IMG/VR virus record: IMGVR_UViG_3300032265_002780
Span: 1-55,243 of that record
Origin: a virus
Lineage: Duplodnaviria; Caudoviricetes
Length of the DNA: 55,243 bases
Strand: one strand, 5' to 3'
The translations under genes were made by a program, and so were the position numbers. A model generated the notes under the pieces. That model did no database searches and was not told where the DNA came from. It saw only the letters and a list, made by a program, of their open reading frames with translations. This document shows, piece after piece, positions 1 to 55,243 of this stretch (within the stretch, counting starts at the first letter, position 1; the number at the start of each line of letters is the position of its first letter).

Positions 1-344
1 TGCATCTCTCTAATATTATCTTCACTCCAAAAATATTTTCCTGGAGTTTTATTTCCGTTTAAAGAATAAACTCTTTGAGGAAATTTTAAATCACCTCTAT
101 ACAGATGCATTTTAATTGTATCTTCATGTTTTCCAATTAATTGGACAACTTCTTTGATGGGGTAGGCGTGTTGTTTATTTTTATTGACATCTGCCAAACT
201 ATAAGCAACACGCTTACCCAACTGATAATCCCATGCAACAATAAGGTCCTCTGCACGAGAGCGACGTAGAACTTTGTGCAACTTGCCGTTTAGATAGAAA
301 TACCGTAGGCGTGTTGTACTATTTCTTCCTGTCTTGCTACCCAT
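1..344 (-). CDS. partial gene running off the window; putative DNA-binding (HTH-like) protein
   Basis: Not in the ORF track. ATG at 344 gives MGSKTGRNSTTRLRYFYLNGKLHKVLRRSRAEDLIVAWDY...YPIKEVVQLIGKHEDTIKMHLYRG..., open to the window edge. The 'Y-x-I-x-EV-x-x-LIG-x-H-x-x-TI' segment resembles MerR/excisionase-type HTHs. Confidence 0.6.
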   Translation of the reverse strand, partial: MGSKTGRNSTTRLRYFYLNGKLHKVLRRSRAEDLIVAWDYQLGKRVAYSLADVNKNKQHAYPIKEVVQLIGKHEDTIKMHLYRGDLKFPQRVYSLNGNKTPGKYFWSEDNIREM

Positions 345-475
345 GACCCAAACCTATTATCTCTCTTGATCATCCATCTTTTCCCACATAAAGCACAGAA
401 CAATTCAACCCGTAGGTTCTGGGAATAAACTCTATCAACGAATACTCGTCCTGTACATTTTTTACAATTAAGCAT
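290..475 (-). CDS. small zinc-ribbon protein
   Basis: 61 aa with CKKC and CALC pairs. Confidence 0.7.
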   Translation of the reverse strand: MLNCKKCTGRVFVDRVYSQNLRVELFCALCGKRWMIKRDNRFGSWVARQEEIVQHAYGISI

Positions 476-495
476 TATTAAGTTTTATCTATAAC

Positions 496-675
496 TTACT
501 TTGCTGGTGCGTTAAAGTGGTCAATAGTACCCTTGAGTACTGGTCCTAGGACACCAACAAGTGCTGCCCATGCTACCTTCTTGACGTCGTGATTTCCACC
601 CTGCCAAATTGCCACTGCTGCTGCAGCGGTTGCATATACATAGTGCTCTACAAGAGCTTTACGCTTTGCATTCAT
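496..675 (-). CDS. 59-aa holin-like membrane protein
   Basis: Below the ORF-track cutoff. SD AAGGAG precedes MNAKRKALVEHYVYATAAAAVAIWQGGNHDVKKVAWAALVGVLGPVLKGTIDHFNAPAK*, which has two hydrophobic segments. Confidence 0.6.
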   Translation of the reverse strand: MNAKRKALVEHYVYATAAAAVAIWQGGNHDVKKVAWAALVGVLGPVLKGTIDHFNAPAK

Positions 676-771
676 TTTTTATCTCCTTTTAAGATATAGA
701 TAGATGATGCCTTAATTAGGCGGGAATTGAAACCCTTTTTTATATAATTTTTCATCTATTTTTTCCCCTAT

Positions 772-1575
772 TTATATAGAGAATAGTTTCCCGTCTACAT
801 AACATGTGTAGTCACGAGAAATTTCCACAATTTGTACATGAGGATGTTGACCATTCTCAATATGTGCAATTGCGAAACCTTTTTGCCAGTCATGATTTTG
901 TGTGTAATTCATACCTGCAGACTTTTCATCACACATATGACCGATTTCATATCCACGAAGAATTCTTCCATTTGTTTCTAGTGGCAGTTCATATGTAACA
1001 AAATGCGAAGCAATTCTATGTGAATGTCCTCTAATTAAAGATACTTGAAGATCAAGAACATCTTTTCTTACCGCCCCAGAGTCAGCAATTGAAAGTCCAT
1101 GATGAACATGGATGTCTCCAAATCTTTGCTTAGGCAATTCATTATAATAAATATAATCATAACCAAGGGTATCTAAAGACCACAAAGATTCTGGTGTTAT
1201 ATCAGCAAGATATTCTGGAAGCTTTTTATCTAAATAATCAAAAATTCTAATATCGTGATTCCCCAAAGCTGAAAATAATTGTGCTTCTGGCAACATCTCA
1301 CGGGTTTTTGCATAAAAATCTCTTGCACCTTTTGCTTCATGTCGCATCATTGGAACAATTAAATCTTTGCTATCATTTTTATGAAGCTGCATAAATTCTG
1401 CAGACTTTCCTTCTGTATATTTGCTATAGCAAGCTTGATCATCTGTATCTCCAAGATAATCAACAACATCTGGCTTAAACCATTTCATAACCTTGAACCA
1501 AAGTTCAATGGCCTTGTCATCTTGATACGGGAACTGCTGATCAGATGATAGCATCCATTTTAAATCATTACTCAT
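772..1575 (-). CDS. calcineurin-like metallophosphoesterase
   Basis: Motifs SSDQQ, GDTDD, GNHD, HHG and GHSHR in the canonical order. Confidence 0.85.
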   Translation of the reverse strand: MSNDLKWMLSSDQQFPYQDDKAIELWFKVMKWFKPDVVDYLGDTDDQACYSKYTEGKSAEFMQLHKNDSKDLIVPMMRHEAKGARDFYAKTREMLPEAQLFSALGNHDIRIFDYLDKKLPEYLADITPESLWSLDTLGYDYIYYNELPKQRFGDIHVHHGLSIADSGAVRKDVLDLQVSLIRGHSHRIASHFVTYELPLETNGRILRGYEIGHMCDEKSAGMNYTQNHDWQKGFAIAHIENGQHPHVQIVEISRDYTCYVDGKLFSI

Positions 1576-1600
1576 ATAATCCTTTGTCTAGGTTTAATCA

Positions 1601-1630
1601 ATTGTAGCGTACTGTATTGTTTTTTGTCAA
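1601..1630 (-). promoter_or_regulatory. sigma70-type promoter
   Basis: TTGACA-18 nt-TACAAT upstream of the phosphoesterase gene. Confidence 0.65.
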
Positions 1631-1887
1631 GCAACATGTGCTTTATTATGCTCTATTCTTGAACATAAAAAAAGATTAATTAACCTGTTATCCATCTTAT
1701 CTTCATTAATATGATGAATGGTTTCCCAATCTTCTATAATTCTATTTAATTGTTTTTCTATTATAAGGCGGTGTTCATAATACCAACCTTTAAAATTTTT
1801 AGGTTGTTCTGGTACTTTTATTAAAACATAGCCTTCACGACTTATTTTCCTATCCCGCTTTGTCCAAGCTTTGATAGGTTCATACAC
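1627..1887 (-). CDS. HNH endonuclease (HNH_3-like)
   Basis: GYVLIKVP...YEHRLI...IHHINEDKMDNRLINL...H. The likely start is the GTG at 1887, overlapping the upstream TAG. Confidence 0.8.
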   Translation of the reverse strand: MYEPIKAWTKRDRKISREGYVLIKVPEQPKNFKGWYYEHRLIIEKQLNRIIEDWETIHHINEDKMDNRLINLFLCSRIEHNKAHVA

Positions 1888-2291
1888 TATCCGTTTCCTA
1901 CTGCAATCCACCAAATATATCCTTTTGAGCTTGGCGGTGCTGGGCTAACATTAACATCTACATATGTTTTAGTTGGAACTGTTGCTTTTCCTAAATATGC
2001 TGTTCTTACAACTCCATCTTGACTTGAACAAAATGCTACAACATCTGGAGGTGAAGTAAAAATTTTTTTAAAAGTTACTCTTGTTGTTGCTCCTGCATAA
2101 AGGGTATGTCCTGAATCAATAACTTGTTTTCCAGATGCGGTACTTCCATCAGGATTAACTATAACATTTGTAGCATTTGCAATTAATTGATCAATTTGAT
2201 CTTGTTGCTTATTTACTGTATCAATTAATACTGAAATAGTTGTATAGTCAATAACTGCATTGTCTGATTGAATAATCTTGTTACTACTCAT
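1887..2291 (-). CDS. hypothetical virion/tail-associated protein
   Basis: N-terminal coiled coil, then a beta-rich 'VTFKKIFTSPPDVV...YIWWIAVG' domain like small tail-fibre C-terminal domains. Confidence 0.5.
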   Translation of the reverse strand: MSSNKIIQSDNAVIDYTTISVLIDTVNKQQDQIDQLIANATNVIVNPDGSTASGKQVIDSGHTLYAGATTRVTFKKIFTSPPDVVAFCSSQDGVVRTAYLGKATVPTKTYVDVNVSPAPPSSKGYIWWIAVGNG

Positions 2292-2682
2292 TTATTGGAT
2301 CCCCTTCTTCGTGGACAAGAATTTCTTGTTGTCCCGCCTTGATAACTTCTGTATTCATCCATTCTAGCACATCTGGACTTAAAATGTGTCGTCTTTTTGA
2401 ATCGCTTATAAGATATATTTTACCATCTGAAATGTCTTGAACCAAAGATCCGTCTCTAAAGCCTAACGTTCCAGACATAAGTAATTTACTTAACATATTA
2501 TCATTTGTTTTAATGATGGGTAATGACCATGACATTGTAGCTCTTTCAGATACAAGCCTAAATTTTTTACCACCCTTAACATAAAAATAACCTTTTTCAG
2601 TATGAGCAATTAAACCACTTGGTACTGATGGGTTATAGATTTTCTGGGGCGGTCTTTTCTGAAAGTTCTTTAGAATATTCAT
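2284..2682 (-). CDS. hypothetical protein
   Basis: 132-aa ORF overlapping both neighbours in a continuous operon. Confidence 0.65.
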   Translation of the reverse strand: MNILKNFQKRPPQKIYNPSVPSGLIAHTEKGYFYVKGGKKFRLVSERATMSWSLPIIKTNDNMLSKLLMSGTLGFRDGSLVQDISDGKIYLISDSKRRHILSPDVLEWMNTEVIKAGQQEILVHEEGDPINE

Positions 2683-2824
2683 CTATTGCTTTCTGCTTAT
2701 CTTCTGATTGTTGCATTTGTTGTGTTAATTCTGCTCTGAGTATGGCTATTTGAGTTTCATAGTTTGAAACAAGTTCACCAATACGTTGTTGTAGAGCAGT
2801 AATTACTAATTCTGCTTTTTCCAT
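2633..2824 (-). CDS. small coiled-coil protein
   Basis: Heptad pattern; SD AAGGA upstream. Confidence 0.7.
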   Translation of the reverse strand: MEKAELVITALQQRIGELVSNYETQIAILRAELTQQMQQSEDKQKAIDEYSKELSEKTAPENL

Positions 2825-2833
2825 TATATTCCT

Positions 2834-3058
2834 TTAATTAGTTATTGTTAATGTTGCAAGTTCTGCATTTAAAACATCAATTTGTTTTGTAATATCGTTA
2901 AGTTGATTATTTACATTAGAAATGACTTTTTCATCTGGAGTGGCTTTAGCATTTTCTTCTTTTAAGCTTAGCTCTATATTATATTGACCAAAATATAGAT
3001 TACTCAAATGATTATTGATGATTGATGCTTTTTCATTGTCTGTTAGTGTAGTTGCCAT
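2834..3058 (-). CDS. small coiled-coil protein, paralog of 3075..3290
   Basis: SD GGAGG. Shares the 'PD...I.N.NN.L..I...I.VL..EL..L' pattern with its neighbour. Confidence 0.7.
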   Translation of the reverse strand: MATTLTDNEKASIINNHLSNLYFGQYNIELSLKEENAKATPDEKVISNVNNQLNDITKQIDVLNAELATLTITN

Positions 3059-3074
3059 TTTTCCTCCTTCCTTA

Positions 3075-3290
3075 TTATATCAGATTTTCTAATTCTGTGC
3101 TTAAAACTTGAATATTGCTCAAAATTATATTTAAATCATTATTTAAATTATCTATTTTTGATTGATCGGGGATTTCTAAAGACTTTTCTTTATCTATTTC
3201 AAATTTAATATAGCTTTGATTTGATTTCCACATACCAATTCTTTTTTCTAAAATATATTTTTTTTGATCTATATTTAGTTGATTTATCAT
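3075..3290 (-). CDS. small coiled-coil protein, paralog of 2834..3058
   Basis: SD AGGAG; same sequence pattern. Confidence 0.7.
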   Translation of the reverse strand: MINQLNIDQKKYILEKRIGMWKSNQSYIKFEIDKEKSLEIPDQSKIDNLNNDLNIILSNIQVLSTELENLI

Positions 3291-3299
3291 TTTTTCTCC

Positions 3300-4430
3300 T
3301 TAAATTTGAAAATATGTACTGGCGGTACCAACGGAATTAGATGCATAAGCATAATAACCTGCAAAAGTTCCATGTACGGAATCATCCCAATATTCTGATA
3401 CAAAAATTGAATTTCCTGTTCCCGTTATGGTTGTATAATAATTTCCACGACCATCATATATGTATACAGTCCAACTTGTTGCATTACTAGAATATAGTGT
3501 TGCTGATGAGCCATAATATTGATAAGGAGAGCTGTAATAAAAATAATATCCACTAGAGCTACCACCATACCCTGAATATGAATTTAAATATGAATAATCA
3601 GTTCTAGAAACAGATATTGCCCCAGGTGCTGGCAAGCTTTGTGTTGTTGCAACCAATGCTCCCGCAGTTCCTGCATATCCAGTATAATTTGACATATTTG
3701 TTCCTGTAGTTCCAGTAATTGGAATTACATATATAATATATGATCTTCCTGAAACTAATCCTGTTATAGTAAAATATTGACCATTTGTATTATCAGTATA
3801 GCCTCCGCCTCCATTTACTCCATAATAAAATGTTGATGTGGCAAGATCATAGTAATAAATAATAAATCTATTAGTATATACATAGTCTGTAGAAGATTGA
3901 TTTACATAAAATTGAATAGAATTTGTTCCTACTGAAGTTTGACTAACATTGGGTTGTCCTGGAACATATTGACTAGCGTTGGTTGATGTTGATGTATAAG
4001 AATTTCCTGATGAATCTTGTGCTACAACTCTAAAACGATAATATGCTGTACCGCCATTTACCCAATAATTTGAATTATTTGCTATTGTATATGTACCAAT
4101 TGAAGTTGATGTTGATGGATTTGTTGTTGATCCAGAAGTCATAGCTGACCAGTTAGCATTATCTGAAGACCAATCAAAATAATACGTTAATGTTGTTGGC
4201 GATGGAGACCAACGATAATTTGTTCCAGTAAGGTTTAATAATGATGATGTATTATAAGATGAAGATATTGTAACTGTTTGAGCTATCTGAAGAAATGAAG
4301 AATAAAATTGTCTCCAAACAGAACCATCACTTATATAAGCAAATTTAACAGTATTCCAAACATTGCTTCCACTTATAAAAATTGATTTTATTGTATTCCA
4401 AACATTACTTCCGCTGATTTGCATTTGCAT
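3300..4430 (-). CDS. tail fibre/receptor-binding protein with FN3-like domains
   Basis: N-terminal ISGSNVWNT repeats; FN3 signatures (YYRFRVVAQD, ITGLVSGRSYIIYV); S/T/Y-rich. Confidence 0.65.
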   Translation of the reverse strand: MQMQISGSNVWNTIKSIFISGSNVWNTVKFAYISDGSVWRQFYSSFLQIAQTVTISSSYNTSSLLNLTGTNYRWSPSPTTLTYYFDWSSDNANWSAMTSGSTTNPSTSTSIGTYTIANNSNYWVNGGTAYYRFRVVAQDSSGNSYTSTSTNASQYVPGQPNVSQTSVGTNSIQFYVNQSSTDYVYTNRFIIYYYDLATSTFYYGVNGGGGYTDNTNGQYFTITGLVSGRSYIIYVIPITGTTGTNMSNYTGYAGTAGALVATTQSLPAPGAISVSRTDYSYLNSYSGYGGSSSGYYFYYSSPYQYYGSSATLYSSNATSWTVYIYDGRGNYYTTITGTGNSIFVSEYWDDSVHGTFAGYYAYASNSVGTASTYFQI

Positions 4431-4431
4431 A

Positions 4432-7400
4432 TTAATAAACCAATACTATTAAGCCAACATTTGATGATGATGCTGTATATGGATTTGAGCCAGATGCTGC
4501 AACAATATTTCTTAATCCTGCTGTTGCTATTCCAGATGCGTTACCAACGGTTACTCCTCCTGAAGTGGCACTAAGATAAGAATTTGTACTAAATATTAAT
4601 TGTGCTGATGTAGAATTTAAAGATAAAGACCCGCCTGTATTTGTTCCAATGCTTATTGAATTTCCATTAGATAAACTTACATAAGAACTATTATCAGCAC
4701 TTTGCATTTGAATTATTCCAGAGCTATATCCTAAAATTGATCCTGCAAGAGATGCTCCATAACTAAAAGAAATTACATCTGAGCCGCTGTTACTTATTTT
4801 TACACCTTGACCGCTAGTTAAATAAGTTAAAGTTTGAAAAGATGAACCTGTAATTGTAGACGCAGTGATTGATCCAGTAAATGTTCCACTTGTAGCAGTT
4901 ATTGCTCCAGATATTGTAGCATTAGAAGCATGTAATGTTCCATCAGCATTTACATAAAAAGCATTTGATGAAGGAGTTGCTGAATTTCCCGCCCATAAAA
5001 CTGTTGTATTTGTAGCTGATGGTGCTGCTAATCCAACATAATAACTTGACCCACTTGTTGTATTTGCAGTAATTTTTGCATTTGTTGAATCAAGAGTAAT
5101 TGTGCCAGTTCCTGATGTTGCAGTAATATTTGGATTTCCAACTGTCCAACCACCAATATTTGCTGATTTAGTTGTAAACAAACCAGTTGTAGCATCAATA
5201 GTTGTAATTCCTTGTGTAGTTGAATTACTAAATGTTAATCCTGTTGAATTTAATATAAATCCTGCAGACGTTAATGATCCATTTGAATTAAGAGTTCCAG
5301 AATATATTGAAGCCCCGCCTGTTATTCCTGATGCTATTGAAACGTTTCCAGAAAAGCTACCGCCTGTTGCTGTAATAGTTCCATTAACTATTGCGCCTGT
5401 TGCATACATAACTCCTGCAGATGTAACGTGAAAACCTGATGAAAGATTAGAAGAAGAAGCACCGACATCTAATTGTCCGCCACTTATCGTTATATTACTT
5501 GCTTTAACTGCACCTAAAGGTGTTACGCTAAATGGGGCGGTATTGTCAGAATTTGAAGAACTTGTTGCACCTGCCCAAAATGCATAATTAGTATTAGATG
5601 CAGACAATCCAGTATATTTTGTAATTCCACTTATAAGTAAACTTTCAATTTTATTTGATGATATTGCCCAGTCCGCAATCTTTGCATTGATAGTTGAAAA
5701 TGTATATCCGCCTGAACCAGCATTTGATATTATTGATGTAGTTGGTGATGTTCCAGTTGTTGCGGATCCATCATAAGCAAATATTCCTGAGTATGAATTA
5801 TTAGTGTTGTAATATGAATCAACGCCAAGCAGTATTCTTGCGCCTGTTGATGAAGATGAGCCAACATATATTGCGCCTGCAGTTCCGCCTACTTGTACAG
5901 CATTTTGAATAAGACTTAATGCAGGGTTTATAGGTGTTATTGTTAATGCTGCAGATGTCAAAGAAGAATTACCAAAATCATCATAATATCTTATAACCAC
6001 TGATGTTGGAACATATAAATTATTAAATATATTAGCTGGACTTGGACCAGAGTACACGAGGCCCTGCATTGAATAAGTGCCTGATGCTTGGGTTGTTAAT
6101 GGATTACTTAGGGTTAAAGTAAATGTTGGAGCAGATCCAGATACTGAGGATACATAAGTATTTGCTGGAATTCCCGTTCCAGTTATAATATATCCATCAA
6201 TCACAGATGTTAATGTATTGCCATCATTATCTTTAACATTATTTACCGTTAATGTTGTAGCATTTGTTGATCCGCCAGAAACATATGACATTGTAATTGC
6301 ATCTGGGGGTTGTGTTGGCCAAGACGTATTTGTAAATTTTTCATAAACTTCAGCATATGTTGCTGGAACAGTTGAAAAATCAAACGTTAGAGCATATCCA
6401 TCAACTACCGCAATAATTGTTGGTGTTGGAGTTATTCCAGATAATCCGTTTGCTCTTGCTGGAACGTTAAAAGAAACTCCGCTACTTGGTACATCTGTTA
6501 CTGAATAACTTAACATTACTCCAGAGAAAGATGAGAAATATTGACCAAATTGTGCAAATATTTCCGACTTAGTTATTGTATAAGATTGATTTAAATTTGA
6601 AGTGCCATTTGGGAAAAAATAAAAATATCCTATTTGTGAGTTTGGTGCAGTTAATTTAATTAAATACCTAATTCCTGCATTTGTTGATGGTATTGTAAAT
6701 GGTACAACAATATTGTTTCCCGACCAAGACACCGTTCCGATAGTTACTTCGGTTGGCGAAGTAGTATTTACTGTTACGGGTGATGTTGGTGTTATAGCAT
6801 ATGCAGTTGAATATGCTGTAAAGTTTCCTATTGTATCAACAAATCTTGCTCTTACCCACCTTTTATTTGTATTTGGTGAAATTATAATTGATGGATTTAA
6901 TGTACCAGCATATACAACGTTATATCCAGTTCCTGGATTTGTGCTTGAACTTGATTCAACTTCTTCAATTGATATTGCATTAAAAGAAGGATCTGTTTGT
7001 GAATTCCATGCTACGCTGTATCCATTTGTAACAGAAGAAACTGTAATTGTTGGAGCACTTAAAGACGGAACATATGTTGCTGCTGCTGCTGTTGTAGCAG
7101 TACTTTGATTTCCAAATCTATCTTCTGCAACAATGCTTAAATTAATTGAAGTAGAAACAAAACCAAACATAGACTTATTTTCAGCTAAACTAAATGAATA
7201 TGATCTTGCTGATATAGGAAGGATTACAGATTTAGTTGCACTGCCTTCCGTAAAAGATAAAATAAAGTCTTTTGAAAAGTCTGGTGATCCCGCCGTCCAG
7301 CTCCAAGTAACATTTAATGTTGTTCCAGTCCAAGAACTAGTTAGTCCTGTTGGAGCATTAGGCTTTGGAATACTTGCTGCATCTGTTGTGTTTAATAGTG

Positions 7401-8400
7401 TACCTGCAACATCTATGCTTGTTGCAGAAAAAGAACCATCGTCATACCAATAATTTTTAGAATTTATATATATACCATTTTGACCACTTGTGCCAACTCC
7501 TGGTCCAATCTTAATTGTTCCTGCTGTAACTTGTCCAGCAAAGTATGCTTTTCCAGTTAATGCGTCAATATAAAATTCTTTTACTCCATTATTATATCCA
7601 GCTAAACCTGTTTGATTTAATACAACGCCTGTTCCAGTTGTTACTCCGCTTACTACATCTATGCTTCCAGCATCTGAAAAAGTACCAGCATATACTGCAC
7701 CGCCAGATAATTGAGTGTTAGTATTTACATTTGGTGAATTAAAGTTTGCACCACTTGCAGAAAAAGCGGGAGTTGTTATATTGAATGGATTACTCCATTC
7801 TGAAAAAATAGTATTGCCAGAACTGTCTGTTGAAACCGCTCTTACTTTAATATCATAATTTTGATTTGGAGATAACTCGGTACTAACGTCAACTAAAACT
7901 CTATTTGTAGAAGCTATATCTGCTGGAGGATTATTGGTTGGAGTATTTGATCCAGCTGATGGAGATGGAGTTATGATTCCTTGATCCAATGTTTGGCCTG
8001 TAGGGCTTTTTGTTGTTACTGGTCCAGGTCCTGGAGTTTGTGTATTATTGTTAGTTGATCCTGTAGGAGTTACAGAAACTGTTGTTGTTTTTGCAACTGG
8101 CAATATAACAAGATTTTGTGAAGATGAATTTTGATATTGTTTTGTTACTCCAGCTGTACTACCATTATATGGAGTAACATATACATAATACTTATAGCCT
8201 GGATTTAAACCTGGAAAATCAAATGTAATTGTAGAGCCAAAAGCAGAGGCATAAATGGTAATTGGTTCTGGATTATATCCATGAACAACATCTGTTAATG
8301 AAATAACATATTTTGTTGTATTTGCTGGTTTTGCAAAAGTAAGGGTTATATAATTTGTATAAGCATTTATGCTTAAGTTACCAATTGTACCTACGCTCAT
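4432..8400 (-). CDS. large minor tail/central fibre protein with FN3 repeats
   Basis: 1322 aa. FN3 motifs (LNPGYKYYVYV, LSPNQNYDIKVRAV, PNAPTGL) and fibre-shaft repeats (PFSVTPLGAVKASNITISG, FYVNADGTLHASNATISG). Confidence 0.75.
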   Translation of the reverse strand: MSVGTIGNLSINAYTNYITLTFAKPANTTKYVISLTDVVHGYNPEPITIYASAFGSTITFDFPGLNPGYKYYVYVTPYNGSTAGVTKQYQNSSSQNLVILPVAKTTTVSVTPTGSTNNNTQTPGPGPVTTKSPTGQTLDQGIITPSPSAGSNTPTNNPPADIASTNRVLVDVSTELSPNQNYDIKVRAVSTDSSGNTIFSEWSNPFNITTPAFSASGANFNSPNVNTNTQLSGGAVYAGTFSDAGSIDVVSGVTTGTGVVLNQTGLAGYNNGVKEFYIDALTGKAYFAGQVTAGTIKIGPGVGTSGQNGIYINSKNYWYDDGSFSATSIDVAGTLLNTTDAASIPKPNAPTGLTSSWTGTTLNVTWSWTAGSPDFSKDFILSFTEGSATKSVILPISARSYSFSLAENKSMFGFVSTSINLSIVAEDRFGNQSTATTAAAATYVPSLSAPTITVSSVTNGYSVAWNSQTDPSFNAISIEEVESSSSTNPGTGYNVVYAGTLNPSIIISPNTNKRWVRARFVDTIGNFTAYSTAYAITPTSPVTVNTTSPTEVTIGTVSWSGNNIVVPFTIPSTNAGIRYLIKLTAPNSQIGYFYFFPNGTSNLNQSYTITKSEIFAQFGQYFSSFSGVMLSYSVTDVPSSGVSFNVPARANGLSGITPTPTIIAVVDGYALTFDFSTVPATYAEVYEKFTNTSWPTQPPDAITMSYVSGGSTNATTLTVNNVKDNDGNTLTSVIDGYIITGTGIPANTYVSSVSGSAPTFTLTLSNPLTTQASGTYSMQGLVYSGPSPANIFNNLYVPTSVVIRYYDDFGNSSLTSAALTITPINPALSLIQNAVQVGGTAGAIYVGSSSSTGARILLGVDSYYNTNNSYSGIFAYDGSATTGTSPTTSIISNAGSGGYTFSTINAKIADWAISSNKIESLLISGITKYTGLSASNTNYAFWAGATSSSNSDNTAPFSVTPLGAVKASNITISGGQLDVGASSSNLSSGFHVTSAGVMYATGAIVNGTITATGGSFSGNVSIASGITGGASIYSGTLNSNGSLTSAGFILNSTGLTFSNSTTQGITTIDATTGLFTTKSANIGGWTVGNPNITATSGTGTITLDSTNAKITANTTSGSSYYVGLAAPSATNTTVLWAGNSATPSSNAFYVNADGTLHASNATISGAITATSGTFTGSITASTITGSSFQTLTYLTSGQGVKISNSGSDVISFSYGASLAGSILGYSSGIIQMQSADNSSYVSLSNGNSISIGTNTGGSLSLNSTSAQLIFSTNSYLSATSGGVTVGNASGIATAGLRNIVAASGSNPYTASSSNVGLIVLVY

Positions 8401-8416
8401 CTATTTCACCCCCGCC

Positions 8417-9352
8417 CTATAATACCTGTACGTAATATTCTATATCCAATGGTGTGCCATAAATTTTTGCAATTGGGGTTGTAAGTAAAGACTTACTAAT
8501 TATATAATCTGTACTTGATAATTCTTGAGTTACTGAAGTTTTAATAGCATCAATAGTAAGAGAAGCTGTATTGTCTGTAGCTATAGAAATTGATGTAATT
8601 TGATTTGAATTATATATGTTTGAAGGCATATTGACATTTAAAGATTGATAATCAGAATTGTTTTGAAGGGTATATGGAAAAACATATGAATTGTTATAAT
8701 TATCAACCATTGTTATTGTTAAATTTCCAGCTACTGTATTGTATGCAAGAATCTGTAATGTATCTACATTTGTATATCCTAGCAAACTAAAATTAAATGT
8801 ATTGTTTGTATATAGTGTGTTTGGAGCCATGCCTATTGAAAACCCGCCAATTCTTGGCGATGCTGCTGCTTGAGGCATAAATCCAGTTAAATAAACTGTT
8901 CCTTGATTTGAAATATTTTGAGTATTATTATTAACCGATGCATACCAGTTTGTTAAATCAGAAAAATCTGTAATAATTTGATTGCTTCTATTTGAAACAT
9001 CTGTAGATCTATGCTCTGGGTATAACCCTACTTCATAAATATTTGCATAAAGGTTTTCTGGAAGAGTTCCTCTTATTACAATTAAATCTGGATTTGATGC
9101 TGTTGCAGATTGATAAGTTTTTAAAGTTACAGGAACCCTTGCTGTTTCAAAATTTAATTCAATATCTGCTGAGCTTACAGATGTATTTAATGCCCCTATG
9201 CATAAATCTGAAGCCCAATCAGATTTAACGCCAGCTAAATATTGAAGCAAGATTTTTCTACCATTAGTAGTAATTAAATTTTCAGATCTTCCTATTTCTA
9301 AACCGTTTTGTTTAAAAATATATGTTCCTTTAAAAAATTGTGATTGGTCCAA
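8417..9352 (-). CDS. minor tail/baseplate-like protein
   Basis: N-terminal 'NLITTNGRKILLQYLAG...ETARVPV...IYEVGL' pattern typical of tail-collar/baseplate proteins; tail-module position. Confidence 0.6.
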   Translation of the reverse strand: MDQSQFFKGTYIFKQNGLEIGRSENLITTNGRKILLQYLAGVKSDWASDLCIGALNTSVSSADIELNFETARVPVTLKTYQSATASNPDLIVIRGTLPENLYANIYEVGLYPEHRSTDVSNRSNQIITDFSDLTNWYASVNNNTQNISNQGTVYLTGFMPQAAASPRIGGFSIGMAPNTLYTNNTFNFSLLGYTNVDTLQILAYNTVAGNLTITMVDNYNNSYVFPYTLQNNSDYQSLNVNMPSNIYNSNQITSISIATDNTASLTIDAIKTSVTQELSSTDYIISKSLLTTPIAKIYGTPLDIEYYVQVL

Positions 9353-10136
9353 TTGTCACCGCCTTAGTTGTAGATGAAGTATACTTTGCAGCAATTTTAA
9401 AAGTATAATTTCCATAAAATTGTAATGGAACTGTTGGAGATATTTTCCAATCGTGCAATGTCTCTGTTGCTGTAGATGGAGAATTATAAACAAAAGAAGT
9501 TTGTCCATTTGTATATGGCAAGTTTGCTCCAATAACTGTTATTTCATAACCTATTGCTTTTGGAACAGAGCTCCATTTAATTCTAATTAAGCCATTTGTG
9601 GCACTTACAATTGTTACTGTAGATAAAGAAACTCCAGGAAGTACGGTTGTTGAAGGAACAATTACTCCTTTAGGAGAAACACTTTGTGTACCTCCCGCTG
9701 CTTGTTTATTTGAAGTTGTAGTTGGATCTGGAGCAACTGCAATAGCTTCATAAGTTATAGGTCCATCAGTACTAACATCATCAATAGATGGGTCAACTGA
9801 AATTTTTAATTGCCAAACAGTGTTTCCATTATTTCCTGTAACTTCAGTTATATATGCAGGATCATTAACATTGGCATAAAGACTTGTTGGGGGATGTAAA
9901 GTTGCAACTGTATTTCCAGACTCTGCAAGTACGTCTTCATTACTAGGATTAGAAACATTTTGAGTTTTTAAATATCTTTGATATTCAGATTGAGTTAATA
10001 CAATAACTTGACCTGGATAACTAGCTATATATTTTGGAGTATTTCTAGGGTCTATGCTTGATATGTATAGGGTACGTCTTTTTTCCGTAGATGTAGGCAC
10101 GGTAGTTACTTTTCTTGTGCTTGTAGATATAGTCAC
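9330..10136 (-). CDS. minor tail protein with C-terminal FN3-like domain
   Basis: IKWSSVPKAIGYEI...YTFKIAAK; position in tail module. Confidence 0.55.
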   Translation of the reverse strand: MTISTSTRKVTTVPTSTEKRRTLYISSIDPRNTPKYIASYPGQVIVLTQSEYQRYLKTQNVSNPSNEDVLAESGNTVATLHPPTSLYANVNDPAYITEVTGNNGNTVWQLKISVDPSIDDVSTDGPITYEAIAVAPDPTTTSNKQAAGGTQSVSPKGVIVPSTTVLPGVSLSTVTIVSATNGLIRIKWSSVPKAIGYEITVIGANLPYTNGQTSFVYNSPSTATETLHDWKISPTVPLQFYGNYTFKIAAKYTSSTTKAVTIGPITIF

Positions 10137-10156
10137 TTTTCCCCCTTTCCGTTTAT

Positions 10157-10165
10157 ATTATATCA
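10157..10165 (-). promoter_or_regulatory. extended -10 promoter
   Basis: TGATATAAT in the intergenic gap. Confidence 0.5.
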
Positions 10166-10168
10166 TTA

Positions 10169-13100
10169 TTAGCTATTTGGTAACTCATTTAGCGTCAAGG
10201 TTGTTAAAAATGTATCTTGAAAACGTTGTTCAACGCCTTGAACAAAATATTTTTTGTTTACTATATTTTTAAATGTGTAATTTACCGTTACAACATCACC
10301 AATTTCAAACAAAGGGTTTGCATATACTGAAATTTTTGTATCTCTACTAAATCCGTCATTTGCCCTAAATACATTTTTTAAAATTCCTAATGCAGCATTT
10401 TCTGATTGTACCCAATTTGATGTAATTTCTATACTCTGAGAAATATTAGCTGGATCAAAGATTTTTTCTATGGAAACTTCGTTGCTTAAAGCAATAAGAT
10501 TATTTGTATTAACTAGGTATCCAACATCTATTGGATTTTTAGAATCTGGAACTTTTTTAATCCATATTGCAGAAGGAGAACTATTAATAATTGAAAACCT
10601 TCCTCTAAATCCAGAATTATAAATATTAGAATAAGATAGTGAATCTTCACGTAAATTTATAGACTCTAAAATTTCCTGTGGTGCTAAAGATGAAGTTGTT
10701 GTTGATTGAACGGGAACATAATAGTACCAAGAATATGGGGAGGGTACTGGGCGAGCATTTAAGGCTGGAGCTAAATTATATTGAACGTCAAAATAACTAA
10801 CCCCTATAACTTCAGGAACTGTTTGCATCACATAATTTAATTCAAAAGTTTTATTTTTTGAAGAAAGAGTGTTTGCAAAACTTGGTAACTCCCAATGATA
10901 CCAAGTTGATGCATTATATAAAGGTGTTTGAGTTGCATACAATTCAGTAAATGCAATGCTTCCAGATGTTCCAGGTATTGTTGTTTGAGAGAATATTCCA
11001 TATGTTCCCGAAGTATCAATATTTGTTGATAATGTAGGAACTGATATTTCATGATTATTTAAATAAATTTTAAAATATTCATTATTTGTAGATTTAGAAT
11101 CTAATTTAACAAATTTTAAATTAACTGTTCTTCCAAATTGTGCAAATGGGGAATCTTGAGGATATGCTTGAACATCATTTAACAATGCACTGCTTATTTC
11201 AACATATGGAAGGGGACGTTGAGTGGTTCCAAGCAATGATCCTGAGTTATTATATACATACAAGAAATAGGAGTTAGATGTAATTGTAACTCCTTTTTTA
11301 TTTACAACTTTACGCTTATTTTGTGTATCTTGTCTTATCTCAATATATGTAGGGTTTCCAGAATTAAGACCTATTACAAGCCCCCCGCCAAGTCCATTTT
11401 GAAAAGATTTATTGGACTCTGGGCCTATAACCATTTTACAAGAAAAAGTTTTATATGAATAATCTTTTACTGTTGAGCTTGATCCATCATTTGGAGATAT
11501 TGAAACATTGGAGCTTTCTTCATTTAATGGTCTAATAATATTTTTAACTCCTACTGTAGAAGCCCCCATAAAAATTTGATTGTTTGCAACAGTTGGATAG
11601 TCTCCAGAAACATATACCATCTTTGAATACAAAGAGTTTGAATCATTTGTATTATTATTGTTATTTGAAATAATGTTATGTGATCTAACTGGAGTATTAA
11701 ACATTCCTCTTTCAACATTTGCTATTTTACCTGTTGGCTTATAGCTAATGGATCCACCAAATCCCGCCCTTGCTGAAAAATCAGAAATTGCCGTTTGAAG
11801 CTGTGATGCACTATTGATTATAACGTTATAATTTTGTGGATAAGGATTTATTTGTGAATATGAAGGGTTGGCTTCTGGTGTGATACTGAATTGAAATTCT
11901 TTATCTTTAAAGCTTACAATTTCTCCCTCTATAATTGCATATCCATCTTGATCTATGCTAAATTGTGAGAACAAGTTTTTTAAGTCATCTGGATTAAGAT
12001 AAAAATAATTTTGAGAATAATTAGGTATAGATTGATTTAAAAAATTAAAAGTAACAACAGAGTCTTTGCTTAGTTCCCATAAAATATCATTTTTATCAAT
12101 TAGCTCTGTTTCCAAAGATGCGTTACCTGAAGATCCGTTTACAGCCAAAGTTTTATTAATTTGAGGAATTCTATATTTAAGCGTTGCTTTACCAATTTTT
12201 GATTTAATTGTTTCAATATATGTTCCCTCTGTTATGTTGGTTGTTACAGTAAGATTATCTGTATATCCCTGCCCAGTTGTAATTACTTGGGGGGTTGGGT
12301 TATTATGAATCAACAAGTTTGGGGTTGTATTGCCTAAAATATTATCTAGGCTTAAAAACTCCATAACTCCGTATGAGTTTATATACGCTCCTATTTGATA
12401 GACCTCAAATAATTCTCTAAGTACGTCAAAAACTTTTTGTTGCAATCCATCAACATAATAAAATGAAGAATGCATTGGTTGCTTGTTAGTCAATAATGTG
12501 CCATCAATTAAACTAGTCTGGTTTAAAGTTACTTTTCTAAGGGAGTCGTAATCATAATCTGTAAATCCAGCAAAATCTAAAACATTGCTAATTATTTTAA
12601 ATGCGTCTTGAGATTGAGATACATAATCAGTTGGTGATAATAGCTGTAAATACTTTGTGATATCATAAGCAACAACCTCAACTCTTTCAAGGTCCTTTAC
12701 ATTCCAAACATCTGTATAATAAACTCCTCCAGGAATAACGTAGTCAGAAGATGTTGGAGATGATAACCCAGTATATGAATTAAACGTTGTAGACAAGTTA
12801 TCTTTAATAACATAATTGATAATAATTTTTACATTTTGTTTAAACAGTCCTGCAAGCGGGGATGTTGAAGAATTATTAGAAAATATGCTTAATGGTTGAT
12901 TGCTTATATTTAATGGAATAGTTGTTAAGTTAATAGTTGCATTATTAGAAGATATTGCAGAAATTGGAAGAGGGCTTTGCTTATTATCTAGTTCATTTTG
13001 TGTACTGATATCTACAAGAAAATTAGATAGATCTAATTCAATTCTTGGAGATATTTCAATAACTTGAAGTCTTTTTAAATCTTTTTGATATTGTGTATAT

Positions 13101-14401
13101 CTTCCTGGATAACTGACCCCATTCATTGTGCTATTAGATATATCGTTGGATGGGCTATTATATGCAGAATTTATTGATGCTGAATTTTGTTGAACAACTA
13201 TCTTATTGATATTTTGATATAGTGTTATTTGTCCTGTTGCATTATCAAATGTAGGCATTGTTGTCCAAGCCCCGCCTTGACTTGTAGTAAGCCAAGTTCC
13301 ATTAGATTGTAGATAAATAATACAAACGCCATTTAATATATCACTATTTGTTATAGATATGCTTATAGAGTAGCCTGTAACTGTGTTATAGAGATTGACA
13401 GAAACGCTTGTTGGAGTTGAATATTGTGTATTAAATTTTAAAACTATTTTATTTGTTGCAAGCAAAGTATCATATAATGCTCCTAAAGAGTTTGTATTTC
13501 CATCTGAAACAAAATACTTATATGTTGTATAATCAGATACTATGCCATTTTTATACAAAGGATTTGAATTAGAAGATCCTAAAATATGTGGGTGATACGT
13601 TATAGGGCTGCAAGGCATTGATTGATAATTCCAAGAAGAATTATTAAAAGATGTTTTAATTTGTCTAAAGTTTGTAGGAAGGGGTGTTAATGGATTTCCT
13701 GATGGGACATAACTTTCGCCTGGTCTAAAAATGTTAAAAGGAGAAGATGTTGGCCAAGTCTTACCATATTGATAATCAAAGTCTGTTGTTTGAAATATTT
13801 CAAATTGATCAATCAAAACACTATAATTACTTGGAGCTGGTTGAACCAATGAAGCCATAGTTGTATCTCTTGATGTAAAATCAAGGGTTAAATTAAAAGA
13901 TGAGTATGCAGATTGAGTTGGTAAAGAAGTTACATAAACCTCAAATTTTGTCCATATTGTGTTATCAATAACATGAGATGTTGAAGTTGTTCTATGCCCG
14001 TCTGTTCCTATAGCTGTCAATGCAGATAAAGTTACCTCTACATCTTGTGTTGTTTTAGCATAAAAAGTAATTTTATAAGCATTTGAAACTGATGTTCCAG
14101 ATGCTGGCAATATTGTTAAAGTTCCTGATCCATTTTGACCAGATGTAGTAAATTTTAAAGCACTTCCATCTGTATAAACAGTTGATGGCTTTCCTAAAGA
14201 TGTGTCATAAACTACACTACAATTTGTTGTTGTCCAACTACTGGGTGTGTTCCAGTTTGTATATACCTGAGATCCATCTCCAGAAAATGTTGCATATGGA
14301 GCATAAAATAAATTATAGTTCCATTCTGCAGAAACTGTTGGAATTACCTTATGTTGTGTATTAGTAGAAAAATATTGTTTAACAACTGAACTTCCTAGCA
14401 T
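10169..14401 (-). CDS. large minor tail (tail tip/hub) protein
   Basis: 1410 aa, second gene after the tape measure. C-terminal 'ANPLFEIGDVVTVNY' is typical of tail-tip proteins; N-terminal carbohydrate-binding-like domain (YKITFYAK...WTKFEV...LIDQFEI). Confidence 0.75.
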   Translation of the reverse strand: MLGSSVVKQYFSTNTQHKVIPTVSAEWNYNLFYAPYATFSGDGSQVYTNWNTPSSWTTTNCSVVYDTSLGKPSTVYTDGSALKFTTSGQNGSGTLTILPASGTSVSNAYKITFYAKTTQDVEVTLSALTAIGTDGHRTTSTSHVIDNTIWTKFEVYVTSLPTQSAYSSFNLTLDFTSRDTTMASLVQPAPSNYSVLIDQFEIFQTTDFDYQYGKTWPTSSPFNIFRPGESYVPSGNPLTPLPTNFRQIKTSFNNSSWNYQSMPCSPITYHPHILGSSNSNPLYKNGIVSDYTTYKYFVSDGNTNSLGALYDTLLATNKIVLKFNTQYSTPTSVSVNLYNTVTGYSISISITNSDILNGVCIIYLQSNGTWLTTSQGGAWTTMPTFDNATGQITLYQNINKIVVQQNSASINSAYNSPSNDISNSTMNGVSYPGRYTQYQKDLKRLQVIEISPRIELDLSNFLVDISTQNELDNKQSPLPISAISSNNATINLTTIPLNISNQPLSIFSNNSSTSPLAGLFKQNVKIIINYVIKDNLSTTFNSYTGLSSPTSSDYVIPGGVYYTDVWNVKDLERVEVVAYDITKYLQLLSPTDYVSQSQDAFKIISNVLDFAGFTDYDYDSLRKVTLNQTSLIDGTLLTNKQPMHSSFYYVDGLQQKVFDVLRELFEVYQIGAYINSYGVMEFLSLDNILGNTTPNLLIHNNPTPQVITTGQGYTDNLTVTTNITEGTYIETIKSKIGKATLKYRIPQINKTLAVNGSSGNASLETELIDKNDILWELSKDSVVTFNFLNQSIPNYSQNYFYLNPDDLKNLFSQFSIDQDGYAIIEGEIVSFKDKEFQFSITPEANPSYSQINPYPQNYNVIINSASQLQTAISDFSARAGFGGSISYKPTGKIANVERGMFNTPVRSHNIISNNNNNTNDSNSLYSKMVYVSGDYPTVANNQIFMGASTVGVKNIIRPLNEESSNVSISPNDGSSSTVKDYSYKTFSCKMVIGPESNKSFQNGLGGGLVIGLNSGNPTYIEIRQDTQNKRKVVNKKGVTITSNSYFLYVYNNSGSLLGTTQRPLPYVEISSALLNDVQAYPQDSPFAQFGRTVNLKFVKLDSKSTNNEYFKIYLNNHEISVPTLSTNIDTSGTYGIFSQTTIPGTSGSIAFTELYATQTPLYNASTWYHWELPSFANTLSSKNKTFELNYVMQTVPEVIGVSYFDVQYNLAPALNARPVPSPYSWYYYVPVQSTTTSSLAPQEILESINLREDSLSYSNIYNSGFRGRFSIINSSPSAIWIKKVPDSKNPIDVGYLVNTNNLIALSNEVSIEKIFDPANISQSIEITSNWVQSENAALGILKNVFRANDGFSRDTKISVYANPLFEIGDVVTVNYTFKNIVNKKYFVQGVEQRFQDTFLTTLTLNELPNS

Positions 14402-14934
14402 TAGATCTCCGTAAATTCTATATTGATATTTACTAAATCATATCCTACCCCGCCAGATGATGTCCATTGTCCAGCAGCATTTCTTTTTGTTTGTTCATAA
14501 TCAAAAGAGGTTATGTATGCTTGATAAACCGTGGAAGAATTGGGGGCATTTAAAGAAGAGTAATAAGTATTTTCATTTGGTGCATTTCCAGAAGACGGGT
14601 TTGTTTCTCCCGCTATAATTAACTTAACATATATTGGTGTAAAGACATTTGCTTCATAGAAAGATTTCATCCAAGCCCCAGCTTTTCCAGATGTTGAATC
14701 TCCCAATATATAATCTACAGCATTTGATGTTAAGCTTGGAACATCTCTCCAAGATGCTGTAATTTTATGTTTTCTTGCAATTACATATCTTCTTAATGTT
14801 CCATCTGCCATTCTAGCTGTTTTATCAATAACCTCATATGCAACTTTAATTGGTTGACGATTATGATCTGTTAATTTATACCATGTAGATTGGTCTAATG
14901 ATACTTGTATTCCCGCCTGAATTTGCATTATCAA
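14401..14934 (-). CDS. distal tail (Dit-like) protein
   Basis: Directly after the tape measure; 'RMADGTLRRYVIARK' and terminal 'NIEFTEI'. Confidence 0.7.
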   Translation of the reverse strand: MIMQIQAGIQVSLDQSTWYKLTDHNRQPIKVAYEVIDKTARMADGTLRRYVIARKHKITASWRDVPSLTSNAVDYILGDSTSGKAGAWMKSFYEANVFTPIYVKLIIAGETNPSSGNAPNENTYYSSLNAPNSSTVYQAYITSFDYEQTKRNAAGQWTSSGGVGYDLVNINIEFTEI

Positions 14935-17900
14935 CCTACCTTTGAACGAGTTTGAGACATTCCATTTTGAACTTTAATTTTATTGTAAAAATCTTCCATA
15001 GCTGCAGTTAATTGTTGTTGATTTAAACCACTTCCATTTATAACAATATTAAAGTTTGGAGAACTACTTGCTGCAATACCCATTTGTGCTGCAGATCCAT
15101 ACTGAACTGCAGATGGAACATTTACTGTTCCTAAATGATAGGTTCCAAGTTTGGTTGAATTTGCAGCTTTTACTAAATTATTAACAACTTTTGAGCCTGG
15201 GTCTATTCCTTGTGAAATTTGATCTTGAATGTCTGCAAGATTTTGTCTTAGTGTATCCATCTTTGTTGTATTGGCATTTGTAATTATTTTTTGATTATAT
15301 GTATCTTGATTTGCAAGCATGTTTTGTTGCAACAGGTTTGCCTGTAAATAATCTCCACCTGCTATAGCCTTACGGATTTGGTTTTGCAAATCAGTTTGTT
15401 TTGTAGCAAGATCAATAGCATCTTGTGCTTTTTGATTTTGGTCATTCATTAATTTATCTTGTCTTTCAAGATAAGTTATACGTGCTTGATCACTGTGTAA
15501 TAAAGTTTTATATTTCTTTTCTAATACTGTAGCTGCGTCTACTGTAGATGTAATTGGATCTTTTCCTGTTGTAACTTTTGACCCGCTACCTGCTGCTTTA
15601 TTTTTAGCAGCATTAGCTTTATCAAGTTTATCTAAATATCCTTGCAAAATTTCAGGGTGCTCATTTAAATATCTCCATCCGTTTGGAGTATCAAGATTAA
15701 CTGTCTTTCCATCTATTTGAACATTTTGATTTGCAAACAATCCTGCAGCAGCAACTTTAGCAATGCTTAATGAATTTGCAAGATTAATCCCTGCTGCATT
15801 AATTTTTATTAATTGATTTGCAAGAGGTGTTTGCCCAGCTGCTAAAAGACCCGCTCTTAAATAACCTAATTGATCTGTAGCACTTAACCCACTACTTGTA
15901 ATATTTTTTATATCAATATTTGTTTGTTTCATGCTTGTTGATGATGTAATTGCATCAACTGCAAGAGATTGAAATTGGTCCGCTAAGGCTTTTTGAGAAG
16001 TATTTAATGAAGAATAAGATAGTGTAAGTGGGTATGCCCATTGACCTAGGGTTCCAGCATTTGCTACTAATTTTTGAGTTAATGTTTGATTTGCAGTTTC
16101 TACATCTTTTGTTGCTGGAATAATTTCTCTTAATGCTGCAGCTGTTAAATTACTTTTTCCTGCAAGTTCTAGCATTGCAGATACCATATTCTTAACTCCT
16201 GCTGGATCCATTCCTGCAGCAACATCTGCTGCAGCTTGTGCTTTTAATGTTCCAATAATTGCTTTTGGAGAATTATACCCAGCAATTGCTTTTGCTGTAA
16301 TAGCATTAGAATCTGTTTTTGGCAATTGAGAAAGAGCTTGAACATATTTATCTATTTCTGTTTTTGCCTTCATTGCATCTGAACCGCTGCCAGCAATTGC
16401 TGTGCTAAATGTTATTACTTTATTTTCTGCAGATTTAACTGTTCCGCCAAATAACTTAATTGCATTTTCACTTGCCGTAAATGTTGAACGAATAACTTGT
16501 TGATGTTCTTTTTCTGCTTTCATTAAAGCACTAAATCCTCCTACAGCTACTCCAAGTGCTGCACCAATAGCAGCTCCTTGAACGCCAAACATCATCCCCA
16601 TTCCCGCCATAGTTGCAGCAGAAGAAGTAATTGATTGTGCATCGCTTCCTTTTGGCAACATTCCTGAAAGCATAGGTCCAGCTATCATAAGAGCAGCAGA
16701 TCCACCAATTTTACCAGTAGTGCTTAATCCTCCGCCTGGCTTTGTAAGAATTCCCTTGCCTTTTGCAAGCAATCCTGCACTGCTACCACTTGCCAATGCT
16801 TCTTCTAAACTAGTTGCTTGAACGGCCGCTTTTGTTTGTTCTTCTGCTGCAGTAACTACCTGTCTTGTTTCTTGTTTTATTCCTTGTGCTACAGAAGCAC
16901 TAAAGTTTTTACCTGCATCAACTGCAGATTGTGTACCTAGTTGTGATGCAAAACCTGCTTGGTTTATATTTCCAATAGTTTCTAGAGCAGACTTATTACT
17001 TCTTCCTCCCAAAACTTTTGCTAATGAAGCTGAATAAGATTCATTAGATTTTGAAAAATATCTTGTAGATCCACTTCCAGAAGCTCCAGTTACTCTAACT
17101 TCTTGTGGTTTTTCTAATGCTGTAGTTGAATATCCATGAGCTTGTGCAGTATCTTTAAATACTTTGCCAAAAGCTGCTGCTGAGGCTTGACTTGTTTTTG
17201 TTGGTAAATCACTTAAAGATTTAACACTTGCTGGTAAAGACTCAAGATGACTTACTAATTTTTTATCAAGATCTGTTGCAAATGATTTTCTTGCAGCTGG
17301 GTCATTAATGCCCATTGTATTCATTAGATGACTATATGCTCTTTCAGGATTATGAGTAATTGATCTAGAGGCTGGGTTGCCCATTGCATCTGTAATTTGC
17401 ATATTTGGGTTAAGCTCTCCACCATTACCAACAGTCAGAGTATTACCTTTTAGATATTTAATCATCTGTTGAGGAGTTAATGTTCCAGAATTAGTTAATT
17501 GATTAATTTCTGTATGCCATGCTGCATGAGTAGCATCTTCAACTCTTGCATTTTTATTTGCAGGAGATCCAGTATCTTGTCTTATCAATGATTGTTCTTG
17601 AGAAGGATATGAAGATAAATCTGCAGCTTGATTTAAATGAGCTAATTGTACATCTGTTCTTTTTCTTATGCTTCCGCTCTTGCTCTTATAATAAAAATTC
17701 CCGCCGTATGCTGCTCTTACATCTTCTACTTGATCTTTTGGCACGATAAGTTCACCAGGTGTTAGCATAGCTGGGACTGAATCTGTATTCCCTGATCCTG
17801 GAACTATTCCACCCTTAGAAAATTTTCTAACTGCAGAAGTCAAGTTACCAATTCCAGCACCCATATTCATGCTTCCAACAAGTTCTTGAATACTTATGGT

Positions 17901-19754
17901 TAATTGTTGAATTGCAGAATTAAGTAGGTCTACTTCATCAACGCTTGTTACAAGACCAGAATTAAATAATTCATTTGCATTTTGAGCTGCAATTAACTCT
18001 GGCGTTAATAGTTGACCTAATGTTTTACCGCCTGTTGCTAATTGTCTTAAATTAAAAATACCTTTTACTAAGTATCCAACAAAGTTTCCAAGCAAACCAG
18101 TTAACATAATAATAGGTCCTGACAAAGCTACCCCAATTGCAAGTGCTCCCATTACAGACTTAAGTGGGCCTGGTAATCCACTAAATAGCTTGCTAACTGA
18201 ATTTGCAAAATTTAATAAACTTGTACCAATTTGAATAAGTTTTTGTCCTACAGGAATAAGATCTGCTTTAAATGTTTCAATTGCTCTTTGATATTTAGCA
18301 GTTGGAGATTCGGTTGCTTGTTTCATTTCTTGATTTGCAAGAGTTGCTAATTCTGCAGAAGTTGCTCCTGCAATTTTAAGAGCATTTTGTGTTTGAGATC
18401 CAATTTGTCCAAAATTGTCAAGAAGAGCTGATACACGAGCAAATTGAAACTTACCAAAAATTTTGTCAATTACTTGTTCTTTTGCAAGTGGAGCAAGCCC
18501 TTTAAGTCCTTCTTGCAATTTTTCAATCATCTGTACTGGGGAGCCAGCATGTCTTACTGCCTCTAAGCTAATACCAAATTGTTGTGCTGCAGTTACCGCA
18601 CTTTTTGTTGGTGCGATTAAAGATGCAATTGCAGATTTTACTGCGTTGGCAGCTTGTGCTGCTGGAATACCTGCTTCACGCATTGCAACAAGCATTACTG
18701 CTGTATCTTTATATGATCCACCTAGCTGTTGCATAATTGGACCAACACGTGGAATAGCTTCTGTCATATCACCAAGAGTCATGGTGGTTTGCTTTTGAAT
18801 ATCTGAAAGAAAATTAACTGCATCAGCAAGTTGTGTAGTGCTTACCTTATAAACATTTTGTAGAGCAACAACAGTATTAGTTGCTGCAGTTGCATCAACT
18901 GCTCCAAGCTTAGAAAGTCTTTGTGTTTGATAAGTAGTATCTAGAAGGTTTTGACCTTGACGACCCATAGCAGCAAAATTAGCTGCAACTTGTACAGTAT
19001 CTTTAACTGCAAGACCCATACTGCTTGCAACATTTTTACCCAAATCTACAACTTGTGTTGAAATTTTGTCAAGCTCTGCTTGTGATGGAGGGGTCAAACC
19101 TTCACCATAAAGTCTTTGAAGCCTTGTAAGTTCTACGTTTACATCTTTAAATGCTGATGTTGCTTGTGAAGCAAATAACAATAACGGAACAGACATACCT
19201 ACTGTTAGCTGACGTCCCGCCCATTGTGTATTTTTACCCCAATTAATAAGTGCTTGGGAGCCCTTGTTTACTGCAATGTTATAGATGTTTTGTTCATTAG
19301 CAGCAATTTTTGTTGCATTTGAAACTGCATTAATTGTTTTTGGAGTAAATACTGAATAAAAACCTTGTTTTGAAGGATCTGCCATAATAACAGAATTTTG
19401 TAGTTTTGTTTGCTCTAAAGCTAATTCTTTTACACTAGTTGTAGCAACTGAATTTTTACGTGAAAGGATATTGAAATAATTGCCAAGCCCTAGGGTTCCT
19501 TTTTGTAATGATTTTCCAAAGTTTTCAATTTCACTAGTGGCTTGAACTGTTGAAAGACTAAATTGTCCTGTAGCGGTAAGGGCTTGGCTAAAACCTTTTG
19601 ATATGTTGTTTAAATTTTTTGCAAGACTTGAATCAATTGCAACATTGCCCATGCCCTGTTGAAGCAAAGCAACTTGTGCTTGTAAGGCTTTAATTTGTGA
19701 ATTAACTGAAGAAAAATCGCCAAGGGCAACTATATTAAGTTCTATTTTTGCCAT
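14931..19754 (-). CDS. tail tape measure protein
   Basis: 1607 aa, Ala/Gly/Leu-rich and helical, with a TP901-type core and the 'GGIVPGSGNTDSVPAMLTPGE' motif; follows the tail chaperones. Confidence 0.93.
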   Translation of the reverse strand: MAKIELNIVALGDFSSVNSQIKALQAQVALLQQGMGNVAIDSSLAKNLNNISKGFSQALTATGQFSLSTVQATSEIENFGKSLQKGTLGLGNYFNILSRKNSVATTSVKELALEQTKLQNSVIMADPSKQGFYSVFTPKTINAVSNATKIAANEQNIYNIAVNKGSQALINWGKNTQWAGRQLTVGMSVPLLLFASQATSAFKDVNVELTRLQRLYGEGLTPPSQAELDKISTQVVDLGKNVASSMGLAVKDTVQVAANFAAMGRQGQNLLDTTYQTQRLSKLGAVDATAATNTVVALQNVYKVSTTQLADAVNFLSDIQKQTTMTLGDMTEAIPRVGPIMQQLGGSYKDTAVMLVAMREAGIPAAQAANAVKSAIASLIAPTKSAVTAAQQFGISLEAVRHAGSPVQMIEKLQEGLKGLAPLAKEQVIDKIFGKFQFARVSALLDNFGQIGSQTQNALKIAGATSAELATLANQEMKQATESPTAKYQRAIETFKADLIPVGQKLIQIGTSLLNFANSVSKLFSGLPGPLKSVMGALAIGVALSGPIIMLTGLLGNFVGYLVKGIFNLRQLATGGKTLGQLLTPELIAAQNANELFNSGLVTSVDEVDLLNSAIQQLTISIQELVGSMNMGAGIGNLTSAVRKFSKGGIVPGSGNTDSVPAMLTPGELIVPKDQVEDVRAAYGGNFYYKSKSGSIRKRTDVQLAHLNQAADLSSYPSQEQSLIRQDTGSPANKNARVEDATHAAWHTEINQLTNSGTLTPQQMIKYLKGNTLTVGNGGELNPNMQITDAMGNPASRSITHNPERAYSHLMNTMGINDPAARKSFATDLDKKLVSHLESLPASVKSLSDLPTKTSQASAAAFGKVFKDTAQAHGYSTTALEKPQEVRVTGASGSGSTRYFSKSNESYSASLAKVLGGRSNKSALETIGNINQAGFASQLGTQSAVDAGKNFSASVAQGIKQETRQVVTAAEEQTKAAVQATSLEEALASGSSAGLLAKGKGILTKPGGGLSTTGKIGGSAALMIAGPMLSGMLPKGSDAQSITSSAATMAGMGMMFGVQGAAIGAALGVAVGGFSALMKAEKEHQQVIRSTFTASENAIKLFGGTVKSAENKVITFSTAIAGSGSDAMKAKTEIDKYVQALSQLPKTDSNAITAKAIAGYNSPKAIIGTLKAQAAADVAAGMDPAGVKNMVSAMLELAGKSNLTAAALREIIPATKDVETANQTLTQKLVANAGTLGQWAYPLTLSYSSLNTSQKALADQFQSLAVDAITSSTSMKQTNIDIKNITSSGLSATDQLGYLRAGLLAAGQTPLANQLIKINAAGINLANSLSIAKVAAAGLFANQNVQIDGKTVNLDTPNGWRYLNEHPEILQGYLDKLDKANAAKNKAAGSGSKVTTGKDPITSTVDAATVLEKKYKTLLHSDQARITYLERQDKLMNDQNQKAQDAIDLATKQTDLQNQIRKAIAGGDYLQANLLQQNMLANQDTYNQKIITNANTTKMDTLRQNLADIQDQISQGIDPGSKVVNNLVKAANSTKLGTYHLGTVNVPSAVQYGSAAQMGIAASSSPNFNIVINGSGLNQQQLTAAMEDFYNKIKVQNGMSQTRSKVG

Positions 19755-19769
19755 TACTTAGCACCCCCA

Positions 19770-20087
19770 TCATTCTTGTGACATAAAGCCGAGTCCTTCA
19801 CCTATTCCAAAACCTTCCTTGCTTGCAATATTTGATGACATTAACACTGTAACATCTTCTGCATCTTTTTGCTCTTGCTCAAGATCAACACCATTTATTG
19901 CTGCTAAAAACGTTCTCTCCCTTTTTTCTCTTTCTCTTGATGCATTTAATATTGCTAGTAATTCATCAATTGAAAGATTAGATTCCATCTCGTCAAAATT
20001 TTTCCAATGGCCTAGCAAGAAAACTTCGGACTCCAAGGAGCTTAGATCTAGTTCGTCCCAACTAGAGCCGCTCCCAGAAGGTTTGGG
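19770..20087 (-). CDS. tail assembly chaperone, -1 frameshift extension (gpGT-like)
   Basis: The frame opens after a TGA exactly at CCCAAAC (20081-20087) and reads PSGSGSSWDELDLSSLESEVFLLGHWKNF...; no good independent start. Confidence 0.8.
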   Translation of the reverse strand, partial: PKPSGSGSSWDELDLSSLESEVFLLGHWKNFDEMESNLSIDELLAILNASREREKRERTFLAAINGVDLEQEQKDAEDVTVLMSSNIASKEGFGIGEGLGFMSQE

Positions 20088-20383
20088 TCAGTCAACTTTA
20101 AACCACCAGAAATTTCAAGAATTTTCATCATTGTAGGAATTTCAATAATTTCCTCAAACTTTTCCCTATTTGTTCCAAGGTCGGGCCTTGCAGCCTTTAA
20201 ACATTCCATAGATGCTTTAATGAATACATCCATTGCTGCTTGCTCTGATTGATCTTCCAATCCTTGGATGCTATTAATAATATCCATAAAAACACGATGT
20301 TGTTTTATTGGTAGAGGTTTTAATGTAATGGTTGTTCCATCACTTAATTCAATTTCTACTATATCATATACTGCTGTTGCCAA
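20048..20383 (-). CDS. tail assembly chaperone (gpG-like)
   Basis: Lies between major tail and tape measure genes; TTG start with SD AAGGAG; slippery site near the 3' end. Confidence 0.85.
   Translation of the reverse strand: MATAVYDIVEIELSDGTTITLKPLPIKQHRVFMDIINSIQGLEDQSEQAAMDVFIKASMECLKAARPDLGTNREKFEEIIEIPTMMKILEISGGLKLTDPNLLGAALVGTN
20081..20087 (-). promoter_or_regulatory. -1 programmed ribosomal frameshift site C CCA AAC
   Basis: X XXY YYZ heptamer in the correct phase (GAC CCA AAC), linking the two chaperone frames. Confidence 0.8.
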
Positions 20384-20407
20384 TTTATAGCTCCTTTGTT
20401 TAGTTAA

Positions 20408-20416
20408 ATTATACCA
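20408..20416 (-). promoter_or_regulatory. extended -10 promoter
   Basis: TGGTATAAT just downstream of the hairpin that follows the major tail gene. Confidence 0.55.
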
Positions 20417-20443
20417 ATATATATGGTCAAGACAAATTCAGAG

Positions 20444-20465
20444 GCCCCGTCATTTCTGACGGGGC
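20444..20465 (-). terminator. stem-loop after major tail gene
   Basis: GCCCCGTCA-GAAA-TGACGGGGC: perfect 9-bp stem with a GNRA loop; weak U-tract. Confidence 0.65.
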
Positions 20466-20498
20466 TTGAATCAATATTAAATTGTATATTAAGTTTTT

Positions 20499-21302
20499 TT
20501 AGAATGTTCCGTAAACACGGTCAATAACAACACCGTATTCTGAACCTGCATAGCTTGCATCTGAATCTGGTAGGCAACGGAAGTTGACTGGGAATACAGT
20601 TGCTGCATCACGCTTTAGTGCATGCATTGTTGTATCAATTGAAACAACACGACGTGCAACGTATACACGTTCTTTGTTACGTGCAACAGTTGTTGTTGAA
20701 CCTGTTCCAACTGAAACTACTGGTGTTGAACCTGTAGCTGCTGGATCATTAAATGCAGCAGATGTACCAATTTGAGCTGGAGCTTGTCCAACTGCAATAA
20801 GTACACGCTCTACTGGAGCATCTCCTAGAGCACCTGCAGCCACGTTTAATGTTGCTGCTGGTGTATCTGGTGTGCTGTTAACAGCAGAATCATTGTTTAG
20901 CAATGTTGGAACGTTAACAACTGAACCAGTTGAGTTTGCAACATATACGCTATCCATTTGACCCCATGAGAACTGTAGGTTTTCAAGAGTTGCTTCTGTA
21001 AGTTCTGTCTTTAGCATAACCTTTAGAGTTTGCTTGAAAATACGAGCTGCATCAAGAAGTTGATCAACCATTACTTCACCATATGTTGGTTCGTATGAAA
21101 CCTCAAGACCTGTAGTTGTGTAACCAACTTCACGATACAATGCAGACTGAAGTAGTCCAGTACGTGCTGATGTGTTTGTTGGCAAAAGAGCTGAAAGATC
21201 TGATTGCTTTGTTGTTGGACGACCATTATTGTTTGAGCTGTTTCCAACTGATGTGAACAATGATGCTGCGCCAACGATTACATTTTTAGTATTTGTAGCC
21301 AT
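20499..21302 (-). CDS. major tail protein
   Basis: 'NVIVGAA...VGYTTTGLEVSYEP...VDQLLD...TELTEATLENL...FPVNFRCLPD'; strong SD; position in module. Confidence 0.88.
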   Translation of the reverse strand: MATNTKNVIVGAASLFTSVGNSSNNNGRPTTKQSDLSALLPTNTSARTGLLQSALYREVGYTTTGLEVSYEPTYGEVMVDQLLDAARIFKQTLKVMLKTELTEATLENLQFSWGQMDSVYVANSTGSVVNVPTLLNNDSAVNSTPDTPAATLNVAAGALGDAPVERVLIAVGQAPAQIGTSAAFNDPAATGSTPVVSVGTGSTTTVARNKERVYVARRVVSIDTTMHALKRDAATVFPVNFRCLPDSDASYAGSEYGVVIDRVYGTF

Positions 21303-21375
21303 TTATTTATTTCACCACCTTATTTATTTTAAATTTTAAAACCAAACAAGATGACAACTTGCTTCCTCATAGAAA

Positions 21376-21384
21376 ATCATAGCA
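21376..21384 (-). promoter_or_regulatory. extended -10 promoter for major tail gene
   Basis: TGCTATGAT with TTGAAT 16 nt upstream, flanked by the inverted repeat CCTCATA/TATGAGG. Confidence 0.45.
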
Positions 21385-21406
21385 TTTATGAGGTATAATT
21401 CAAACT

Positions 21407-21934
21407 TTAGATATACCTGCCAGTATTGTTGATTCCTTCATCTACTTGACGGGTATAAGTATAGACACATGAAAAATCTCCGCTCATAAATCCACCTTCA
21501 TCTACAAATGGTTGGATTGGGCTGGCAGACTCTAGTCTAAAATACAAAAACTTAAATGGGCTTCCTGCTGCATGAGCCACATCATTAACATCTGCAGCTG
21601 AGAGTTCATACCTTCTAAACAGGTCTGTTAAAAAATTAGAAATAGAAAGAATTTCAGAATTACTTCTTGAAACTATCTGCATAATCATTGTTTCTTCAGA
21701 AATCCACCATTGAACCCCTGTGTTTCTTTGAACAATATCATAAGTTATGTATGTTTTGCCTGGAAGTAAATTATTAAATTCTGGAACTTGTTGAGAAGGA
21801 ATAATTGGAACAAGTGAAGTATTAAATCCATCCGCTATGTAATCATTAGAATTTAAAAGCTTAGAACTTTGTAGTTGTGCCCAGATAGCATTTCTTACAT
21901 CAAATACTGCTACTTTTGAATAGTCAATTGTCAT
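21407..21934 (-). CDS. tail terminator/completion protein
   Basis: Size and position immediately upstream of the major tail gene. Confidence 0.65.
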   Translation of the reverse strand: MTIDYSKVAVFDVRNAIWAQLQSSKLLNSNDYIADGFNTSLVPIIPSQQVPEFNNLLPGKTYITYDIVQRNTGVQWWISEETMIMQIVSRSNSEILSISNFLTDLFRRYELSAADVNDVAHAAGSPFKFLYFRLESASPIQPFVDEGGFMSGDFSCVYTYTRQVDEGINNTGRYI

Positions 21935-22650
21935 TTAATAACTTCCCCCGTATCTATCTGATCTGCAATTTTTGTAACTGCTTCTCTAACTTGTGCAACA
22001 CCAGAATTCTTAGAACTTAAAACTGTTGATACATCATTAGCTATTCTCTCATATAATCCAGATGAATCCATAATTGTATTTCCCTTTGTTGTATACCACT
22101 CAAGAAGGTATGAAGCAAATGCATTTTTTGTTTGTATCCCGCCTGGATGAAGAATGTTTATCTGAGTTCCAGGGGCTATGAAAGCAATGTCATTACCGCC
22201 CATAATAGCTAAAACTCTTTTTGCAGTAAATGATACTGGAGTTCCAGCTTCCATTATTGATGCTTTGTTTGCAAAAATACTTTTTCTTGAAACAGACTTA
22301 CCAGTTTTTCCTGGTATTAATAATTCTGGGTTTATCGGAACTGGCATTTTAGATGGTAAAAAATTTGTAGATATTAATAAATTTCCATCTAGCATTGCTG
22401 ATCTTTCTAAAACAAAAAGCCTTGCAAGCTTATCTCCTACCCTACCCCATTCATAAACATGGTGCATTTTCTTTTTATTCATTCTTGCATAGTTATCAAT
22501 ATCCACCATAAATCTTTCGCCAGTAATTGAAAAAACTGCACGGGATATTTGTTCTAATACTTTTGGTTTTGTCAACTCTTTTATGCTTAAAACAAAACTA
22601 TCAAGATTTTCTGTTAACTGCTTTGTATTAATTTCAAGCTTGATTGTCAT
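21931..22650 (-). CDS. neck/tail completion protein
   Basis: Position between stopper and terminator; 'HHVYEWG' motif. Confidence 0.55.
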   Translation of the reverse strand: MTIKLEINTKQLTENLDSFVLSIKELTKPKVLEQISRAVFSITGERFMVDIDNYARMNKKKMHHVYEWGRVGDKLARLFVLERSAMLDGNLLISTNFLPSKMPVPINPELLIPGKTGKSVSRKSIFANKASIMEAGTPVSFTAKRVLAIMGGNDIAFIAPGTQINILHPGGIQTKNAFASYLLEWYTTKGNTIMDSSGLYERIANDVSTVLSSKNSGVAQVREAVTKIADQIDTGEVIK

Positions 22651-23092
22651 CTTGCAACTCGCTTCTTAGAAGAACTGCTTCATAGTAAGCAGCTTTTCCA
22701 AATGGGTCTATAATTGCGTGTGCAGCTGTAATTTCAAATTTAGTATCAGGAGTATTGATTTTATCAATTTCAATAAAAATTGGATGACCGTCAGATGTAC
22801 GAATGTTTTCAATACGCCAACGCTTACTCATGAGTTCAAAACAATACATTTTTAATTGCATTTTTTCATCGTAGTTTAAATCAGAACCTTTTCCAAAACT
22901 TTTATTATCAGTTCTGGTTGAAGCGCCTCTCATTTTAACTGGCTCAATCTTACATTGTATTGTTTTTAAATATACCCATGAACGTACGATTGCTCCTGTA
23001 TTTGAATCTTGTATATTTTGTTGACTATAGATGTCAGCTGACATATTTAATACTGATCCGATAAATGAATTGGACTGGTTTTTATTAAACAT
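22634..23092 (-). CDS. head-tail stopper (head closure) protein
   Basis: 'ADIY...QDSNTGAIVRSW...TIQC' pattern and position. Confidence 0.65.
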   Translation of the reverse strand: MFNKNQSNSFIGSVLNMSADIYSQQNIQDSNTGAIVRSWVYLKTIQCKIEPVKMRGASTRTDNKSFGKGSDLNYDEKMQLKMYCFELMSKRWRIENIRTSDGHPIFIEIDKINTPDTKFEITAAHAIIDPFGKAAYYEAVLLRSELQDDNQA

Positions 23093-24048
23093 TAGATTAT
23101 AACAATATTGTTTTTGCGGTATTGATCAAGAATATTATCTACTGTAATATTTCCTGTACCATTAAAAGCACCCTTAGCCATTTCAAATGAAATTTCGCTG
23201 AGGTTAACTTTTGCCAAATACTTGTTTCTCCAATTGTAGTCATTTGAAAGAACATCATTAATTAAAAGCATTGTGGCAAGCTTAATATCTTCTGGCACAT
23301 ACTTATAACCAATTTGACCTACAAACTTGTATACATAATTATCTCTAAATCGTCCCGCCTCATAAATGGTAGGATCCATTTCATTGTTCCAGCCAGATGG
23401 GGAAGATGGATACCAAATTCTTAATTGATAACCACTAGGGCTAATCTCTGTAGTGTATCCAAAAGTATCATATACTGGTGTTTGCGTTCCATCATAAACA
23501 AGAACTTGATTTTCATACATTTGATCAATTTTAAGCATTTTTTCTGTTAACTGAATTCTATTTGAACCAATTCCGTAAGTTTCTTGACTTCCATAGTATG
23601 TATAAAATTTAATGCCTGTATAGCCTTCTACAATGGTTCTAGCGACCTTTTCTGCATTAGCTATAGATATTGGGTCAACATAGTTTAAAGATGAGGGATC
23701 TGAGCCAAATTGAAAAAAGTCTACAACTTCCCAAACATCTGCATATGGTATCTCTACCTTATAAAAATCTACTTCTGTTGTTGAAATCCCGCCAATAATA
23801 TAAGTCCACTTTATTTCTAGTGTACGGTTTATATTTGTAATGGCGGAAGTTAGCAAATAAGAATAAATACCTTCTGGGTCTTCATCTGTAGCAGTCAAGC
23901 CAGAAAATCCTGTAATTGGAGTTGAATCATTATCAGCATCATAAATAGATAGTGTCACGTATGTTCCACTATCTACTTGTTGTAAAACTCCATCACTATA
24001 AATTTTTAAAGTGATTTTTTCCTGACTATTGGTGTTGATTGTTTGCAA
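23092..24048 (-). CDS. head-tail adaptor protein
   Basis: 'ARTIVEGYTG...GYKYVPEDIKLAT...TGNITVDNILDQY', with an extra N-terminal Ig-like domain. Confidence 0.75.
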   Translation of the reverse strand: MQTINTNSQEKITLKIYSDGVLQQVDSGTYVTLSIYDADNDSTPITGFSGLTATDEDPEGIYSYLLTSAITNINRTLEIKWTYIIGGISTTEVDFYKVEIPYADVWEVVDFFQFGSDPSSLNYVDPISIANAEKVARTIVEGYTGIKFYTYYGSQETYGIGSNRIQLTEKMLKIDQMYENQVLVYDGTQTPVYDTFGYTTEISPSGYQLRIWYPSSPSGWNNEMDPTIYEAGRFRDNYVYKFVGQIGYKYVPEDIKLATMLLINDVLSNDYNWRNKYLAKVNLSEISFEMAKGAFNGTGNITVDNILDQYRKNNIVII

Positions 24049-24062
24049 TCAAAACACCCCCT

Positions 24063-24464
24063 TTATGCGTAGTACTCTTGAGCCTCTCGTGGAGTCGCAA
24101 GGCGAAAACCTTCTTGTGTATCAAAAATTCTTTGAGCATCTGTTTCTGACATTGCAATAAATGGATGTTCTTGACTAAATTCATGCCCACCAGTTTGATA
24201 TGAGTGGTTGTTTCTTTCCATTTTTACAAGTACTTGATTAGCTGTCTTACTCATAATTTTACTTTCTCTCTTTTTCTTTTCAAGTTCTGGAACTTTAATT
24301 TCTTCTTTTTCAGCATTATCAAACTTAGCATACATTTGATAACTAATGCCTTCTTCTTCAAGAACGGCAATGATTTCTTGTTTTGTCTTTAATCCGTCTA
24401 TTTCAATAGCAAAGGATTCTGCGACTTTTTTTAATTCTGTAATTTTTAAATCTGTAAATGACAT
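24063..24464 (-). CDS. hypothetical head-module protein with N-terminal helix-extension-helix-like segment
   Basis: MSFTDLKITELKKVAESFAI...KTKQEII. The start at 24464 follows a GAGAGGAAG SD-like sequence; the ORF track extends it to 24482. Confidence 0.6.
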   Translation of the reverse strand: MSFTDLKITELKKVAESFAIEIDGLKTKQEIIAVLEEEGISYQMYAKFDNAEKEEIKVPELEKKKRESKIMSKTANQVLVKMERNNHSYQTGGHEFSQEHPFIAMSETDAQRIFDTQEGFRLATPREAQEYYA

Positions 24465-24487
24465 TTGACTTCCTCTCGTCATTGTTT

Positions 24488-24496
24488 ATTATAGCA
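24488..24496 (-). promoter_or_regulatory. extended -10 promoter
   Basis: TGCTATAAT directly after the capsid terminator. Confidence 0.55.
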
Positions 24497-24504
24497 GAAA
24501 ATGA

Positions 24505-24532
24505 GTAAGGGAGATATTTCTATCTCCCTTAC
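24505..24532 (-). terminator. intrinsic terminator after major capsid gene
   Basis: GTAAGGGAGATA-GAAA-TATCTCCCTTAC (12-bp stem) followed by TCATTTTC. Confidence 0.75.
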
Positions 24533-24550
24533 GCTTGCAACTAATAAATA

Positions 24551-25699
24551 TTAGTATGTATTTCCGTTATTTCCACCAGTTACATTTGAACCGTTATATG
24601 CAGTTCCAAATGTTGTACCAGATACTGAACCTGCCACCTTAATGTTTTTAACAATAACGTGTGCATCGTAGTTTTCCATTACGCAACCAACACGAATGAA
24701 TAGTGTGTATTCAATTGTGTCCTTCTTTGGCTGGAACAAACGATAGACTGTTACGTCACGCTTGATACCAACAATGAAGTTTTGAGGGAATGTCAAGTGA
24801 AGGTCTCCGTGAGAGCCTGCTGCACCTGAATAATCTCCTGCTTGGGTTTCTGTGATCAACGGAACGTTGATAACTGGAATTCCAAACGCAAAAGGAGTTA
24901 CTGTTCCTGGACCGCCATCGTTAGCAGCAACATCACCACGAATGATACCTGAAGCGATATCAAATGGGTTTCCGTTACCAGCGTTAGCTGTCAAATTGAA
25001 CAAGTAGTCCTGTACCAAATTAGATCCTGTGAAGAAGCGAAGTTGGTTACGGCGTTGCTTGTACTTACGTGGAAGGGTCTTAATAGCTTGGTTAAAGACT
25101 GTCTTGTCAAGTCCATATCCATTAGCATCAACAACGTGTGCGTTGCTAAGTGCTAGTGAACGGAAACCTGCGAATGCTGACATCAAACCTGAACCAGTTC
25201 CAGTACCGTTAATAAGGGTATCCTCAATATCGTTACCAGCCTGGGTAGCCATAAGACGTGCAATGTGATCCTCTAGATCTGGACCTTCAATATTATCTTC
25301 AAGAGATTCTGCTGAAAGTTCCCAATCAAGACGGAGTTTGCGAGTTGTTAGAGACACCTTGTTAAATGTTGCGTTTTGTGCTGAGAAAGTTGTTGAATTA
25401 GCATTTGTATAGCTATCTCCGCTTGCAACGAAATTACGAGGATTGTCTTCTTGTGCAACTGTCATGATACGTTGTCCAACTGCAACACGATCAATCTCGG
25501 TTGTGTTTGCACGCATACGAATTGTACGAGCTGCTTTAGCTAGAATTGTTGCATCCCACATGTAATCCAAGAAGCGATTAGCTTGATCTGGATATAGAAG
25601 ACCGTTACCTGAAAGGTTAGAGGAATCTCCTGATGCATTAACTGCTGAAGAACCGAGGTTCGTTGTATCAATTACTTTTTGTAGAAGTTCATTACTCAT
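24551..25699 (-). CDS. major capsid protein (HK97 fold)
   Basis: 'GLLYPDQANRFLD...KLRLDWELSAESLEDNIEG...NDIEDTLING'; follows the protease; strong SD. Confidence 0.93.
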   Translation of the reverse strand: MSNELLQKVIDTTNLGSSAVNASGDSSNLSGNGLLYPDQANRFLDYMWDATILAKAARTIRMRANTTEIDRVAVGQRIMTVAQEDNPRNFVASGDSYTNANSTTFSAQNATFNKVSLTTRKLRLDWELSAESLEDNIEGPDLEDHIARLMATQAGNDIEDTLINGTGTGSGLMSAFAGFRSLALSNAHVVDANGYGLDKTVFNQAIKTLPRKYKQRRNQLRFFTGSNLVQDYLFNLTANAGNGNPFDIASGIIRGDVAANDGGPGTVTPFAFGIPVINVPLITETQAGDYSGAAGSHGDLHLTFPQNFIVGIKRDVTVYRLFQPKKDTIEYTLFIRVGCVMENYDAHVIVKNIKVAGSVSGTTFGTAYNGSNVTGGNNGNTY

Positions 25700-25737
25700 T
25701 TATTATTTCACCACCTTATATTTTTTTATAGATTTTT

Positions 25738-27174
25738 TTATATGCTAGAAGCACTGAGGAAAGCACCTTGCCATATACTTTGTTTTGGTTTTGTTTGACC
25801 CATTGGAGATTCTACCCCAACGGACTTCTGAACTGCAGTAGCTGATTCAAAGCCCTTGAGTTGATGATCTACATACTCAATTTTGCCTGACATATCAGTT
25901 ACTGACTTACTTAGTGCCTCATACTTTGTAACAAGTTCTTCGTTTGACTTTTGCATATCCTCATATGCCTTTGACAAACGAGCCATTTCAGCTCTTGTCT
26001 CGTTAACAATGTTGTACATATCTTGAACTGTTGCTGCGTGTGTAGCATAGTTCTCATTAGACTTTGTAATAGACTCACCAAAGAAGGCCTTGAGGTCAGT
26101 GACCATCTTTGTCAAATCAAGTGTATCTTCAACTTCAGAAATTGACACAGCCTTTTCAATGCTGGTATCTTCTGCGGTTTCTGCTACAGCTGAAACTTCT
26201 TCGGCTGGAGTCTCTACATCAACTGACTTCTCAATTGTTGTATTTGTATCTTCTGCCATTTTGTTACCTCCTTTGTTGAGCGAAATCTCTTCACTCTTTT
26301 TAAGTCCGTCTTCAAACGTGACTTTTTTCTTGCTATTTTGATCAGGATAAAGATTTATTGTAGCATTGCTATCAATTACATTACCTGCCAAACCTGGAGC
26401 TGCTGACTCCGTTGCTTCATGTGATGATGTTGGAGCATCATCTTTCTTAAAATAAGAATCAATTACTTTTTCAATTGCTTCAAACTTTTCAATATCTGAT
26501 TGCTCTACCCAACCAATATTTGTCATTTGTGCATCACATACAACACAGTCTTTTGTTGTTGATGTTGAAGTTGAGGCAATCTCATCTGTTTTACACCAAA
26601 AAACATTTTCCAATGTGACGTCTGCCACCATGCCTTTTACAAATGTGCTTCCATCTGTATTCTTTTCAATAGAAAAAAAGTTTGCTAGTTGATTTGCTGG
26701 TGAGTCAACCAATGAAAGTTCATGAAGATCATAGTCATGAATAACACGACGATCTTTTCCAGACCCGTCATCTGCTTTTTCCATCTTTGCATCATTGATA
26801 TTTCCACCAATTGAAAATCCTGAATAAGTTCCATCAAGAACTTTTTCCCATGCATCTTGTGCACCCTTTGAAATATAAGCAGTTACATAAATTCCGTTAT
26901 ATTTTTTATTTGTTTCTGGATCAAAAAAATTGTCTTCTTTAAATTTAATCATTTTACCAACAGCTGATGGTCCGTGCATTTCACGGATGTTGCCTCTGAA
27001 TCTTTCAAATGCTTTTTTGTTTGCGTCAGATGTTACTATATCGCCGTGGCGATCAACATTATCTAGTGATGCGAAACCTGATACAGTTCTTTTTTCCTTA
27101 TTAACCTTAGAAATAGGAAAGGCAAGAGCCATTGAAGATTCGCTGTTTGACCAATAAGTTTTTTGAATGTCCAT
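25738..27174 (-). CDS. prohead protease fused to scaffold-like C-terminus
   Basis: HK97-type protease motifs (REMH, GFSIGG, ELSLVDSPAN), an internal C..D...CxxC and an acidic coiled-coil tail. Confidence 0.88.
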   Translation of the reverse strand: MDIQKTYWSNSESSMALAFPISKVNKEKRTVSGFASLDNVDRHGDIVTSDANKKAFERFRGNIREMHGPSAVGKMIKFKEDNFFDPETNKKYNGIYVTAYISKGAQDAWEKVLDGTYSGFSIGGNINDAKMEKADDGSGKDRRVIHDYDLHELSLVDSPANQLANFFSIEKNTDGSTFVKGMVADVTLENVFWCKTDEIASTSTSTTKDCVVCDAQMTNIGWVEQSDIEKFEAIEKVIDSYFKKDDAPTSSHEATESAAPGLAGNVIDSNATINLYPDQNSKKKVTFEDGLKKSEEISLNKGGNKMAEDTNTTIEKSVDVETPAEEVSAVAETAEDTSIEKAVSISEVEDTLDLTKMVTDLKAFFGESITKSNENYATHAATVQDMYNIVNETRAEMARLSKAYEDMQKSNEELVTKYEALSKSVTDMSGKIEYVDHQLKGFESATAVQKSVGVESPMGQTKPKQSIWQGAFLSASSI

Positions 27175-27184
27175 ATGTAAATAA

Positions 27185-27193
27185 ATAATAGCA
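27185..27193 (-). promoter_or_regulatory. extended -10 promoter, near-leaderless
   Basis: TGCTATTAT 10 nt before the protease ATG; no SD. Confidence 0.45.
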
Positions 27194-27215
27194 ATATTTA
27201 TGAATAACTCATAAT

Positions 27216-27587
27216 TTAATTAATATTATTTTCATCATTTCTGGGTATTATCTTGACGTTTTGATATGGCTGTTGTAGTTCTGGAGCCTTTATCTCCCCG
27301 CCCGTTGGTATTGAAACTGGTGGTAGTTGAGGTGGAATCTCATTGCTTTTATCATCAATATTATTTACATAAGGGGTCTCAATATGAGATTGTGGCATAA
27401 CGTTTGGTGAGGCAGTAGAGTTATGAGATGCTAGGCCTCCAGTTATAAAGCCCATAATAGGGTATAGGAGCCCTGTAACAGTCTTCTGAAATCCTGTTGC
27501 TGCCCACATTCCATATGAACTAATAAGGGCTATTCCCAGCTGTTTAGCCTCACCCACATTAAATTTAAAATGATGTTTTAAGCTCAT
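27216..27587 (-). CDS. putative holin/membrane protein
   Basis: Two N-terminal hydrophobic segments and a Pro-rich tail; ATGA overlap with the endolysin stop. Confidence 0.5.
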   Translation of the reverse strand: MSLKHHFKFNVGEAKQLGIALISSYGMWAATGFQKTVTGLLYPIMGFITGGLASHNSTASPNVMPQSHIETPYVNNIDDKSNEIPPQLPPVSIPTGGEIKAPELQQPYQNVKIIPRNDENNIN

Positions 27588-28441
27588 AGTGCACCTTTTA
27601 AGTTATCATAAACAATTTGTGGAACTGCCCCACCCTTAACAATAATTCCTAGTGTTTTATCAAATTTAACTAATGCCGCCTGTGTTTGTACATTCATTGT
27701 TCCTGTTGCATATTTTGCCAAAAGTATTTTTTTCTTAACTAAAGCTGATTGTATTGTTAATACGGCATCATTTGTTTGTCCTAATTTAAATGAATTTTGT
27801 GATGATGGAAATGGTGGTGCAACAAATAATGTTTGTGGTTTATTGTTGGAAGTATTTTGTGTGTTTGGTGCTGTGTGAAGCATCCCAGTAGTTCCCGCCA
27901 CTGCTGCACCTGTTGCTGCTACGCCCGCTGTTGCTTTTTTGCCTGTTGAAACACTTGTTGTTGGTTTTACTGGTACTGGATATTTAGGTCTTACAATTGC
28001 CATTACATAAAGATATGGGCGATGTTCTCTGTAACATCCTCCACCATTTGCTGCTTCTTTTGTATTTTTATCTGTAGTGTTAAAACCAATTGTTGTTAAT
28101 CCGTCTGGTGATGCTGCTTCTACAATTTCTACATGCTCAGCAACTCCTGAACCCCAACTAAAAAAAACAATGTCTCCAGGTTGTGCTTGATATTTATTTA
28201 CAACTAAACCTTGTCGTTGAAACCAAGTTAATCCTGCTGGACAATATGCAAAACCTTTTGGAGTTTGTGCTGCAACTAAATGTGATAAACCAACTCGTGA
28301 AAAACACCAACTAATTCCCATTGCACAATAAGCTGCATTTGGAACACCATACCAAATTCCATATGGGTTTTCATTCATAGGTCCTTCAACAAAACCTATT
28401 TGACTACGAGCAACATTTAAAACATCAAGTGCTGTTGCCAT
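27584..28441 (-). CDS. endolysin: CHAP/NlpC-P60-type domain plus peptidoglycan-binding domain
   Basis: 'ARSQIG...NPYGIWYG...YCAMGISW...PGDIVFF...HVEIV', a T/A-rich linker, then 'LGQTNDAVLTIQSAL...TQAALVKF'. Confidence 0.8.
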   Translation of the reverse strand: MATALDVLNVARSQIGFVEGPMNENPYGIWYGVPNAAYCAMGISWCFSRVGLSHLVAAQTPKGFAYCPAGLTWFQRQGLVVNKYQAQPGDIVFFSWGSGVAEHVEIVEAASPDGLTTIGFNTTDKNTKEAANGGGCYREHRPYLYVMAIVRPKYPVPVKPTTSVSTGKKATAGVAATGAAVAGTTGMLHTAPNTQNTSNNKPQTLFVAPPFPSSQNSFKLGQTNDAVLTIQSALVKKKILLAKYATGTMNVQTQAALVKFDKTLGIIVKGGAVPQIVYDNLKGAL

Positions 28442-28444
28442 TTG

Positions 28445-30022
28445 CTATGCCTGTTGTCTTCCCTCACCTTTTGGAGCACGAGAGGTGCCCATCTTATCTG
28501 GTGCATTTAATACACGATCTTGACTTCTTGTTTTATTACCACTTGCATCAGATGCAGCATCTTGTGCAGCTTTTGGATTAATAATAAGAACATCGTCTCC
28601 ACCTGTAAGTGGAGCCATGCCACGACGTGCACGAACTTCATTAGGAGTAATAACTTGATCTTTAAGATAACGATCATCAATTCTTGATTGTGTTTCTTCA
28701 TCTGTCAATGCAAGTTCATTAAACCTTAATACAAAAGCATCTGTAAATTCTTTAATAATAAGATTAATTTTAAACTCAAGTTCTTCTTGACGTGGACGGC
28801 ACACTTGCTCTTTAAATGTTTTATCAGCATCTTTAGCATTTGCAAGAGAAACTCCAACTGGCATTCCAAGCTTTGATACTGGAACACGGTGTGAAAGAAG
28901 AATACGATCTCTGTTTTCTACTGCATAGTTTCTAAATGAAGAATCTTGAATTCCAGCTTCAATTGGCTGCATATCAAATTCAACACGACCTTGCTCTCCA
29001 TCTGATGGAAGAGGAATATAAAGAGTTCTATGATTTCTTCCCTTAAGACCTGTTTGAAAAAACTCAAGAAGCTTTCGTTCTGAATCAGCAGTAAGTTTTG
29101 CACCTTTTACCGTAATGATATATCGTGGAACTGCTTTATTTTCAAAATAATCTAGATTAAAACGTTGTGCAAATTCATCACCAGCAACTGCATTTTTAGC
29201 AGACAAAACATCTGGAACTCCATAGTATGTATTTGAAGGCGTAAATACTTTAAAATGAATTACTTCATTTGGCTGTGGATCTGTACCAATTTGATCAGGA
29301 GTTTCTGTATCTCCAAAATTTCTAAAGAATGTGTAGCGATTGTATACAACTTGTACAAAACCGTCACGGTGACGGCGGATACGCATAGTTGTTGTAGGAA
29401 TATGTCCAATATAACCAATTTTGCCTGTGGCTGTACGACCAATTTCCATATAAGCATTTCCTGTTGATTCAAGATCAATAAAAATCTTTTTCATTGTTTC
29501 TGTAAATGAATCATCAGAATTAAGAGACTCTAAATATTCTCTAAGCTGCTCTTTCATTCCTTCAATTTTTGAACGTAGTTTGTCAAGCTTTTTTGCATTA
29601 TCCATTGACTCTTCAATTTTTAATGTAGTAGCCCATGTATTTTCAAATTTATATCCTAGACCAATTACGTTTGCAGACTTGGCATTTACTGCAGAGTGAT
29701 GATATGGAGATACATCATAAAGTTGTGCTAAATAAAGAACATTGTATGGAGGTTGAACAATTTGAAAAAGAGAATACCCTGTAAGGTCAAGTGGATCAAG
29801 TTTCTTAGACTTTGCATCTCCCTGCCCAGTAAATGACTTTTGCATTCTATCAACTTTACGGCGAAAGTTTGCACCAAGTCCTTCTGCTTTACGAATGTTT
29901 TCCCATGTTGAATTAAATGGGTCATCAAAATCATGTTCTACTGTATGGGCGGGTGCATCAAGTTTTACTGTAATTCCACCCTCATCATCATCAATACTGT
30001 CATCAATAGTTAAATTAGCCAA
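28445..30022 (-). CDS. portal protein
   Basis: 'DLESTGNAYMEI', 'NEVIHFK...YYGVPD', 'YFENKAVP', 'HRVP..KLG', 'ITPNEVRAR'. Confidence 0.93.
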   Translation of the reverse strand: MANLTIDDSIDDDEGGITVKLDAPAHTVEHDFDDPFNSTWENIRKAEGLGANFRRKVDRMQKSFTGQGDAKSKKLDPLDLTGYSLFQIVQPPYNVLYLAQLYDVSPYHHSAVNAKSANVIGLGYKFENTWATTLKIEESMDNAKKLDKLRSKIEGMKEQLREYLESLNSDDSFTETMKKIFIDLESTGNAYMEIGRTATGKIGYIGHIPTTTMRIRRHRDGFVQVVYNRYTFFRNFGDTETPDQIGTDPQPNEVIHFKVFTPSNTYYGVPDVLSAKNAVAGDEFAQRFNLDYFENKAVPRYIITVKGAKLTADSERKLLEFFQTGLKGRNHRTLYIPLPSDGEQGRVEFDMQPIEAGIQDSSFRNYAVENRDRILLSHRVPVSKLGMPVGVSLANAKDADKTFKEQVCRPRQEELEFKINLIIKEFTDAFVLRFNELALTDEETQSRIDDRYLKDQVITPNEVRARRGMAPLTGGDDVLIINPKAAQDAASDASGNKTRSQDRVLNAPDKMGTSRAPKGEGRQQA

Positions 30023-30353
30023 TTTTCATGTCCCTCATTTCTTTAATATAGTCAAGCATTGCAGGCATATCTTGTTCATCTGGAACAAGTCCCAATTCCA
30101 TTCTTTGTTTTTGTATTTCAAGCTCTTCATCATTTACTGGTCTATGCCCCGCAAAAAATACTGGATGACCATCTCCAAGTCCATAAGATTTTGCAACATC
30201 TTTAAGCTTTTTAATTTGGCGAATATCGCCCTTCATGGAAGGGATGCTTAAATATGCACCCTCTTCATCCATAACTAAAGTTTCGTCTGGCATCATCCAG
30301 GCGTATAAACCCCAGTTTACTTCTTCAATCGGTGTTACTTTCATCTTACCCAT
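30015..30353 (-). CDS. hypothetical protein
   Basis: 112-aa ORF overlapping the portal start. Confidence 0.7.
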   Translation of the reverse strand: MGKMKVTPIEEVNWGLYAWMMPDETLVMDEEGAYLSIPSMKGDIRQIKKLKDVAKSYGLGDGHPVFFAGHRPVNDEELEIQKQRMELGLVPDEQDMPAMLDYIKEMRDMKIG

Positions 30354-30359
30354 ATGCCA

Positions 30360-30368
30360 ATAATACCA
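30360..30368 (-). promoter_or_regulatory. extended -10 promoter, leaderless
   Basis: TGGTATTAT 6 nt before ATG 30353; no SD. Confidence 0.55.
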
Positions 30369-30405
30369 CGTAAACCTTAAAAAGTGTTACATGTGGATGC
30401 TATTT

Positions 30406-32376
30406 TTAATATATATGGTTGTGAGCTAGTACTGGAACCCCGCCATTTATGCTTGCTGAAGAGTTTCCAGAGAACTCTGCAATGCTACCTAGGGTAGTCA
30501 TGCTGTCATAGACTGCAGCAGTTTGAGTTGATATATATGATAAATATCTTGTTTGAATATCTGTAGATGAAAGAACACTTGGGAAAAGAGTAATATAGCC
30601 ATACATTGCTCTTAATGGTGTTGATAATCCATCTGTGCTTCCATTTACATATATAGGGTTGTTTGTAGATGTATTATAAGTTAAAGCAACATAATACGTT
30701 TCTCCCGCCACAATCGTATATTGCCCAGAAGGTTGTATGAAGCCGTTGACATATAGGCTTCCATTAGCCCCCAGATTGCTTACAAGCATGTTTGTAGAAG
30801 GATTTACATATAGATCCACCCCTGATACAGTTGAGGTATCTAAAACGGCTCCTAGCGATGAATTTTGACAAGATTCATATCTAAACCAAAATTCAACAGT
30901 TTGATAATTGCTATTGTTTGATGAATTAATTATAGCTGTTCCTGGATATCCAGAACTTGGATTTTGATTGACAAAATGAAGACCAATGTTTTTTTCACGC
31001 AATAAAATATTGCTATCATCTTCTCTAATCATATATGTTTGACTTGTTGCAGGAGACAATACAAACCCGCCCGAATCTGCGGGGATACTTAAGCTCTTAT
31101 ATATTTTAACTAATAGGTTATCAATTCTTGGTTGTATTGTTTGTGAAGTATCTGAAGAGTTAATTTGAACTTTAATAAAAAGCTGAGCAGATGTAGCATT
31201 AGATGTTGTTGATAAAAAATAAGGAACTATTTCATTTTTATATACTGAAAACCATGTTGTTCCACCATCATATGATGCATAAACTGAGGCATACTGATTT
31301 GAAGCTGATGAAATAGGGTTTGATCCAGAATCCCAAGAAATACTAATTCCTGCAAAATTTTGGTATTGAATTATAGGAAAATTATAATACCAAATACCAG
31401 TTGATGCTGCAGCAGATTCAGTTTGACTAAACGTCAAACCATTTGCATCTGGAACTAAATTGTAATAAGTCCCTTCATTATAATCAGCATTTGTTGAAAA
31501 CAATTTTTGTGAATGAACCATTTCTTTTCTTGAAGCAATATCAAAATGATGAGCACTTGTTTGTTGTGCAAAATACTCTGGCCCTGAATTAATACTTGCC
31601 CAAACCATATGAGATCTTATTTCATTTAAAGATAGACTTCTATTATAAAAAGCTAAATCATTGATTACAAAGCTTTTGCCTGAAGGTGCTGGCCCCACCC
31701 TATATTTTACATATGTATTGTCTGTTGTAGTAAAGGTAAATGATGTAGGCAATTGAATTATTTCATCAGATATTCCATTAACAAAAACTTGAATAGTTTT
31801 TTCTGAATATAATACAAAAACATGTAGTTTTTCATGCCATGAATGAATTTGTTTTTTAGTAATATATGAGCCAGTGCTGCCATTTACATTAAAACAAATA
31901 GTATCATTTAATGCATATGCTTGAGCAATTATAGAAGATCCATTTACTATGGACAATAGATTAGTTTGTGATGTTGGAGACTCAGGAAATGATATCCAAA
32001 ATTCCGCCCCAAATATTCCCTTTTCATATCCTTGATCAAAAAATTTATATATATCAAAAATACTAATAATTGATGAATCTGATATTTTGCAACCACTATA
32101 ATTGGTATCACTAAACAGGCGGGAATTAAGAGTTAAAATATCTTTAAAAATAGGTTGTTGTGTTCCAAAAGCTATAGCAGCATGATTGTTTTTTGGTGAT
32201 GCATCTTCAAATGTATAAGAACCTATTTCATATCCATAATTTGCCTCTGAATTAATCCATTGTTGATATGTTTGATATTCTTCAAGAATAGTGGCATATG
32301 TTCTTAATGTGACATTACCCGTCAAAGGCCAAAAAGATATTGGGTCATCTCTTAAAACTGCTTGTTTATATGACAT
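30406..32376 (-). CDS. LamG/concanavalin-A-like domain virion protein
   Basis: 'MSYKQAVLRDDPISFWPL', 'AEFWI', 'VFVNG', 'INDLAFYNRSLSLNEIRSH', plus a second LamG-like C-terminal domain. Confidence 0.75.
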   Translation of the reverse strand: MSYKQAVLRDDPISFWPLTGNVTLRTYATILEEYQTYQQWINSEANYGYEIGSYTFEDASPKNNHAAIAFGTQQPIFKDILTLNSRLFSDTNYSGCKISDSSIISIFDIYKFFDQGYEKGIFGAEFWISFPESPTSQTNLLSIVNGSSIIAQAYALNDTICFNVNGSTGSYITKKQIHSWHEKLHVFVLYSEKTIQVFVNGISDEIIQLPTSFTFTTTDNTYVKYRVGPAPSGKSFVINDLAFYNRSLSLNEIRSHMVWASINSGPEYFAQQTSAHHFDIASRKEMVHSQKLFSTNADYNEGTYYNLVPDANGLTFSQTESAAASTGIWYYNFPIIQYQNFAGISISWDSGSNPISSASNQYASVYASYDGGTTWFSVYKNEIVPYFLSTTSNATSAQLFIKVQINSSDTSQTIQPRIDNLLVKIYKSLSIPADSGGFVLSPATSQTYMIREDDSNILLREKNIGLHFVNQNPSSGYPGTAIINSSNNSNYQTVEFWFRYESCQNSSLGAVLDTSTVSGVDLYVNPSTNMLVSNLGANGSLYVNGFIQPSGQYTIVAGETYYVALTYNTSTNNPIYVNGSTDGLSTPLRAMYGYITLFPSVLSSTDIQTRYLSYISTQTAAVYDSMTTLGSIAEFSGNSSASINGGVPVLAHNHIY

Positions 32377-32487
32377 TTATTTTCCCATTAAATTAGGATC
32401 TATTTGTATAGGGTTACAAGACCAAGTATGACCATTATAAGAGTATTGTTGGTTTAAAATAAGGGAATCTGGAAATGATATTGCCAT
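32377..32487 (-). pseudogene. 36-aa truncated copy of the 'MAIxFP' fibre N-terminal module
   Basis: MAISFPDSLILNQQYSYNGHTWSCNPIQIDPNLMGK* with SD AGGAG and upstream TAGTATAAT; matches the N-termini of 44333..44791 and 47069..48619. Confidence 0.65.
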
Positions 32488-32526
32488 AATACTCCTAATT
32501 ATACTACTAGTTGGGTTATGAGCGTT

Positions 32527-32730
32527 TTACTCCCTGCCCCATTTAACTTTATTCCAAACACGTTCGTGTACATAATAAAGGAAAATCTTAGTAAATATCT
32601 CCATCCCCGAAATAGCTAAAGCAAGCTTTGCCTTACCAGTAATTAAGTAAGACAATATAAAGGTATCTAAAGTTCCCGTAAGTCTCCATGTGACGGCTTT
32701 AATAAAAGAACGGGAATGTGTAACGTTCAT
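32527..32730 (-). CDS. DUF2061-like small membrane protein
   Basis: 'RSFIKAVTWR...SYLITG...KIFLYYVHERVWNKVKWG' signature; adjacent to an APS kinase. Confidence 0.8.
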   Translation of the reverse strand: MNVTHSRSFIKAVTWRLTGTLDTFILSYLITGKAKLALAISGMEIFTKIFLYYVHERVWNKVKWGRE

Positions 32731-32763
32731 TGTTTACCACCTAACGACATCATGTTAAGTAGA

Positions 32764-33522
32764 TTAGATACCCATCTGCTTGCGTTTTTCAGTTGCTGAA
32801 ATAGCTTCAATTTCTTCTCCTAACTTTACTTGTTCAATTTTGTAGCCAACATCACGACCATAGACTATATTTGTAATATTAGGCATTTTTATTACCATTG
32901 CACTATCCATAAATTCATCTTTAGCGATATATTCTTTTACTTGATTAAAAGTTAATGGATCTTTAGGGCTAGTATTAAATGTATTTCTAACTCCTAGCAT
33001 AACTTGACTTGTTCGTTTTCCCGCCTCTTCATATAAAGCATGATGACCTTCGTGCCATGGTTGATAACGACCAAGCATTAAAGTTGTAGGTGCTGACCAA
33101 TCGTGGAGATTAAACTTTTGAATAATATATGTTGATTTTTCATACTCATCCATTTTATGAGAAGAAAATTCAATATCAAAAGTTTTTGGAGAAACAAACA
33201 TTTTATTTGTATCTTCAAATCTTCCTTCATCAATTGTATTCATCCAAATTAAAATATCTGGTTGTCCAAAAGCTTCTCGTGTTGCTGGTGTTGGACAAAT
33301 AAAATCTACAACAACATTAAGTCCTTGACCAGATAACATCTTTGCTATTTCCCCCATGCGTCTGGCGTGTTCAATGCGATTTTCAATTGTAAATCCAAGG
33401 TCTGAGTTTATTGTAGAGCGAACATAATCTGCATTTAAATGTACTGCATTAATTCTATCTTTAAGGGCAGTGGCAAGAGTGGTTTTTCCACTTCCTGGCA
33501 AACCAATAATTTGTATAATCAT
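32764..33522 (-). CDS. adenylyl-sulfate kinase-like P-loop domain fused to HxGH nucleotidyltransferase domain
   Basis: GLPGSGKTT, NADYVR, DLGF...R, DFICP; then GRYQPWHEGH...ISATEKR. Start moved to ATG 33522 (SD GGAG). Confidence 0.8.
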   Translation of the reverse strand: MIIQIIGLPGSGKTTLATALKDRINAVHLNADYVRSTINSDLGFTIENRIEHARRMGEIAKMLSGQGLNVVVDFICPTPATREAFGQPDILIWMNTIDEGRFEDTNKMFVSPKTFDIEFSSHKMDEYEKSTYIIQKFNLHDWSAPTTLMLGRYQPWHEGHHALYEEAGKRTSQVMLGVRNTFNTSPKDPLTFNQVKEYIAKDEFMDSAMVIKMPNITNIVYGRDVGYKIEQVKLGEEIEAISATEKRKQMGI

Positions 33523-33530
33523 TATTCTCC

Positions 33531-34145
33531 TTAATCTGTTCCTTTTATTTTCTCTGTATTGTGAAGCCATGTTGGAATAGCATATCTTATTCCATTCTTT
33601 ATTTCAGACACAGAATGTATATAAATAAAATTTGATGGAAACAAGATAACGCTTCCAGCTTTAGGTTTTAATGTAATATTAGATTGGGGAAAATTAATTT
33701 CCCCGCCCTCATAATCATCATTAAGATATATTAACACACTTAATGCCCTGCTACTAGATCCATGATCTTCGTGTGGGGGCAAAGCACCGCCTCCAACATA
33801 TTTTAAAACATTTGGGTTTTCACGAGCTTTTAAGTTTATTTTTGAATAAGGATATATTTTATAATATTGTTCAAGGGCTAAACCTACAAAATCATTTATT
33901 GAATTATGAATATTTATTTCTTCATTATAAAAGGGAAAATCTTTTTGTATTTCAAACGCATTTTTTAATCTAAATTCATAACAAAAGGGTTGTTTATTTT
34001 TGTCTTGCCAAGGCTTCCATATTGTTTCTAAGCCCATCTCTATTCTTTTTTGATTTAAAGATTCAATGTTTTCAACTATTTGATTTGGATTTGTAACTAC
34101 ATCCTCAACAATTACCAAGCCTAGGTCTAAAATATTAATTTTCAT
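33531..34145 (-). CDS. prolyl-4-hydroxylase-like 2OG-Fe(II) oxygenase
   Basis: HED...YLNDDYEGGE..F...KPKAGSVILFPS...H.V...G.RY. Confidence 0.9.
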   Translation of the reverse strand: MKINILDLGLVIVEDVVTNPNQIVENIESLNQKRIEMGLETIWKPWQDKNKQPFCYEFRLKNAFEIQKDFPFYNEEINIHNSINDFVGLALEQYYKIYPYSKINLKARENPNVLKYVGGGALPPHEDHGSSSRALSVLIYLNDDYEGGEINFPQSNITLKPKAGSVILFPSNFIYIHSVSEIKNGIRYAIPTWLHNTEKIKGTD

Positions 34146-34692
34146 TTTTTAACAAATCTGGATCAGCAAATTCAATTTTTGATGAATGATGAAATAAAAG
34201 AGTATATCTTGTTCCGTTTGTAACTTCTGTTATTCCATGTATATAAGAAGAGTCTTGTTGCGGAAAAAATACTGCACTATATTTTACTGGAATATATTCA
34301 AAATTTTTCTTTGGAAAATAAATTACCCCTCCTTCAAATTCTGGATGCTCGTTTAAATAAATTACAGTGCTCCATTCAATAAATGGTTCTTTTTCAATAT
34401 TATCAATATGTGGATTTCCAGAAAAGCCTTTTAACCATTTTGATGAATACCCTTTTGTAGTATAGACATCAAAGTCTAAATTAAAAAGATTTTTTATTTG
34501 TTTATTTGCTTTATCAGAATATTTTTTTAAAATTGCCAAGGTGGTTTTATTGTATGGAAGAGCTGTTCCTCCGTTTCTATTTGAATAATGTTCTGGGTAT
34601 GGATTTACTTCTGAGGGATTGTTAATTTCAGAAATAATTGTGTTTGCACATTTTTGATCAATAAAGTTTTCAACAATATGTATTTGATTCAT
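34135..34692 (-). CDS. prolyl-4-hydroxylase-like 2OG-Fe(II) oxygenase
   Basis: HID...STVIYLN...FEGG...FP...HGITEVTNGTRYT. Confidence 0.88.
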   Translation of the reverse strand: MNQIHIVENFIDQKCANTIISEINNPSEVNPYPEHYSNRNGGTALPYNKTTLAILKKYSDKANKQIKNLFNLDFDVYTTKGYSSKWLKGFSGNPHIDNIEKEPFIEWSTVIYLNEHPEFEGGVIYFPKKNFEYIPVKYSAVFFPQQDSSYIHGITEVTNGTRYTLLFHHSSKIEFADPDLLKNEN

Positions 34693-35468
34693 TATATTCT
34701 ACTTCCATGATTAATAAATCTTTCCATGCCTCTATGAGGTAATTCTTTATATGTATACTCAACATCATTTAATTGATGATAAATTTTTTTTATTGGATAT
34801 TTTTTTGAATAAAAATCTACCTTATCAATATTTTCTTTTAAATCAACAAACTTATTAAATCCATAATTATACAAGGATTCAACTTCGTTATAGTTATGTG
34901 TTTTTGAAAAAGGTATATGATCATAGTCTTTTTCTTCTTCAACTTCAATAAGTTTATCTATGCCTTCCAAGATTTCATAAGACTTTGCGTATAGTCTAAT
35001 GGACAAATCCTCTTCTTCCCCCATAAGTCTTAGATAGTTTGGATACCCAATGTTTTTTATTACTTCTTTATTAATTAAAGTGCCCTTTAAAGAAAACTTA
35101 TCTTTATATAAAGAAATCAATGTTTTTTTATTATTATTTTTAATAAAATCTTTTAAATTTGTATCCCAGCCCTGTTTAAATTTTGTTGAAGAAGATATAA
35201 AAAATATATAGTGATCATCTGGAATTAAATCAATCATTCTTGATCTATGTTTTACAAAACCTTCAAAATGATCCCATAAAAAATATTCTATCCTATCTGA
35301 TTTAGAAAATTCTTTAACCTTGTGATGATAGCTGTCTTGTATTGTAATTGATAGCCTAATATCTTCAGGATTATTACATTTGTTAAATGCGTCTTCTACG
35401 GTTTCAATAATTTTTTTATCCCTGTAAGCAACACTTAATAATGTTATTTTTATGTTAGTGGTATCCAA
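34692..35468 (-). CDS. GT-A glycosyltransferase, GT60 (hydroxyproline-GlcNAc transferase)-like, divergent
   Basis: 'SVAYRD...ETVEDAF.K..NP...QD', 'F..GWD..L', 'GEE..LS.RLY'. The usual DSH motif appears as SSS. Confidence 0.6.
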   Translation of the reverse strand: MDTTNIKITLLSVAYRDKKIIETVEDAFNKCNNPEDIRLSITIQDSYHHKVKEFSKSDRIEYFLWDHFEGFVKHRSRMIDLIPDDHYIFFISSSTKFKQGWDTNLKDFIKNNNKKTLISLYKDKFSLKGTLINKEVIKNIGYPNYLRLMGEEEDLSIRLYAKSYEILEGIDKLIEVEEEKDYDHIPFSKTHNYNEVESLYNYGFNKFVDLKENIDKVDFYSKKYPIKKIYHQLNDVEYTYKELPHRGMERFINHGSRI

Positions 35469-36079
35469 TGTTGTTCCTGTTCTATTGGAAACTTTTTAAT
35501 ATGATTAAATGGAACTATGTCATATGCAACAGTAATTCTTGGTCCTTCCCATTGCCAATCCCCCATGGCGTGTGGGTGTCCCATTTCTGAAACAATCATT
35601 CTATTATTTTTATTTATATTTTCAAAAACTTTGCTTTCATCATTAAAAAGCTTATAGTATGTAGATGATGGTTCTGCTTTTACACAATAGTATCCGTGAA
35701 ATAAAGGTGCAAATTGATCTTTAGAATGATCATGCCAATTTAATTTGCCACCTTTTGCATCATTAATATTAAACCAGCCTTGCATCATATAGTTCTGCTT
35801 ATAAAAATCAATATCATAATAATTACAAGCTTCTTTGACAAGCTCAGAAACTCCATTATAAAGATTTCTAATGCCCTCTATATGAAACTGAAAAACATTA
35901 TACTCTCTCCATTTGATTGTTGAGATGCTTTTTGATTCTAGCCAATACTCTTCTGATCCCAGCTCTTTAACGCCAATAACTTTGGCTTGTTCTATAAGGG
36001 CATACCTTTTTGATAATTCATCAGACAATATATCTAGATCGTTATCTAAATATTTTTCAAAAAATTTATGATCTTTCAT
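35450..36079 (-). CDS. 2OG-Fe(II) oxygenase-like protein (HxH variant)
   Basis: GWFN...WHDH...HGYY...H...RITVAYDI double-stranded beta-helix pattern. Confidence 0.7.
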   Translation of the reverse strand: MKDHKFFEKYLDNDLDILSDELSKRYALIEQAKVIGVKELGSEEYWLESKSISTIKWREYNVFQFHIEGIRNLYNGVSELVKEACNYYDIDFYKQNYMMQGWFNINDAKGGKLNWHDHSKDQFAPLFHGYYCVKAEPSSTYYKLFNDESKVFENINKNNRMIVSEMGHPHAMGDWQWEGPRITVAYDIVPFNHIKKFPIEQEQHWIPLT

Positions 36080-36777
36080 TAATTATATTCTTTCTTTGAG
36101 TGAAGATATTTTGTATACCAAGAATGCAGTGTCATGCGTCTATTCTCATGCTCCCACATTTTTTCTTCTGTTATTGAGTTGTCTATTTCCATTTGCCAAG
36201 ATTCTCTGGTGTAAGGAAATACTTGAAATATTGGTGTTCCTTTTTTAATTATACCACTAAAGTCCCTTCTAAGTACAAACCTTATATCTAGCGGGGCAAA
36301 TTTTTTATCTGAATCTACAATTGCAGTTGGAACATGAAATGGCAAATCTGATCTATTAAAGGGGTGGGTTACAAGAACAGATGTTCCTGGTGGTGTTGAT
36401 ATACCAAACATCATTCTAAATGAAAAAGCTATTGGATGAAAAAATGGAGGAATAGGAAATTCAACTAAATGGAATCTATTTATAACAAAGTTTTTTGATT
36501 CCCAAGAAATCTCTGGAACACCTTTTTCATTAATTTCAACCAATATATCTTCTGGTAAAACAAAATGATATCCTGAAGCAAAGGCGTCAAACGTTGGTGC
36601 ACAAATCTTTAAAGATAAAGAGGATGAGTCAAGACCTTCATTATTTTCTATGTTAATATCGTTTAAATGATTAGACGCATTATACATGCTGATATCTTTA
36701 TACCACTGAGGAATATTAACTTTTGCTGGAACTGGATCTGGTCCATTACCCACCCTATAAAATTTTATTTTTTTCAT
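36079..36777 (-). CDS. DUF6065-like protein (possible dUTPase-like fold)
   Basis: 'PVPA...IPQWYK...KIC.P.FDAF.SGY...TPPG.S.L.THP...IVDSD...GIIKKGTPIFQVFP..RE.W'. Confidence 0.55.
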   Translation of the reverse strand: MKKIKFYRVGNGPDPVPAKVNIPQWYKDISMYNASNHLNDINIENNEGLDSSSLSLKICAPTFDAFASGYHFVLPEDILVEINEKGVPEISWESKNFVINRFHLVEFPIPPFFHPIAFSFRMMFGISTPPGTSVLVTHPFNRSDLPFHVPTAIVDSDKKFAPLDIRFVLRRDFSGIIKKGTPIFQVFPYTRESWQMEIDNSITEEKMWEHENRRMTLHSWYTKYLHSKKEYN

Positions 36778-37325
36778 TTTATAACCATATCATATGCTGG
36801 AGTTAATCTATTTATTTTTCCATATGTTTCTTTAATTGCACTTGATTCTTTTTTAACAAAAAATGGAATCCAAACAGGTTCAAGAATTGTTCTTGGTTCT
36901 GGATAAATAGACTTAAAATTTACAATATTTTTTTCAGGAATAAAAAAGGGATAATCTTTTATGTTTGGTTCTACAAATTCAACTTCAGCATCAATATCAA
37001 TAAACCATGGGCAATACCAAGCATATAAATTTGAAAAACAATTATCTGGAACCGTTATGCCAACATTTTTAATTTCTTTAAATTGTGGTGTTGCTGGTCT
37101 TGATTTCATAAAAATTTCTTTATCATTTTTAAAAATAATTGCATATTCACTATAACAAACCTGTCTATAAATATTTTTAGATATTTTACTGGGTTTTGGC
37201 ACAATTATGTATGAATACAGATGTATTGGTTTTAAAACATCTTTACAAAATTTACTTTTAATTTCTGGATTTATTTCAGCATAAGTTGTATTATGTCTCA
37301 TTATCGGTATTCTTTCTTTGACCAA
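36774..37325 (-). CDS. divergent DUF6065-like/hypothetical protein
   Basis: 'PWFID...P...PF...PFF.K...G.I...TP' loosely parallels its two neighbours. Confidence 0.45.
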   Translation of the reverse strand: MVKERIPIMRHNTTYAEINPEIKSKFCKDVLKPIHLYSYIIVPKPSKISKNIYRQVCYSEYAIIFKNDKEIFMKSRPATPQFKEIKNVGITVPDNCFSNLYAWYCPWFIDIDAEVEFVEPNIKDYPFFIPEKNIVNFKSIYPEPRTILEPVWIPFFVKKESSAIKETYGKINRLTPAYDMVIK

Positions 37326-38014
37326 AATTTCATTCTATACCCATTAGAAAAAGTTGATCTAATTTTTTTTCTTTGACGCTCTATTGTATCTGCATCATAA
37401 TCATGAATAATGTGGTCCCAGTCTTCTCTTTTAAAAGGTAAAATTTGAGCAATTGGTGTTCCCTGCTTAATAATTCCATTAAAATTTCTTTTTACTAAAA
37501 AGGACAGATGTCCGTCTGTAACAAAAGTGTCTGTGTCTATAACTGCTGGAACCATTTGTATTGGAAGGTCTTTTCCATGCATTGGCGGTAAAAATAAAGT
37601 GCTGTAACCTGGAGGTGTTTTTACAACCCACAAAGGATGAATTCTTAAAATATCTGGCATAAAAATAGATTTATCTATTGGCATCATTGAAACTTGTTCT
37701 CTTGGATGTCCTGAAATAATTAGCGGTGATGCATGCTTCCAATCATGAGGAACTTGAGCCTCATGTCTTTCTTTTTTTGAATCAATAAAAATATCAACTG
37801 GAGCTTTTAAAACATATCCAGTAGCTAGGGCATCAAAAATAGCTTGGCATTTTTTTACCGTAAATTTATAAGAACCGTCAATTATATTTTGTTCTCCGTT
37901 TATTGTTGCTGGTTGTTCTTTCCACCAAGAAGGTATGTTTAAAGTAGTTGGTTCTGGTTCGGGTGCTGTTCCAATTAAAATATTGTTTGCTGGTAAAAAA
38001 GATATTGTTGGCAT
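37301..38014 (-). CDS. DUF6065-like protein, paralog of 36079..36777
   Basis: 'PEP...IPSWWK...KKC..IFDAL.TGY...W..KTPPGYSTLF.PP...VIDTD...GIIKQGTPIAQILPFKREDW...W.KKEY'. Confidence 0.6.
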   Translation of the reverse strand: MPTISFLPANNILIGTAPEPEPTTLNIPSWWKEQPATINGEQNIIDGSYKFTVKKCQAIFDALATGYVLKAPVDIFIDSKKERHEAQVPHDWKHASPLIISGHPREQVSMMPIDKSIFMPDILRIHPLWVVKTPPGYSTLFLPPMHGKDLPIQMVPAVIDTDTFVTDGHLSFLVKRNFNGIIKQGTPIAQILPFKREDWDHIIHDYDADTIERQRKKIRSTFSNGYRMKFWSKKEYR

Positions 38015-38016
38015 AA

Positions 38017-38628
38017 TTAACTTTCTTTTTTCAATGTGTAATCAACATTTAAAATGCATCTAAATGGATTGTTTTTTGTTGTGTATGAAGAATGAAATTG
38101 ATGACCATTAAATCTAATTGCTTTGCCCATTTTTGGCGTAACAGATTTAATAATTTTTGCATCTTTTGTATCTTCTCCAAAAAATTTATTAAAAAAAATT
38201 GTGTCCCCATCAGAATCATTTAAATAATATAAAAAGACATCATGTTTAACTATTGTGTCTACATGTGGATAATGAAAATAATCATCATTATTCATACCCA
38301 AAACAACAATCCTTGATCTTAAAATTTTATCATATTTAATGTTGTGTTTTATGCAAAATTTATCAAAAATATGTTTAAAGTCTTCAAATTCTATTTCACC
38401 TATAACTTGAAAAAACGGTTTAGCATTTTCATGATCAAAGGCTAGTGGGGTTCCTTGATAGGGAAAGAGTTTAGGGTTTTCTTGTTTTGCAAGAATGGCT
38501 TGAATATTAGTAAGTCTCCATTTAGGTTTTTGAGAACCAACTTCCTCTGTACCAAAAATTTGCAGGACAAAATCCATTTGCTCTTCTTTTGTTAAGAAGT
38601 TATCATCTTCTATAATATAATCGCTCAT
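38017..38628 (-). CDS. 2OG-Fe(II) oxygenase
   Basis: PHVD...LYYLNDSDGDTIFF...PKMG....F.G...HSS...R..LN. Confidence 0.85.
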   Translation of the reverse strand: MSDYIIEDDNFLTKEEQMDFVLQIFGTEEVGSQKPKWRLTNIQAILAKQENPKLFPYQGTPLAFDHENAKPFFQVIGEIEFEDFKHIFDKFCIKHNIKYDKILRSRIVVLGMNNDDYFHYPHVDTIVKHDVFLYYLNDSDGDTIFFNKFFGEDTKDAKIIKSVTPKMGKAIRFNGHQFHSSYTTKNNPFRCILNVDYTLKKES

Positions 38629-38639
38629 ATCTATCTTTC

Positions 38640-39200
38640 TTATTTGATAAATCTAAATAGGACTATGTTTACAAATTCCCCGTCATTAAATTTCTTAAAG
38701 GGCCTTGAATGTTCTTGCTCTTTACCCATAAAAGTTACGCCTTCATTATTTTTAAGTAAATAATCAAATCCCTCTACATTAATATTCCAGTCTGTATTTG
38801 ATTCTATCTGATAATCTAGGTGCACTGTAAAATCTGCTTCTGTATGATCTTTGTGACCTGGCAATTTAGGATTTCCAAATAAACCATTGTATTCAAAATA
38901 AGATGTAGAATCAGAATATTTATAATCTTTAAATCCTGATTCATTTATCAATAAAGTAAGTCTATCAATTATGTTTTGAGGAATTTTTAAATTATGTAAA
39001 ACAATCCTTCCAAGCTCTTTTTTATGAATAAATAATGTTTTATTAGTATTAAGCTTTTCACCTTTTTCATTTTTTGGAAAATCTTTAATCCATTTTTGCC
39101 AAGAGTCTTGTTCTTGTATGCCTTTATTAATAATAGATTTTAAATTAATTAATTGATCATTATTTAATACATCTTTAATAACAACATTTTTATTGTTCAT
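38640..39200 (-). CDS. 2OG-Fe(II) oxygenase-like protein
   Basis: PKLPGHKD...LDYQ...W...NEG..F.G..Q.HSRP. Confidence 0.7.
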   Translation of the reverse strand: MNNKNVVIKDVLNNDQLINLKSIINKGIQEQDSWQKWIKDFPKNEKGEKLNTNKTLFIHKKELGRIVLHNLKIPQNIIDRLTLLINESGFKDYKYSDSTSYFEYNGLFGNPKLPGHKDHTEADFTVHLDYQIESNTDWNINVEGFDYLLKNNEGVTFMGKEQEHSRPFKKFNDGEFVNIVLFRFIK

Positions 39201-39207
39201 AATCTTT

Positions 39208-39216
39208 ATTATATCA
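39208..39216 (-). promoter_or_regulatory. extended -10 promoter, leaderless, heading the oxygenase cassette
   Basis: TGATATAAT 7 nt before ATG 39200; no SD. Confidence 0.6.
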
Positions 39217-39227
39217 CGAAGGCGGGA

Positions 39228-40109
39228 TTAAATATTTTTTTCAGAGCCCAGTACGAGCATATTTTCAGTAAAAAAGTTATTATATGGTTTACATACAATA
39301 GCTACATTGTCAAATGTAGATTCAATTTCTTCTACAAGCTGGATATCAATAAATCTATTAAATTTATAAGAGTATATTTGATATGTATCATTAACTTCAG
39401 ATGCTTTTATAAAAGAAACTAAATCTTCTTTTTTGCATAAAATATAATGAGAGGGGGTAAAAACATCTCCATCTATATAAATATACTTGTCTGATGGACC
39501 CACATTTATTGAATCAACAACAGTTTCTACAAAATCTTTTTCAGGATCTATATTTTTAAAATCTATTCTTGATAAATCTTGAGAATTTATTTTTAAAGCC
39601 AATAATTTATCTCCAACTTTAAGTTGTTCTGAAGATTTTAATCCATTTAATGTTTGCACTTTTGTTTTAATATTTAAAGAATTTGACCAACCACCACCAA
39701 ATCCGTAAGGTGTAAAGCCAAACGGTGTAAAAGAAAATGGTACAAAAGAAAAGTTTGGAACAATTCCTGTTGTTGTTGAAATATAAGGCCCTGGGCCTGC
39801 AGCTGTTCGTGCTCTCAAACTAAATTCATATGTGTTGTTTACTGTAAAGCTTCCAGTTACTGTTATTGTCCCGCCCGCTGGATTTAAAGTTCCAGAATAT
39901 GTAATTGGTATTGAGGTTCCTAAAATATCAATAATATCTCCAGTATTTGTTCCAGAGCCTTGTAAAGGAATCAAAAATTCGCCATTAGTTTGTATTGGTC
40001 CGTATGTAAGTGTAACTGTTGTTGAGTTTACAACCGTATTTGTTAATGAAGCGGGTGAAGATGGAACTCCAACTGAATCTCCAGCTAAATTTGTTAAAAT
40101 ACCAGCCAT
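39228..40109 (-). CDS. FN3-like domain + Phe/Pro pentapeptide repeats + C-terminal Hint domain
   Basis: aa 1-118 FN3-like (YEFSLRARTAAGPG); aa 120-141 FSFVP-FSFTP-FGFTP-YGFGGGW; from S144 Hint block A (SLNIKTKVQTLNGLKSSEQLKVGDKLL), block B TPSH and a block F/G-like end NNFFTENMLVLG. Confidence 0.72.
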   Translation of the reverse strand: MAGILTNLAGDSVGVPSSPASLTNTVVNSTTVTLTYGPIQTNGEFLIPLQGSGTNTGDIIDILGTSIPITYSGTLNPAGGTITVTGSFTVNNTYEFSLRARTAAGPGPYISTTTGIVPNFSFVPFSFTPFGFTPYGFGGGWSNSLNIKTKVQTLNGLKSSEQLKVGDKLLALKINSQDLSRIDFKNIDPEKDFVETVVDSINVGPSDKYIYIDGDVFTPSHYILCKKEDLVSFIKASEVNDTYQIYSYKFNRFIDIQLVEEIESTFDNVAIVCKPYNNFFTENMLVLGSEKNI

Positions 40110-40110
40110 T

Positions 40111-40794
40111 TTAAGATATTCCGTTTCCGCTAATTGTCCAAGATGTTGAAGTTGTTTTTATTAATGTTGCCATAGCATATGGAGAAAGTGTTCTAGTTCC
40201 AGTTGAACCAGTTCCAGCTAGTAGAAGTGTGTCTCCACAAGCAATTGTTGATGTAACTCCTGCTGCATTTATAATTACAAAAGAAAAACCAATTGGTAAT
40301 GCTAGGTTTGAATTTGCAAGAATTGTAAGTGCAGTTGAATTTGTGGTTATATAAATATGTTTTCCATTGTCTGTTGCTGCAATATTATAAGATGAACCTG
40401 GATTTGTATTTTGTGGAATTCCCATATAACCAACTTGTGAAGAACTTGTTAAAGTTCCTGCACCTGCAATGATTGTTGAAGGCAAAATTCCCGCAGATAT
40501 ATTTGTTGCTGGAAATGTTCCAGAAGTTATATTTCCGACGGAAGTTAGAGATGAAAAAATAACATTAGAAGCAAGAGTTGTCCCTACTAAAGTTGATGCA
40601 CTTGCTGTAAGTGGAACACCATTAACGCTAAAAATTCCATTAACATTTAAATTTCCAGATATATTTGTTAATCCACCAACATTTAAATTTCCAGATATAT
40701 TTGTTAATCCACCAACATTTAAAGGACCATCTACATTAAGAAAAGATGCTTTTAAGGGGTCTATATATTGATGCTGTAACTTGGCTAATGCCAT
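40111..40794 (-). CDS. tail fibre-like virion protein
   Basis: 'SSLTSVG.ITSG' shaft motif; C-terminal 'D.GKHI...LPIG...G.TGTRTL..Y.MATLIK....W.ISG' domain. Confidence 0.65.
   Translation of the reverse strand: MALAKLQHQYIDPLKASFLNVDGPLNVGGLTNISGNLNVGGLTNISGNLNVNGIFSVNGVPLTASASTLVGTTLASNVIFSSLTSVGNITSGTFPATNISAGILPSTIIAGAGTLTSSSQVGYMGIPQNTNPGSSYNIAATDNGKHIYITTNSTALTILANSNLALPIGFSFVIINAAGVTSTIACGDTLLLAGTGSTGTRTLSPYAMATLIKTTSTSWTISGNGIS
40642..40723. repeat. perfect 36-bp tandem repeat, about 2.3 copies
   Basis: aacatttaaatttccagatatatttgttaatccacc twice plus a partial copy; encodes LNVGGLTNISGN. Confidence 0.9.
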
Positions 40795-40809
40795 TTATTA
40801 GCCCCCTTA

Positions 40810-43800
40810 TTAAGCCTGTGCTTCTGTCCAGGATATACGTGCGTATACTTGAGCTGTAGTACTTGCAAGATTTTGTACAACAATTGTAAGTACATCTGGT
40901 CCATCTGGGTAAATACCAGTATTTGCAACTGCTGTTCCGCCACCAAGTATTGAGTTACCAAGATCACGAAGTGGAGATAAATCTGATGTTCCTGTACCTG
41001 CTACAAAGAATCCACCAGTTTTTTCACCACCGCTAAAGGTAACGTTTCCATTTAAAGAATAATCTGCAATTTGTGCAAGTGAAGAGTTTGGAACATTTGC
41101 TACTCCACCTATTGCATTTGTCCATGTTGTTGCTGCAGAAGGAACGCCATTTAGATATGCTAATACTAAAAGGTTAGATGTTGCAGAGTTTAAAACAGAA
41201 ATATCAAGAGTTGAAAGTGCCAACTGCATTCTATTTATAAGTTCACGAGCACCAAAACCTGCTGCAATACCATTGTCTACAGATGGTGCACATCTAATAG
41301 ATAGCAATGCTTTTGTATTTGCAAGTGAAAATGAAAGCGTAGCTGAAGATAATGTAGTAGCAATATTTTGATTAATTGTAAATGTTGTTGCAGAGTTAAC
41401 TGCAGTAACATAAGAACCAGCAGTTAGTGCTCCAGTTCCTGAAGTTACTGTTACTATTTGACCAACAGCAACCGCAGCAGTACTTGTTACGGTAATAATT
41501 GCTTGTGCTGATGAACCACTTGCGCCTGTAATTGTTTGAACAGTTGATGGCCCAATCTGAGTTGGAGCAGTTTGTCCATAAGTAAAGAGAAGAGATTTAT
41601 CTCCATCAAAACGACCATCCATAATAACTGATGTTCCCCAGTGTGATATTGAAGGAGCAAAAGTTGGATAGGCAAGTTCTACAGCAATTGGTGCTGTTGA
41701 AGAATATGTAAATGTTTGTCCAGTTGATGTGTTTGCACCATTTGATCCTGTTGTAACACCCATTGGTGGTACAACTACTGATGATGTAGAAGCTGTTGCT
41801 GCTTGACTAATTGTAAATGTATTTGCACCCGCATTAATTGAGGTAATATATGTTCCATCTGGAATTGTTGTAGCAATAACTCTTTGACCAATTTGTAGTC
41901 CTGCTGTAGCTCCTGCAGAAACAGTTGCTACACTTGAACCAGAGGCTAAAGTTGTTGATAGGGAGGTATTTCCTGCTTGACAACGAATTAAACCAGTAAA
42001 GCTTGTTGATGTTGTTCCTGTGTAATTAACATATTCATAATTTGAAGCATTACGAACAACCAAGGTTCCTGATGAAGGAAATTTAGATGTATCAGAAACT
42101 ACAATTGATGTATCTGAAGGATTAACTGTTGATGTTATAAATGTTGTTGGAGGTGTTGTTACTGTTTCATAACGTCCTGGAAGGTTTCCTGAACGCATAT
42201 ATGCTTCTGTATTAAGATTGTTATTAGGCATCTTATGAACATAAGTTACATCTCCACTAGGTCCTCTTAGGCCCCAACGAACAAATCCTGCACCATACCA
42301 TGTGTAATCAATATAAAACATTTGCATTTTAGATAGATCAAGACTGTATCCTGAAGGGCCTGTTCCATCCATTTTATCAAGATTCCATTGTGATTGTGGA
42401 ATTTTAGTATCAACTGTACGTGATACAATTGCATTTGTTGCGGTTGTTCCACGATATGATGGGCTAATTGTAAGGCTTGTGTCAGAAGCAATATCTGTTA
42501 CACGATAAGATTGTCCACGAAGAACAATATTATCTCCTGGAACTAATTGTTTTGAAAAATATGTTGGAAAAGATGAGTTTGTTTGAGTAATTGTATTTGA
42601 ACTATTTGTTAAAGTAACTTTTCCAGAAATTTGAAAAACAGAGTTACGACGAACAGCATAAATTGTTGTTCCATCAAATTCAAAAAATAAACCGTTTTGT
42701 TGATCAAATATACCTAGTCTATTTGATGCTCCATACCATTGAGCTACTGAAAGTGTATAGTTTCCTGAAGCAACTGAAGCAGACGGAGTAGTTGTTGCTG
42801 TATACGTAAATTGATTCCATCCAATTACCGATGTAACAACAAATGTTCCATTATATGCAGATTCATTTGCTCCAGCAACTATAATGGATGCACCTGGTTG
42901 AAGATTATGTTTTTCTTTTGTTTGAACTGTAACTGTTGTTCCAGAAGAAGTAATTACATCTAGATTTGCATAAGGCTTAAGAATTGTTCCAGATGACATT
43001 TGAATTCCCTTACCTGATTGATAACGGAAATAACGACGTGTTTGTCGTACTGCTTGTTCAAAATTTGATGAACCATTAGATGAGAAAAGTACTCCTCCAT
43101 CAAATGCTCTGTGAGCAAATGAACCTTGTGGGCGAACATAAACTGCTGCTGATGTTGCAACAAGTGTTCCACCAGTAATTGCAGCTGCTGGATAAACAAT
43201 AAATGTTGTAGGGTTTGTTATTGTGGATACAACAAAAGATCCATTTGGATTTGTTCCTGTTGCTCCAGTAATACCAGTAATTGCAATTTCATTTCCAATT
43301 GCTAATCCGTGTGGAACTGTAGTTGTTACTGTTAAAGCATTTGTTCCAGCAGCAAATGAGACTGTAGGTGCTGCACCAATTTGTGCACCAGAATATGCTG
43401 CTCCTGTATAAATTGCAGTTTTATTTGTATCAAAAATAGATGTAAATGATGTATTATTTGCTGCTCTTGCAGTATATGTAAAATTTGTTCCTGCAGAAAC
43501 TGTTTCTACAATAAAATTACCATTTGCAATACCAAGGTATGTATCAAGTATTGAAACTGGCGTTCCAACTGATGGAGGTGTTGTAGTCAATACAGTAACA
43601 GTTCTTGAATTTGAAGCCATTGTAATATCTGTGATGTTAGAAATTGTATATGGCTGTGAATATGCATATGGGCGATTATTAATCGTTGTAAGATTTTCCC
43701 ATTTAGAAATTTGTGGACCATATTCAAAGTCAGTATCAATAAGTGCTTGTGGAGATGATGTACGAAGCTTATTTGTTGGATCTAAAACTGTTTGATCTGG

Positions 43801-44331
43801 GGTAAACTTTTCTGCATATTCATCAATTGTAATTTGAATCTTATCTGTTGATGACATTGCAGATGTATTATAATTTAGAACAATTACTGTATTTGCTGCA
43901 GCAGTAATAGTTCCTCCAGAAATCCATGTAGTTCCCGCTGTTAAATAACCAGCTGCAGTTTGAGCAATAGTAAATTGTGTAGAAGTTGCAGAAGCAACAA
44001 TACCAGTAATATTAAAAGCGCTAGGAGTTGTGCCTGTAATAGTTACTGTTTGTCCTGGTAAAAATGAATTATTTGCAGTAATTGTAGTTATTGTTCCTAC
44101 GGTTGCAGGTGCTACAGACATACCTGTTACATAAGCAATTAATTGGTTATCAGTATAACTAGAATATGAAGTTGCTAGGAGGGAGGCATCAGAAAAATTA
44201 TAAATTACTTTGTTAGCAGTAACGTTTGTAATAAGTACTAAACGTTCTCTTCCAATATATCTTGGTAATACTACTGTTTTTGTACTTGGTACAAATGTAT
44301 AACCTGTTTCTAACAAAATCTTTCTTGCCAT
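40810..44331 (-). CDS. large virion structural protein with repeated beta modules
   Basis: 1173 aa. Several 'TVTT..PH.L..G..I.I.G....NG.F.V' repeats, interleaved with blocks (LIDTDFEYG, RQTRRYFRYQSGKG, MFYIDYTWYGAG, SHWGTSVIMDGRFD) recognised from phage virion proteins. Confidence 0.7.
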   Translation of the reverse strand: MARKILLETGYTFVPSTKTVVLPRYIGRERLVLITNVTANKVIYNFSDASLLATSYSSYTDNQLIAYVTGMSVAPATVGTITTITANNSFLPGQTVTITGTTPSAFNITGIVASATSTQFTIAQTAAGYLTAGTTWISGGTITAAANTVIVLNYNTSAMSSTDKIQITIDEYAEKFTPDQTVLDPTNKLRTSSPQALIDTDFEYGPQISKWENLTTINNRPYAYSQPYTISNITDITMASNSRTVTVLTTTPPSVGTPVSILDTYLGIANGNFIVETVSAGTNFTYTARAANNTSFTSIFDTNKTAIYTGAAYSGAQIGAAPTVSFAAGTNALTVTTTVPHGLAIGNEIAITGITGATGTNPNGSFVVSTITNPTTFIVYPAAAITGGTLVATSAAVYVRPQGSFAHRAFDGGVLFSSNGSSNFEQAVRQTRRYFRYQSGKGIQMSSGTILKPYANLDVITSSGTTVTVQTKEKHNLQPGASIIVAGANESAYNGTFVVTSVIGWNQFTYTATTTPSASVASGNYTLSVAQWYGASNRLGIFDQQNGLFFEFDGTTIYAVRRNSVFQISGKVTLTNSSNTITQTNSSFPTYFSKQLVPGDNIVLRGQSYRVTDIASDTSLTISPSYRGTTATNAIVSRTVDTKIPQSQWNLDKMDGTGPSGYSLDLSKMQMFYIDYTWYGAGFVRWGLRGPSGDVTYVHKMPNNNLNTEAYMRSGNLPGRYETVTTPPTTFITSTVNPSDTSIVVSDTSKFPSSGTLVVRNASNYEYVNYTGTTSTSFTGLIRCQAGNTSLSTTLASGSSVATVSAGATAGLQIGQRVIATTIPDGTYITSINAGANTFTISQAATASTSSVVVPPMGVTTGSNGANTSTGQTFTYSSTAPIAVELAYPTFAPSISHWGTSVIMDGRFDGDKSLLFTYGQTAPTQIGPSTVQTITGASGSSAQAIITVTSTAAVAVGQIVTVTSGTGALTAGSYVTAVNSATTFTINQNIATTLSSATLSFSLANTKALLSIRCAPSVDNGIAAGFGARELINRMQLALSTLDISVLNSATSNLLVLAYLNGVPSAATTWTNAIGGVANVPNSSLAQIADYSLNGNVTFSGGEKTGGFFVAGTGTSDLSPLRDLGNSILGGGTAVANTGIYPDGPDVLTIVVQNLASTTAQVYARISWTEAQA

Positions 44332-44332
44332 A

Positions 44333-44791
44333 TTAATTCGCTCCTAATAGAATGTCCATTGCTTTAAATGGATAAGTATTTGTACTGCTTTGTGTTACGG
44401 GTCCCGCCATTATTCTTGCATTAAATGTTGATCCTGCTGGTGGTACTTCAGAAAAAGCAATATACCCATCTGAATCTATTGTAAAACCATCATAACTGAA
44501 AGGGGTTCCCCAAACAACTTCTGGAAAGCTTACATTTTGAATTATACCATTTAAGCTTAATAAAAGCGTAAAAGGGTTGGTTATTGCTTGAACAACGCCA
44601 TTGTTTTTTGGATAAAACCTTGATTGAATTCCATCAAACTCATATTGAAGATTATCTAAAGGTACTATGTCTGGCAATGTAATATTTGCTGTTCCTACTG
44701 ATTGCCATGCAGTTCCATTCCATGACCAAGTGCGACCAGCGTATGAATATTGCTGATTAAGGGAGGGGTTGGAAGGAAATACTATTGCCAT
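44333..44791 (-). CDS. virion protein with 'MAIxFP' N-terminal module
   Basis: MAIVFPSNPSLNQQYSYAGRTWSWNGTAW followed by an 'FDG...LSLNGIIQ...FSEVPPAGS' domain. Confidence 0.65.
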   Translation of the reverse strand: MAIVFPSNPSLNQQYSYAGRTWSWNGTAWQSVGTANITLPDIVPLDNLQYEFDGIQSRFYPKNNGVVQAITNPFTLLLSLNGIIQNVSFPEVVWGTPFSYDGFTIDSDGYIAFSEVPPAGSTFNARIMAGPVTQSSTNTYPFKAMDILLGAN

Positions 44792-44794
44792 ATA

Positions 44795-45157
44795 TTATCC
44801 TTGTGTTCCTTCTGTAAATAAATGCTCGTCATAAATAGTAGCTTCTGCAATAGTGGCGGGAGGTACATAATTACCACTCTCATCCTTAGTCCACATTGCC
44901 TTTACATCTTTATGAACAATATCTCCAGTTACATCTGAAGCATATACTGTTGAATTAATTCTTAAAACTTTATTGCCAAACATCTCTTCTACAAAATAAA
45001 TAAGGGGGGCATCTACCCATTCCCCGTCAATATATTTTTTAGCTAAAACTGTGTGTGGGTCAATACTGTCATCTAAAGGAGTAGAATTTCCTACAAAATT
45101 GCTTGAATTAACAAAGGCAAAAGCCACTCCGTCTTTAAATTGAATCCAATTTGTCAT
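44795..45157 (-). CDS. hypothetical protein, possibly a fibre chaperone
   Basis: SD AAGGAG; directly follows the four-paralog array. Confidence 0.6.
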   Translation of the reverse strand: MTNWIQFKDGVAFAFVNSSNFVGNSTPLDDSIDPHTVLAKKYIDGEWVDAPLIYFVEEMFGNKVLRINSTVYASDVTGDIVHKDVKAMWTKDESGNYVPPATIAEATIYDEHLFTEGTQG

Positions 45158-45166
45158 TTTTTCTCC

Positions 45167-45547
45167 TTAATTATATTCCACAACTTGCCATACACATGCT
45201 CCAGTTGCAGTTAGTGTTGTTGCATTAGTTAAGTATACCCCATATTCGTTTGAAACAATAGATGTTGCTCCTGCGGAAACAGTTCTTGTTCCTGCATAAT
45301 TTGGCATTGTTCCACCACTATCTGAACCACCGCCACCTCCTGCATTCATACTTCCTCCAGAAGCAGTTAATGTTCCGCTTAAAGTTCCAGTTGCACCAAT
45401 TGAACCAGCTGAACCATTTGAATAAGAGTGAACAAAAGATTTTGATGTATTTACAGATGATATTGTTATTGCTCCTGCAGAACCTGTTGTCCCAGATTGT
45501 ATTGATTTAATTCCAGACGAGACTGAAGGATATGCTGAAATTGCCAT
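45167..45547 (-). CDS. small Gly/Ser/Thr-rich virion protein, paralog 4 of 4
   Basis: IKSIQ.G...ITI.SVNT.K.FV...YGVYLTN.TT....C.W.V.EYN. Confidence 0.75.
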   Translation of the reverse strand: MAISAYPSVSSGIKSIQSGTTGSAGAITISSVNTSKSFVHSYSNGSAGSIGATGTLSGTLTASGGSMNAGGGGGSDSGGTMPNYAGTRTVSAGATSIVSNEYGVYLTNATTLTATGACVWQVVEYN

Positions 45548-45927
45548 TAGTTATACTCTATTACTTCCCATTTACATGCACCCGTTGCAGTTAATGTTGT
45601 TGAGTTTGTTAAATAAACGCCATATTCAGAAGCGGTTAAAGAAGTTGATCCAGCACTTATTGATCTTGTTCCTACATAATTTGGCCAGCTTCCTGAGCTT
45701 GCAGCATTTCCTCCACCACCAGCACCAACAACTCCTCCAGATGGGGATAATCCTCCAGAGGTATTTCCAGTTGCTGCTACTGTTCCAGCTGATCCCGTTG
45801 AATAAGATTTTACAAAAGTATTTGATGTGTTTACAGAAGCAATAGTTATTGCTCCTGCAGAAGCAGCTGTTCCTCTTTGAATAGATTTAATTGGAGAAGA
45901 AACGACTGGATAAAAATTTGAACCCAT
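45547..45927 (-). CDS. small Gly/Ser/Thr-rich virion protein, paralog 3 of 4
   Basis: Same scaffold; TAATG stop/start coupling. Confidence 0.75.
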   Translation of the reverse strand: MGSNFYPVVSSPIKSIQRGTAASAGAITIASVNTSNTFVKSYSTGSAGTVAATGNTSGGLSPSGGVVGAGGGGNAASSGSWPNYVGTRSISAGSTSLTASEYGVYLTNSTTLTATGACKWEVIEYN

Positions 45928-46315
45928 TAGTTGTACTCTACCACTTCATAATAACAAGCACCATCTATAGTTAAAGTTGTTGAATTTGTTAAATATGCAC
46001 CATATTTTGCAACAGTTAAATTAGTTGTTCCACCAGAAAAAGATCTTGTTCCGCTATACGTTCCCCAGCTTCCACCTCCAGTAAGGCCACCGCCACCGCC
46101 AGAAACGGCATAACTGGCTGGAGTCAATGTCCCAGATTCACTTGAATTTATTCCAACAGAGCCTGCAGCACCATTAGAAAAAGAACGAACAAAAGTTTTT
46201 GAAGTATTAACAGAAGCAATTGTTACTGTTCCCGATGAAGCAGCGTTACCTCTTTGAATAGATTTAATTGGAGAAGAAACGACTGGATAAAAATTTGAAC
46301 CCATTAGTTGTACTC
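45872..46315. repeat. 67-bp identical direct repeat (45872-45938 and 46249-46315)
   Basis: cctctttgaatagatttaattggagaagaaacgactggataaaaatttgaacccattagttgtactc spans two successive gene junctions. Confidence 0.9.
45927..46304 (-). CDS. small Gly/Ser/Thr-rich virion protein, paralog 2 of 4
   Basis: Start moved to ATG 46304 (MGSNFYPVVSSPIKSIQRG) by homology and TAATG overlap. Confidence 0.75.
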   Translation of the reverse strand: MGSNFYPVVSSPIKSIQRGNAASSGTVTIASVNTSKTFVRSFSNGAAGSVGINSSESGTLTPASYAVSGGGGGLTGGGSWGTYSGTRSFSGGTTNLTVAKYGAYLTNSTTLTIDGACYYEVVEYN

Positions 46316-46681
46316 CACAACTTGCCAATAACAAGAACCATTTACAGTAATTGTTGTTGCATTAGTTAATGTTACACCATATGCGGATGTAATAATTGAT
46401 GTTGCTCCTGCTGATAAAGATTGTGACCCAGCGTATGTTGGAAAAGTTGCCCCTGCCCAACCACTTCCTGGTGTAGCAGTACAAGTACCGCCTGCTGGGC
46501 TAAGTGTTCCAGAAAAGCTACCAGTAACGCCAGCAGATCCTGCTGAACCATTAGAAAAAGAATAAACAAAAGTTTTTGCAGTATTTACAGAAGTAATAGT
46601 TACTGGGCCAGAAGAGGAAGAATTTCCTCTTTGTATAGATTTAATAATTGAAGTAGTTGCTGGATAAACAGATGTACCCAT
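46304..46681 (-). CDS. small Gly/Ser/Thr-rich virion protein, paralog 1 of 4
   Basis: Start moved to ATG 46681 (MGTSVYPATTSIIKSIQRG). Confidence 0.75.
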   Translation of the reverse strand: MGTSVYPATTSIIKSIQRGNSSSSGPVTITSVNTAKTFVYSFSNGSAGSAGVTGSFSGTLSPAGGTCTATPGSGWAGATFPTYAGSQSLSAGATSIITSAYGVTLTNATTITVNGSCYWQVVEYN

Positions 46682-46682
46682 T

Positions 46683-47015
46683 TTAGGATATCTCAACACC
46701 ACTTATATGAATTGCTAAAGCTGAGCTTGTTGATGCCCATCCAACGATTGTTTGTGTTCCCGTCCCGCCTAAAACTTGCTTTAAATCAAAAAAAGCAACG
46801 CTGTTGGCTCCTACTGTAACTGCTGTTGCAATTTGTACTTGAGTGCCAGTAGCGTCTGGAATTGTTAAATTAAATGATGCTGCAGAAGCAGTACTATTAC
46901 TAACTACAATATTAGTAATTGTTGTAGTTGTTGATGAATTTGGAACTGTGTATAAAACAGTTGTATTTGTTGTTGTTAAAACTGTACGTGCTAAAAGTTT
47001 TGTTATTACTGCCAT
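46683..47015 (-). CDS. small beta-sandwich virion protein
   Basis: 'LYTVP...TTITNIVVSN...HISGVEI'; SD AGGAG. Confidence 0.65.
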   Translation of the reverse strand: MAVITKLLARTVLTTTNTTVLYTVPNSSTTTTITNIVVSNSTASAASFNLTIPDATGTQVQIATAVTVGANSVAFFDLKQVLGGTGTQTIVGWASTSSALAIHISGVEIS

Positions 47016-47055
47016 TTTTTCTCCTATTAATTAGAGTTAATTTACTTATATAAAG

Positions 47056-47064
47056 ATTATAGCA
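47056..47064 (-). promoter_or_regulatory. extended -10 promoter
   Basis: TGCTATAAT in the intergenic gap. Confidence 0.55.
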
Positions 47065-47068
47065 CTTG

Positions 47069-48619
47069 CTAAATTGCATCCATAATTTTTAGTATAAGAA
47101 CGTCATCTGCCCATCGTATACCTGGTGATTGTGTTGAATCTACAACAAGTGTTTGAAATTTTGTACCAACTGGAAGTCTTGTTGTTGATTGAAAACCATT
47201 ACCTACTATTAAATCACCTGTATTAGTAATAAGTGCATTAAAGTTACCCAGAGGTCCTTGAACTCCTTGTAATCCCTGCACTCCTTGTACGCCTTGAATT
47301 CCTTGCGCTTGATTAAATCCACCACCTTGCAAACCTTGAGTTCCTTGAAGTTGTGCATAACCAAATCCTTGAATACCTTGTGTGCCTTGTGGACCTTGAA
47401 TACCTTGAATGCTTAAACCTTGAAGGCCTTGAGTTCCTTGAAGTTGTGCATAACCAAATCCTTGAACACCTTGTGTGCCTTGTGCACCCTGAATACCTTG
47501 TGTACCAGTTGCTCCTTGTAAACCTTGTAAACCTTGTGTACCTTGTGCTTGATTAAATCCGCCACCCTGAAGACCTTGTACACCTTGTGAACCTTGAACT
47601 CCCATAAGATTATCATAAGATTCAAACCATTCTGCACCATCCCAAATATATGTTCTTCCGTCATTAATATTTATCCATCCCGACCCAATTAATGGTGAAG
47701 ACGGAGGTGTTGATGAAATTGCATATGTGTTTACATTTCCTTGAATGCCTTGTAAGCCTTGTATACCTTGTGTGCCTTGTAAACCTTGAGTACCTTGAAT
47801 ACCTTGAATACCTTGTATACTTATGCCTTGTAAGCCTTGTATACCTTGTGTGCCTTGTAAACCTTGAGTACCTTGAACGCCTTGAATACCTTGTATACTT
47901 ATGCCTTGTAAGCCTTGTATACCTTGTGTGCCTTGTAAACCTTGAGTACCTTGAACTGAACCAGCTTGTCCTTGAATACCTTGTAAACCTTGTGCTTGAT
48001 TAAATCCGCCACCTTGAAGACCTTGTAAACCTTGAAGACCCTGTGTACCCTGTGCAGCAGTTGGACCTTGAATACCTTGTGTACCTTGTAATCCAATTTG
48101 TCCAGCAACAGAAAATATCCATCCTGCATATGTTCCAGATCCGACAAATTTATCTGAGTTTACTGTGATAGAAGTATTTGCTGTTAATGAAGTAATTTGT
48201 CCTTCAATATAACTTGTTGGAGATCCCGACGGAACTACAATTACTCTTTGTCCATTTATAAATGCACCAGTACTTGACACTGCAAATGTAAGGGAGCCTG
48301 TTCCTAAAGTTATACTTGTTGTTGATGAAACACCTAAATAAGAAACGCCTTGTGTTCCTTGAATGCCTTGAATAGACAAGCCTTGCACACCTTGTGTGCC
48401 TTGAATGCTTAATCCCTGTAAACCTTGATTTCCTTGTGTTCCTTGAACGCCTTGAATACCTTGTGTTCCAGCGCCTGTTTGTCCTTGTAAACCTTGAACA
48501 CCTTGCGAACCAATTGTTGTTCCAATAGAATCCCAAGTAGTACCATTCCAAATCCAAGTGCGACCTTGGTAGCTGTAGGTTTGATTTAACGACGGGGATG
48601 ATGGAAAACTTATGGCCAT
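47069..48619 (-). CDS. collagen-like (G-X-Q) fibre protein
   Basis: MAISFP module, then three G-X-Q tracts separated by globular modules; near-perfect 78-bp internal tandem repeats. Confidence 0.88.
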   Translation of the reverse strand: MAISFPSSPSLNQTYSYQGRTWIWNGTTWDSIGTTIGSQGVQGLQGQTGAGTQGIQGVQGTQGNQGLQGLSIQGTQGVQGLSIQGIQGTQGVSYLGVSSTTSITLGTGSLTFAVSSTGAFINGQRVIVVPSGSPTSYIEGQITSLTANTSITVNSDKFVGSGTYAGWIFSVAGQIGLQGTQGIQGPTAAQGTQGLQGLQGLQGGGFNQAQGLQGIQGQAGSVQGTQGLQGTQGIQGLQGISIQGIQGVQGTQGLQGTQGIQGLQGISIQGIQGIQGTQGLQGTQGIQGLQGIQGNVNTYAISSTPPSSPLIGSGWININDGRTYIWDGAEWFESYDNLMGVQGSQGVQGLQGGGFNQAQGTQGLQGLQGATGTQGIQGAQGTQGVQGFGYAQLQGTQGLQGLSIQGIQGPQGTQGIQGFGYAQLQGTQGLQGGGFNQAQGIQGVQGVQGLQGVQGPLGNFNALITNTGDLIVGNGFQSTTRLPVGTKFQTLVVDSTQSPGIRWADDVLILKIMDAI

Positions 48620-48657
48620 AATAAGTTTATTATACTATTATTCCTGGTTAAAGCGGA

Positions 48658-48882
48658 TTAATTGTCATTGTTTGTAATCCAAGAATGCCATGAACATTCT
48701 TGATGAACAATTGGTAGAAAGGCTTCACCCTCTGCATTTTTTTGTTCTTCCTCCCAAACTTTGGCGGGAGGCAAAGTAGCAAGAATAGGATTTAACCATT
48801 CTTGTGCTTCTTGAATAGTATCAAATGTTTTTTCTTCTGTTGGAGATTTATCAACATCTCCATATCCTGCTGTATATGTCAT
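48658..48882 (-). CDS. hypothetical protein
   Basis: 74 aa; SD AAGGAG. Confidence 0.6.
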   Translation of the reverse strand: MTYTAGYGDVDKSPTEEKTFDTIQEAQEWLNPILATLPPAKVWEEEQKNAEGEAFLPIVHQECSWHSWITNNDN

Positions 48883-48891
48883 TATTTCTCC

Positions 48892-49131
48892 TTATGGTGT
48901 TTTTGGGTATTTTGTATATGCTTGTAAATTTGTTGATGTTGTTGATTTATAGCTAGAAATAAAACTTGTTATTGAATCTCCATAATATTGTGTTAAAAGG
49001 AGCACATATGTTTGTGCAGTATAACTATTGTTGTTATTTGGATATGAAGAAAATAAAGAAATATTATTAAATGTAAATGTTGTTGATGTTGCTGTAGTTA
49101 ATAGTGGTTGATCTCCTGTATATGCTGTCAT
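48892..49131 (-). CDS. hypothetical S/T/Y-rich protein
   Basis: 79 aa; SD AAGGA. Confidence 0.55.
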   Translation of the reverse strand: MTAYTGDQPLLTTATSTTFTFNNISLFSSYPNNNNSYTAQTYVLLLTQYYGDSITSFISSYKSTTSTNLQAYTKYPKTP

Positions 49132-49140
49132 ATTTTATCC

Positions 49141-50094
49141 TTATTGTTTTGGAATCCACATGTAAGAAGGATAAGTTACATATGTAGATGGTTTTACATA
49201 GTTGTATGTATTTGCACCTACAGTTATTGATAAAGTATCTCCACCTGCAGTGTTAGCAGCACCTTGAGGATTATATATAAAATCTTTAAGTGTTCCTAGT
49301 TGTCTTTGATATGCTGGTGCATGTAAAGATGTAAAAGTAAATAATGATGAATATACAAAACCTGTTTTAGGATTTGTACCAGAAGGAACTCCATCATTGC
49401 TAAGTTGAAAAACAGCGCTGCTAGATGTGTAGGAGTTATAAACAGCCCAATTAGTTGTTGCTGCTGTAACATATGTTTCTCTCGTTAAAGCTCCAGATCT
49501 AGAATTTGTATATGTAGGGGTGATTGTGCCGTTGTAGCTATTATATCCAATATTTAAAACAATTAATGGGAAAAGGCTTGCACTTCCAATAGGGTCGTAT
49601 AATCCAGCGTAGCCATTATCGCTATAGCTTGTAGAATTTCCCCAAATTATTCTATTAACATTTATATTAACATAATGTGTTATAGCTGTTGATACTGGAG
49701 CGTAAATATATGTACTTTTATATAAAGATGCCCCGCTTGTTGTTGATGATAAAAGAACGCCAGAATCGTTTACAGATCCATCAGAAGCGGGAGTCATAGA
49801 AGTTCCACCAGTTTGTGGAGCATATTTTGTAGCTAAATGTGTTGAAACGTTATATTGTTCAAATACCATAACTGACACAGTTGTGGTAGTTGTAGAAATT
49901 CTATTAAATCCAATATAAAAATCTGTACCAAATGAGTTAGATGTTCCTGGAGATTTGTAAACATCACTAATATTTGTACCAGATGTATATGTTTCAACAA
50001 AAACATAACCATTTGCAGGCATCCATGTCTGCAAATTAGTCATAATATCTAAAGCTGGGTTAGCTGTGTTATATGTTGTCTCATAATATGCCAT
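49141..50094 (-). CDS. hypothetical S/T-rich virion protein
   Basis: 317 aa, beta-rich composition; SD AGGAG. Confidence 0.6.
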   Translation of the reverse strand: MAYYETTYNTANPALDIMTNLQTWMPANGYVFVETYTSGTNISDVYKSPGTSNSFGTDFYIGFNRISTTTTTVSVMVFEQYNVSTHLATKYAPQTGGTSMTPASDGSVNDSGVLLSSTTSGASLYKSTYIYAPVSTAITHYVNINVNRIIWGNSTSYSDNGYAGLYDPIGSASLFPLIVLNIGYNSYNGTITPTYTNSRSGALTRETYVTAATTNWAVYNSYTSSSAVFQLSNDGVPSGTNPKTGFVYSSLFTFTSLHAPAYQRQLGTLKDFIYNPQGAANTAGGDTLSITVGANTYNYVKPSTYVTYPSYMWIPKQ

Positions 50095-50104
50095 TTTTTA
50101 TCTC

Positions 50105-50926
50105 CTATACAAATCTTTCTACTCTTAAATTTGCTAATGTAAAGTTTGCTGTAGATCCACTTACATTTTTAACTCTTATCCACATTGAATTTCCTGAATC
50201 TGCTTCAAAATACCAAGGTGCTGATAAATTGTATGAAGTTCCATAAAATCCTGCTGTAGATAACATTACTGTTCCCCCGCCACTTGATGCAGAGCGAACC
50301 TCTATGTCAAACTGGGTTGGAGTATCAGCCGTTATATTAAATAATGATACCAGACCACGCTGACAAACAGAAGTTATTTCAGTTTCTGTAAATGATGTTG
50401 ATACTGGAATATTGCCCAAAGATACTGCAGATTTTGTAACTTTTGCTGTTGAACCTGAAGGTCCTTGTAAACCTTGTGATGCTCCTGAACCTTGTAATCC
50501 TTGTGGTCCGTTATATCCTTGTACGCCCAAATAATTTCCATAAGGTTCAAACCATTCTAAACCATCATAAACATATAGACGACCAGTGTTTGTATTTAAC
50601 CAAGCAGTTCCTGTTAATGGTGTTGCTGGAGGTGTTGTAGAAACTGTATAAACACCTTGCAAACCAATAAGTCCTTGAACACCTTGCAAACCAATAAGTC
50701 CTTGAACACCTTGAATTCCTTGACGACCTTGTATTCCTTGTACGCCTATTAAACCTTGTATTCCTTGAATACCTTGAATACCAGTAAAACCTTGAATACC
50801 TTGAGGTCCTTTATTTGTTGTAAGGTAATTATCAATTTCAGAAGCCAATGCATAAATATCCCTAGGGACGTCGGGAGTATCAGTATATTGTGGGTAGTTG
50901 AAACCCTTAGTAGTTTGCAGGCTCAT
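50105..50926 (-). CDS. short collagen-like protein
   Basis: 'T.KGFNYP..TD.PDVP.DI..LA..ID' fibre N-terminus, a G-X-Q tract, a 'W.NT..GRLY.YDG.EW' module and a globular C-terminus. Confidence 0.8.
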
Positions 50927-50934
50927 ATGCTATA

Positions 50935-50943
50935 AGTATACCA
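50935..50943 (-). promoter_or_regulatory. extended -10 promoter, leaderless
   Basis: TGGTATACT 8 nt before ATG 50926. Confidence 0.45.
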
Positions 50944-50965
50944 AAATAAGTACAAAATGCATGCA

Positions 50966-51520
50966 TTAAAGTCTTTGTAGATTATATTCTACAGATGATC
51001 TGTATGTTAAACTAATATCTTGTTTAAGCAATCTTTCAAATATTTCTTTGGATTCTACTTTTCTTCCCAGCCACCAGCCCGATACGCCTTTTTCAAATTC
51101 AAGGCAATATAATCCATAGTATTCAACATCAATTGGAAGAGCTTCTAAGCGGGAATTGTGAGTAAGCCCTACCTGAGCCCATGTATAACATTCCTGCCAA
51201 TCTTGTTTTCTTTCATAATATCTAGATAGGAGAAAATAAGCTTCTGGTCTATTTGGCAAATATTGTATTGCTTGTAACAAGCAATGTTTTGTAGTATGTT
51301 CTCTTTCACGTTGTGAATCAAAACAAAGAGACATTCTTAAAAGTGATGCATATACAACAAGTGGATCTATATCGTGTCCATATTCTGCAGCTCTTAAATA
51401 AAATGATATTGCAGATGCAGATTGACCCATTTCTTCATATTTTTTAGCAATCTCAAAATTAAGTTTTGGATTAAACATATCATGAGAAGCATCTTCAACT
51501 AACTTTTCAATTGTTGGCAT
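50966..51520 (-). CDS. TPR-repeat protein
   Basis: 'A..YE..GQ.ASA.SFYLRAAE', 'AIQYLPNRPEAYFLLSRYY'. Confidence 0.8.
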   Translation of the reverse strand: MPTIEKLVEDASHDMFNPKLNFEIAKKYEEMGQSASAISFYLRAAEYGHDIDPLVVYASLLRMSLCFDSQREREHTTKHCLLQAIQYLPNRPEAYFLLSRYYERKQDWQECYTWAQVGLTHNSRLEALPIDVEYYGLYCLEFEKGVSGWWLGRKVESKEIFERLLKQDISLTYRSSVEYNLQRL

Positions 51521-52520
51521 GTTGAATAATCTCCTCTATCATTTCTGTAACTAATTTATTTGGAACACGCAATACAAATGCTGCATTATCTTGAAATCCA
51601 AATGATATTAACAAATCATTATTATGTACTGCTGCACCAGCAGCAAATTCTATTCTTGCATCTAAGAATGAAAAATGTTCTGGAGATACTCCAATTAAAT
51701 TATATTCTTTATCCCATACACATAATCTATGACGATATACTCCATCTTTTTGATTAAGATAATTAAAAAATAGATTTACTTCGTGTGTAATAGATAGATA
51801 GTAATTACCAAAAGGGATTAATTGTGACCCGCCCCGTTGATCTGCAAGCATTGCAATGCCTGTTTCTTTAATTGAAACTTGATCGCAACGAGCGGGAAGA
51901 TCTGGGTAAGTCTTTACAATTTCAGTAGGAGAAGTCCACTTAACAAAATGATAAGGTTTATCAATAATAGGATACCAATTCTTTTCACAATATGATTCAT
52001 CAGTTCCTGGAGCTGGAATTCTAATACGAGATACTTCTTTTGCTGTCCAATTCTTTTTATCTAATTCAATCTTAGATAATTCCATACGACCTTCGCCGTT
52101 AGGCTTTGTATCTCTGCGAACACCAATATTATAATAGTCCCCGTCCCATTGAACTAAACGACAATCTTCTTGTCCAATAAACTCCCACACGGGCGGGACA
52201 TCAAGAGTACTAGTGTCAACTAAACAACTATTCATTACATTTAAATTATCATCTAAACGCATAAGATAATTAGTAGTTCTAAGTGTTAGATCTTTTTCTG
52301 GATGTAGATATGATAATGGCCCCCAAATTGACGGGAACTTTTGATTATTCTCAGAATGATAAAGAGTATAATTTGTATGTCTTAAATTTACTAGTATTTC
52401 TCCATCATCATCTATAAATATGGATGGGTTCATTAATCCCGTCCCAGATGTCAATATTTTTTCAATGACCAATGGTGCTAATTTTCCACCATATTGGACG
52501 GATTTTTGAACAAGATTCAT
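51507..52520 (-). CDS. five-bladed beta-propeller, GH130/GH43-like glycoside hydrolase or phosphorylase
   Basis: 'MNPSI', 'GQEDCRL', 'EKNWYP', 'RGGSQ', 'YRHR', 'IEFAAG', 'SFGFQD'. Confidence 0.7.
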   Translation of the reverse strand: MNLVQKSVQYGGKLAPLVIEKILTSGTGLMNPSIFIDDDGEILVNLRHTNYTLYHSENNQKFPSIWGPLSYLHPEKDLTLRTTNYLMRLDDNLNVMNSCLVDTSTLDVPPVWEFIGQEDCRLVQWDGDYYNIGVRRDTKPNGEGRMELSKIELDKKNWTAKEVSRIRIPAPGTDESYCEKNWYPIIDKPYHFVKWTSPTEIVKTYPDLPARCDQVSIKETGIAMLADQRGGSQLIPFGNYYLSITHEVNLFFNYLNQKDGVYRHRLCVWDKEYNLIGVSPEHFSFLDARIEFAAGAAVHNNDLLISFGFQDNAAFVLRVPNKLVTEMIEEIIQHANN

Positions 52521-52526
52521 CTATTG

Positions 52527-52556
52527 ATTATACCCTACTGCTATATGTTTTGTCTA
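52527..52556 (-). promoter_or_regulatory. sigma70-type promoter, leaderless
   Basis: TAGACA-18 nt-TATAAT, 6 nt before ATG 52520. Confidence 0.6.
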
Positions 52557-52587
52557 TTGTAGGGCTTGTTGGAAAATCAATAGCCAT
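52528..52587 (-). pseudogene. 19-aa remnant of the 'MAIxFP' module
   Basis: MAIDFPTSPTIDKTYSSRV*; the stop codon lies inside the -10 box of the next promoter. Confidence 0.6.
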
Positions 52588-52608
52588 TATGACTTTTTGT
52601 AAATTTCA

Positions 52609-55243
52609 TTATGTCCAGGAACCGACAGATGCAACGGTGTCTGTTCCTATTGGTGTTAAACGAATATATGAACCTGGCGCAGTTTGGGTAGGAGATGAAC
52701 CTGGGGCAGTAGAAAACGCAATTTGCGGAATAATTGTTCCTGTAGCGTTAATTCTTAAAACACCCTTAACTTGGAAAGGATTTGCAAGTGCCTGTGATGT
52801 AGTTGTGTACATATTTCCACCAGTTGCCGCTGTCCAAACAAGATGACGAGCCGTTCCAGCAGTTCCAGCCGATGTTTGCGGTGAATAAATAGTTTGAAAA
52901 TAGGCTGAAGTAAATGTTGCCGTACCACCAAAGTTAAAGTTTAATAAAAATGAGTTACTTGCACCTGTTGTAATAATGTTGGCAACTATTTCAAACAAAT
53001 AACTTGTGTTTGCCGCTACGGTAAACGCTCCGTTAGTAGTTGCGTTAAACATGGCTTGGTTTCCAGTTGCCGATGATAGCGTTTTAGCAGTAGAAAGTAT
53101 TTCAAAATAAGATAGATCAATTACTGCGCGACCTGCTGTTGCTGTAGTTGTAAAGTATCCTGCGTTTCCGTCATACTCAATTGCACCCGCAGTAGGTGAG
53201 GTTTGGCTTGTTCCCGAAGTAAGGTTTAATGGAGCGTATGTTGTATTTCCAGCACCTAGTATTGTTGAACCATTAATAGTTGTTTTAGCATAGTTGGTGG
53301 TGCTTGTACGCTGACCGATGTTTATGCTGCCGCCTACGGATTGGTTTGAAACTGGTCCTATTATTACGGCGGCTTGTGAAGTATTTGTACCAAAAGCAAT
53401 ACCTGATGCAGCAGTAGTGCCAGCAATTCCACCAGGAACAATTGTACCAAGTCCATAACTTGTACTTGCTTGCGGATCATCTATTGGCAAATTCTCGTAT
53501 GCTATATCCCATGCACTATTGGTATCTACCGATGTTGAAATGACCGTGCAACGAATTCTTGCTTGAATAGGTAAATTAACAAGTGATGCTGCGCTGCCTG
53601 TCCTAATTGCTGCGGGAGCAGTAGCAGTACTTAAATTAACAATAAGAAAAGAATCACCAAGTGATAAAGTGCTTGTGGTTGGCAAATTAACATACCAAGT
53701 AGTACCGCTTGCACTTCCAGTATAATACTGATTTCTAGCAGATGCAGATGTTAAATTGTAATTTGTGGCTGCAACCGCAACTGTTGTTGCATAAGAAACA
53801 CCAGCAGAAGTACCAGTAGTGCCTTGTAAACCGTTAGTTCCCTGTAAACCTTGAATACCTTGAATTGAAATTCCTTGTAAACCTTGAACTCCTTGAATAC
53901 CTTGTGAAGCAACTAAACCTTGTAAACCTTGTGTTCCCTGTGATCCAGCTCCTGTTAAACCTTGAAAACCTTGGATGCCTTGTAAACCTTGAATGCCTTG
54001 TGTTCCCTGTAATCCAGCTCCTGTTAAACCTTGAAAACCTTGGATGCCTTGTAAACCTTGAATGCCTTGTGTTCCCTGTAATCCAGCTCCTGTTAAACCT
54101 TGAAAACCCTGTATGCCTTGTAAACCACGTCTTGATTGAATAAAGCTGTATGTTATTCCATTTGTAAATGTTCCACCATTTGATACAAAAGTTACAGGAA
54201 TTGTATATGTTGTAGTATTTAATGTTGGTGTTGCTGAAACTTGAAATTCCGCCCAAGTTGCTCCAAATGTAAACCAAATAGTATCTCCATTTGCTATTGA
54301 GCTTCCTGAAGTATTATTTATATACACATTTGTTACAGAAGATACTGTAGCGTTGTTAAAGTTAAATTGTCCAGCAGTTGATGATGTAGATGTTGTTCCA
54401 TTATTAAATGTTAGTGGAACACCAGAAGCAGAGCCCTGTAAACCCTGAATACCTTGAATGCCCTGTGCACCAGTTCCAATAAGACCTTGTAAACCAGTTG
54501 TTCCTTGTGTACCTGTTGTGCCCTGTGAACCAATTGTACCCTGTGCGCCTGTTGTACCTTGTGCACCTGTTGTACCTTGTAAACCAGTTGTTCCTTGTGT
54601 ACCTGTTGTGCCCTGTGAACCAATTGTGCCCTGTGAACCAATTGTACCCTGTGCGCCTGTTGTACCTTGTGCACCTGTTGTACCTTGTGAACCAATTGCG
54701 CCTTGTGCACCTGTTGTACCTTGTGAACCTGTAAGACCTTGTGCTCCAACTAATCCTTGTACACCTTGTGTACCTATTGTGCCTTGTAAACCAATTGTGC
54801 CCTGTGCACCTGTTGTGCCTTGTGCACCTGTTGTGCCCTGTGAACCAATTGTACCCTGTGCACCTATTGTTCCTTGTGTGCCTATTGTGCCCTGTGAACC
54901 TGTTATTCCTTGTGCACCTGTTCTACCTTGTACACCTTGTGTACCCTGTGATCCAGTTATTCCCTGTGATCCAGTTGTTCCTTGTGCTCCAGTTAATCCT
55001 TGTACACCTTGTGTACCCTGTGTTCCTTGTGCTCCAGTTAATCCTTGTACACCTTGTGTACCCTGTGTTCCAGTTAATCCTTGTACACCTTGTGTACCCT
55101 GTGATCCCTGTGAGCCAGTTAATCCTTGTACACCTTGTGTACCCTGTGATCCCTGTGATCCAGTTAATCCTTGTACACCTTGTGTACCCTGTGTTCCCTG
55201 TGATCCAGTTATTCCCTGTGATCCAGTTGTTCCTTGTGCTCCA
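52609..55243 (-). CDS. long collagen-like (G-X-Q/G-X-T) fibre protein, 5'-partial
   Basis: The frame of ORF 52609..54327 stays open upstream to the window end, reading [12 protein letters not shown]-type triplets over about 54430-55243. A second collagen tract at about 53810-54125 has 69-bp tandem repeats. Globular C-terminal domain. Confidence 0.88.

Follow-up and report, generated by a model that had tools for sequence, protein, structure and literature searches.

The 55,243-nucleotide stretch of DNA analyzed here (the window; positions 1 to 55,243 of IMG/VR record IMGVR_UViG_3300032265_002780, a Caudoviricetes virus) makes up half of the genome of a freshwater phage, and it raises the question of why an all-G/C hexamer is scattered in large excess, and mostly on one strand, through DNA with a G+C content of only 34.6%. 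Exact counting gives 30 copies of CCCGCC and 7 of GGCGGG on the plus strand, 37 in all, agreeing at every coordinate with an earlier note that had reported about these numbers from a reading of the sequence; its approximately 20 further CCCGC or GCGGG pentamers come to 23 (from totals of 44 and 16, respectively). The minus strand holds all of the long open reading frames (ORFs), and the 30 plus-strand CCCGCC words are thus GGCGGG on the coding strand.

Few all-G/C hexamers are expected at about one-third G+C, as the earlier note supposed, with expectations under Markov models of orders 0, 1, and 2 of 1.6, 2.4, and 1.7 for CCCGCC (30 observed) and 1.3, 0.4, and 0.4 for plus-strand GGCGGG (7 observed). 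CCCGCC ranks first by z of the 4,096 hexamers (order 2), and dinucleotide-preserving shuffles contain 3.10 ± 1.67 copies on both strands (largest, 7), with none of 100 reaching 37, an approximately 12-fold excess. The word is usually followed by A or G, and the heptamer GGCGGGA is present 23 times (0.81 ± 0.90 expected); a G precedes 9 of the 30 sense sites and follows 9 of the 30. Similar G/C hexamers do not reach this frequency; CCGCCC (13) and CCCCGC (11) rank next, both of which mostly overlap the motif, and the remainder are at 6 or fewer each.

The exact counts, placed on the ORF map of the window with codon frames assigned and tallied by hand, show the sites to lie in several codon phases and in intergenic DNA, as had been claimed. 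The 30 coding-strand sites (all on the minus strand) comprise 17 in the frame GGC-GGG, 12 in the frame NNG-GCG-GGA, none in the frame NGG-CGG-G, and one between genes. GGC-GGG is at 4630..4635 and 5314..5319 (ORF 4432..8400), 8843..8848 (ORF 8417..9352), 11384..11389 (as GGC-GGG-GGG) and 13271..13276 (ORF 10169..14401), 14449..14454 (ORF 14401..14934), 17700..17705 (ORF 14931..19754), 22138..22143 (ORF 21931..22650), 23788..23793 (ORF 23092..24048), 27297..27302 (ORF 27216..27587), 30439..30444 and 31066..31071 (LamG-like ORF 30406..32376), 33702..33707 (ORF 33531..34145), 39870..39875 (ORF 39228..40109), 46764..46769 (ORF 46683..47015), 50276..50281 (ORF 50105..50926), and 51828..51833 (ORF 51507..52520); an A follows those at 17700, 22138, 23788, 39870, and 46764, and those at 8843 and 33702 are within local hairpins (z of -2.8 and -2.2). 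The second frame, with GCG-GGA preceded by the codon given, is at 2333..2338 (AAG; ORF 2284..2682), 4988..4993 (TGG) and 7289..7294 (ACG) in ORF 4432..8400, 11763..11768 (AGG; ORF 10169..14401), 14912..14917 (CAG; near the 5' end of ORF 14401..14934), 16603..16608 (ATG) and 19216..19221 (TGG) in ORF 14931..19754, 23354..23359 (GAG; ORF 23092..24048), 27894..27899 (GTG; ORF 27584..28441), 30704..30709 (GTG; the LamG-like ORF), 33020..33025 (GAG; ORF 32764..33570), and 44403..44408 (ATG; ORF 44333..44791). The intergenic site, 8411..8416, adjoins the stop of ORF 8417..9352, 10 nt before the ATG at 8400.

Five of the seven plus-strand sites are antisense within genes: 29948..29953 (sense CCC-GCC, Pro-Ala) in the portal ORF 28445..30022, where one related locus (L002) has the same site; 32118..32123 (TCC-CGC-CTG) in the LamG-like ORF; 44855..44860 in ORF 44795..45157 and 48763..48768 in the 74-aa minus-strand ORF 48658..48882 (both CCT-CCC-GCC); and 52192..52197 (NNC-CCG-CCN) in ORF 51507..52520. 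The other two are intergenic, giving three sites between genes in the window. One, at 719..724, runs against the gene direction, 48 nt past the ORF 772..1575 stop and 44 nt ahead of the start codon (ATG, 675) of a 59-aa ORF; the other, at 39221..39226, is between the stop of ORF 39228..40109 and the ATG at 39200, just before a TGATATAAT box. All seven except 29948 are followed by A.

The excess could be a by-product of codon-pair preference, amino acid content, or context-dependent mutation or repair, with no dedicated function, but we consider this unlikely. Most of the sites encode Gly-Gly or Ala-Gly, pairs frequent in tail proteins, GGCGGT and GGCGGA likewise exceed expectation (GGCGGH, 36 observed versus 10.2), and window counts find no sites in the conserved major capsid (24551..25699) and protease (25738..27174) genes, as the earlier note reported, or in the 1173-aa virion gene (40810..44331); the Ig-domain gene (20499..21302) likewise has none. 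Counts of neighboring words and of reading frames nonetheless show that GGCGGG is a DNA word and not a codon effect, with the whole word as the unit. Its single-letter neighbors are rare in the window, sense-strand GGNGGG having C, T, A, or G at the variable position 30, 5, 1, and 1 times, and GGCGGN having G, T, A, or C 30, 13, 12, and 2 times. By hand count, 17 of 21 in-frame GGN-GGG codon pairs have GGC as their first codon, and GG follows G-GCG in 12 of 17. The neighbor words are also strand-skewed (31:13), and part of the 30:7 strand bias, which itself stands as first described, is therefore generic coding-strand asymmetry.

Comparison with relatives shows that sites turn over and that some are created by amino acid-changing substitutions. 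The site at 30439 aligns with GGC-GGT in three relatives and with GGT-GGA or GGT-GGG in others, the one at 30704 was made by an amino acid change, since relatives read AAT-GGT, CAA-GGC, or CCT-GGA, and two related loci (L042 and L044) read GAG-GCG-GGA where the window has CAA-GGA. GGCGGG/CCCGCC is a recognized problem sequence for Illumina chemistry, coverage drops at exactly this word and error-prone GGCGG being described in PMC4872057, and miscalls turning GGCGGT or GGCGGA into GGCGGG could produce the pattern at 30439. There is very little chance that they account for the excess. The 12 second-frame sites require the rare GCG codon at glycines conserved in relatives, and enrichment and polarity are also seen in finished isolate genomes at approximately 770-fold coverage. 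Among assembled contigs from public runs, the per-run contigs of X1 match the window with no differences, X2 spans 29809-30807 (three sites) with one difference, and, of 950 differences found, the 40 shown all fall outside sites; an error seen in one read direction should also not prevail over reads of the other when a consensus is called. The two reading frames together with antisense and intergenic sites support a DNA-level signal, and, with the amino acid-changing gains and the spread through the family, the earlier note's view of GGCGGG as a selected, dispersed signal is supported.

Streptomyces phages of the Stanwilliamsviridae are relatives of the window, and GGCGGG enrichment extends across this entire family of large siphophages of actinobacteria, from those of soil Streptomyces to the low-GC freshwater lineage, with three finished isolate genomes among them. 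Of 80 related loci, 77 have GGCGGG, usually on the strand of the genes. Larger relatives encode WhiB, and the two-strand counts of GGCGGG in the 10 larger related records are 32/12, 37/10, 49/24, 66/16, 41/19, 9/7, 6/0, 26/3, 8/4, and 24/5. The isolates Phredrick, Wakanda, and Faust have 75/26, 87/14, and 87/31, and the control word GGTGGG has counts of only 24/15 in Phredrick and 30/19 in Wakanda; in the left 22 kb of Faust there are 23 GGCGGG (4.65 expected) and an unenriched 7 GGTGGG (8.76 expected). Site density is comparable in magnitude across the G+C range of 33% to 47%, which, like the lack of control-word enrichment, is poorly accommodated by a by-product. The main-strand spacing is approximately 1.2 to 3 kb (0.30 to 0.81 sites per kb in most records). 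Two unrelated Streptomyces phages have no enrichment: phiC31 has 23/11 GGCGGG and 44/14 of the reversed word, and R4 has 38/30 and 45/35. A scan of genome contigs returned phage contigs within bins of other phyla.

The word is polar relative to mapped genome ends, with an orientation switch near one of them. In the isolates it points leftward over the first 11 to 13 kb and rightward over the remainder, in part counter to the direction of the genes and to GC skew. The first 12.7 kb of Faust has 13 left-facing and 4 right-facing sites and the rest 18 and 83, placing the switch approximately 9 to 10% from the left end; the corresponding left:right ratios are 6:2 and 8:85 in Wakanda and, among the sites listed, 8:1 and 17:74 in Phredrick. 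Sites in plus-strand genes left of the portal face left, against the genes (Faust 6353, 7086, 11254, and 12300; Phredrick 6978 and 11255), unlike GC skew and the control word, which follow the genes there; this counts against a by-product. In minus-strand gene DNA of the complete freshwater relative G001 there are 26 minus and no plus sites outside 36-52.4 kb, and no minus and 3 plus sites inside it. Upstream of the portal in the window, 6 of 16 sites have the opposite orientation, compared with 1 of 21 elsewhere. Sites are crowded at the ends of Phredrick and Faust, but not clearly of Wakanda. Polarity is to a large extent confounded with gene direction; few sites separate the two, and some of these are shared by descent among the three isolates.

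These orientations bear on a signal read in transcription or on the mRNA, for example a non-template-strand element for pausing or factor loading, or a binding site in the RNA. The 30 sense to 7 antisense sites of the window, ratios of approximately 4:1 in relatives, and the small inverted gene blocks of G001, which hold sites in their own sense (6:1), are as such a signal would predict; the antisense left-facing sites, and the lack of sense sites, in left-end plus-strand genes of the three isolates and in G001 36-52.4 kb are not, and we regard it as improbable. Shine-Dalgarno sequences before genes here are AAGGAG-like, unlike GGCGGG, and no common RNA structure was found in 20 sense sites ± 40 nt (mean z of approximately -0.27, 3 of 20 below -2). 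RNA structure, phage methylation, and Illumina artifact were each tested as causes and are unsupported.

Four functions had been proposed for the word, of which the Chi/KOPS-like signal and the primase site fit, because the orientation switches in complete relatives, and the modification target and orientation-blind binding site fit poorly. Recognition of the duplex regardless of orientation, by a modification enzyme or a duplex-binding protein, is very improbable, even though enrichment in the window relative to A/T-substituted neighbors is approximately 7-fold in sense and 4-fold in antisense, G001 encodes glycosyltransferases and a 2OG-Fe(II) oxygenase, and the isolates have a C5 methyltransferase. 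The poor fit arises because none of 11 freshwater records, including the complete one, has a match to PF00145 or PF01555 (C5 and N4/N6 methyltransferases), and because the minority orientation in the long arms of the isolates is near background (18, 17, and 8 sites in approximately 116 to 118 kb, versus approximately 12 to 13 expected from shuffles). At least 10 of the 25 listed minority sites in Phredrick are hairpin partners, and enrichment of a modification target would be unexpected without some further benefit.

The main rival, possible but rather doubtful, is that GGCGGG is the start site on the lagging-strand template for the phage's own DnaG-type primase, with bidirectional replication from a putative internal origin approximately 11 to 13 kb from the left end of the isolates, and a GC-rich primer site every 1 to 2 kb kept by selection while the genome drifted to low G+C. 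G001 encodes a Toprim and CHC2 zinc-finger primase, a DnaB-like helicase, and a DnaE-type polymerase, and a phage-encoded reader would explain the same word in soil and freshwater members and its absence in phiC31 and R4. Polarity away from an internal switch toward both ends is expected of a lagging-strand template signal, and the main-strand spacing matches the size of Okazaki fragments, which are on the 1.2- to 3-kb scale. However, known primase sites are 3 to 5 nt with primers beginning with a purine, and copying GGCGGG from its 3' end would begin with C; to our knowledge, there is no precedent for primase-driven hexamer enrichment; and the freshwater genomes have mixed orientations upstream of the portal (10:6 in the window, 12:10 in G003), with no clean switch.

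Another strand-specific phage enzyme or protein could also read the word, at T5-like single-strand nicks or a KOPS/Ter-like polar translocase block. The phages here are large, lytic siphophages that have terminal repeats and numerous tRNAs (PMC5764925), the termini of Phredrick having been determined, with a 765-bp terminal repeat (PMC10793280). Their lifestyle may resemble that of T5. The word shows strand specificity and polarity and is confined to the family, with its switch close to the left end. Pfam scans of 40 G001 ORFs, many of them without a match, found no candidate nickase or translocase, and this is an unlikely explanation.

The best explanation, which we hold tentatively, is a selected, strand-specific, polar DNA signal of the Chi/KOPS class, and, within that class, most probably a Chi-like signal for a helicase-nuclease or for the phage's own recombination and replication machinery; the earlier interpretation is thus partly supported, with the function putative. 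A helicase-nuclease entering at a DNA end or break would move along the duplex, read GGCGGG on the 3'-ended strand, stop degradation, and pass the end to the phage-encoded RecA. The reader may be a host enzyme of the AdnAB or RecBCD type or part of the phage recombination module, relatives encoding RecA, a Cas4-like nuclease, and a weak RuvC-like protein; this enzyme, and the effect of the word on it, we infer only. Such a signal would both safeguard the linear genome and promote replication that depends on recombination. A primase site or KOPS-like signal fits the same geometry. The lack of enrichment in phiC31 and R4 counts against a Chi-like function.

Polar GGCGGG resembles the Chi signals that control DNA-end-degrading enzymes. 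Known Chi words differ among bacterial groups (PMC5959072), whereas Streptomyces phages and freshwater phages have the identical GGCGGG, which points to a phage-encoded reader. For actinobacterial AdnAB, Chi is not known, and one paper suggests that it may be Chi independent (PMC5314763). The AddAB-type words AGCGG and GAAGCGG have GCGG in common with GGCGGG (PMC5959072, Table 3). The Chi-rich phages reported in PMC12315714 are without a recombination module as described there, whereas the GGCGGG phages have one, but they provide a precedent for polar enrichment: the lambdoid phage LLS carries 23 copies of Chi at a density of 1 per 1.86 kb, oriented 20:3, and Pseudomonas phage MD8 has 32 in a single orientation, the word being its most frequent octamer (PMC12315714).

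The window is the whole of one IMG/VR virus record (55,243 bases, linear, with a completeness estimate of ∼50%), with a G+C content of 34.6% and every long open reading frame (ORF) on the minus strand. PHROG profiles identify minus-strand genes for a portal (28445 to 30022), a head maturation protease (25738 to 27174), and a major head protein (24551 to 25699), with further matches to collagen-like tail fiber proteins and large virion proteins; upstream of the portal, a 656-aa gene matches no PHROG family and contains a Laminin_G_3 domain. The closest cultured relatives are Streptomyces phages of ∼129 kb in the family Stanwilliamsviridae, which share 66 to 68% nucleotide identity from the portal to the capsid genes. 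An IMG/VR portal search gave 453 relatives in 458 candidate stretches; of the 453, the 80 best were retained. WhiB is encoded in four of five larger related records, its best matches again being in Streptomyces phages, and contigs with the window sequence occur in 20 public runs from 14 studies labeled metagenome, freshwater metagenome, or lake water metagenome. The Streptomyces phage kinship, WhiB, the freshwater runs, and the low G+C content together identify the window as part of a low-GC freshwater actinophage.

Relatives also code for RecA, a Cas4-like nuclease, and a weak RuvC-like protein, and the complete freshwater relative G001 codes for a primase with Toprim and CHC2 zinc-finger domains (18027 to 18989 of its piece L085). 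The tRNA genes of G001 are Asp, Arg(TCT), Leu(TAA), Gly(GCC), Gln, and Asn, with an additional unusual tRNA-like gene whose anticodon is called as four bases, and they are located at 2822 to 2896 and 19351 to 19498 of L084, at 3165 to 3236, 3361 to 3432, and 4324 to 4397 of L085, and at 2188 to 2281 of L086, these being further pieces of the same genome. A WhiB query of genome contigs returned three short, phage-like loci (L090, L091, and L092) with 71 to 79% identity to phage WhiB, in bins labeled Bacteroidetes, Omnitrophota, and Bacteroidia; these are probably phage contigs placed in the bins by low G+C and are not host evidence. WhiB alignment as a route to unrelated actinophages was dropped, as it is too narrow to reach them.

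The earlier note reported an excess of the hexamer GGCGGG, read mostly as CCCGCC on the plus strand, and all of its coordinates are exact: there are 30 CCCGCC and 7 GGCGGG on the plus strand, where Markov models of orders 0 to 2 expect 1.6 to 2.4 and 0.4 to 1.3, respectively. The 37 sites on both strands compare with 3.10 ± 1.67 in dinucleotide shuffles, none of 100 of which has more than seven, and CCCGCC is the top deviation among all 4,096 hexamers. The note had named equally common G/C hexamers as an outcome fatal to its claim, and they are not equally common; the runners-up have 13 and 11 copies, mostly overlapping GGCGGG sites, and the rest have six or fewer. The base 3′ of the word is A at 23 sites, G at 9, T at 5, and C at none, and the base 5′ is C at just 2 of the 37; GGCGGGA alone occurs 23 times against 0.81 expected. 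GGCGGG thus has the form sought in a Chi word, being short (5 to 8 nt), asymmetric, and in excess of composition.

Several other compositional features of the window are worth recording. Nearly all hexamers with CCGG, GCGC, or CGCG are missing (0 versus 0.2 to 1.6 expected each), a pattern that could stem from the avoidance of common restriction sites or from a general loss of CpG. CACAAGG occurs 50 times against 7.25 expected, always on the coding strand, with 42 of the copies on the minus strand at 47376 to 48465 and 53900 to 55238, at spacings that are multiples of 9 nt. These clusters are collagen-like G-X-Y repeats (GGN-ACA-CAA) of tail fiber genes, and the repeats explain why ACAAGG, CAAGGT, and CACAAG are so extremely strand-biased. 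Eight consecutive minus-strand ORFs (183 to 258 aa; 34135 to 39200) contain no GGCGGG site, and the widest site-free gap (5.5 kb, from 33707 to 39221) lies around them. The nearest pair of sites is at least 265 bp apart, but a minimum spacing was dropped as a property of the signal, the pattern being post hoc and the larger related record G004 having 13 gaps shorter than 250 bp.

The excess is that of a DNA word rather than a codon habit. With reading frames assigned and most counts tallied by hand, the 30 coding-strand sites comprise 17 GGC-GGG (Gly-Gly), 12 NNG-GCG-GGA (x-Ala-Gly), no NGG-CGG-G, and 1 intergenic site, and of the 7 opposite-strand sites, 5 are antisense within genes and 2 are intergenic. 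Among coding-strand GGNGGG words, the variable base is C in 30, T in 5, A in 1, and G in 1, and among GGCGGN words it is G in 30, T in 13, A in 12, and C in 2. GGC is the first codon in 17 of 21 in-frame GGN-GGG pairs, and G-GCG is followed by GG in 12 of 17 cases. The neighboring words with A or T are as frequent as GGCGGG or rarer, whereas an AT-rich genome predicts them to be severalfold commoner. On the opposite strand as well, GGCGGG (7 copies) exceeds GGTGGG (1), GGAGGG (4), GGCGGA (2), and GGCGGT (6). The neighbor words are also skewed to the coding strand (31:13), so the 30:7 bias of GGCGGG is in part generic; a neutral origin of the word, with no dedicated function, is nonetheless very unlikely in our judgment. 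GGCGGG/CCCGCC is described as a trouble motif in Illumina sequencing (PMC4872057), but an artefact of this kind cannot generate the GCG codons of the sites, the per-run contigs agree with the window, and high-coverage finished isolate genomes show the same excess.

The excess is family-wide. Among the best 80 of the 453 related loci the word is present in 77, chiefly on the gene strand, and the two-strand counts in ten larger records (33 to 41% G+C in those measured) are 32/12, 37/10, 49/24, 66/16, 41/19, 9/7, 6/0, 26/3, 8/4, and 24/5. The excess over composition is uneven, and the portal-centered 21.5 kb of one related locus (L080; 32.9% G+C) has 1 site compared with 15 in the equivalent part of the window. 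The positions of sites vary among relatives. Aligned copies of the LamG-like gene show them arising by synonymous and nonsynonymous changes, with GTG-GCG-GGA in the window corresponding to AAT-GGT, CAA-GGC, or CCT-GGA in relatives, and with TTG-GCG-GGA (L008 and L033) and GAG-GCG-GGA (L042 and L044) corresponding to AGT-GGT and CAA-GGA in the window, respectively. The cultured Streptomyces phages Phredrick, Wakanda, and Faust have 75/26, 87/14, and 87/31 sites, compared with 24/15 and 30/19 for the control word GGTGGG in Phredrick and Wakanda; in the left 22 kb of Faust, GGCGGG occurs 23 times against 4.65 ± 2.26 expected, whereas GGTGGG is at expectation (7 versus 8.76). The excess is milder in these cultured phages than in the freshwater lineage.

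The genes and the word share one strand in the window, and polarity cannot be separated there from gene direction; the isolates and larger relatives are more informative. Phredrick has determined termini with a terminal repeat of 765 bp (PMC10793280). Its first 11.3 kb contain eight left-facing sites and one right-facing site, the latter being the hairpin partner of a left-facing site, and the remainder contains 74 right-facing and 17 left-facing sites among the 25 of 26 reverse sites listed; at least 10 of these 25 lie within ∼30 nt of a forward site and look like hairpin partners. In Faust the left:right ratio changes from 13:4 within the first 12.7 kb to 18:83 in the rest of the genome, and in Wakanda, where sites were scored by position alone, it changes from 6:2 within the first 10.5 kb to 8:85 beyond. 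In Phredrick and Faust the genes switch from minus to plus at ∼5.8 kb, and GC skew and the control word switch there too, but left-facing GGCGGG sites persist to ∼11 to 12.3 kb inside plus-strand genes (6353, 7086, 11254, and 12300 in Faust; 6978 and 11255 in Phredrick), and right-facing sense sites are nearly absent from plus-strand genes up to that point. The switch in orientation ∼11 to 13 kb from the left end of the isolates thus includes sites against gene direction, although few sites decide the matter and some of them are common to the isolates by descent, so that they represent few independent events.

In G001, DNA of minus-strand genes has 26 minus and no plus sites outside 36 to 52.4 kb and no minus and 3 plus sites inside it, and all 12 plus sites fall between 37.9 and 66.4 kb. 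The gene order of G001 parallels that of the isolates, from which its physical ends would lie near 67 kb of the contig. Sites in the opposite orientation account for 1 of 21 downstream of the portal and 6 of 16 upstream in the window, for 8 of 37 and 10 of 22 in the larger record G003, and for 10 of 59 and 6 of 23 in G004; gene-strand checks covered G003 up to 40 kb and G004 outside 20 to 60 kb. From these counts in the window, G001, G003, G004, and the isolates, the word is polar, and it points outward to both genome ends from a zone of switching that lies close to the portal or upstream of it, with few sites separating this pattern from gene direction. The switch zone in the freshwater genomes is broad rather than sharp, and a simple genome-wide polarity is rejected for them, as both orientations are present upstream of the portal. 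GGCGGG can also serve as a simple guide to the orientation of fragments from this phage group and to the position of their ends.

A signal in mRNA or transcription does not explain the left-facing antisense sites. No shared RNA fold was found at 20 sense sites (mean z, ∼−0.27), nor was a conserved stable hairpin at the word, as would be sought for a structured RNA or a terminator. GGCGGG...CCCGCC hairpins are formed by only some of the sites in relatives, as in the terminator after the capsid gene. This hairpin and the T-run that follows it are conserved directly after the capsid gene (24500 to 24560 in the window; ∼15440 to 15500 in L008, L040, L062, L065, and L066), with a TGATATAAT-like box between them and the next gene. 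The stem varies among relatives with compensating changes, and it contains GGCGGGGG in several relatives and TAAGGGAGATA/TATCTCCCTTA instead in the window.

A duplex site read without regard to orientation, such as a modification target, leaves unexplained that, along the long arm of the isolates, sites in the minority orientation occur at close to the background frequency. The earlier note had listed a modification target among its candidates, and this finds no matching methyltransferase of the C5 (PF00145) or N4/N6 (PF01555) type in any of 11 freshwater records. The Streptomyces relatives do carry a C5 enzyme. The annotated DNA methylase of Faust (L102, 1746 to 2866) is short (228 aa) and aligns with no more than the N-terminal portion of the C5 methylase profile. 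Its gene directly adjoins one annotated as a homing-type endonuclease and may be split or interrupted.

What remains is a class of polar words that a moving machine reads on one strand. Overrepresented polar words such as Chi, which controls a helicase-nuclease, and the FtsK orienting word KOPS belong to a small set of DNA signals from which the replication, repair, and defense of a genome can be read. We know of no such word in Actinobacteria, and a limited literature survey found no report of the GGCGGG word in phages. A Chi-like role is ranked first, although tentatively, because the word is short and G-rich and has the GCGG common to AddAB-type Chi words, because its density and one-sidedness match those in phages LLS and MD8, and because these phages encode RecA, the Cas4-like nuclease, and the weak RuvC-like protein. 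More doubtful is the fuller proposal that GGCGGG(R) would be the first Chi-type word of Actinobacteria or their phages, read by host AdnAB/RecBCD or by a phage enzyme of replication and recombination, and kept at about one site per 1 to 3 kb as the lineage fell from ∼47% to ∼33% G+C, its orientation marking the replication or end architecture of genomes of 110 to 130 kb. The hexamer also stands out in cultured Streptomyces phages, and the question of an AdnAB Chi can therefore be tested in a laboratory host.

Several points stand against a host Chi. Other phages of the same host might be expected to share a Chi word, but the unrelated Streptomyces phages phiC31 and R4 have no excess of the word over its reverse (23/11 versus 44/14 and 38/30 versus 45/35, respectively), a weak test, as both are temperate. 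The identical word occurs in phages of very different hosts, and the phages have recombination genes of their own. No Chi has been reported for AdnAB, the actinobacterial helicase-nuclease (PMC5314763). Together these points favor a phage-encoded reader, in which case this would be a rare instance of a virus with its own genome-wide polar signal, and they keep a start site for the phage primase as the main rival, albeit an unlikely one. The primase encoded by G001 speaks for it. Phage primase sites are read on one strand, the lagging-strand template, and are of 3 to 5 nt (GTC, with GGGTC/TGGTC, in T7; GTT/GCT in T4), so that GGCGGG is unusually long; such sites are not, to our knowledge, enriched, and the primer would begin with a pyrimidine unless begun at the central C. 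Less probable still is a signal for a translocase or a nick site like those of T5.

Other dispersed sites offer partial parallels to GGCGGG. EcoP15I sites in T7, whose genes run one way, are asymmetric hexamers almost wholly on one strand, a case that accounts for bias but not excess and gives no reason for a switch in polarity. The stoperators of cluster A mycobacteriophages are dozens of asymmetric dispersed sites in one orientation relative to transcription, but they are 13-bp repressor sites, mostly intergenic and in temperate phages, whereas GGCGGG is a word of 6 to 7 nt mostly within genes of lytic phages. The FtsK/SpoIIIE orienting sequences KOPS (GGGNAGGG) and SRS (GAGAAGGG) are, like GGCGGG, G-rich polar words that switch direction, in their case at defined points of the replicon; unlike it, they are 8 nt long and are recognized in the duplex by a chromosome translocase. 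Chi words of the AddAB/RexAB type are oriented with the leading strand, away from the origin. Those of Bacillus subtilis (AGCGG) and Staphylococcus aureus (GAAGCGG) are, like GGCGGG, words of 5 to 7 nt that contain GCGG (PMC5959072).

The closest parallels are coliphage LLS and Pseudomonas phage MD8, although in these the word is a proven host Chi and the phages have no recombination module (PMC12315714), whereas the phages described here have RecA and a nuclease, no known host Chi, and one word across very different hosts, with two unrelated Streptomyces phages lacking its excess. Like GGCGGG, the Chi of LLS and MD8 is short, G-rich, and asymmetric, ranks first among oligomers by deviation or frequency, occurs about once per 1.5 to 2 kb, and has a strong orientation bias with respect to the genome ends, with sites that are gained and lost between relatives (PMC12315714).

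Follow-up and report, generated by a model that had tools for sequence, protein, structure and literature searches.

The locus described here raises the question of what a Hint domain might do at the very end of a phage protein that appears to have lost the means to splice. The gene occupies 39228..40109 on the minus strand of the window, which is a whole IMG/VR record of 55,243 nucleotides (completeness estimate 50%, GC 29-38%), and it encodes a protein of 293 aa and 31.8 kDa in which an FN3-like part and a Phe/Pro repeat precede a Hint domain. A first-pass annotation had proposed that 39228..39680, a range that runs exactly from Ser144 through the stop codon, encodes a C-terminal Hint domain that starts with Ser, keeps an intact block B and lacks the terminal His-Asn, that the protein cannot splice, and that it may instead be cut directly behind the repeat peptide or have that C-terminus joined to a nucleophile in the manner of Hedgehog.

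The ATG of this gene lies 1 nt past the stop codon of an upstream fibre-like gene, within a long run of minus-strand genes, and all parts of the protein described below are given in minus-strand coordinates. Residues from about 14 to 117 (39759..40070) form an FN3-like β-sandwich, as indicated by weak sequence matches and by the strands of the model. A phmmer search of the PDB with the single sequence returned weak FN3 matches alone and no Hint match; 13 of 17 relatives of the protein match the fn3 model of Pfam; and the AlphaFold2 model places β strands here at pLDDT 72-89, with FN3 chains among its Foldseek matches. The Phe/Pro pentapeptide repeat that follows, FSFVPFSFTPFGFTPYGF (residues 119-137; 39699..39755), was modelled as disordered (pLDDT 33-38), and its residues F120, F122, P124, F125, F127, P129, F132, P134 and F137 are invariant in the full-length alignment A1. 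The back-translated repeat motif gave two overlapping matches where 0.01 were expected, and it occurs nowhere else in the window. A short junction, GGGWSN/S (residues 138-144; 39678..39698), holds the predicted scissile bond Asn143-Ser144, and the codon of Ser144 (39678-39680), the position-1 nucleophile, opens the Hint domain (residues 144-288; 39246..39680). Directly before the stop codon lies a C-terminal tail of five residues, SEKNI (39231..39245), which places Ser289 at +1. The protein reads, in order, ...FSFVPFSFTPFGFTPYGFGGGWSN/SLNIKTKVQTLNG...VGDKLLAL...DVFTPSHYIL...VCKPYNNFFTENMLVLG/SEKNI, with the first slash between Asn143 and Ser144.

Evidence for the Hint fold came from the AlphaFold2 model, Foldseek, VIA-align and a profile of the domain. 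The model, built on 17 sequences, has a mean pLDDT of 77.6, with values of 81-90 over the greater part of 141-290 that fall to 66-70 in the loop at 171-190; residues 1-12 and 120-141 score below 50. Foldseek matched it to the BIL2 domain of Tetrahymena BUBL1 (6y75; E 7.1e-7, TM by target 0.78), the gp41-1 intein (6riz; E 1.1e-5, TM by target 0.81), the Clostridium thermocellum BIL domain (2lwy; E 1.6e-5) and Hedgehog (1at0; E 5.5e-4). Across BIL2, inteins and the Hedgehog Hint domain (HhC), VIA-align gave Z scores of 17-19 and rmsd values of 1.7-2.2 over 125-139 residues, the best being BIL2 6y75 (Z 19.2, rmsd 2.0, 138 residues aligned), followed by the Mtu RecA mini-intein 2in0 and Hedgehog 1at0 (both Z 17.4) and by 2lwy (Z 17.3). 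Residues 144..288 of the model were superposed on residues 1..440 of the RecA chain, the first and last of which are Cys1 and the terminal Asn, and residues 144..290 on residues 258..402 of Hedgehog, in which Cys258 is the nucleophile. The first-pass annotation had suggested comparing the domain with Hint structures; BIL2, inteins and Hedgehog all matched, and the model-based comparison confirmed that the C-terminal domain is a genuine Hint domain, far beyond chance.

Family models detected much less. The 293-aa protein itself matched nothing in Pfam at E up to 10, where the models searched include the Hint-type models, PF01079 and S74, and nothing in NCBIfam at E up to 1. Among its 17 relatives, Intein_splicing matched weakly in 4 (best E 3.3e-4), Hint PF01079 in 3 (best 0.011), Hint_2 in 2 (0.13) and PT-HINT in 1 (0.07). 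Comparison of the full-length profile A1 with the PDB had been swamped by FN3; the profile of a domain-only alignment of 14 sequences (A2) matched the Aes123 PolB1 intein 9hth at E 6.3e-4, with the SxxH of the family opposite TADH of the intein and the family's closing L-v-y-D-S opposite LVH(A)S. Because the structural and 9hth profile alignments place the residues in this way, Ser144 corresponds to intein position 1 and His221 to the block-B His; Leu287 and Gly288 occupy the penultimate-His and terminal-Asn sites, and Ser289 is the +1 residue. Alignment A1 likewise puts Ser144 in the column where the Cys-type relatives have Cys1. The residue-level claims of the first-pass annotation held: block A starts at Ser144, block B is intact as Thr218-Pro-Ser-His221 (TPSH, a TxxH motif; 39447..39458) and aligns with the TADH of 9hth, and the place of the terminal His-Asn is taken by Leu287-Gly288 (39246..39251).

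The Ser-Hint family of which this domain is a member is large and almost exclusively viral, and Pfam has no model for it. A full HMMER scan with residues 138-293 against 1.84 billion representatives, at E up to 1e-3, recovered 85 cluster representatives, of which 44 reached 1e-10 or lower; 43 further representatives match the domain of the 293-aa protein at E 6.6e-40 to 1e-10. In nearly all of the 85 the match reaches near the C-terminus. A pattern scan of IMG/VR yielded 201 confirmed loci, 80 of which were kept, and from these 80 we extracted 79 domain-carrying ORFs. Ser1 and the block-B His are present in every one of the 79, and the tail after the Hint domain is 3-12 residues long in each of the 77 ORFs with a complete end. 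The Hint domain of this family is always at the extreme C-terminus and is not inserted in its host protein. Prokaryotes contributed two loci in the representative genomes of 185,579 species, both on MAG contigs of about 10 kb (alignment A4), and a scan of prokaryote genomes for close relatives with a single protein query found no relative among 86 stretches.

What precedes the domain varies. A Pfam scan of 10 long relatives found fn3 in 6, PASTA in 2, He_PIG in 1 and no match in 3, and the N-terminal parts are swappable display domains, namely FN3, PASTA or Ig arrays. A search for short counterparts of residues 1-143 without a Hint domain gave 26 candidates, none of them significant. The signature of the family consists of Ser1, [ST]xxH, a C-E-P-x-D-x-F-F-T block and an [HFY]-D end with a short tail at the extreme C-terminus; the 293-aa protein fits it except for E274K, D277N and the Leu-Gly end. 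In the main texts of the literature searched, we found no description of a C-terminal Hint domain on phage structural proteins, including in PMC3556154, PMC5259590, PMC5526547, PMC7824862 and PMC12143355. As a separate observation, to be taken as leads only, the ESM Atlas contains other Uroviricota clusters in which a C-terminal domain of similar structure follows DUF642, Laminin_G_3 or fn3.

Residue frequencies were counted in a pool of database proteins, an Erwinia phage protein and the IMG/VR ORFs, which comprised 159 distinct domains, or 130 after 29 fragments without position 144 or 288 had been dropped. A nucleophile occupies position 1 in all 130 (Ser in 125, Cys in 5). The first residue of block B (B:7) is Ser in 89 and Thr in 34, giving Ser or Thr in 123 of 130, and the block-B His (B:10) is present in 126, the other 4 having Gln. 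The other end of the domain is far more varied: the penultimate site (G:6) is His in 50, Phe in 50, Tyr in 16, Leu in 9 and another residue in 5; the terminal site (G:7) is Asp in 104, Asn in 15, Glu in 9 and Gly in 2; and the +1 site is Ser in 56, Thr in 14, Arg in 24 and another residue in 36, which amounts to a nucleophile in 70 of 130. Ser or Thr follows 40 of 45 His-Asp ends and 14 of 50 Phe-Asp ends. In the set obtained by HMMER only, Ser144 and His221 are among 15 of 156 positions with at least 85% identity. Family domains share 27-50% identity, and the retention of Ser1 and His across such distances argues for catalysis. Because the residues for the first step are near-invariant while G:6, the +1 site and the tail drift, the sequences suggest that what the family has conserved is the N-terminal acyl shift.

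The missing His-Asn is thus a family-wide trait, the usual end being [H/F/Y]-Asp, and Gly288 is a peculiarity of one lineage: terminal-site Gly occurs in 2 of the 130 domains, those of the 293-aa protein (P0001) and of a 91% identical relative (P0002). In a FastTree tree of the 130 domains, arbitrarily rooted, this pair is sister to P0003, which ends in Phe-Asp followed by Ser, and is nested in a clade whose members end in Phe-Asp, Tyr-Asp, Leu-Glu or Met-Glu. Because the tree nests it within the Phe-Asp clade, the Leu-Gly end is, as far as the sequences indicate, a recent derived state. The Gly288 codon, GGC, is one transition away from GAC. Blocks F and G depart from the consensus at five positions in all, A270, K274, N277, L287 and G288. 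The column of A270, which is Ser in 109 of 130, is aligned with the block-F Asp of inteins in the 9hth alignment. K274 replaces a residue that is Glu in 124 of 130 and N277 one that is Asp in 121 of 130, both counts being inflated by the IMG/VR scan pattern, which fixed columns 273-282; the unbiased HMMER-only set gave Cys273 in 79 of 97, Glu274 in 84 of 97 and Asp277 in 81 of 96. Ser144, Thr149, Thr218, His221 and Cys273 are all kept in the 293-aa protein. A reading of the domain as a class 3 intein, with Cys273 as the nucleophile, was rejected: Ser1 is present, the F:4 column holds Ala270, and Cys273 lies three residues later.

The changed block F/G residues could reflect weakened activity in this lineage, and activity may be reduced here if the conserved acids aid step 1 or ester hydrolysis. 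Between P0001 and P0002, identity is 133/145 (91.7%) in the Hint domain, 93/104 (89.4%) in the FN3 part and 26/26 (100%) in the repeat and junction, and 8 of the 12 Hint differences fall within the 175-192 loop. Because the Hint domain is as conserved as FN3 between the two, this one pair shows no apparent sign of decay in it.

The surroundings of the gene bear on what such a domain might serve. Upstream lie genes for a 227-aa repeat-bearing fibre-like protein without a family match (40111..40794, minus strand) and for a 1173-aa virion structural protein (40810..44331, minus strand), a homologue of cyanophage S-PM2 p175 (S-PM2p175; 45.7% identity; phrog_5838, E 7.8e-299). On the downstream side, a dUTPase-fold protein of phrog_7084 (37301..38014, minus strand) is a conserved neighbour of Hint genes in related phages, and a paralogue of it is encoded at 36079..36777. 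Genes for a head protease, a capsid-like protein and a collagen-like fibre are also nearby. These neighbours, that is, the p175 homologue, the repeat protein, the protease, the capsid-like gene and the fibre genes, indicate that the Hint gene is part of a virion/fibre module. We also considered whether 2OG oxygenases encoded nearby act on the Phe/Pro repeat as prolyl hydroxylases; their co-occurrence with the repeat (28 of 42 repeat-rich and 13 of 28 repeat-poor members) was not significant (Fisher p 0.14), and this candidate was rejected.

How the domain may act can be framed by what is known of related systems. In inteins, according to PMC4031507, step 1 depends on a position-1 nucleophile that Thr B:7 and His B:10 assist, and step 3 on a terminal residue able to cyclise (Asn, Asp, Gln or Glu); in BIL domains, which gave the best structural matches, the products are, according to PMC7664689, chiefly cleaved ones. 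Splicing and C-terminal cleavage are excluded for the 293-aa protein, judging from Gly288 and Leu287, because Gly288 cannot cyclise under the requirement given in PMC4031507; this bears out the earlier claim that the protein cannot splice. From the fold, the residue positions, their conservation, the genomic context and the loss of the cyclisable residue, we infer an acyl shift, a cleavage and a purpose for both. On this reading the phage would be T4-like and related to cyanophages, the host protein would be a small component of an appendage or fibre module, and its Hint domain would perform the first intein/Hedgehog step alone. The hydroxyl of Ser144, aided by Thr218 and His221, would attack the Asn143 carbonyl, an N-to-O acyl shift whose product, the Asn143-Ser144 ester, would then be hydrolysed. 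The predicted products are a mature protein of 143 aa (14.6 kDa), made up of the FN3 part and the Phe/Pro repeat and ending in ...GFGGGWSN, and a free Hint fragment of 17.2 kDa. The domain would then be a self-removing C-terminal cap, with a role like that of the S74 intramolecular chaperones of tail spikes. To self-cleavage of the 293-aa protein by acyl shift at Asn143-Ser144 and ester hydrolysis we assign a probability of roughly 0.55. Against it count the changed residues of blocks F and G, the slower resolution of oxygen esters compared with thioesters, and the failure of the search for short counterparts that lack the Hint domain.

The most serious competitor, which we regard as appreciably less probable, is that the Hint domain has lost catalysis in this lineage and is kept in the mature protein, where its folded knob forms a distal tip for binding or structure. 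The five departures from consensus in blocks F and G (A270, K274, N277, L287 and G288) and the recent origin of the Leu-Gly end inside the Phe-Asp clade would both fit such a loss; a fold by itself demonstrates no function, and the conservation of the whole domain between P0001 and P0002 is equally explained by a structural role. Set against this, Ser144, Thr149, Thr218, His221 and Cys273 have all been kept, and the family-wide persistence of the position-1 nucleophile (130/130) and the His (126/130) at 27-50% identity would be difficult to account for if no reaction took place at the junction. Protein splicing, with SEKNI as a mini C-extein to which the 143-aa part would be joined, is scarcely credible for this protein. 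Ser289 could be a +1 nucleophile, 40 of 45 His-Asp ends in the family are followed by Ser or Thr, the gp108 protein of Erwinia phage pEa_SNUABM_5 has the full set of Cys1, THEH, His-Asn and Thr+1, and inteins that end in Asp, Glu or Gln can splice, according to PMC4031507, but here the terminal Gly is unable to cyclise and Leu stands in for the penultimate His, so that the reaction would lead at most to a dead-end branched ester. In family members that end in His-Asp-Ser, splicing is conceivable from the sequence.

The remaining alternative, ligation, we consider unlikely, if less so than splicing. The ester of Asn143 would be captured by a nucleophile, for example the amine of a Lys in a virion protein or a hydroxyl of a sugar or lipid, and the FN3-repeat protein would become covalently linked through its C-terminus, in the way that Hedgehog is to cholesterol and Tetrahymena BIL2 to lysines. 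BIL2 is the best structural match (Z 19.2) and, according to PMC8616854, makes isopeptide bonds to Lys without ATP; the flexible Phe/Pro repeat before the junction (pLDDT 33-38) could serve as a reach arm; and acids of the family near the active site (E274, D277 and D288) could, by inference only, activate a nucleophile. Those acids are absent from the 293-aa protein itself, however, no acceptor was found, and no region resembling a sterol-recognition region lies behind the Hint domain, just the five-residue tail. A Ser ester is also a poorer acyl donor than a thioester. Self-cleavage at Asn143-Ser144 remains our preferred reading.

Comparison with known systems sets out where the viral domain stands. 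It has in common with BIL domains (2lwy; Tetrahymena BUBL1 BIL2 6y75 and 6tmm) the fold, the position-1 nucleophile and the TxxH of block B. BIL domains are described in PMC7664689 and PMC5874633 as non-mobile autoprocessing domains of variable, non-essential proteins that favour cleavage over splicing. The viral Hint differs from them in having Ser instead of Cys at position 1, no His-Asn end and only 14-16% identity, as well as in its viral host, its place at the extreme C-terminus, its tail of 3-12 residues and its FN3, PASTA or Ig cargo. The Hedgehog domain HhC (1at0) is likewise a C-terminal Hint behind a domain of extracellular type, performs step 1 only and has no terminal Asn. In Hedgehog, Cys follows Gly at the junction and a sterol-recognition region follows the Hint domain, whereas the 293-aa protein has an Asn-Ser junction, five residues after the Hint domain and no PF01079 match. 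Class 1 mini-inteins (Mtu RecA, Ssp DnaB, gp41-1 and Aes123 PolB1) agree with the viral Hint in fold and in blocks A and B, and inteins with Ser1 exist, as in the cysteine-less Aes123 PolB1 intein 9hth, which carries the S1A mutation in the crystal. Unlike class 1 inteins, the Hint domain of the 293-aa protein is not inserted at a conserved site and has no cyclisable end, no penultimate His and no real C-extein.

Two further comparisons concern phage proteins. The closest parallel in proposed role is the peptidase S74 chaperone domain, described in PMC7824862 as a C-terminal domain of fibre proteins that, once folded, severs itself at a Ser. It is not related to the Hint domain in fold or chemistry: S74 domains use a Ser-Lys dyad and form oligomers, and the 293-aa protein has no S74 match. 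The only relative found in a cultured phage is gp108 of the Erwinia jumbo phage pEa_SNUABM_5 (phrog_38766, 'putative tail fiber protein'), which is 28.5% identical over residues 151-286 and in which the Hint domain is likewise C-terminal in a protein of the fibre module. It differs in its collagen-like N-terminal part and in carrying the canonical residues, Arg-Gly/Cys1, THEH and ILVHN/T with a 10-residue tail, and its sequence would in principle allow the gp108 Hint to splice, or to cleave at either end.

The known Hint domains comprise inteins, Hedgehog processing domains and the BIL domains of bacteria; the viral C-terminal Ser-Hint family adds to these a group that caps phage display or fibre proteins and has Ser and Asp where others have Cys and Asn. 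New from this window are the member with Gly, the residue statistics of the family and the conserved dUTPase-fold neighbour. The Gly288 member is a natural experiment, in which the N-terminal reaction stands by itself and which shows whether the conserved Asp is required. Should the ligase reading hold, with the Asn143 ester taken by a lysine or a sugar hydroxyl of a virion component or the host surface, which we think improbable, phages would fix FN3, PASTA or Ig display arrays in place by a covalent bond, with the sticky Phe/Pro repeat as tether, through chemistry of the Hedgehog/BIL2 type, without ATP or enzymes. If the domain is self-cleaving, it would provide a natural cysteine-free N-cleaving Hint, useful for protein engineering, and phages would have a second, independent self-removing fibre cap beside the S74 chaperones.

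Downstream of the Hint gene, the window encodes a 237-aa phrog_7084 protein (37301..38014, minus strand) and a paralogue of it (36079..36777, minus strand). In 45 of the 80 related IMG/VR loci, a homologue of the 237-aa protein followed the Hint gene at a distance of no more than 6 kb, and in 33 of these 45 the distance between the two genes was 160 bp or less. The protein matched DUF6065 weakly. We found that the dUTPase/dCTP-deaminase superfamily filled the top 22 rows of VIA wide for an AlphaFold2 model of the protein (pLDDT 80.0); 3h6x scored Z 11.4, and unrelated rows fell below Z 5.2. On this model, the predicted phrog_7084 protein has a dUTPase/dCTP-deaminase-like fold. Across 22 sequences, 22 residues were invariant.

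Two genes (38640..39200 and 38017..38628, both minus strand) lie between the Hint gene and this usual neighbour. Both are rare in this setting: of the 80 related loci, just 3 have a homologue of the first gene and 2 a homologue of the second. The 38017..38628 gene matches phrog_274, whose 'DNA endonuclease V' label looks doubtful here. Directly upstream of the Hint gene is a gene for a 227-aa protein (40111..40794, minus strand) in which LNVGGLTNISGN is repeated in tandem and the body is rich in Thr and Ser. A PHROG search with this protein returned no match; it is presumably a fibre component. Further upstream, a 516-aa collagen-like tail-fibre protein (47069..48619, minus strand) had many PHROG tail-fibre matches (best E = 5.6e-39).

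We also observed a gene cluster downstream of the Hint gene (32764..35468, minus strand). It encodes, all on the minus strand, an APS-kinase-like protein (32764..33570), two 2OG-Fe(II) oxygenases (33531..34145, PF13640, E = 5.8e-15; and 34135..34692, PF13640, E = 1e-8) and a GlcNAc-transferase-like protein (34692..35468, PF11397, E = 6.6e-7). At 41 and 31 of the 80 loci, respectively, a homologue of these two oxygenases lay no more than 6 kb from the Hint gene. We weighed the idea that prolines in the Phe/Pro repeat ahead of the Hint domain are targets for hydroxylation or glycosylation by proteins of this cluster, but oxygenase presence showed no significant association with repeat count (p = 0.14).

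The Cys1-type relatives P0014-P0017 end in DYLVHNK and carry Gln in place of the block-B His. A 1,108-aa relative, P0092, contains a tandem pair of Hint domains, at residues 765-925 (ending MLVYD) and 949-1101 (ending MLVNN). Erwinia phage gp108 (pEa_SNUABM_5 locus, L083:2999-4432) joins a collagen-like fibre to a fully canonical Hint domain, with Cys1, THEH, His-Asn and Thr+1.

In the family alignment, the short tails after the Hint domain were patterned too (SNTVD, SSTVD, SHSV, SRSV, SVSI, SLPH and RPD..). Where His-Asp occupies the sites of the intein penultimate His and terminal Asn, Ser or Thr came next in 40 of 45 domains, versus only 14 of 50 domains ending in Phe-Asp. This difference suggests that one Hint clade may have kept the full splicing set (Ser1, His-Asp and Ser+1), with a C-extein of 4-5 residues.
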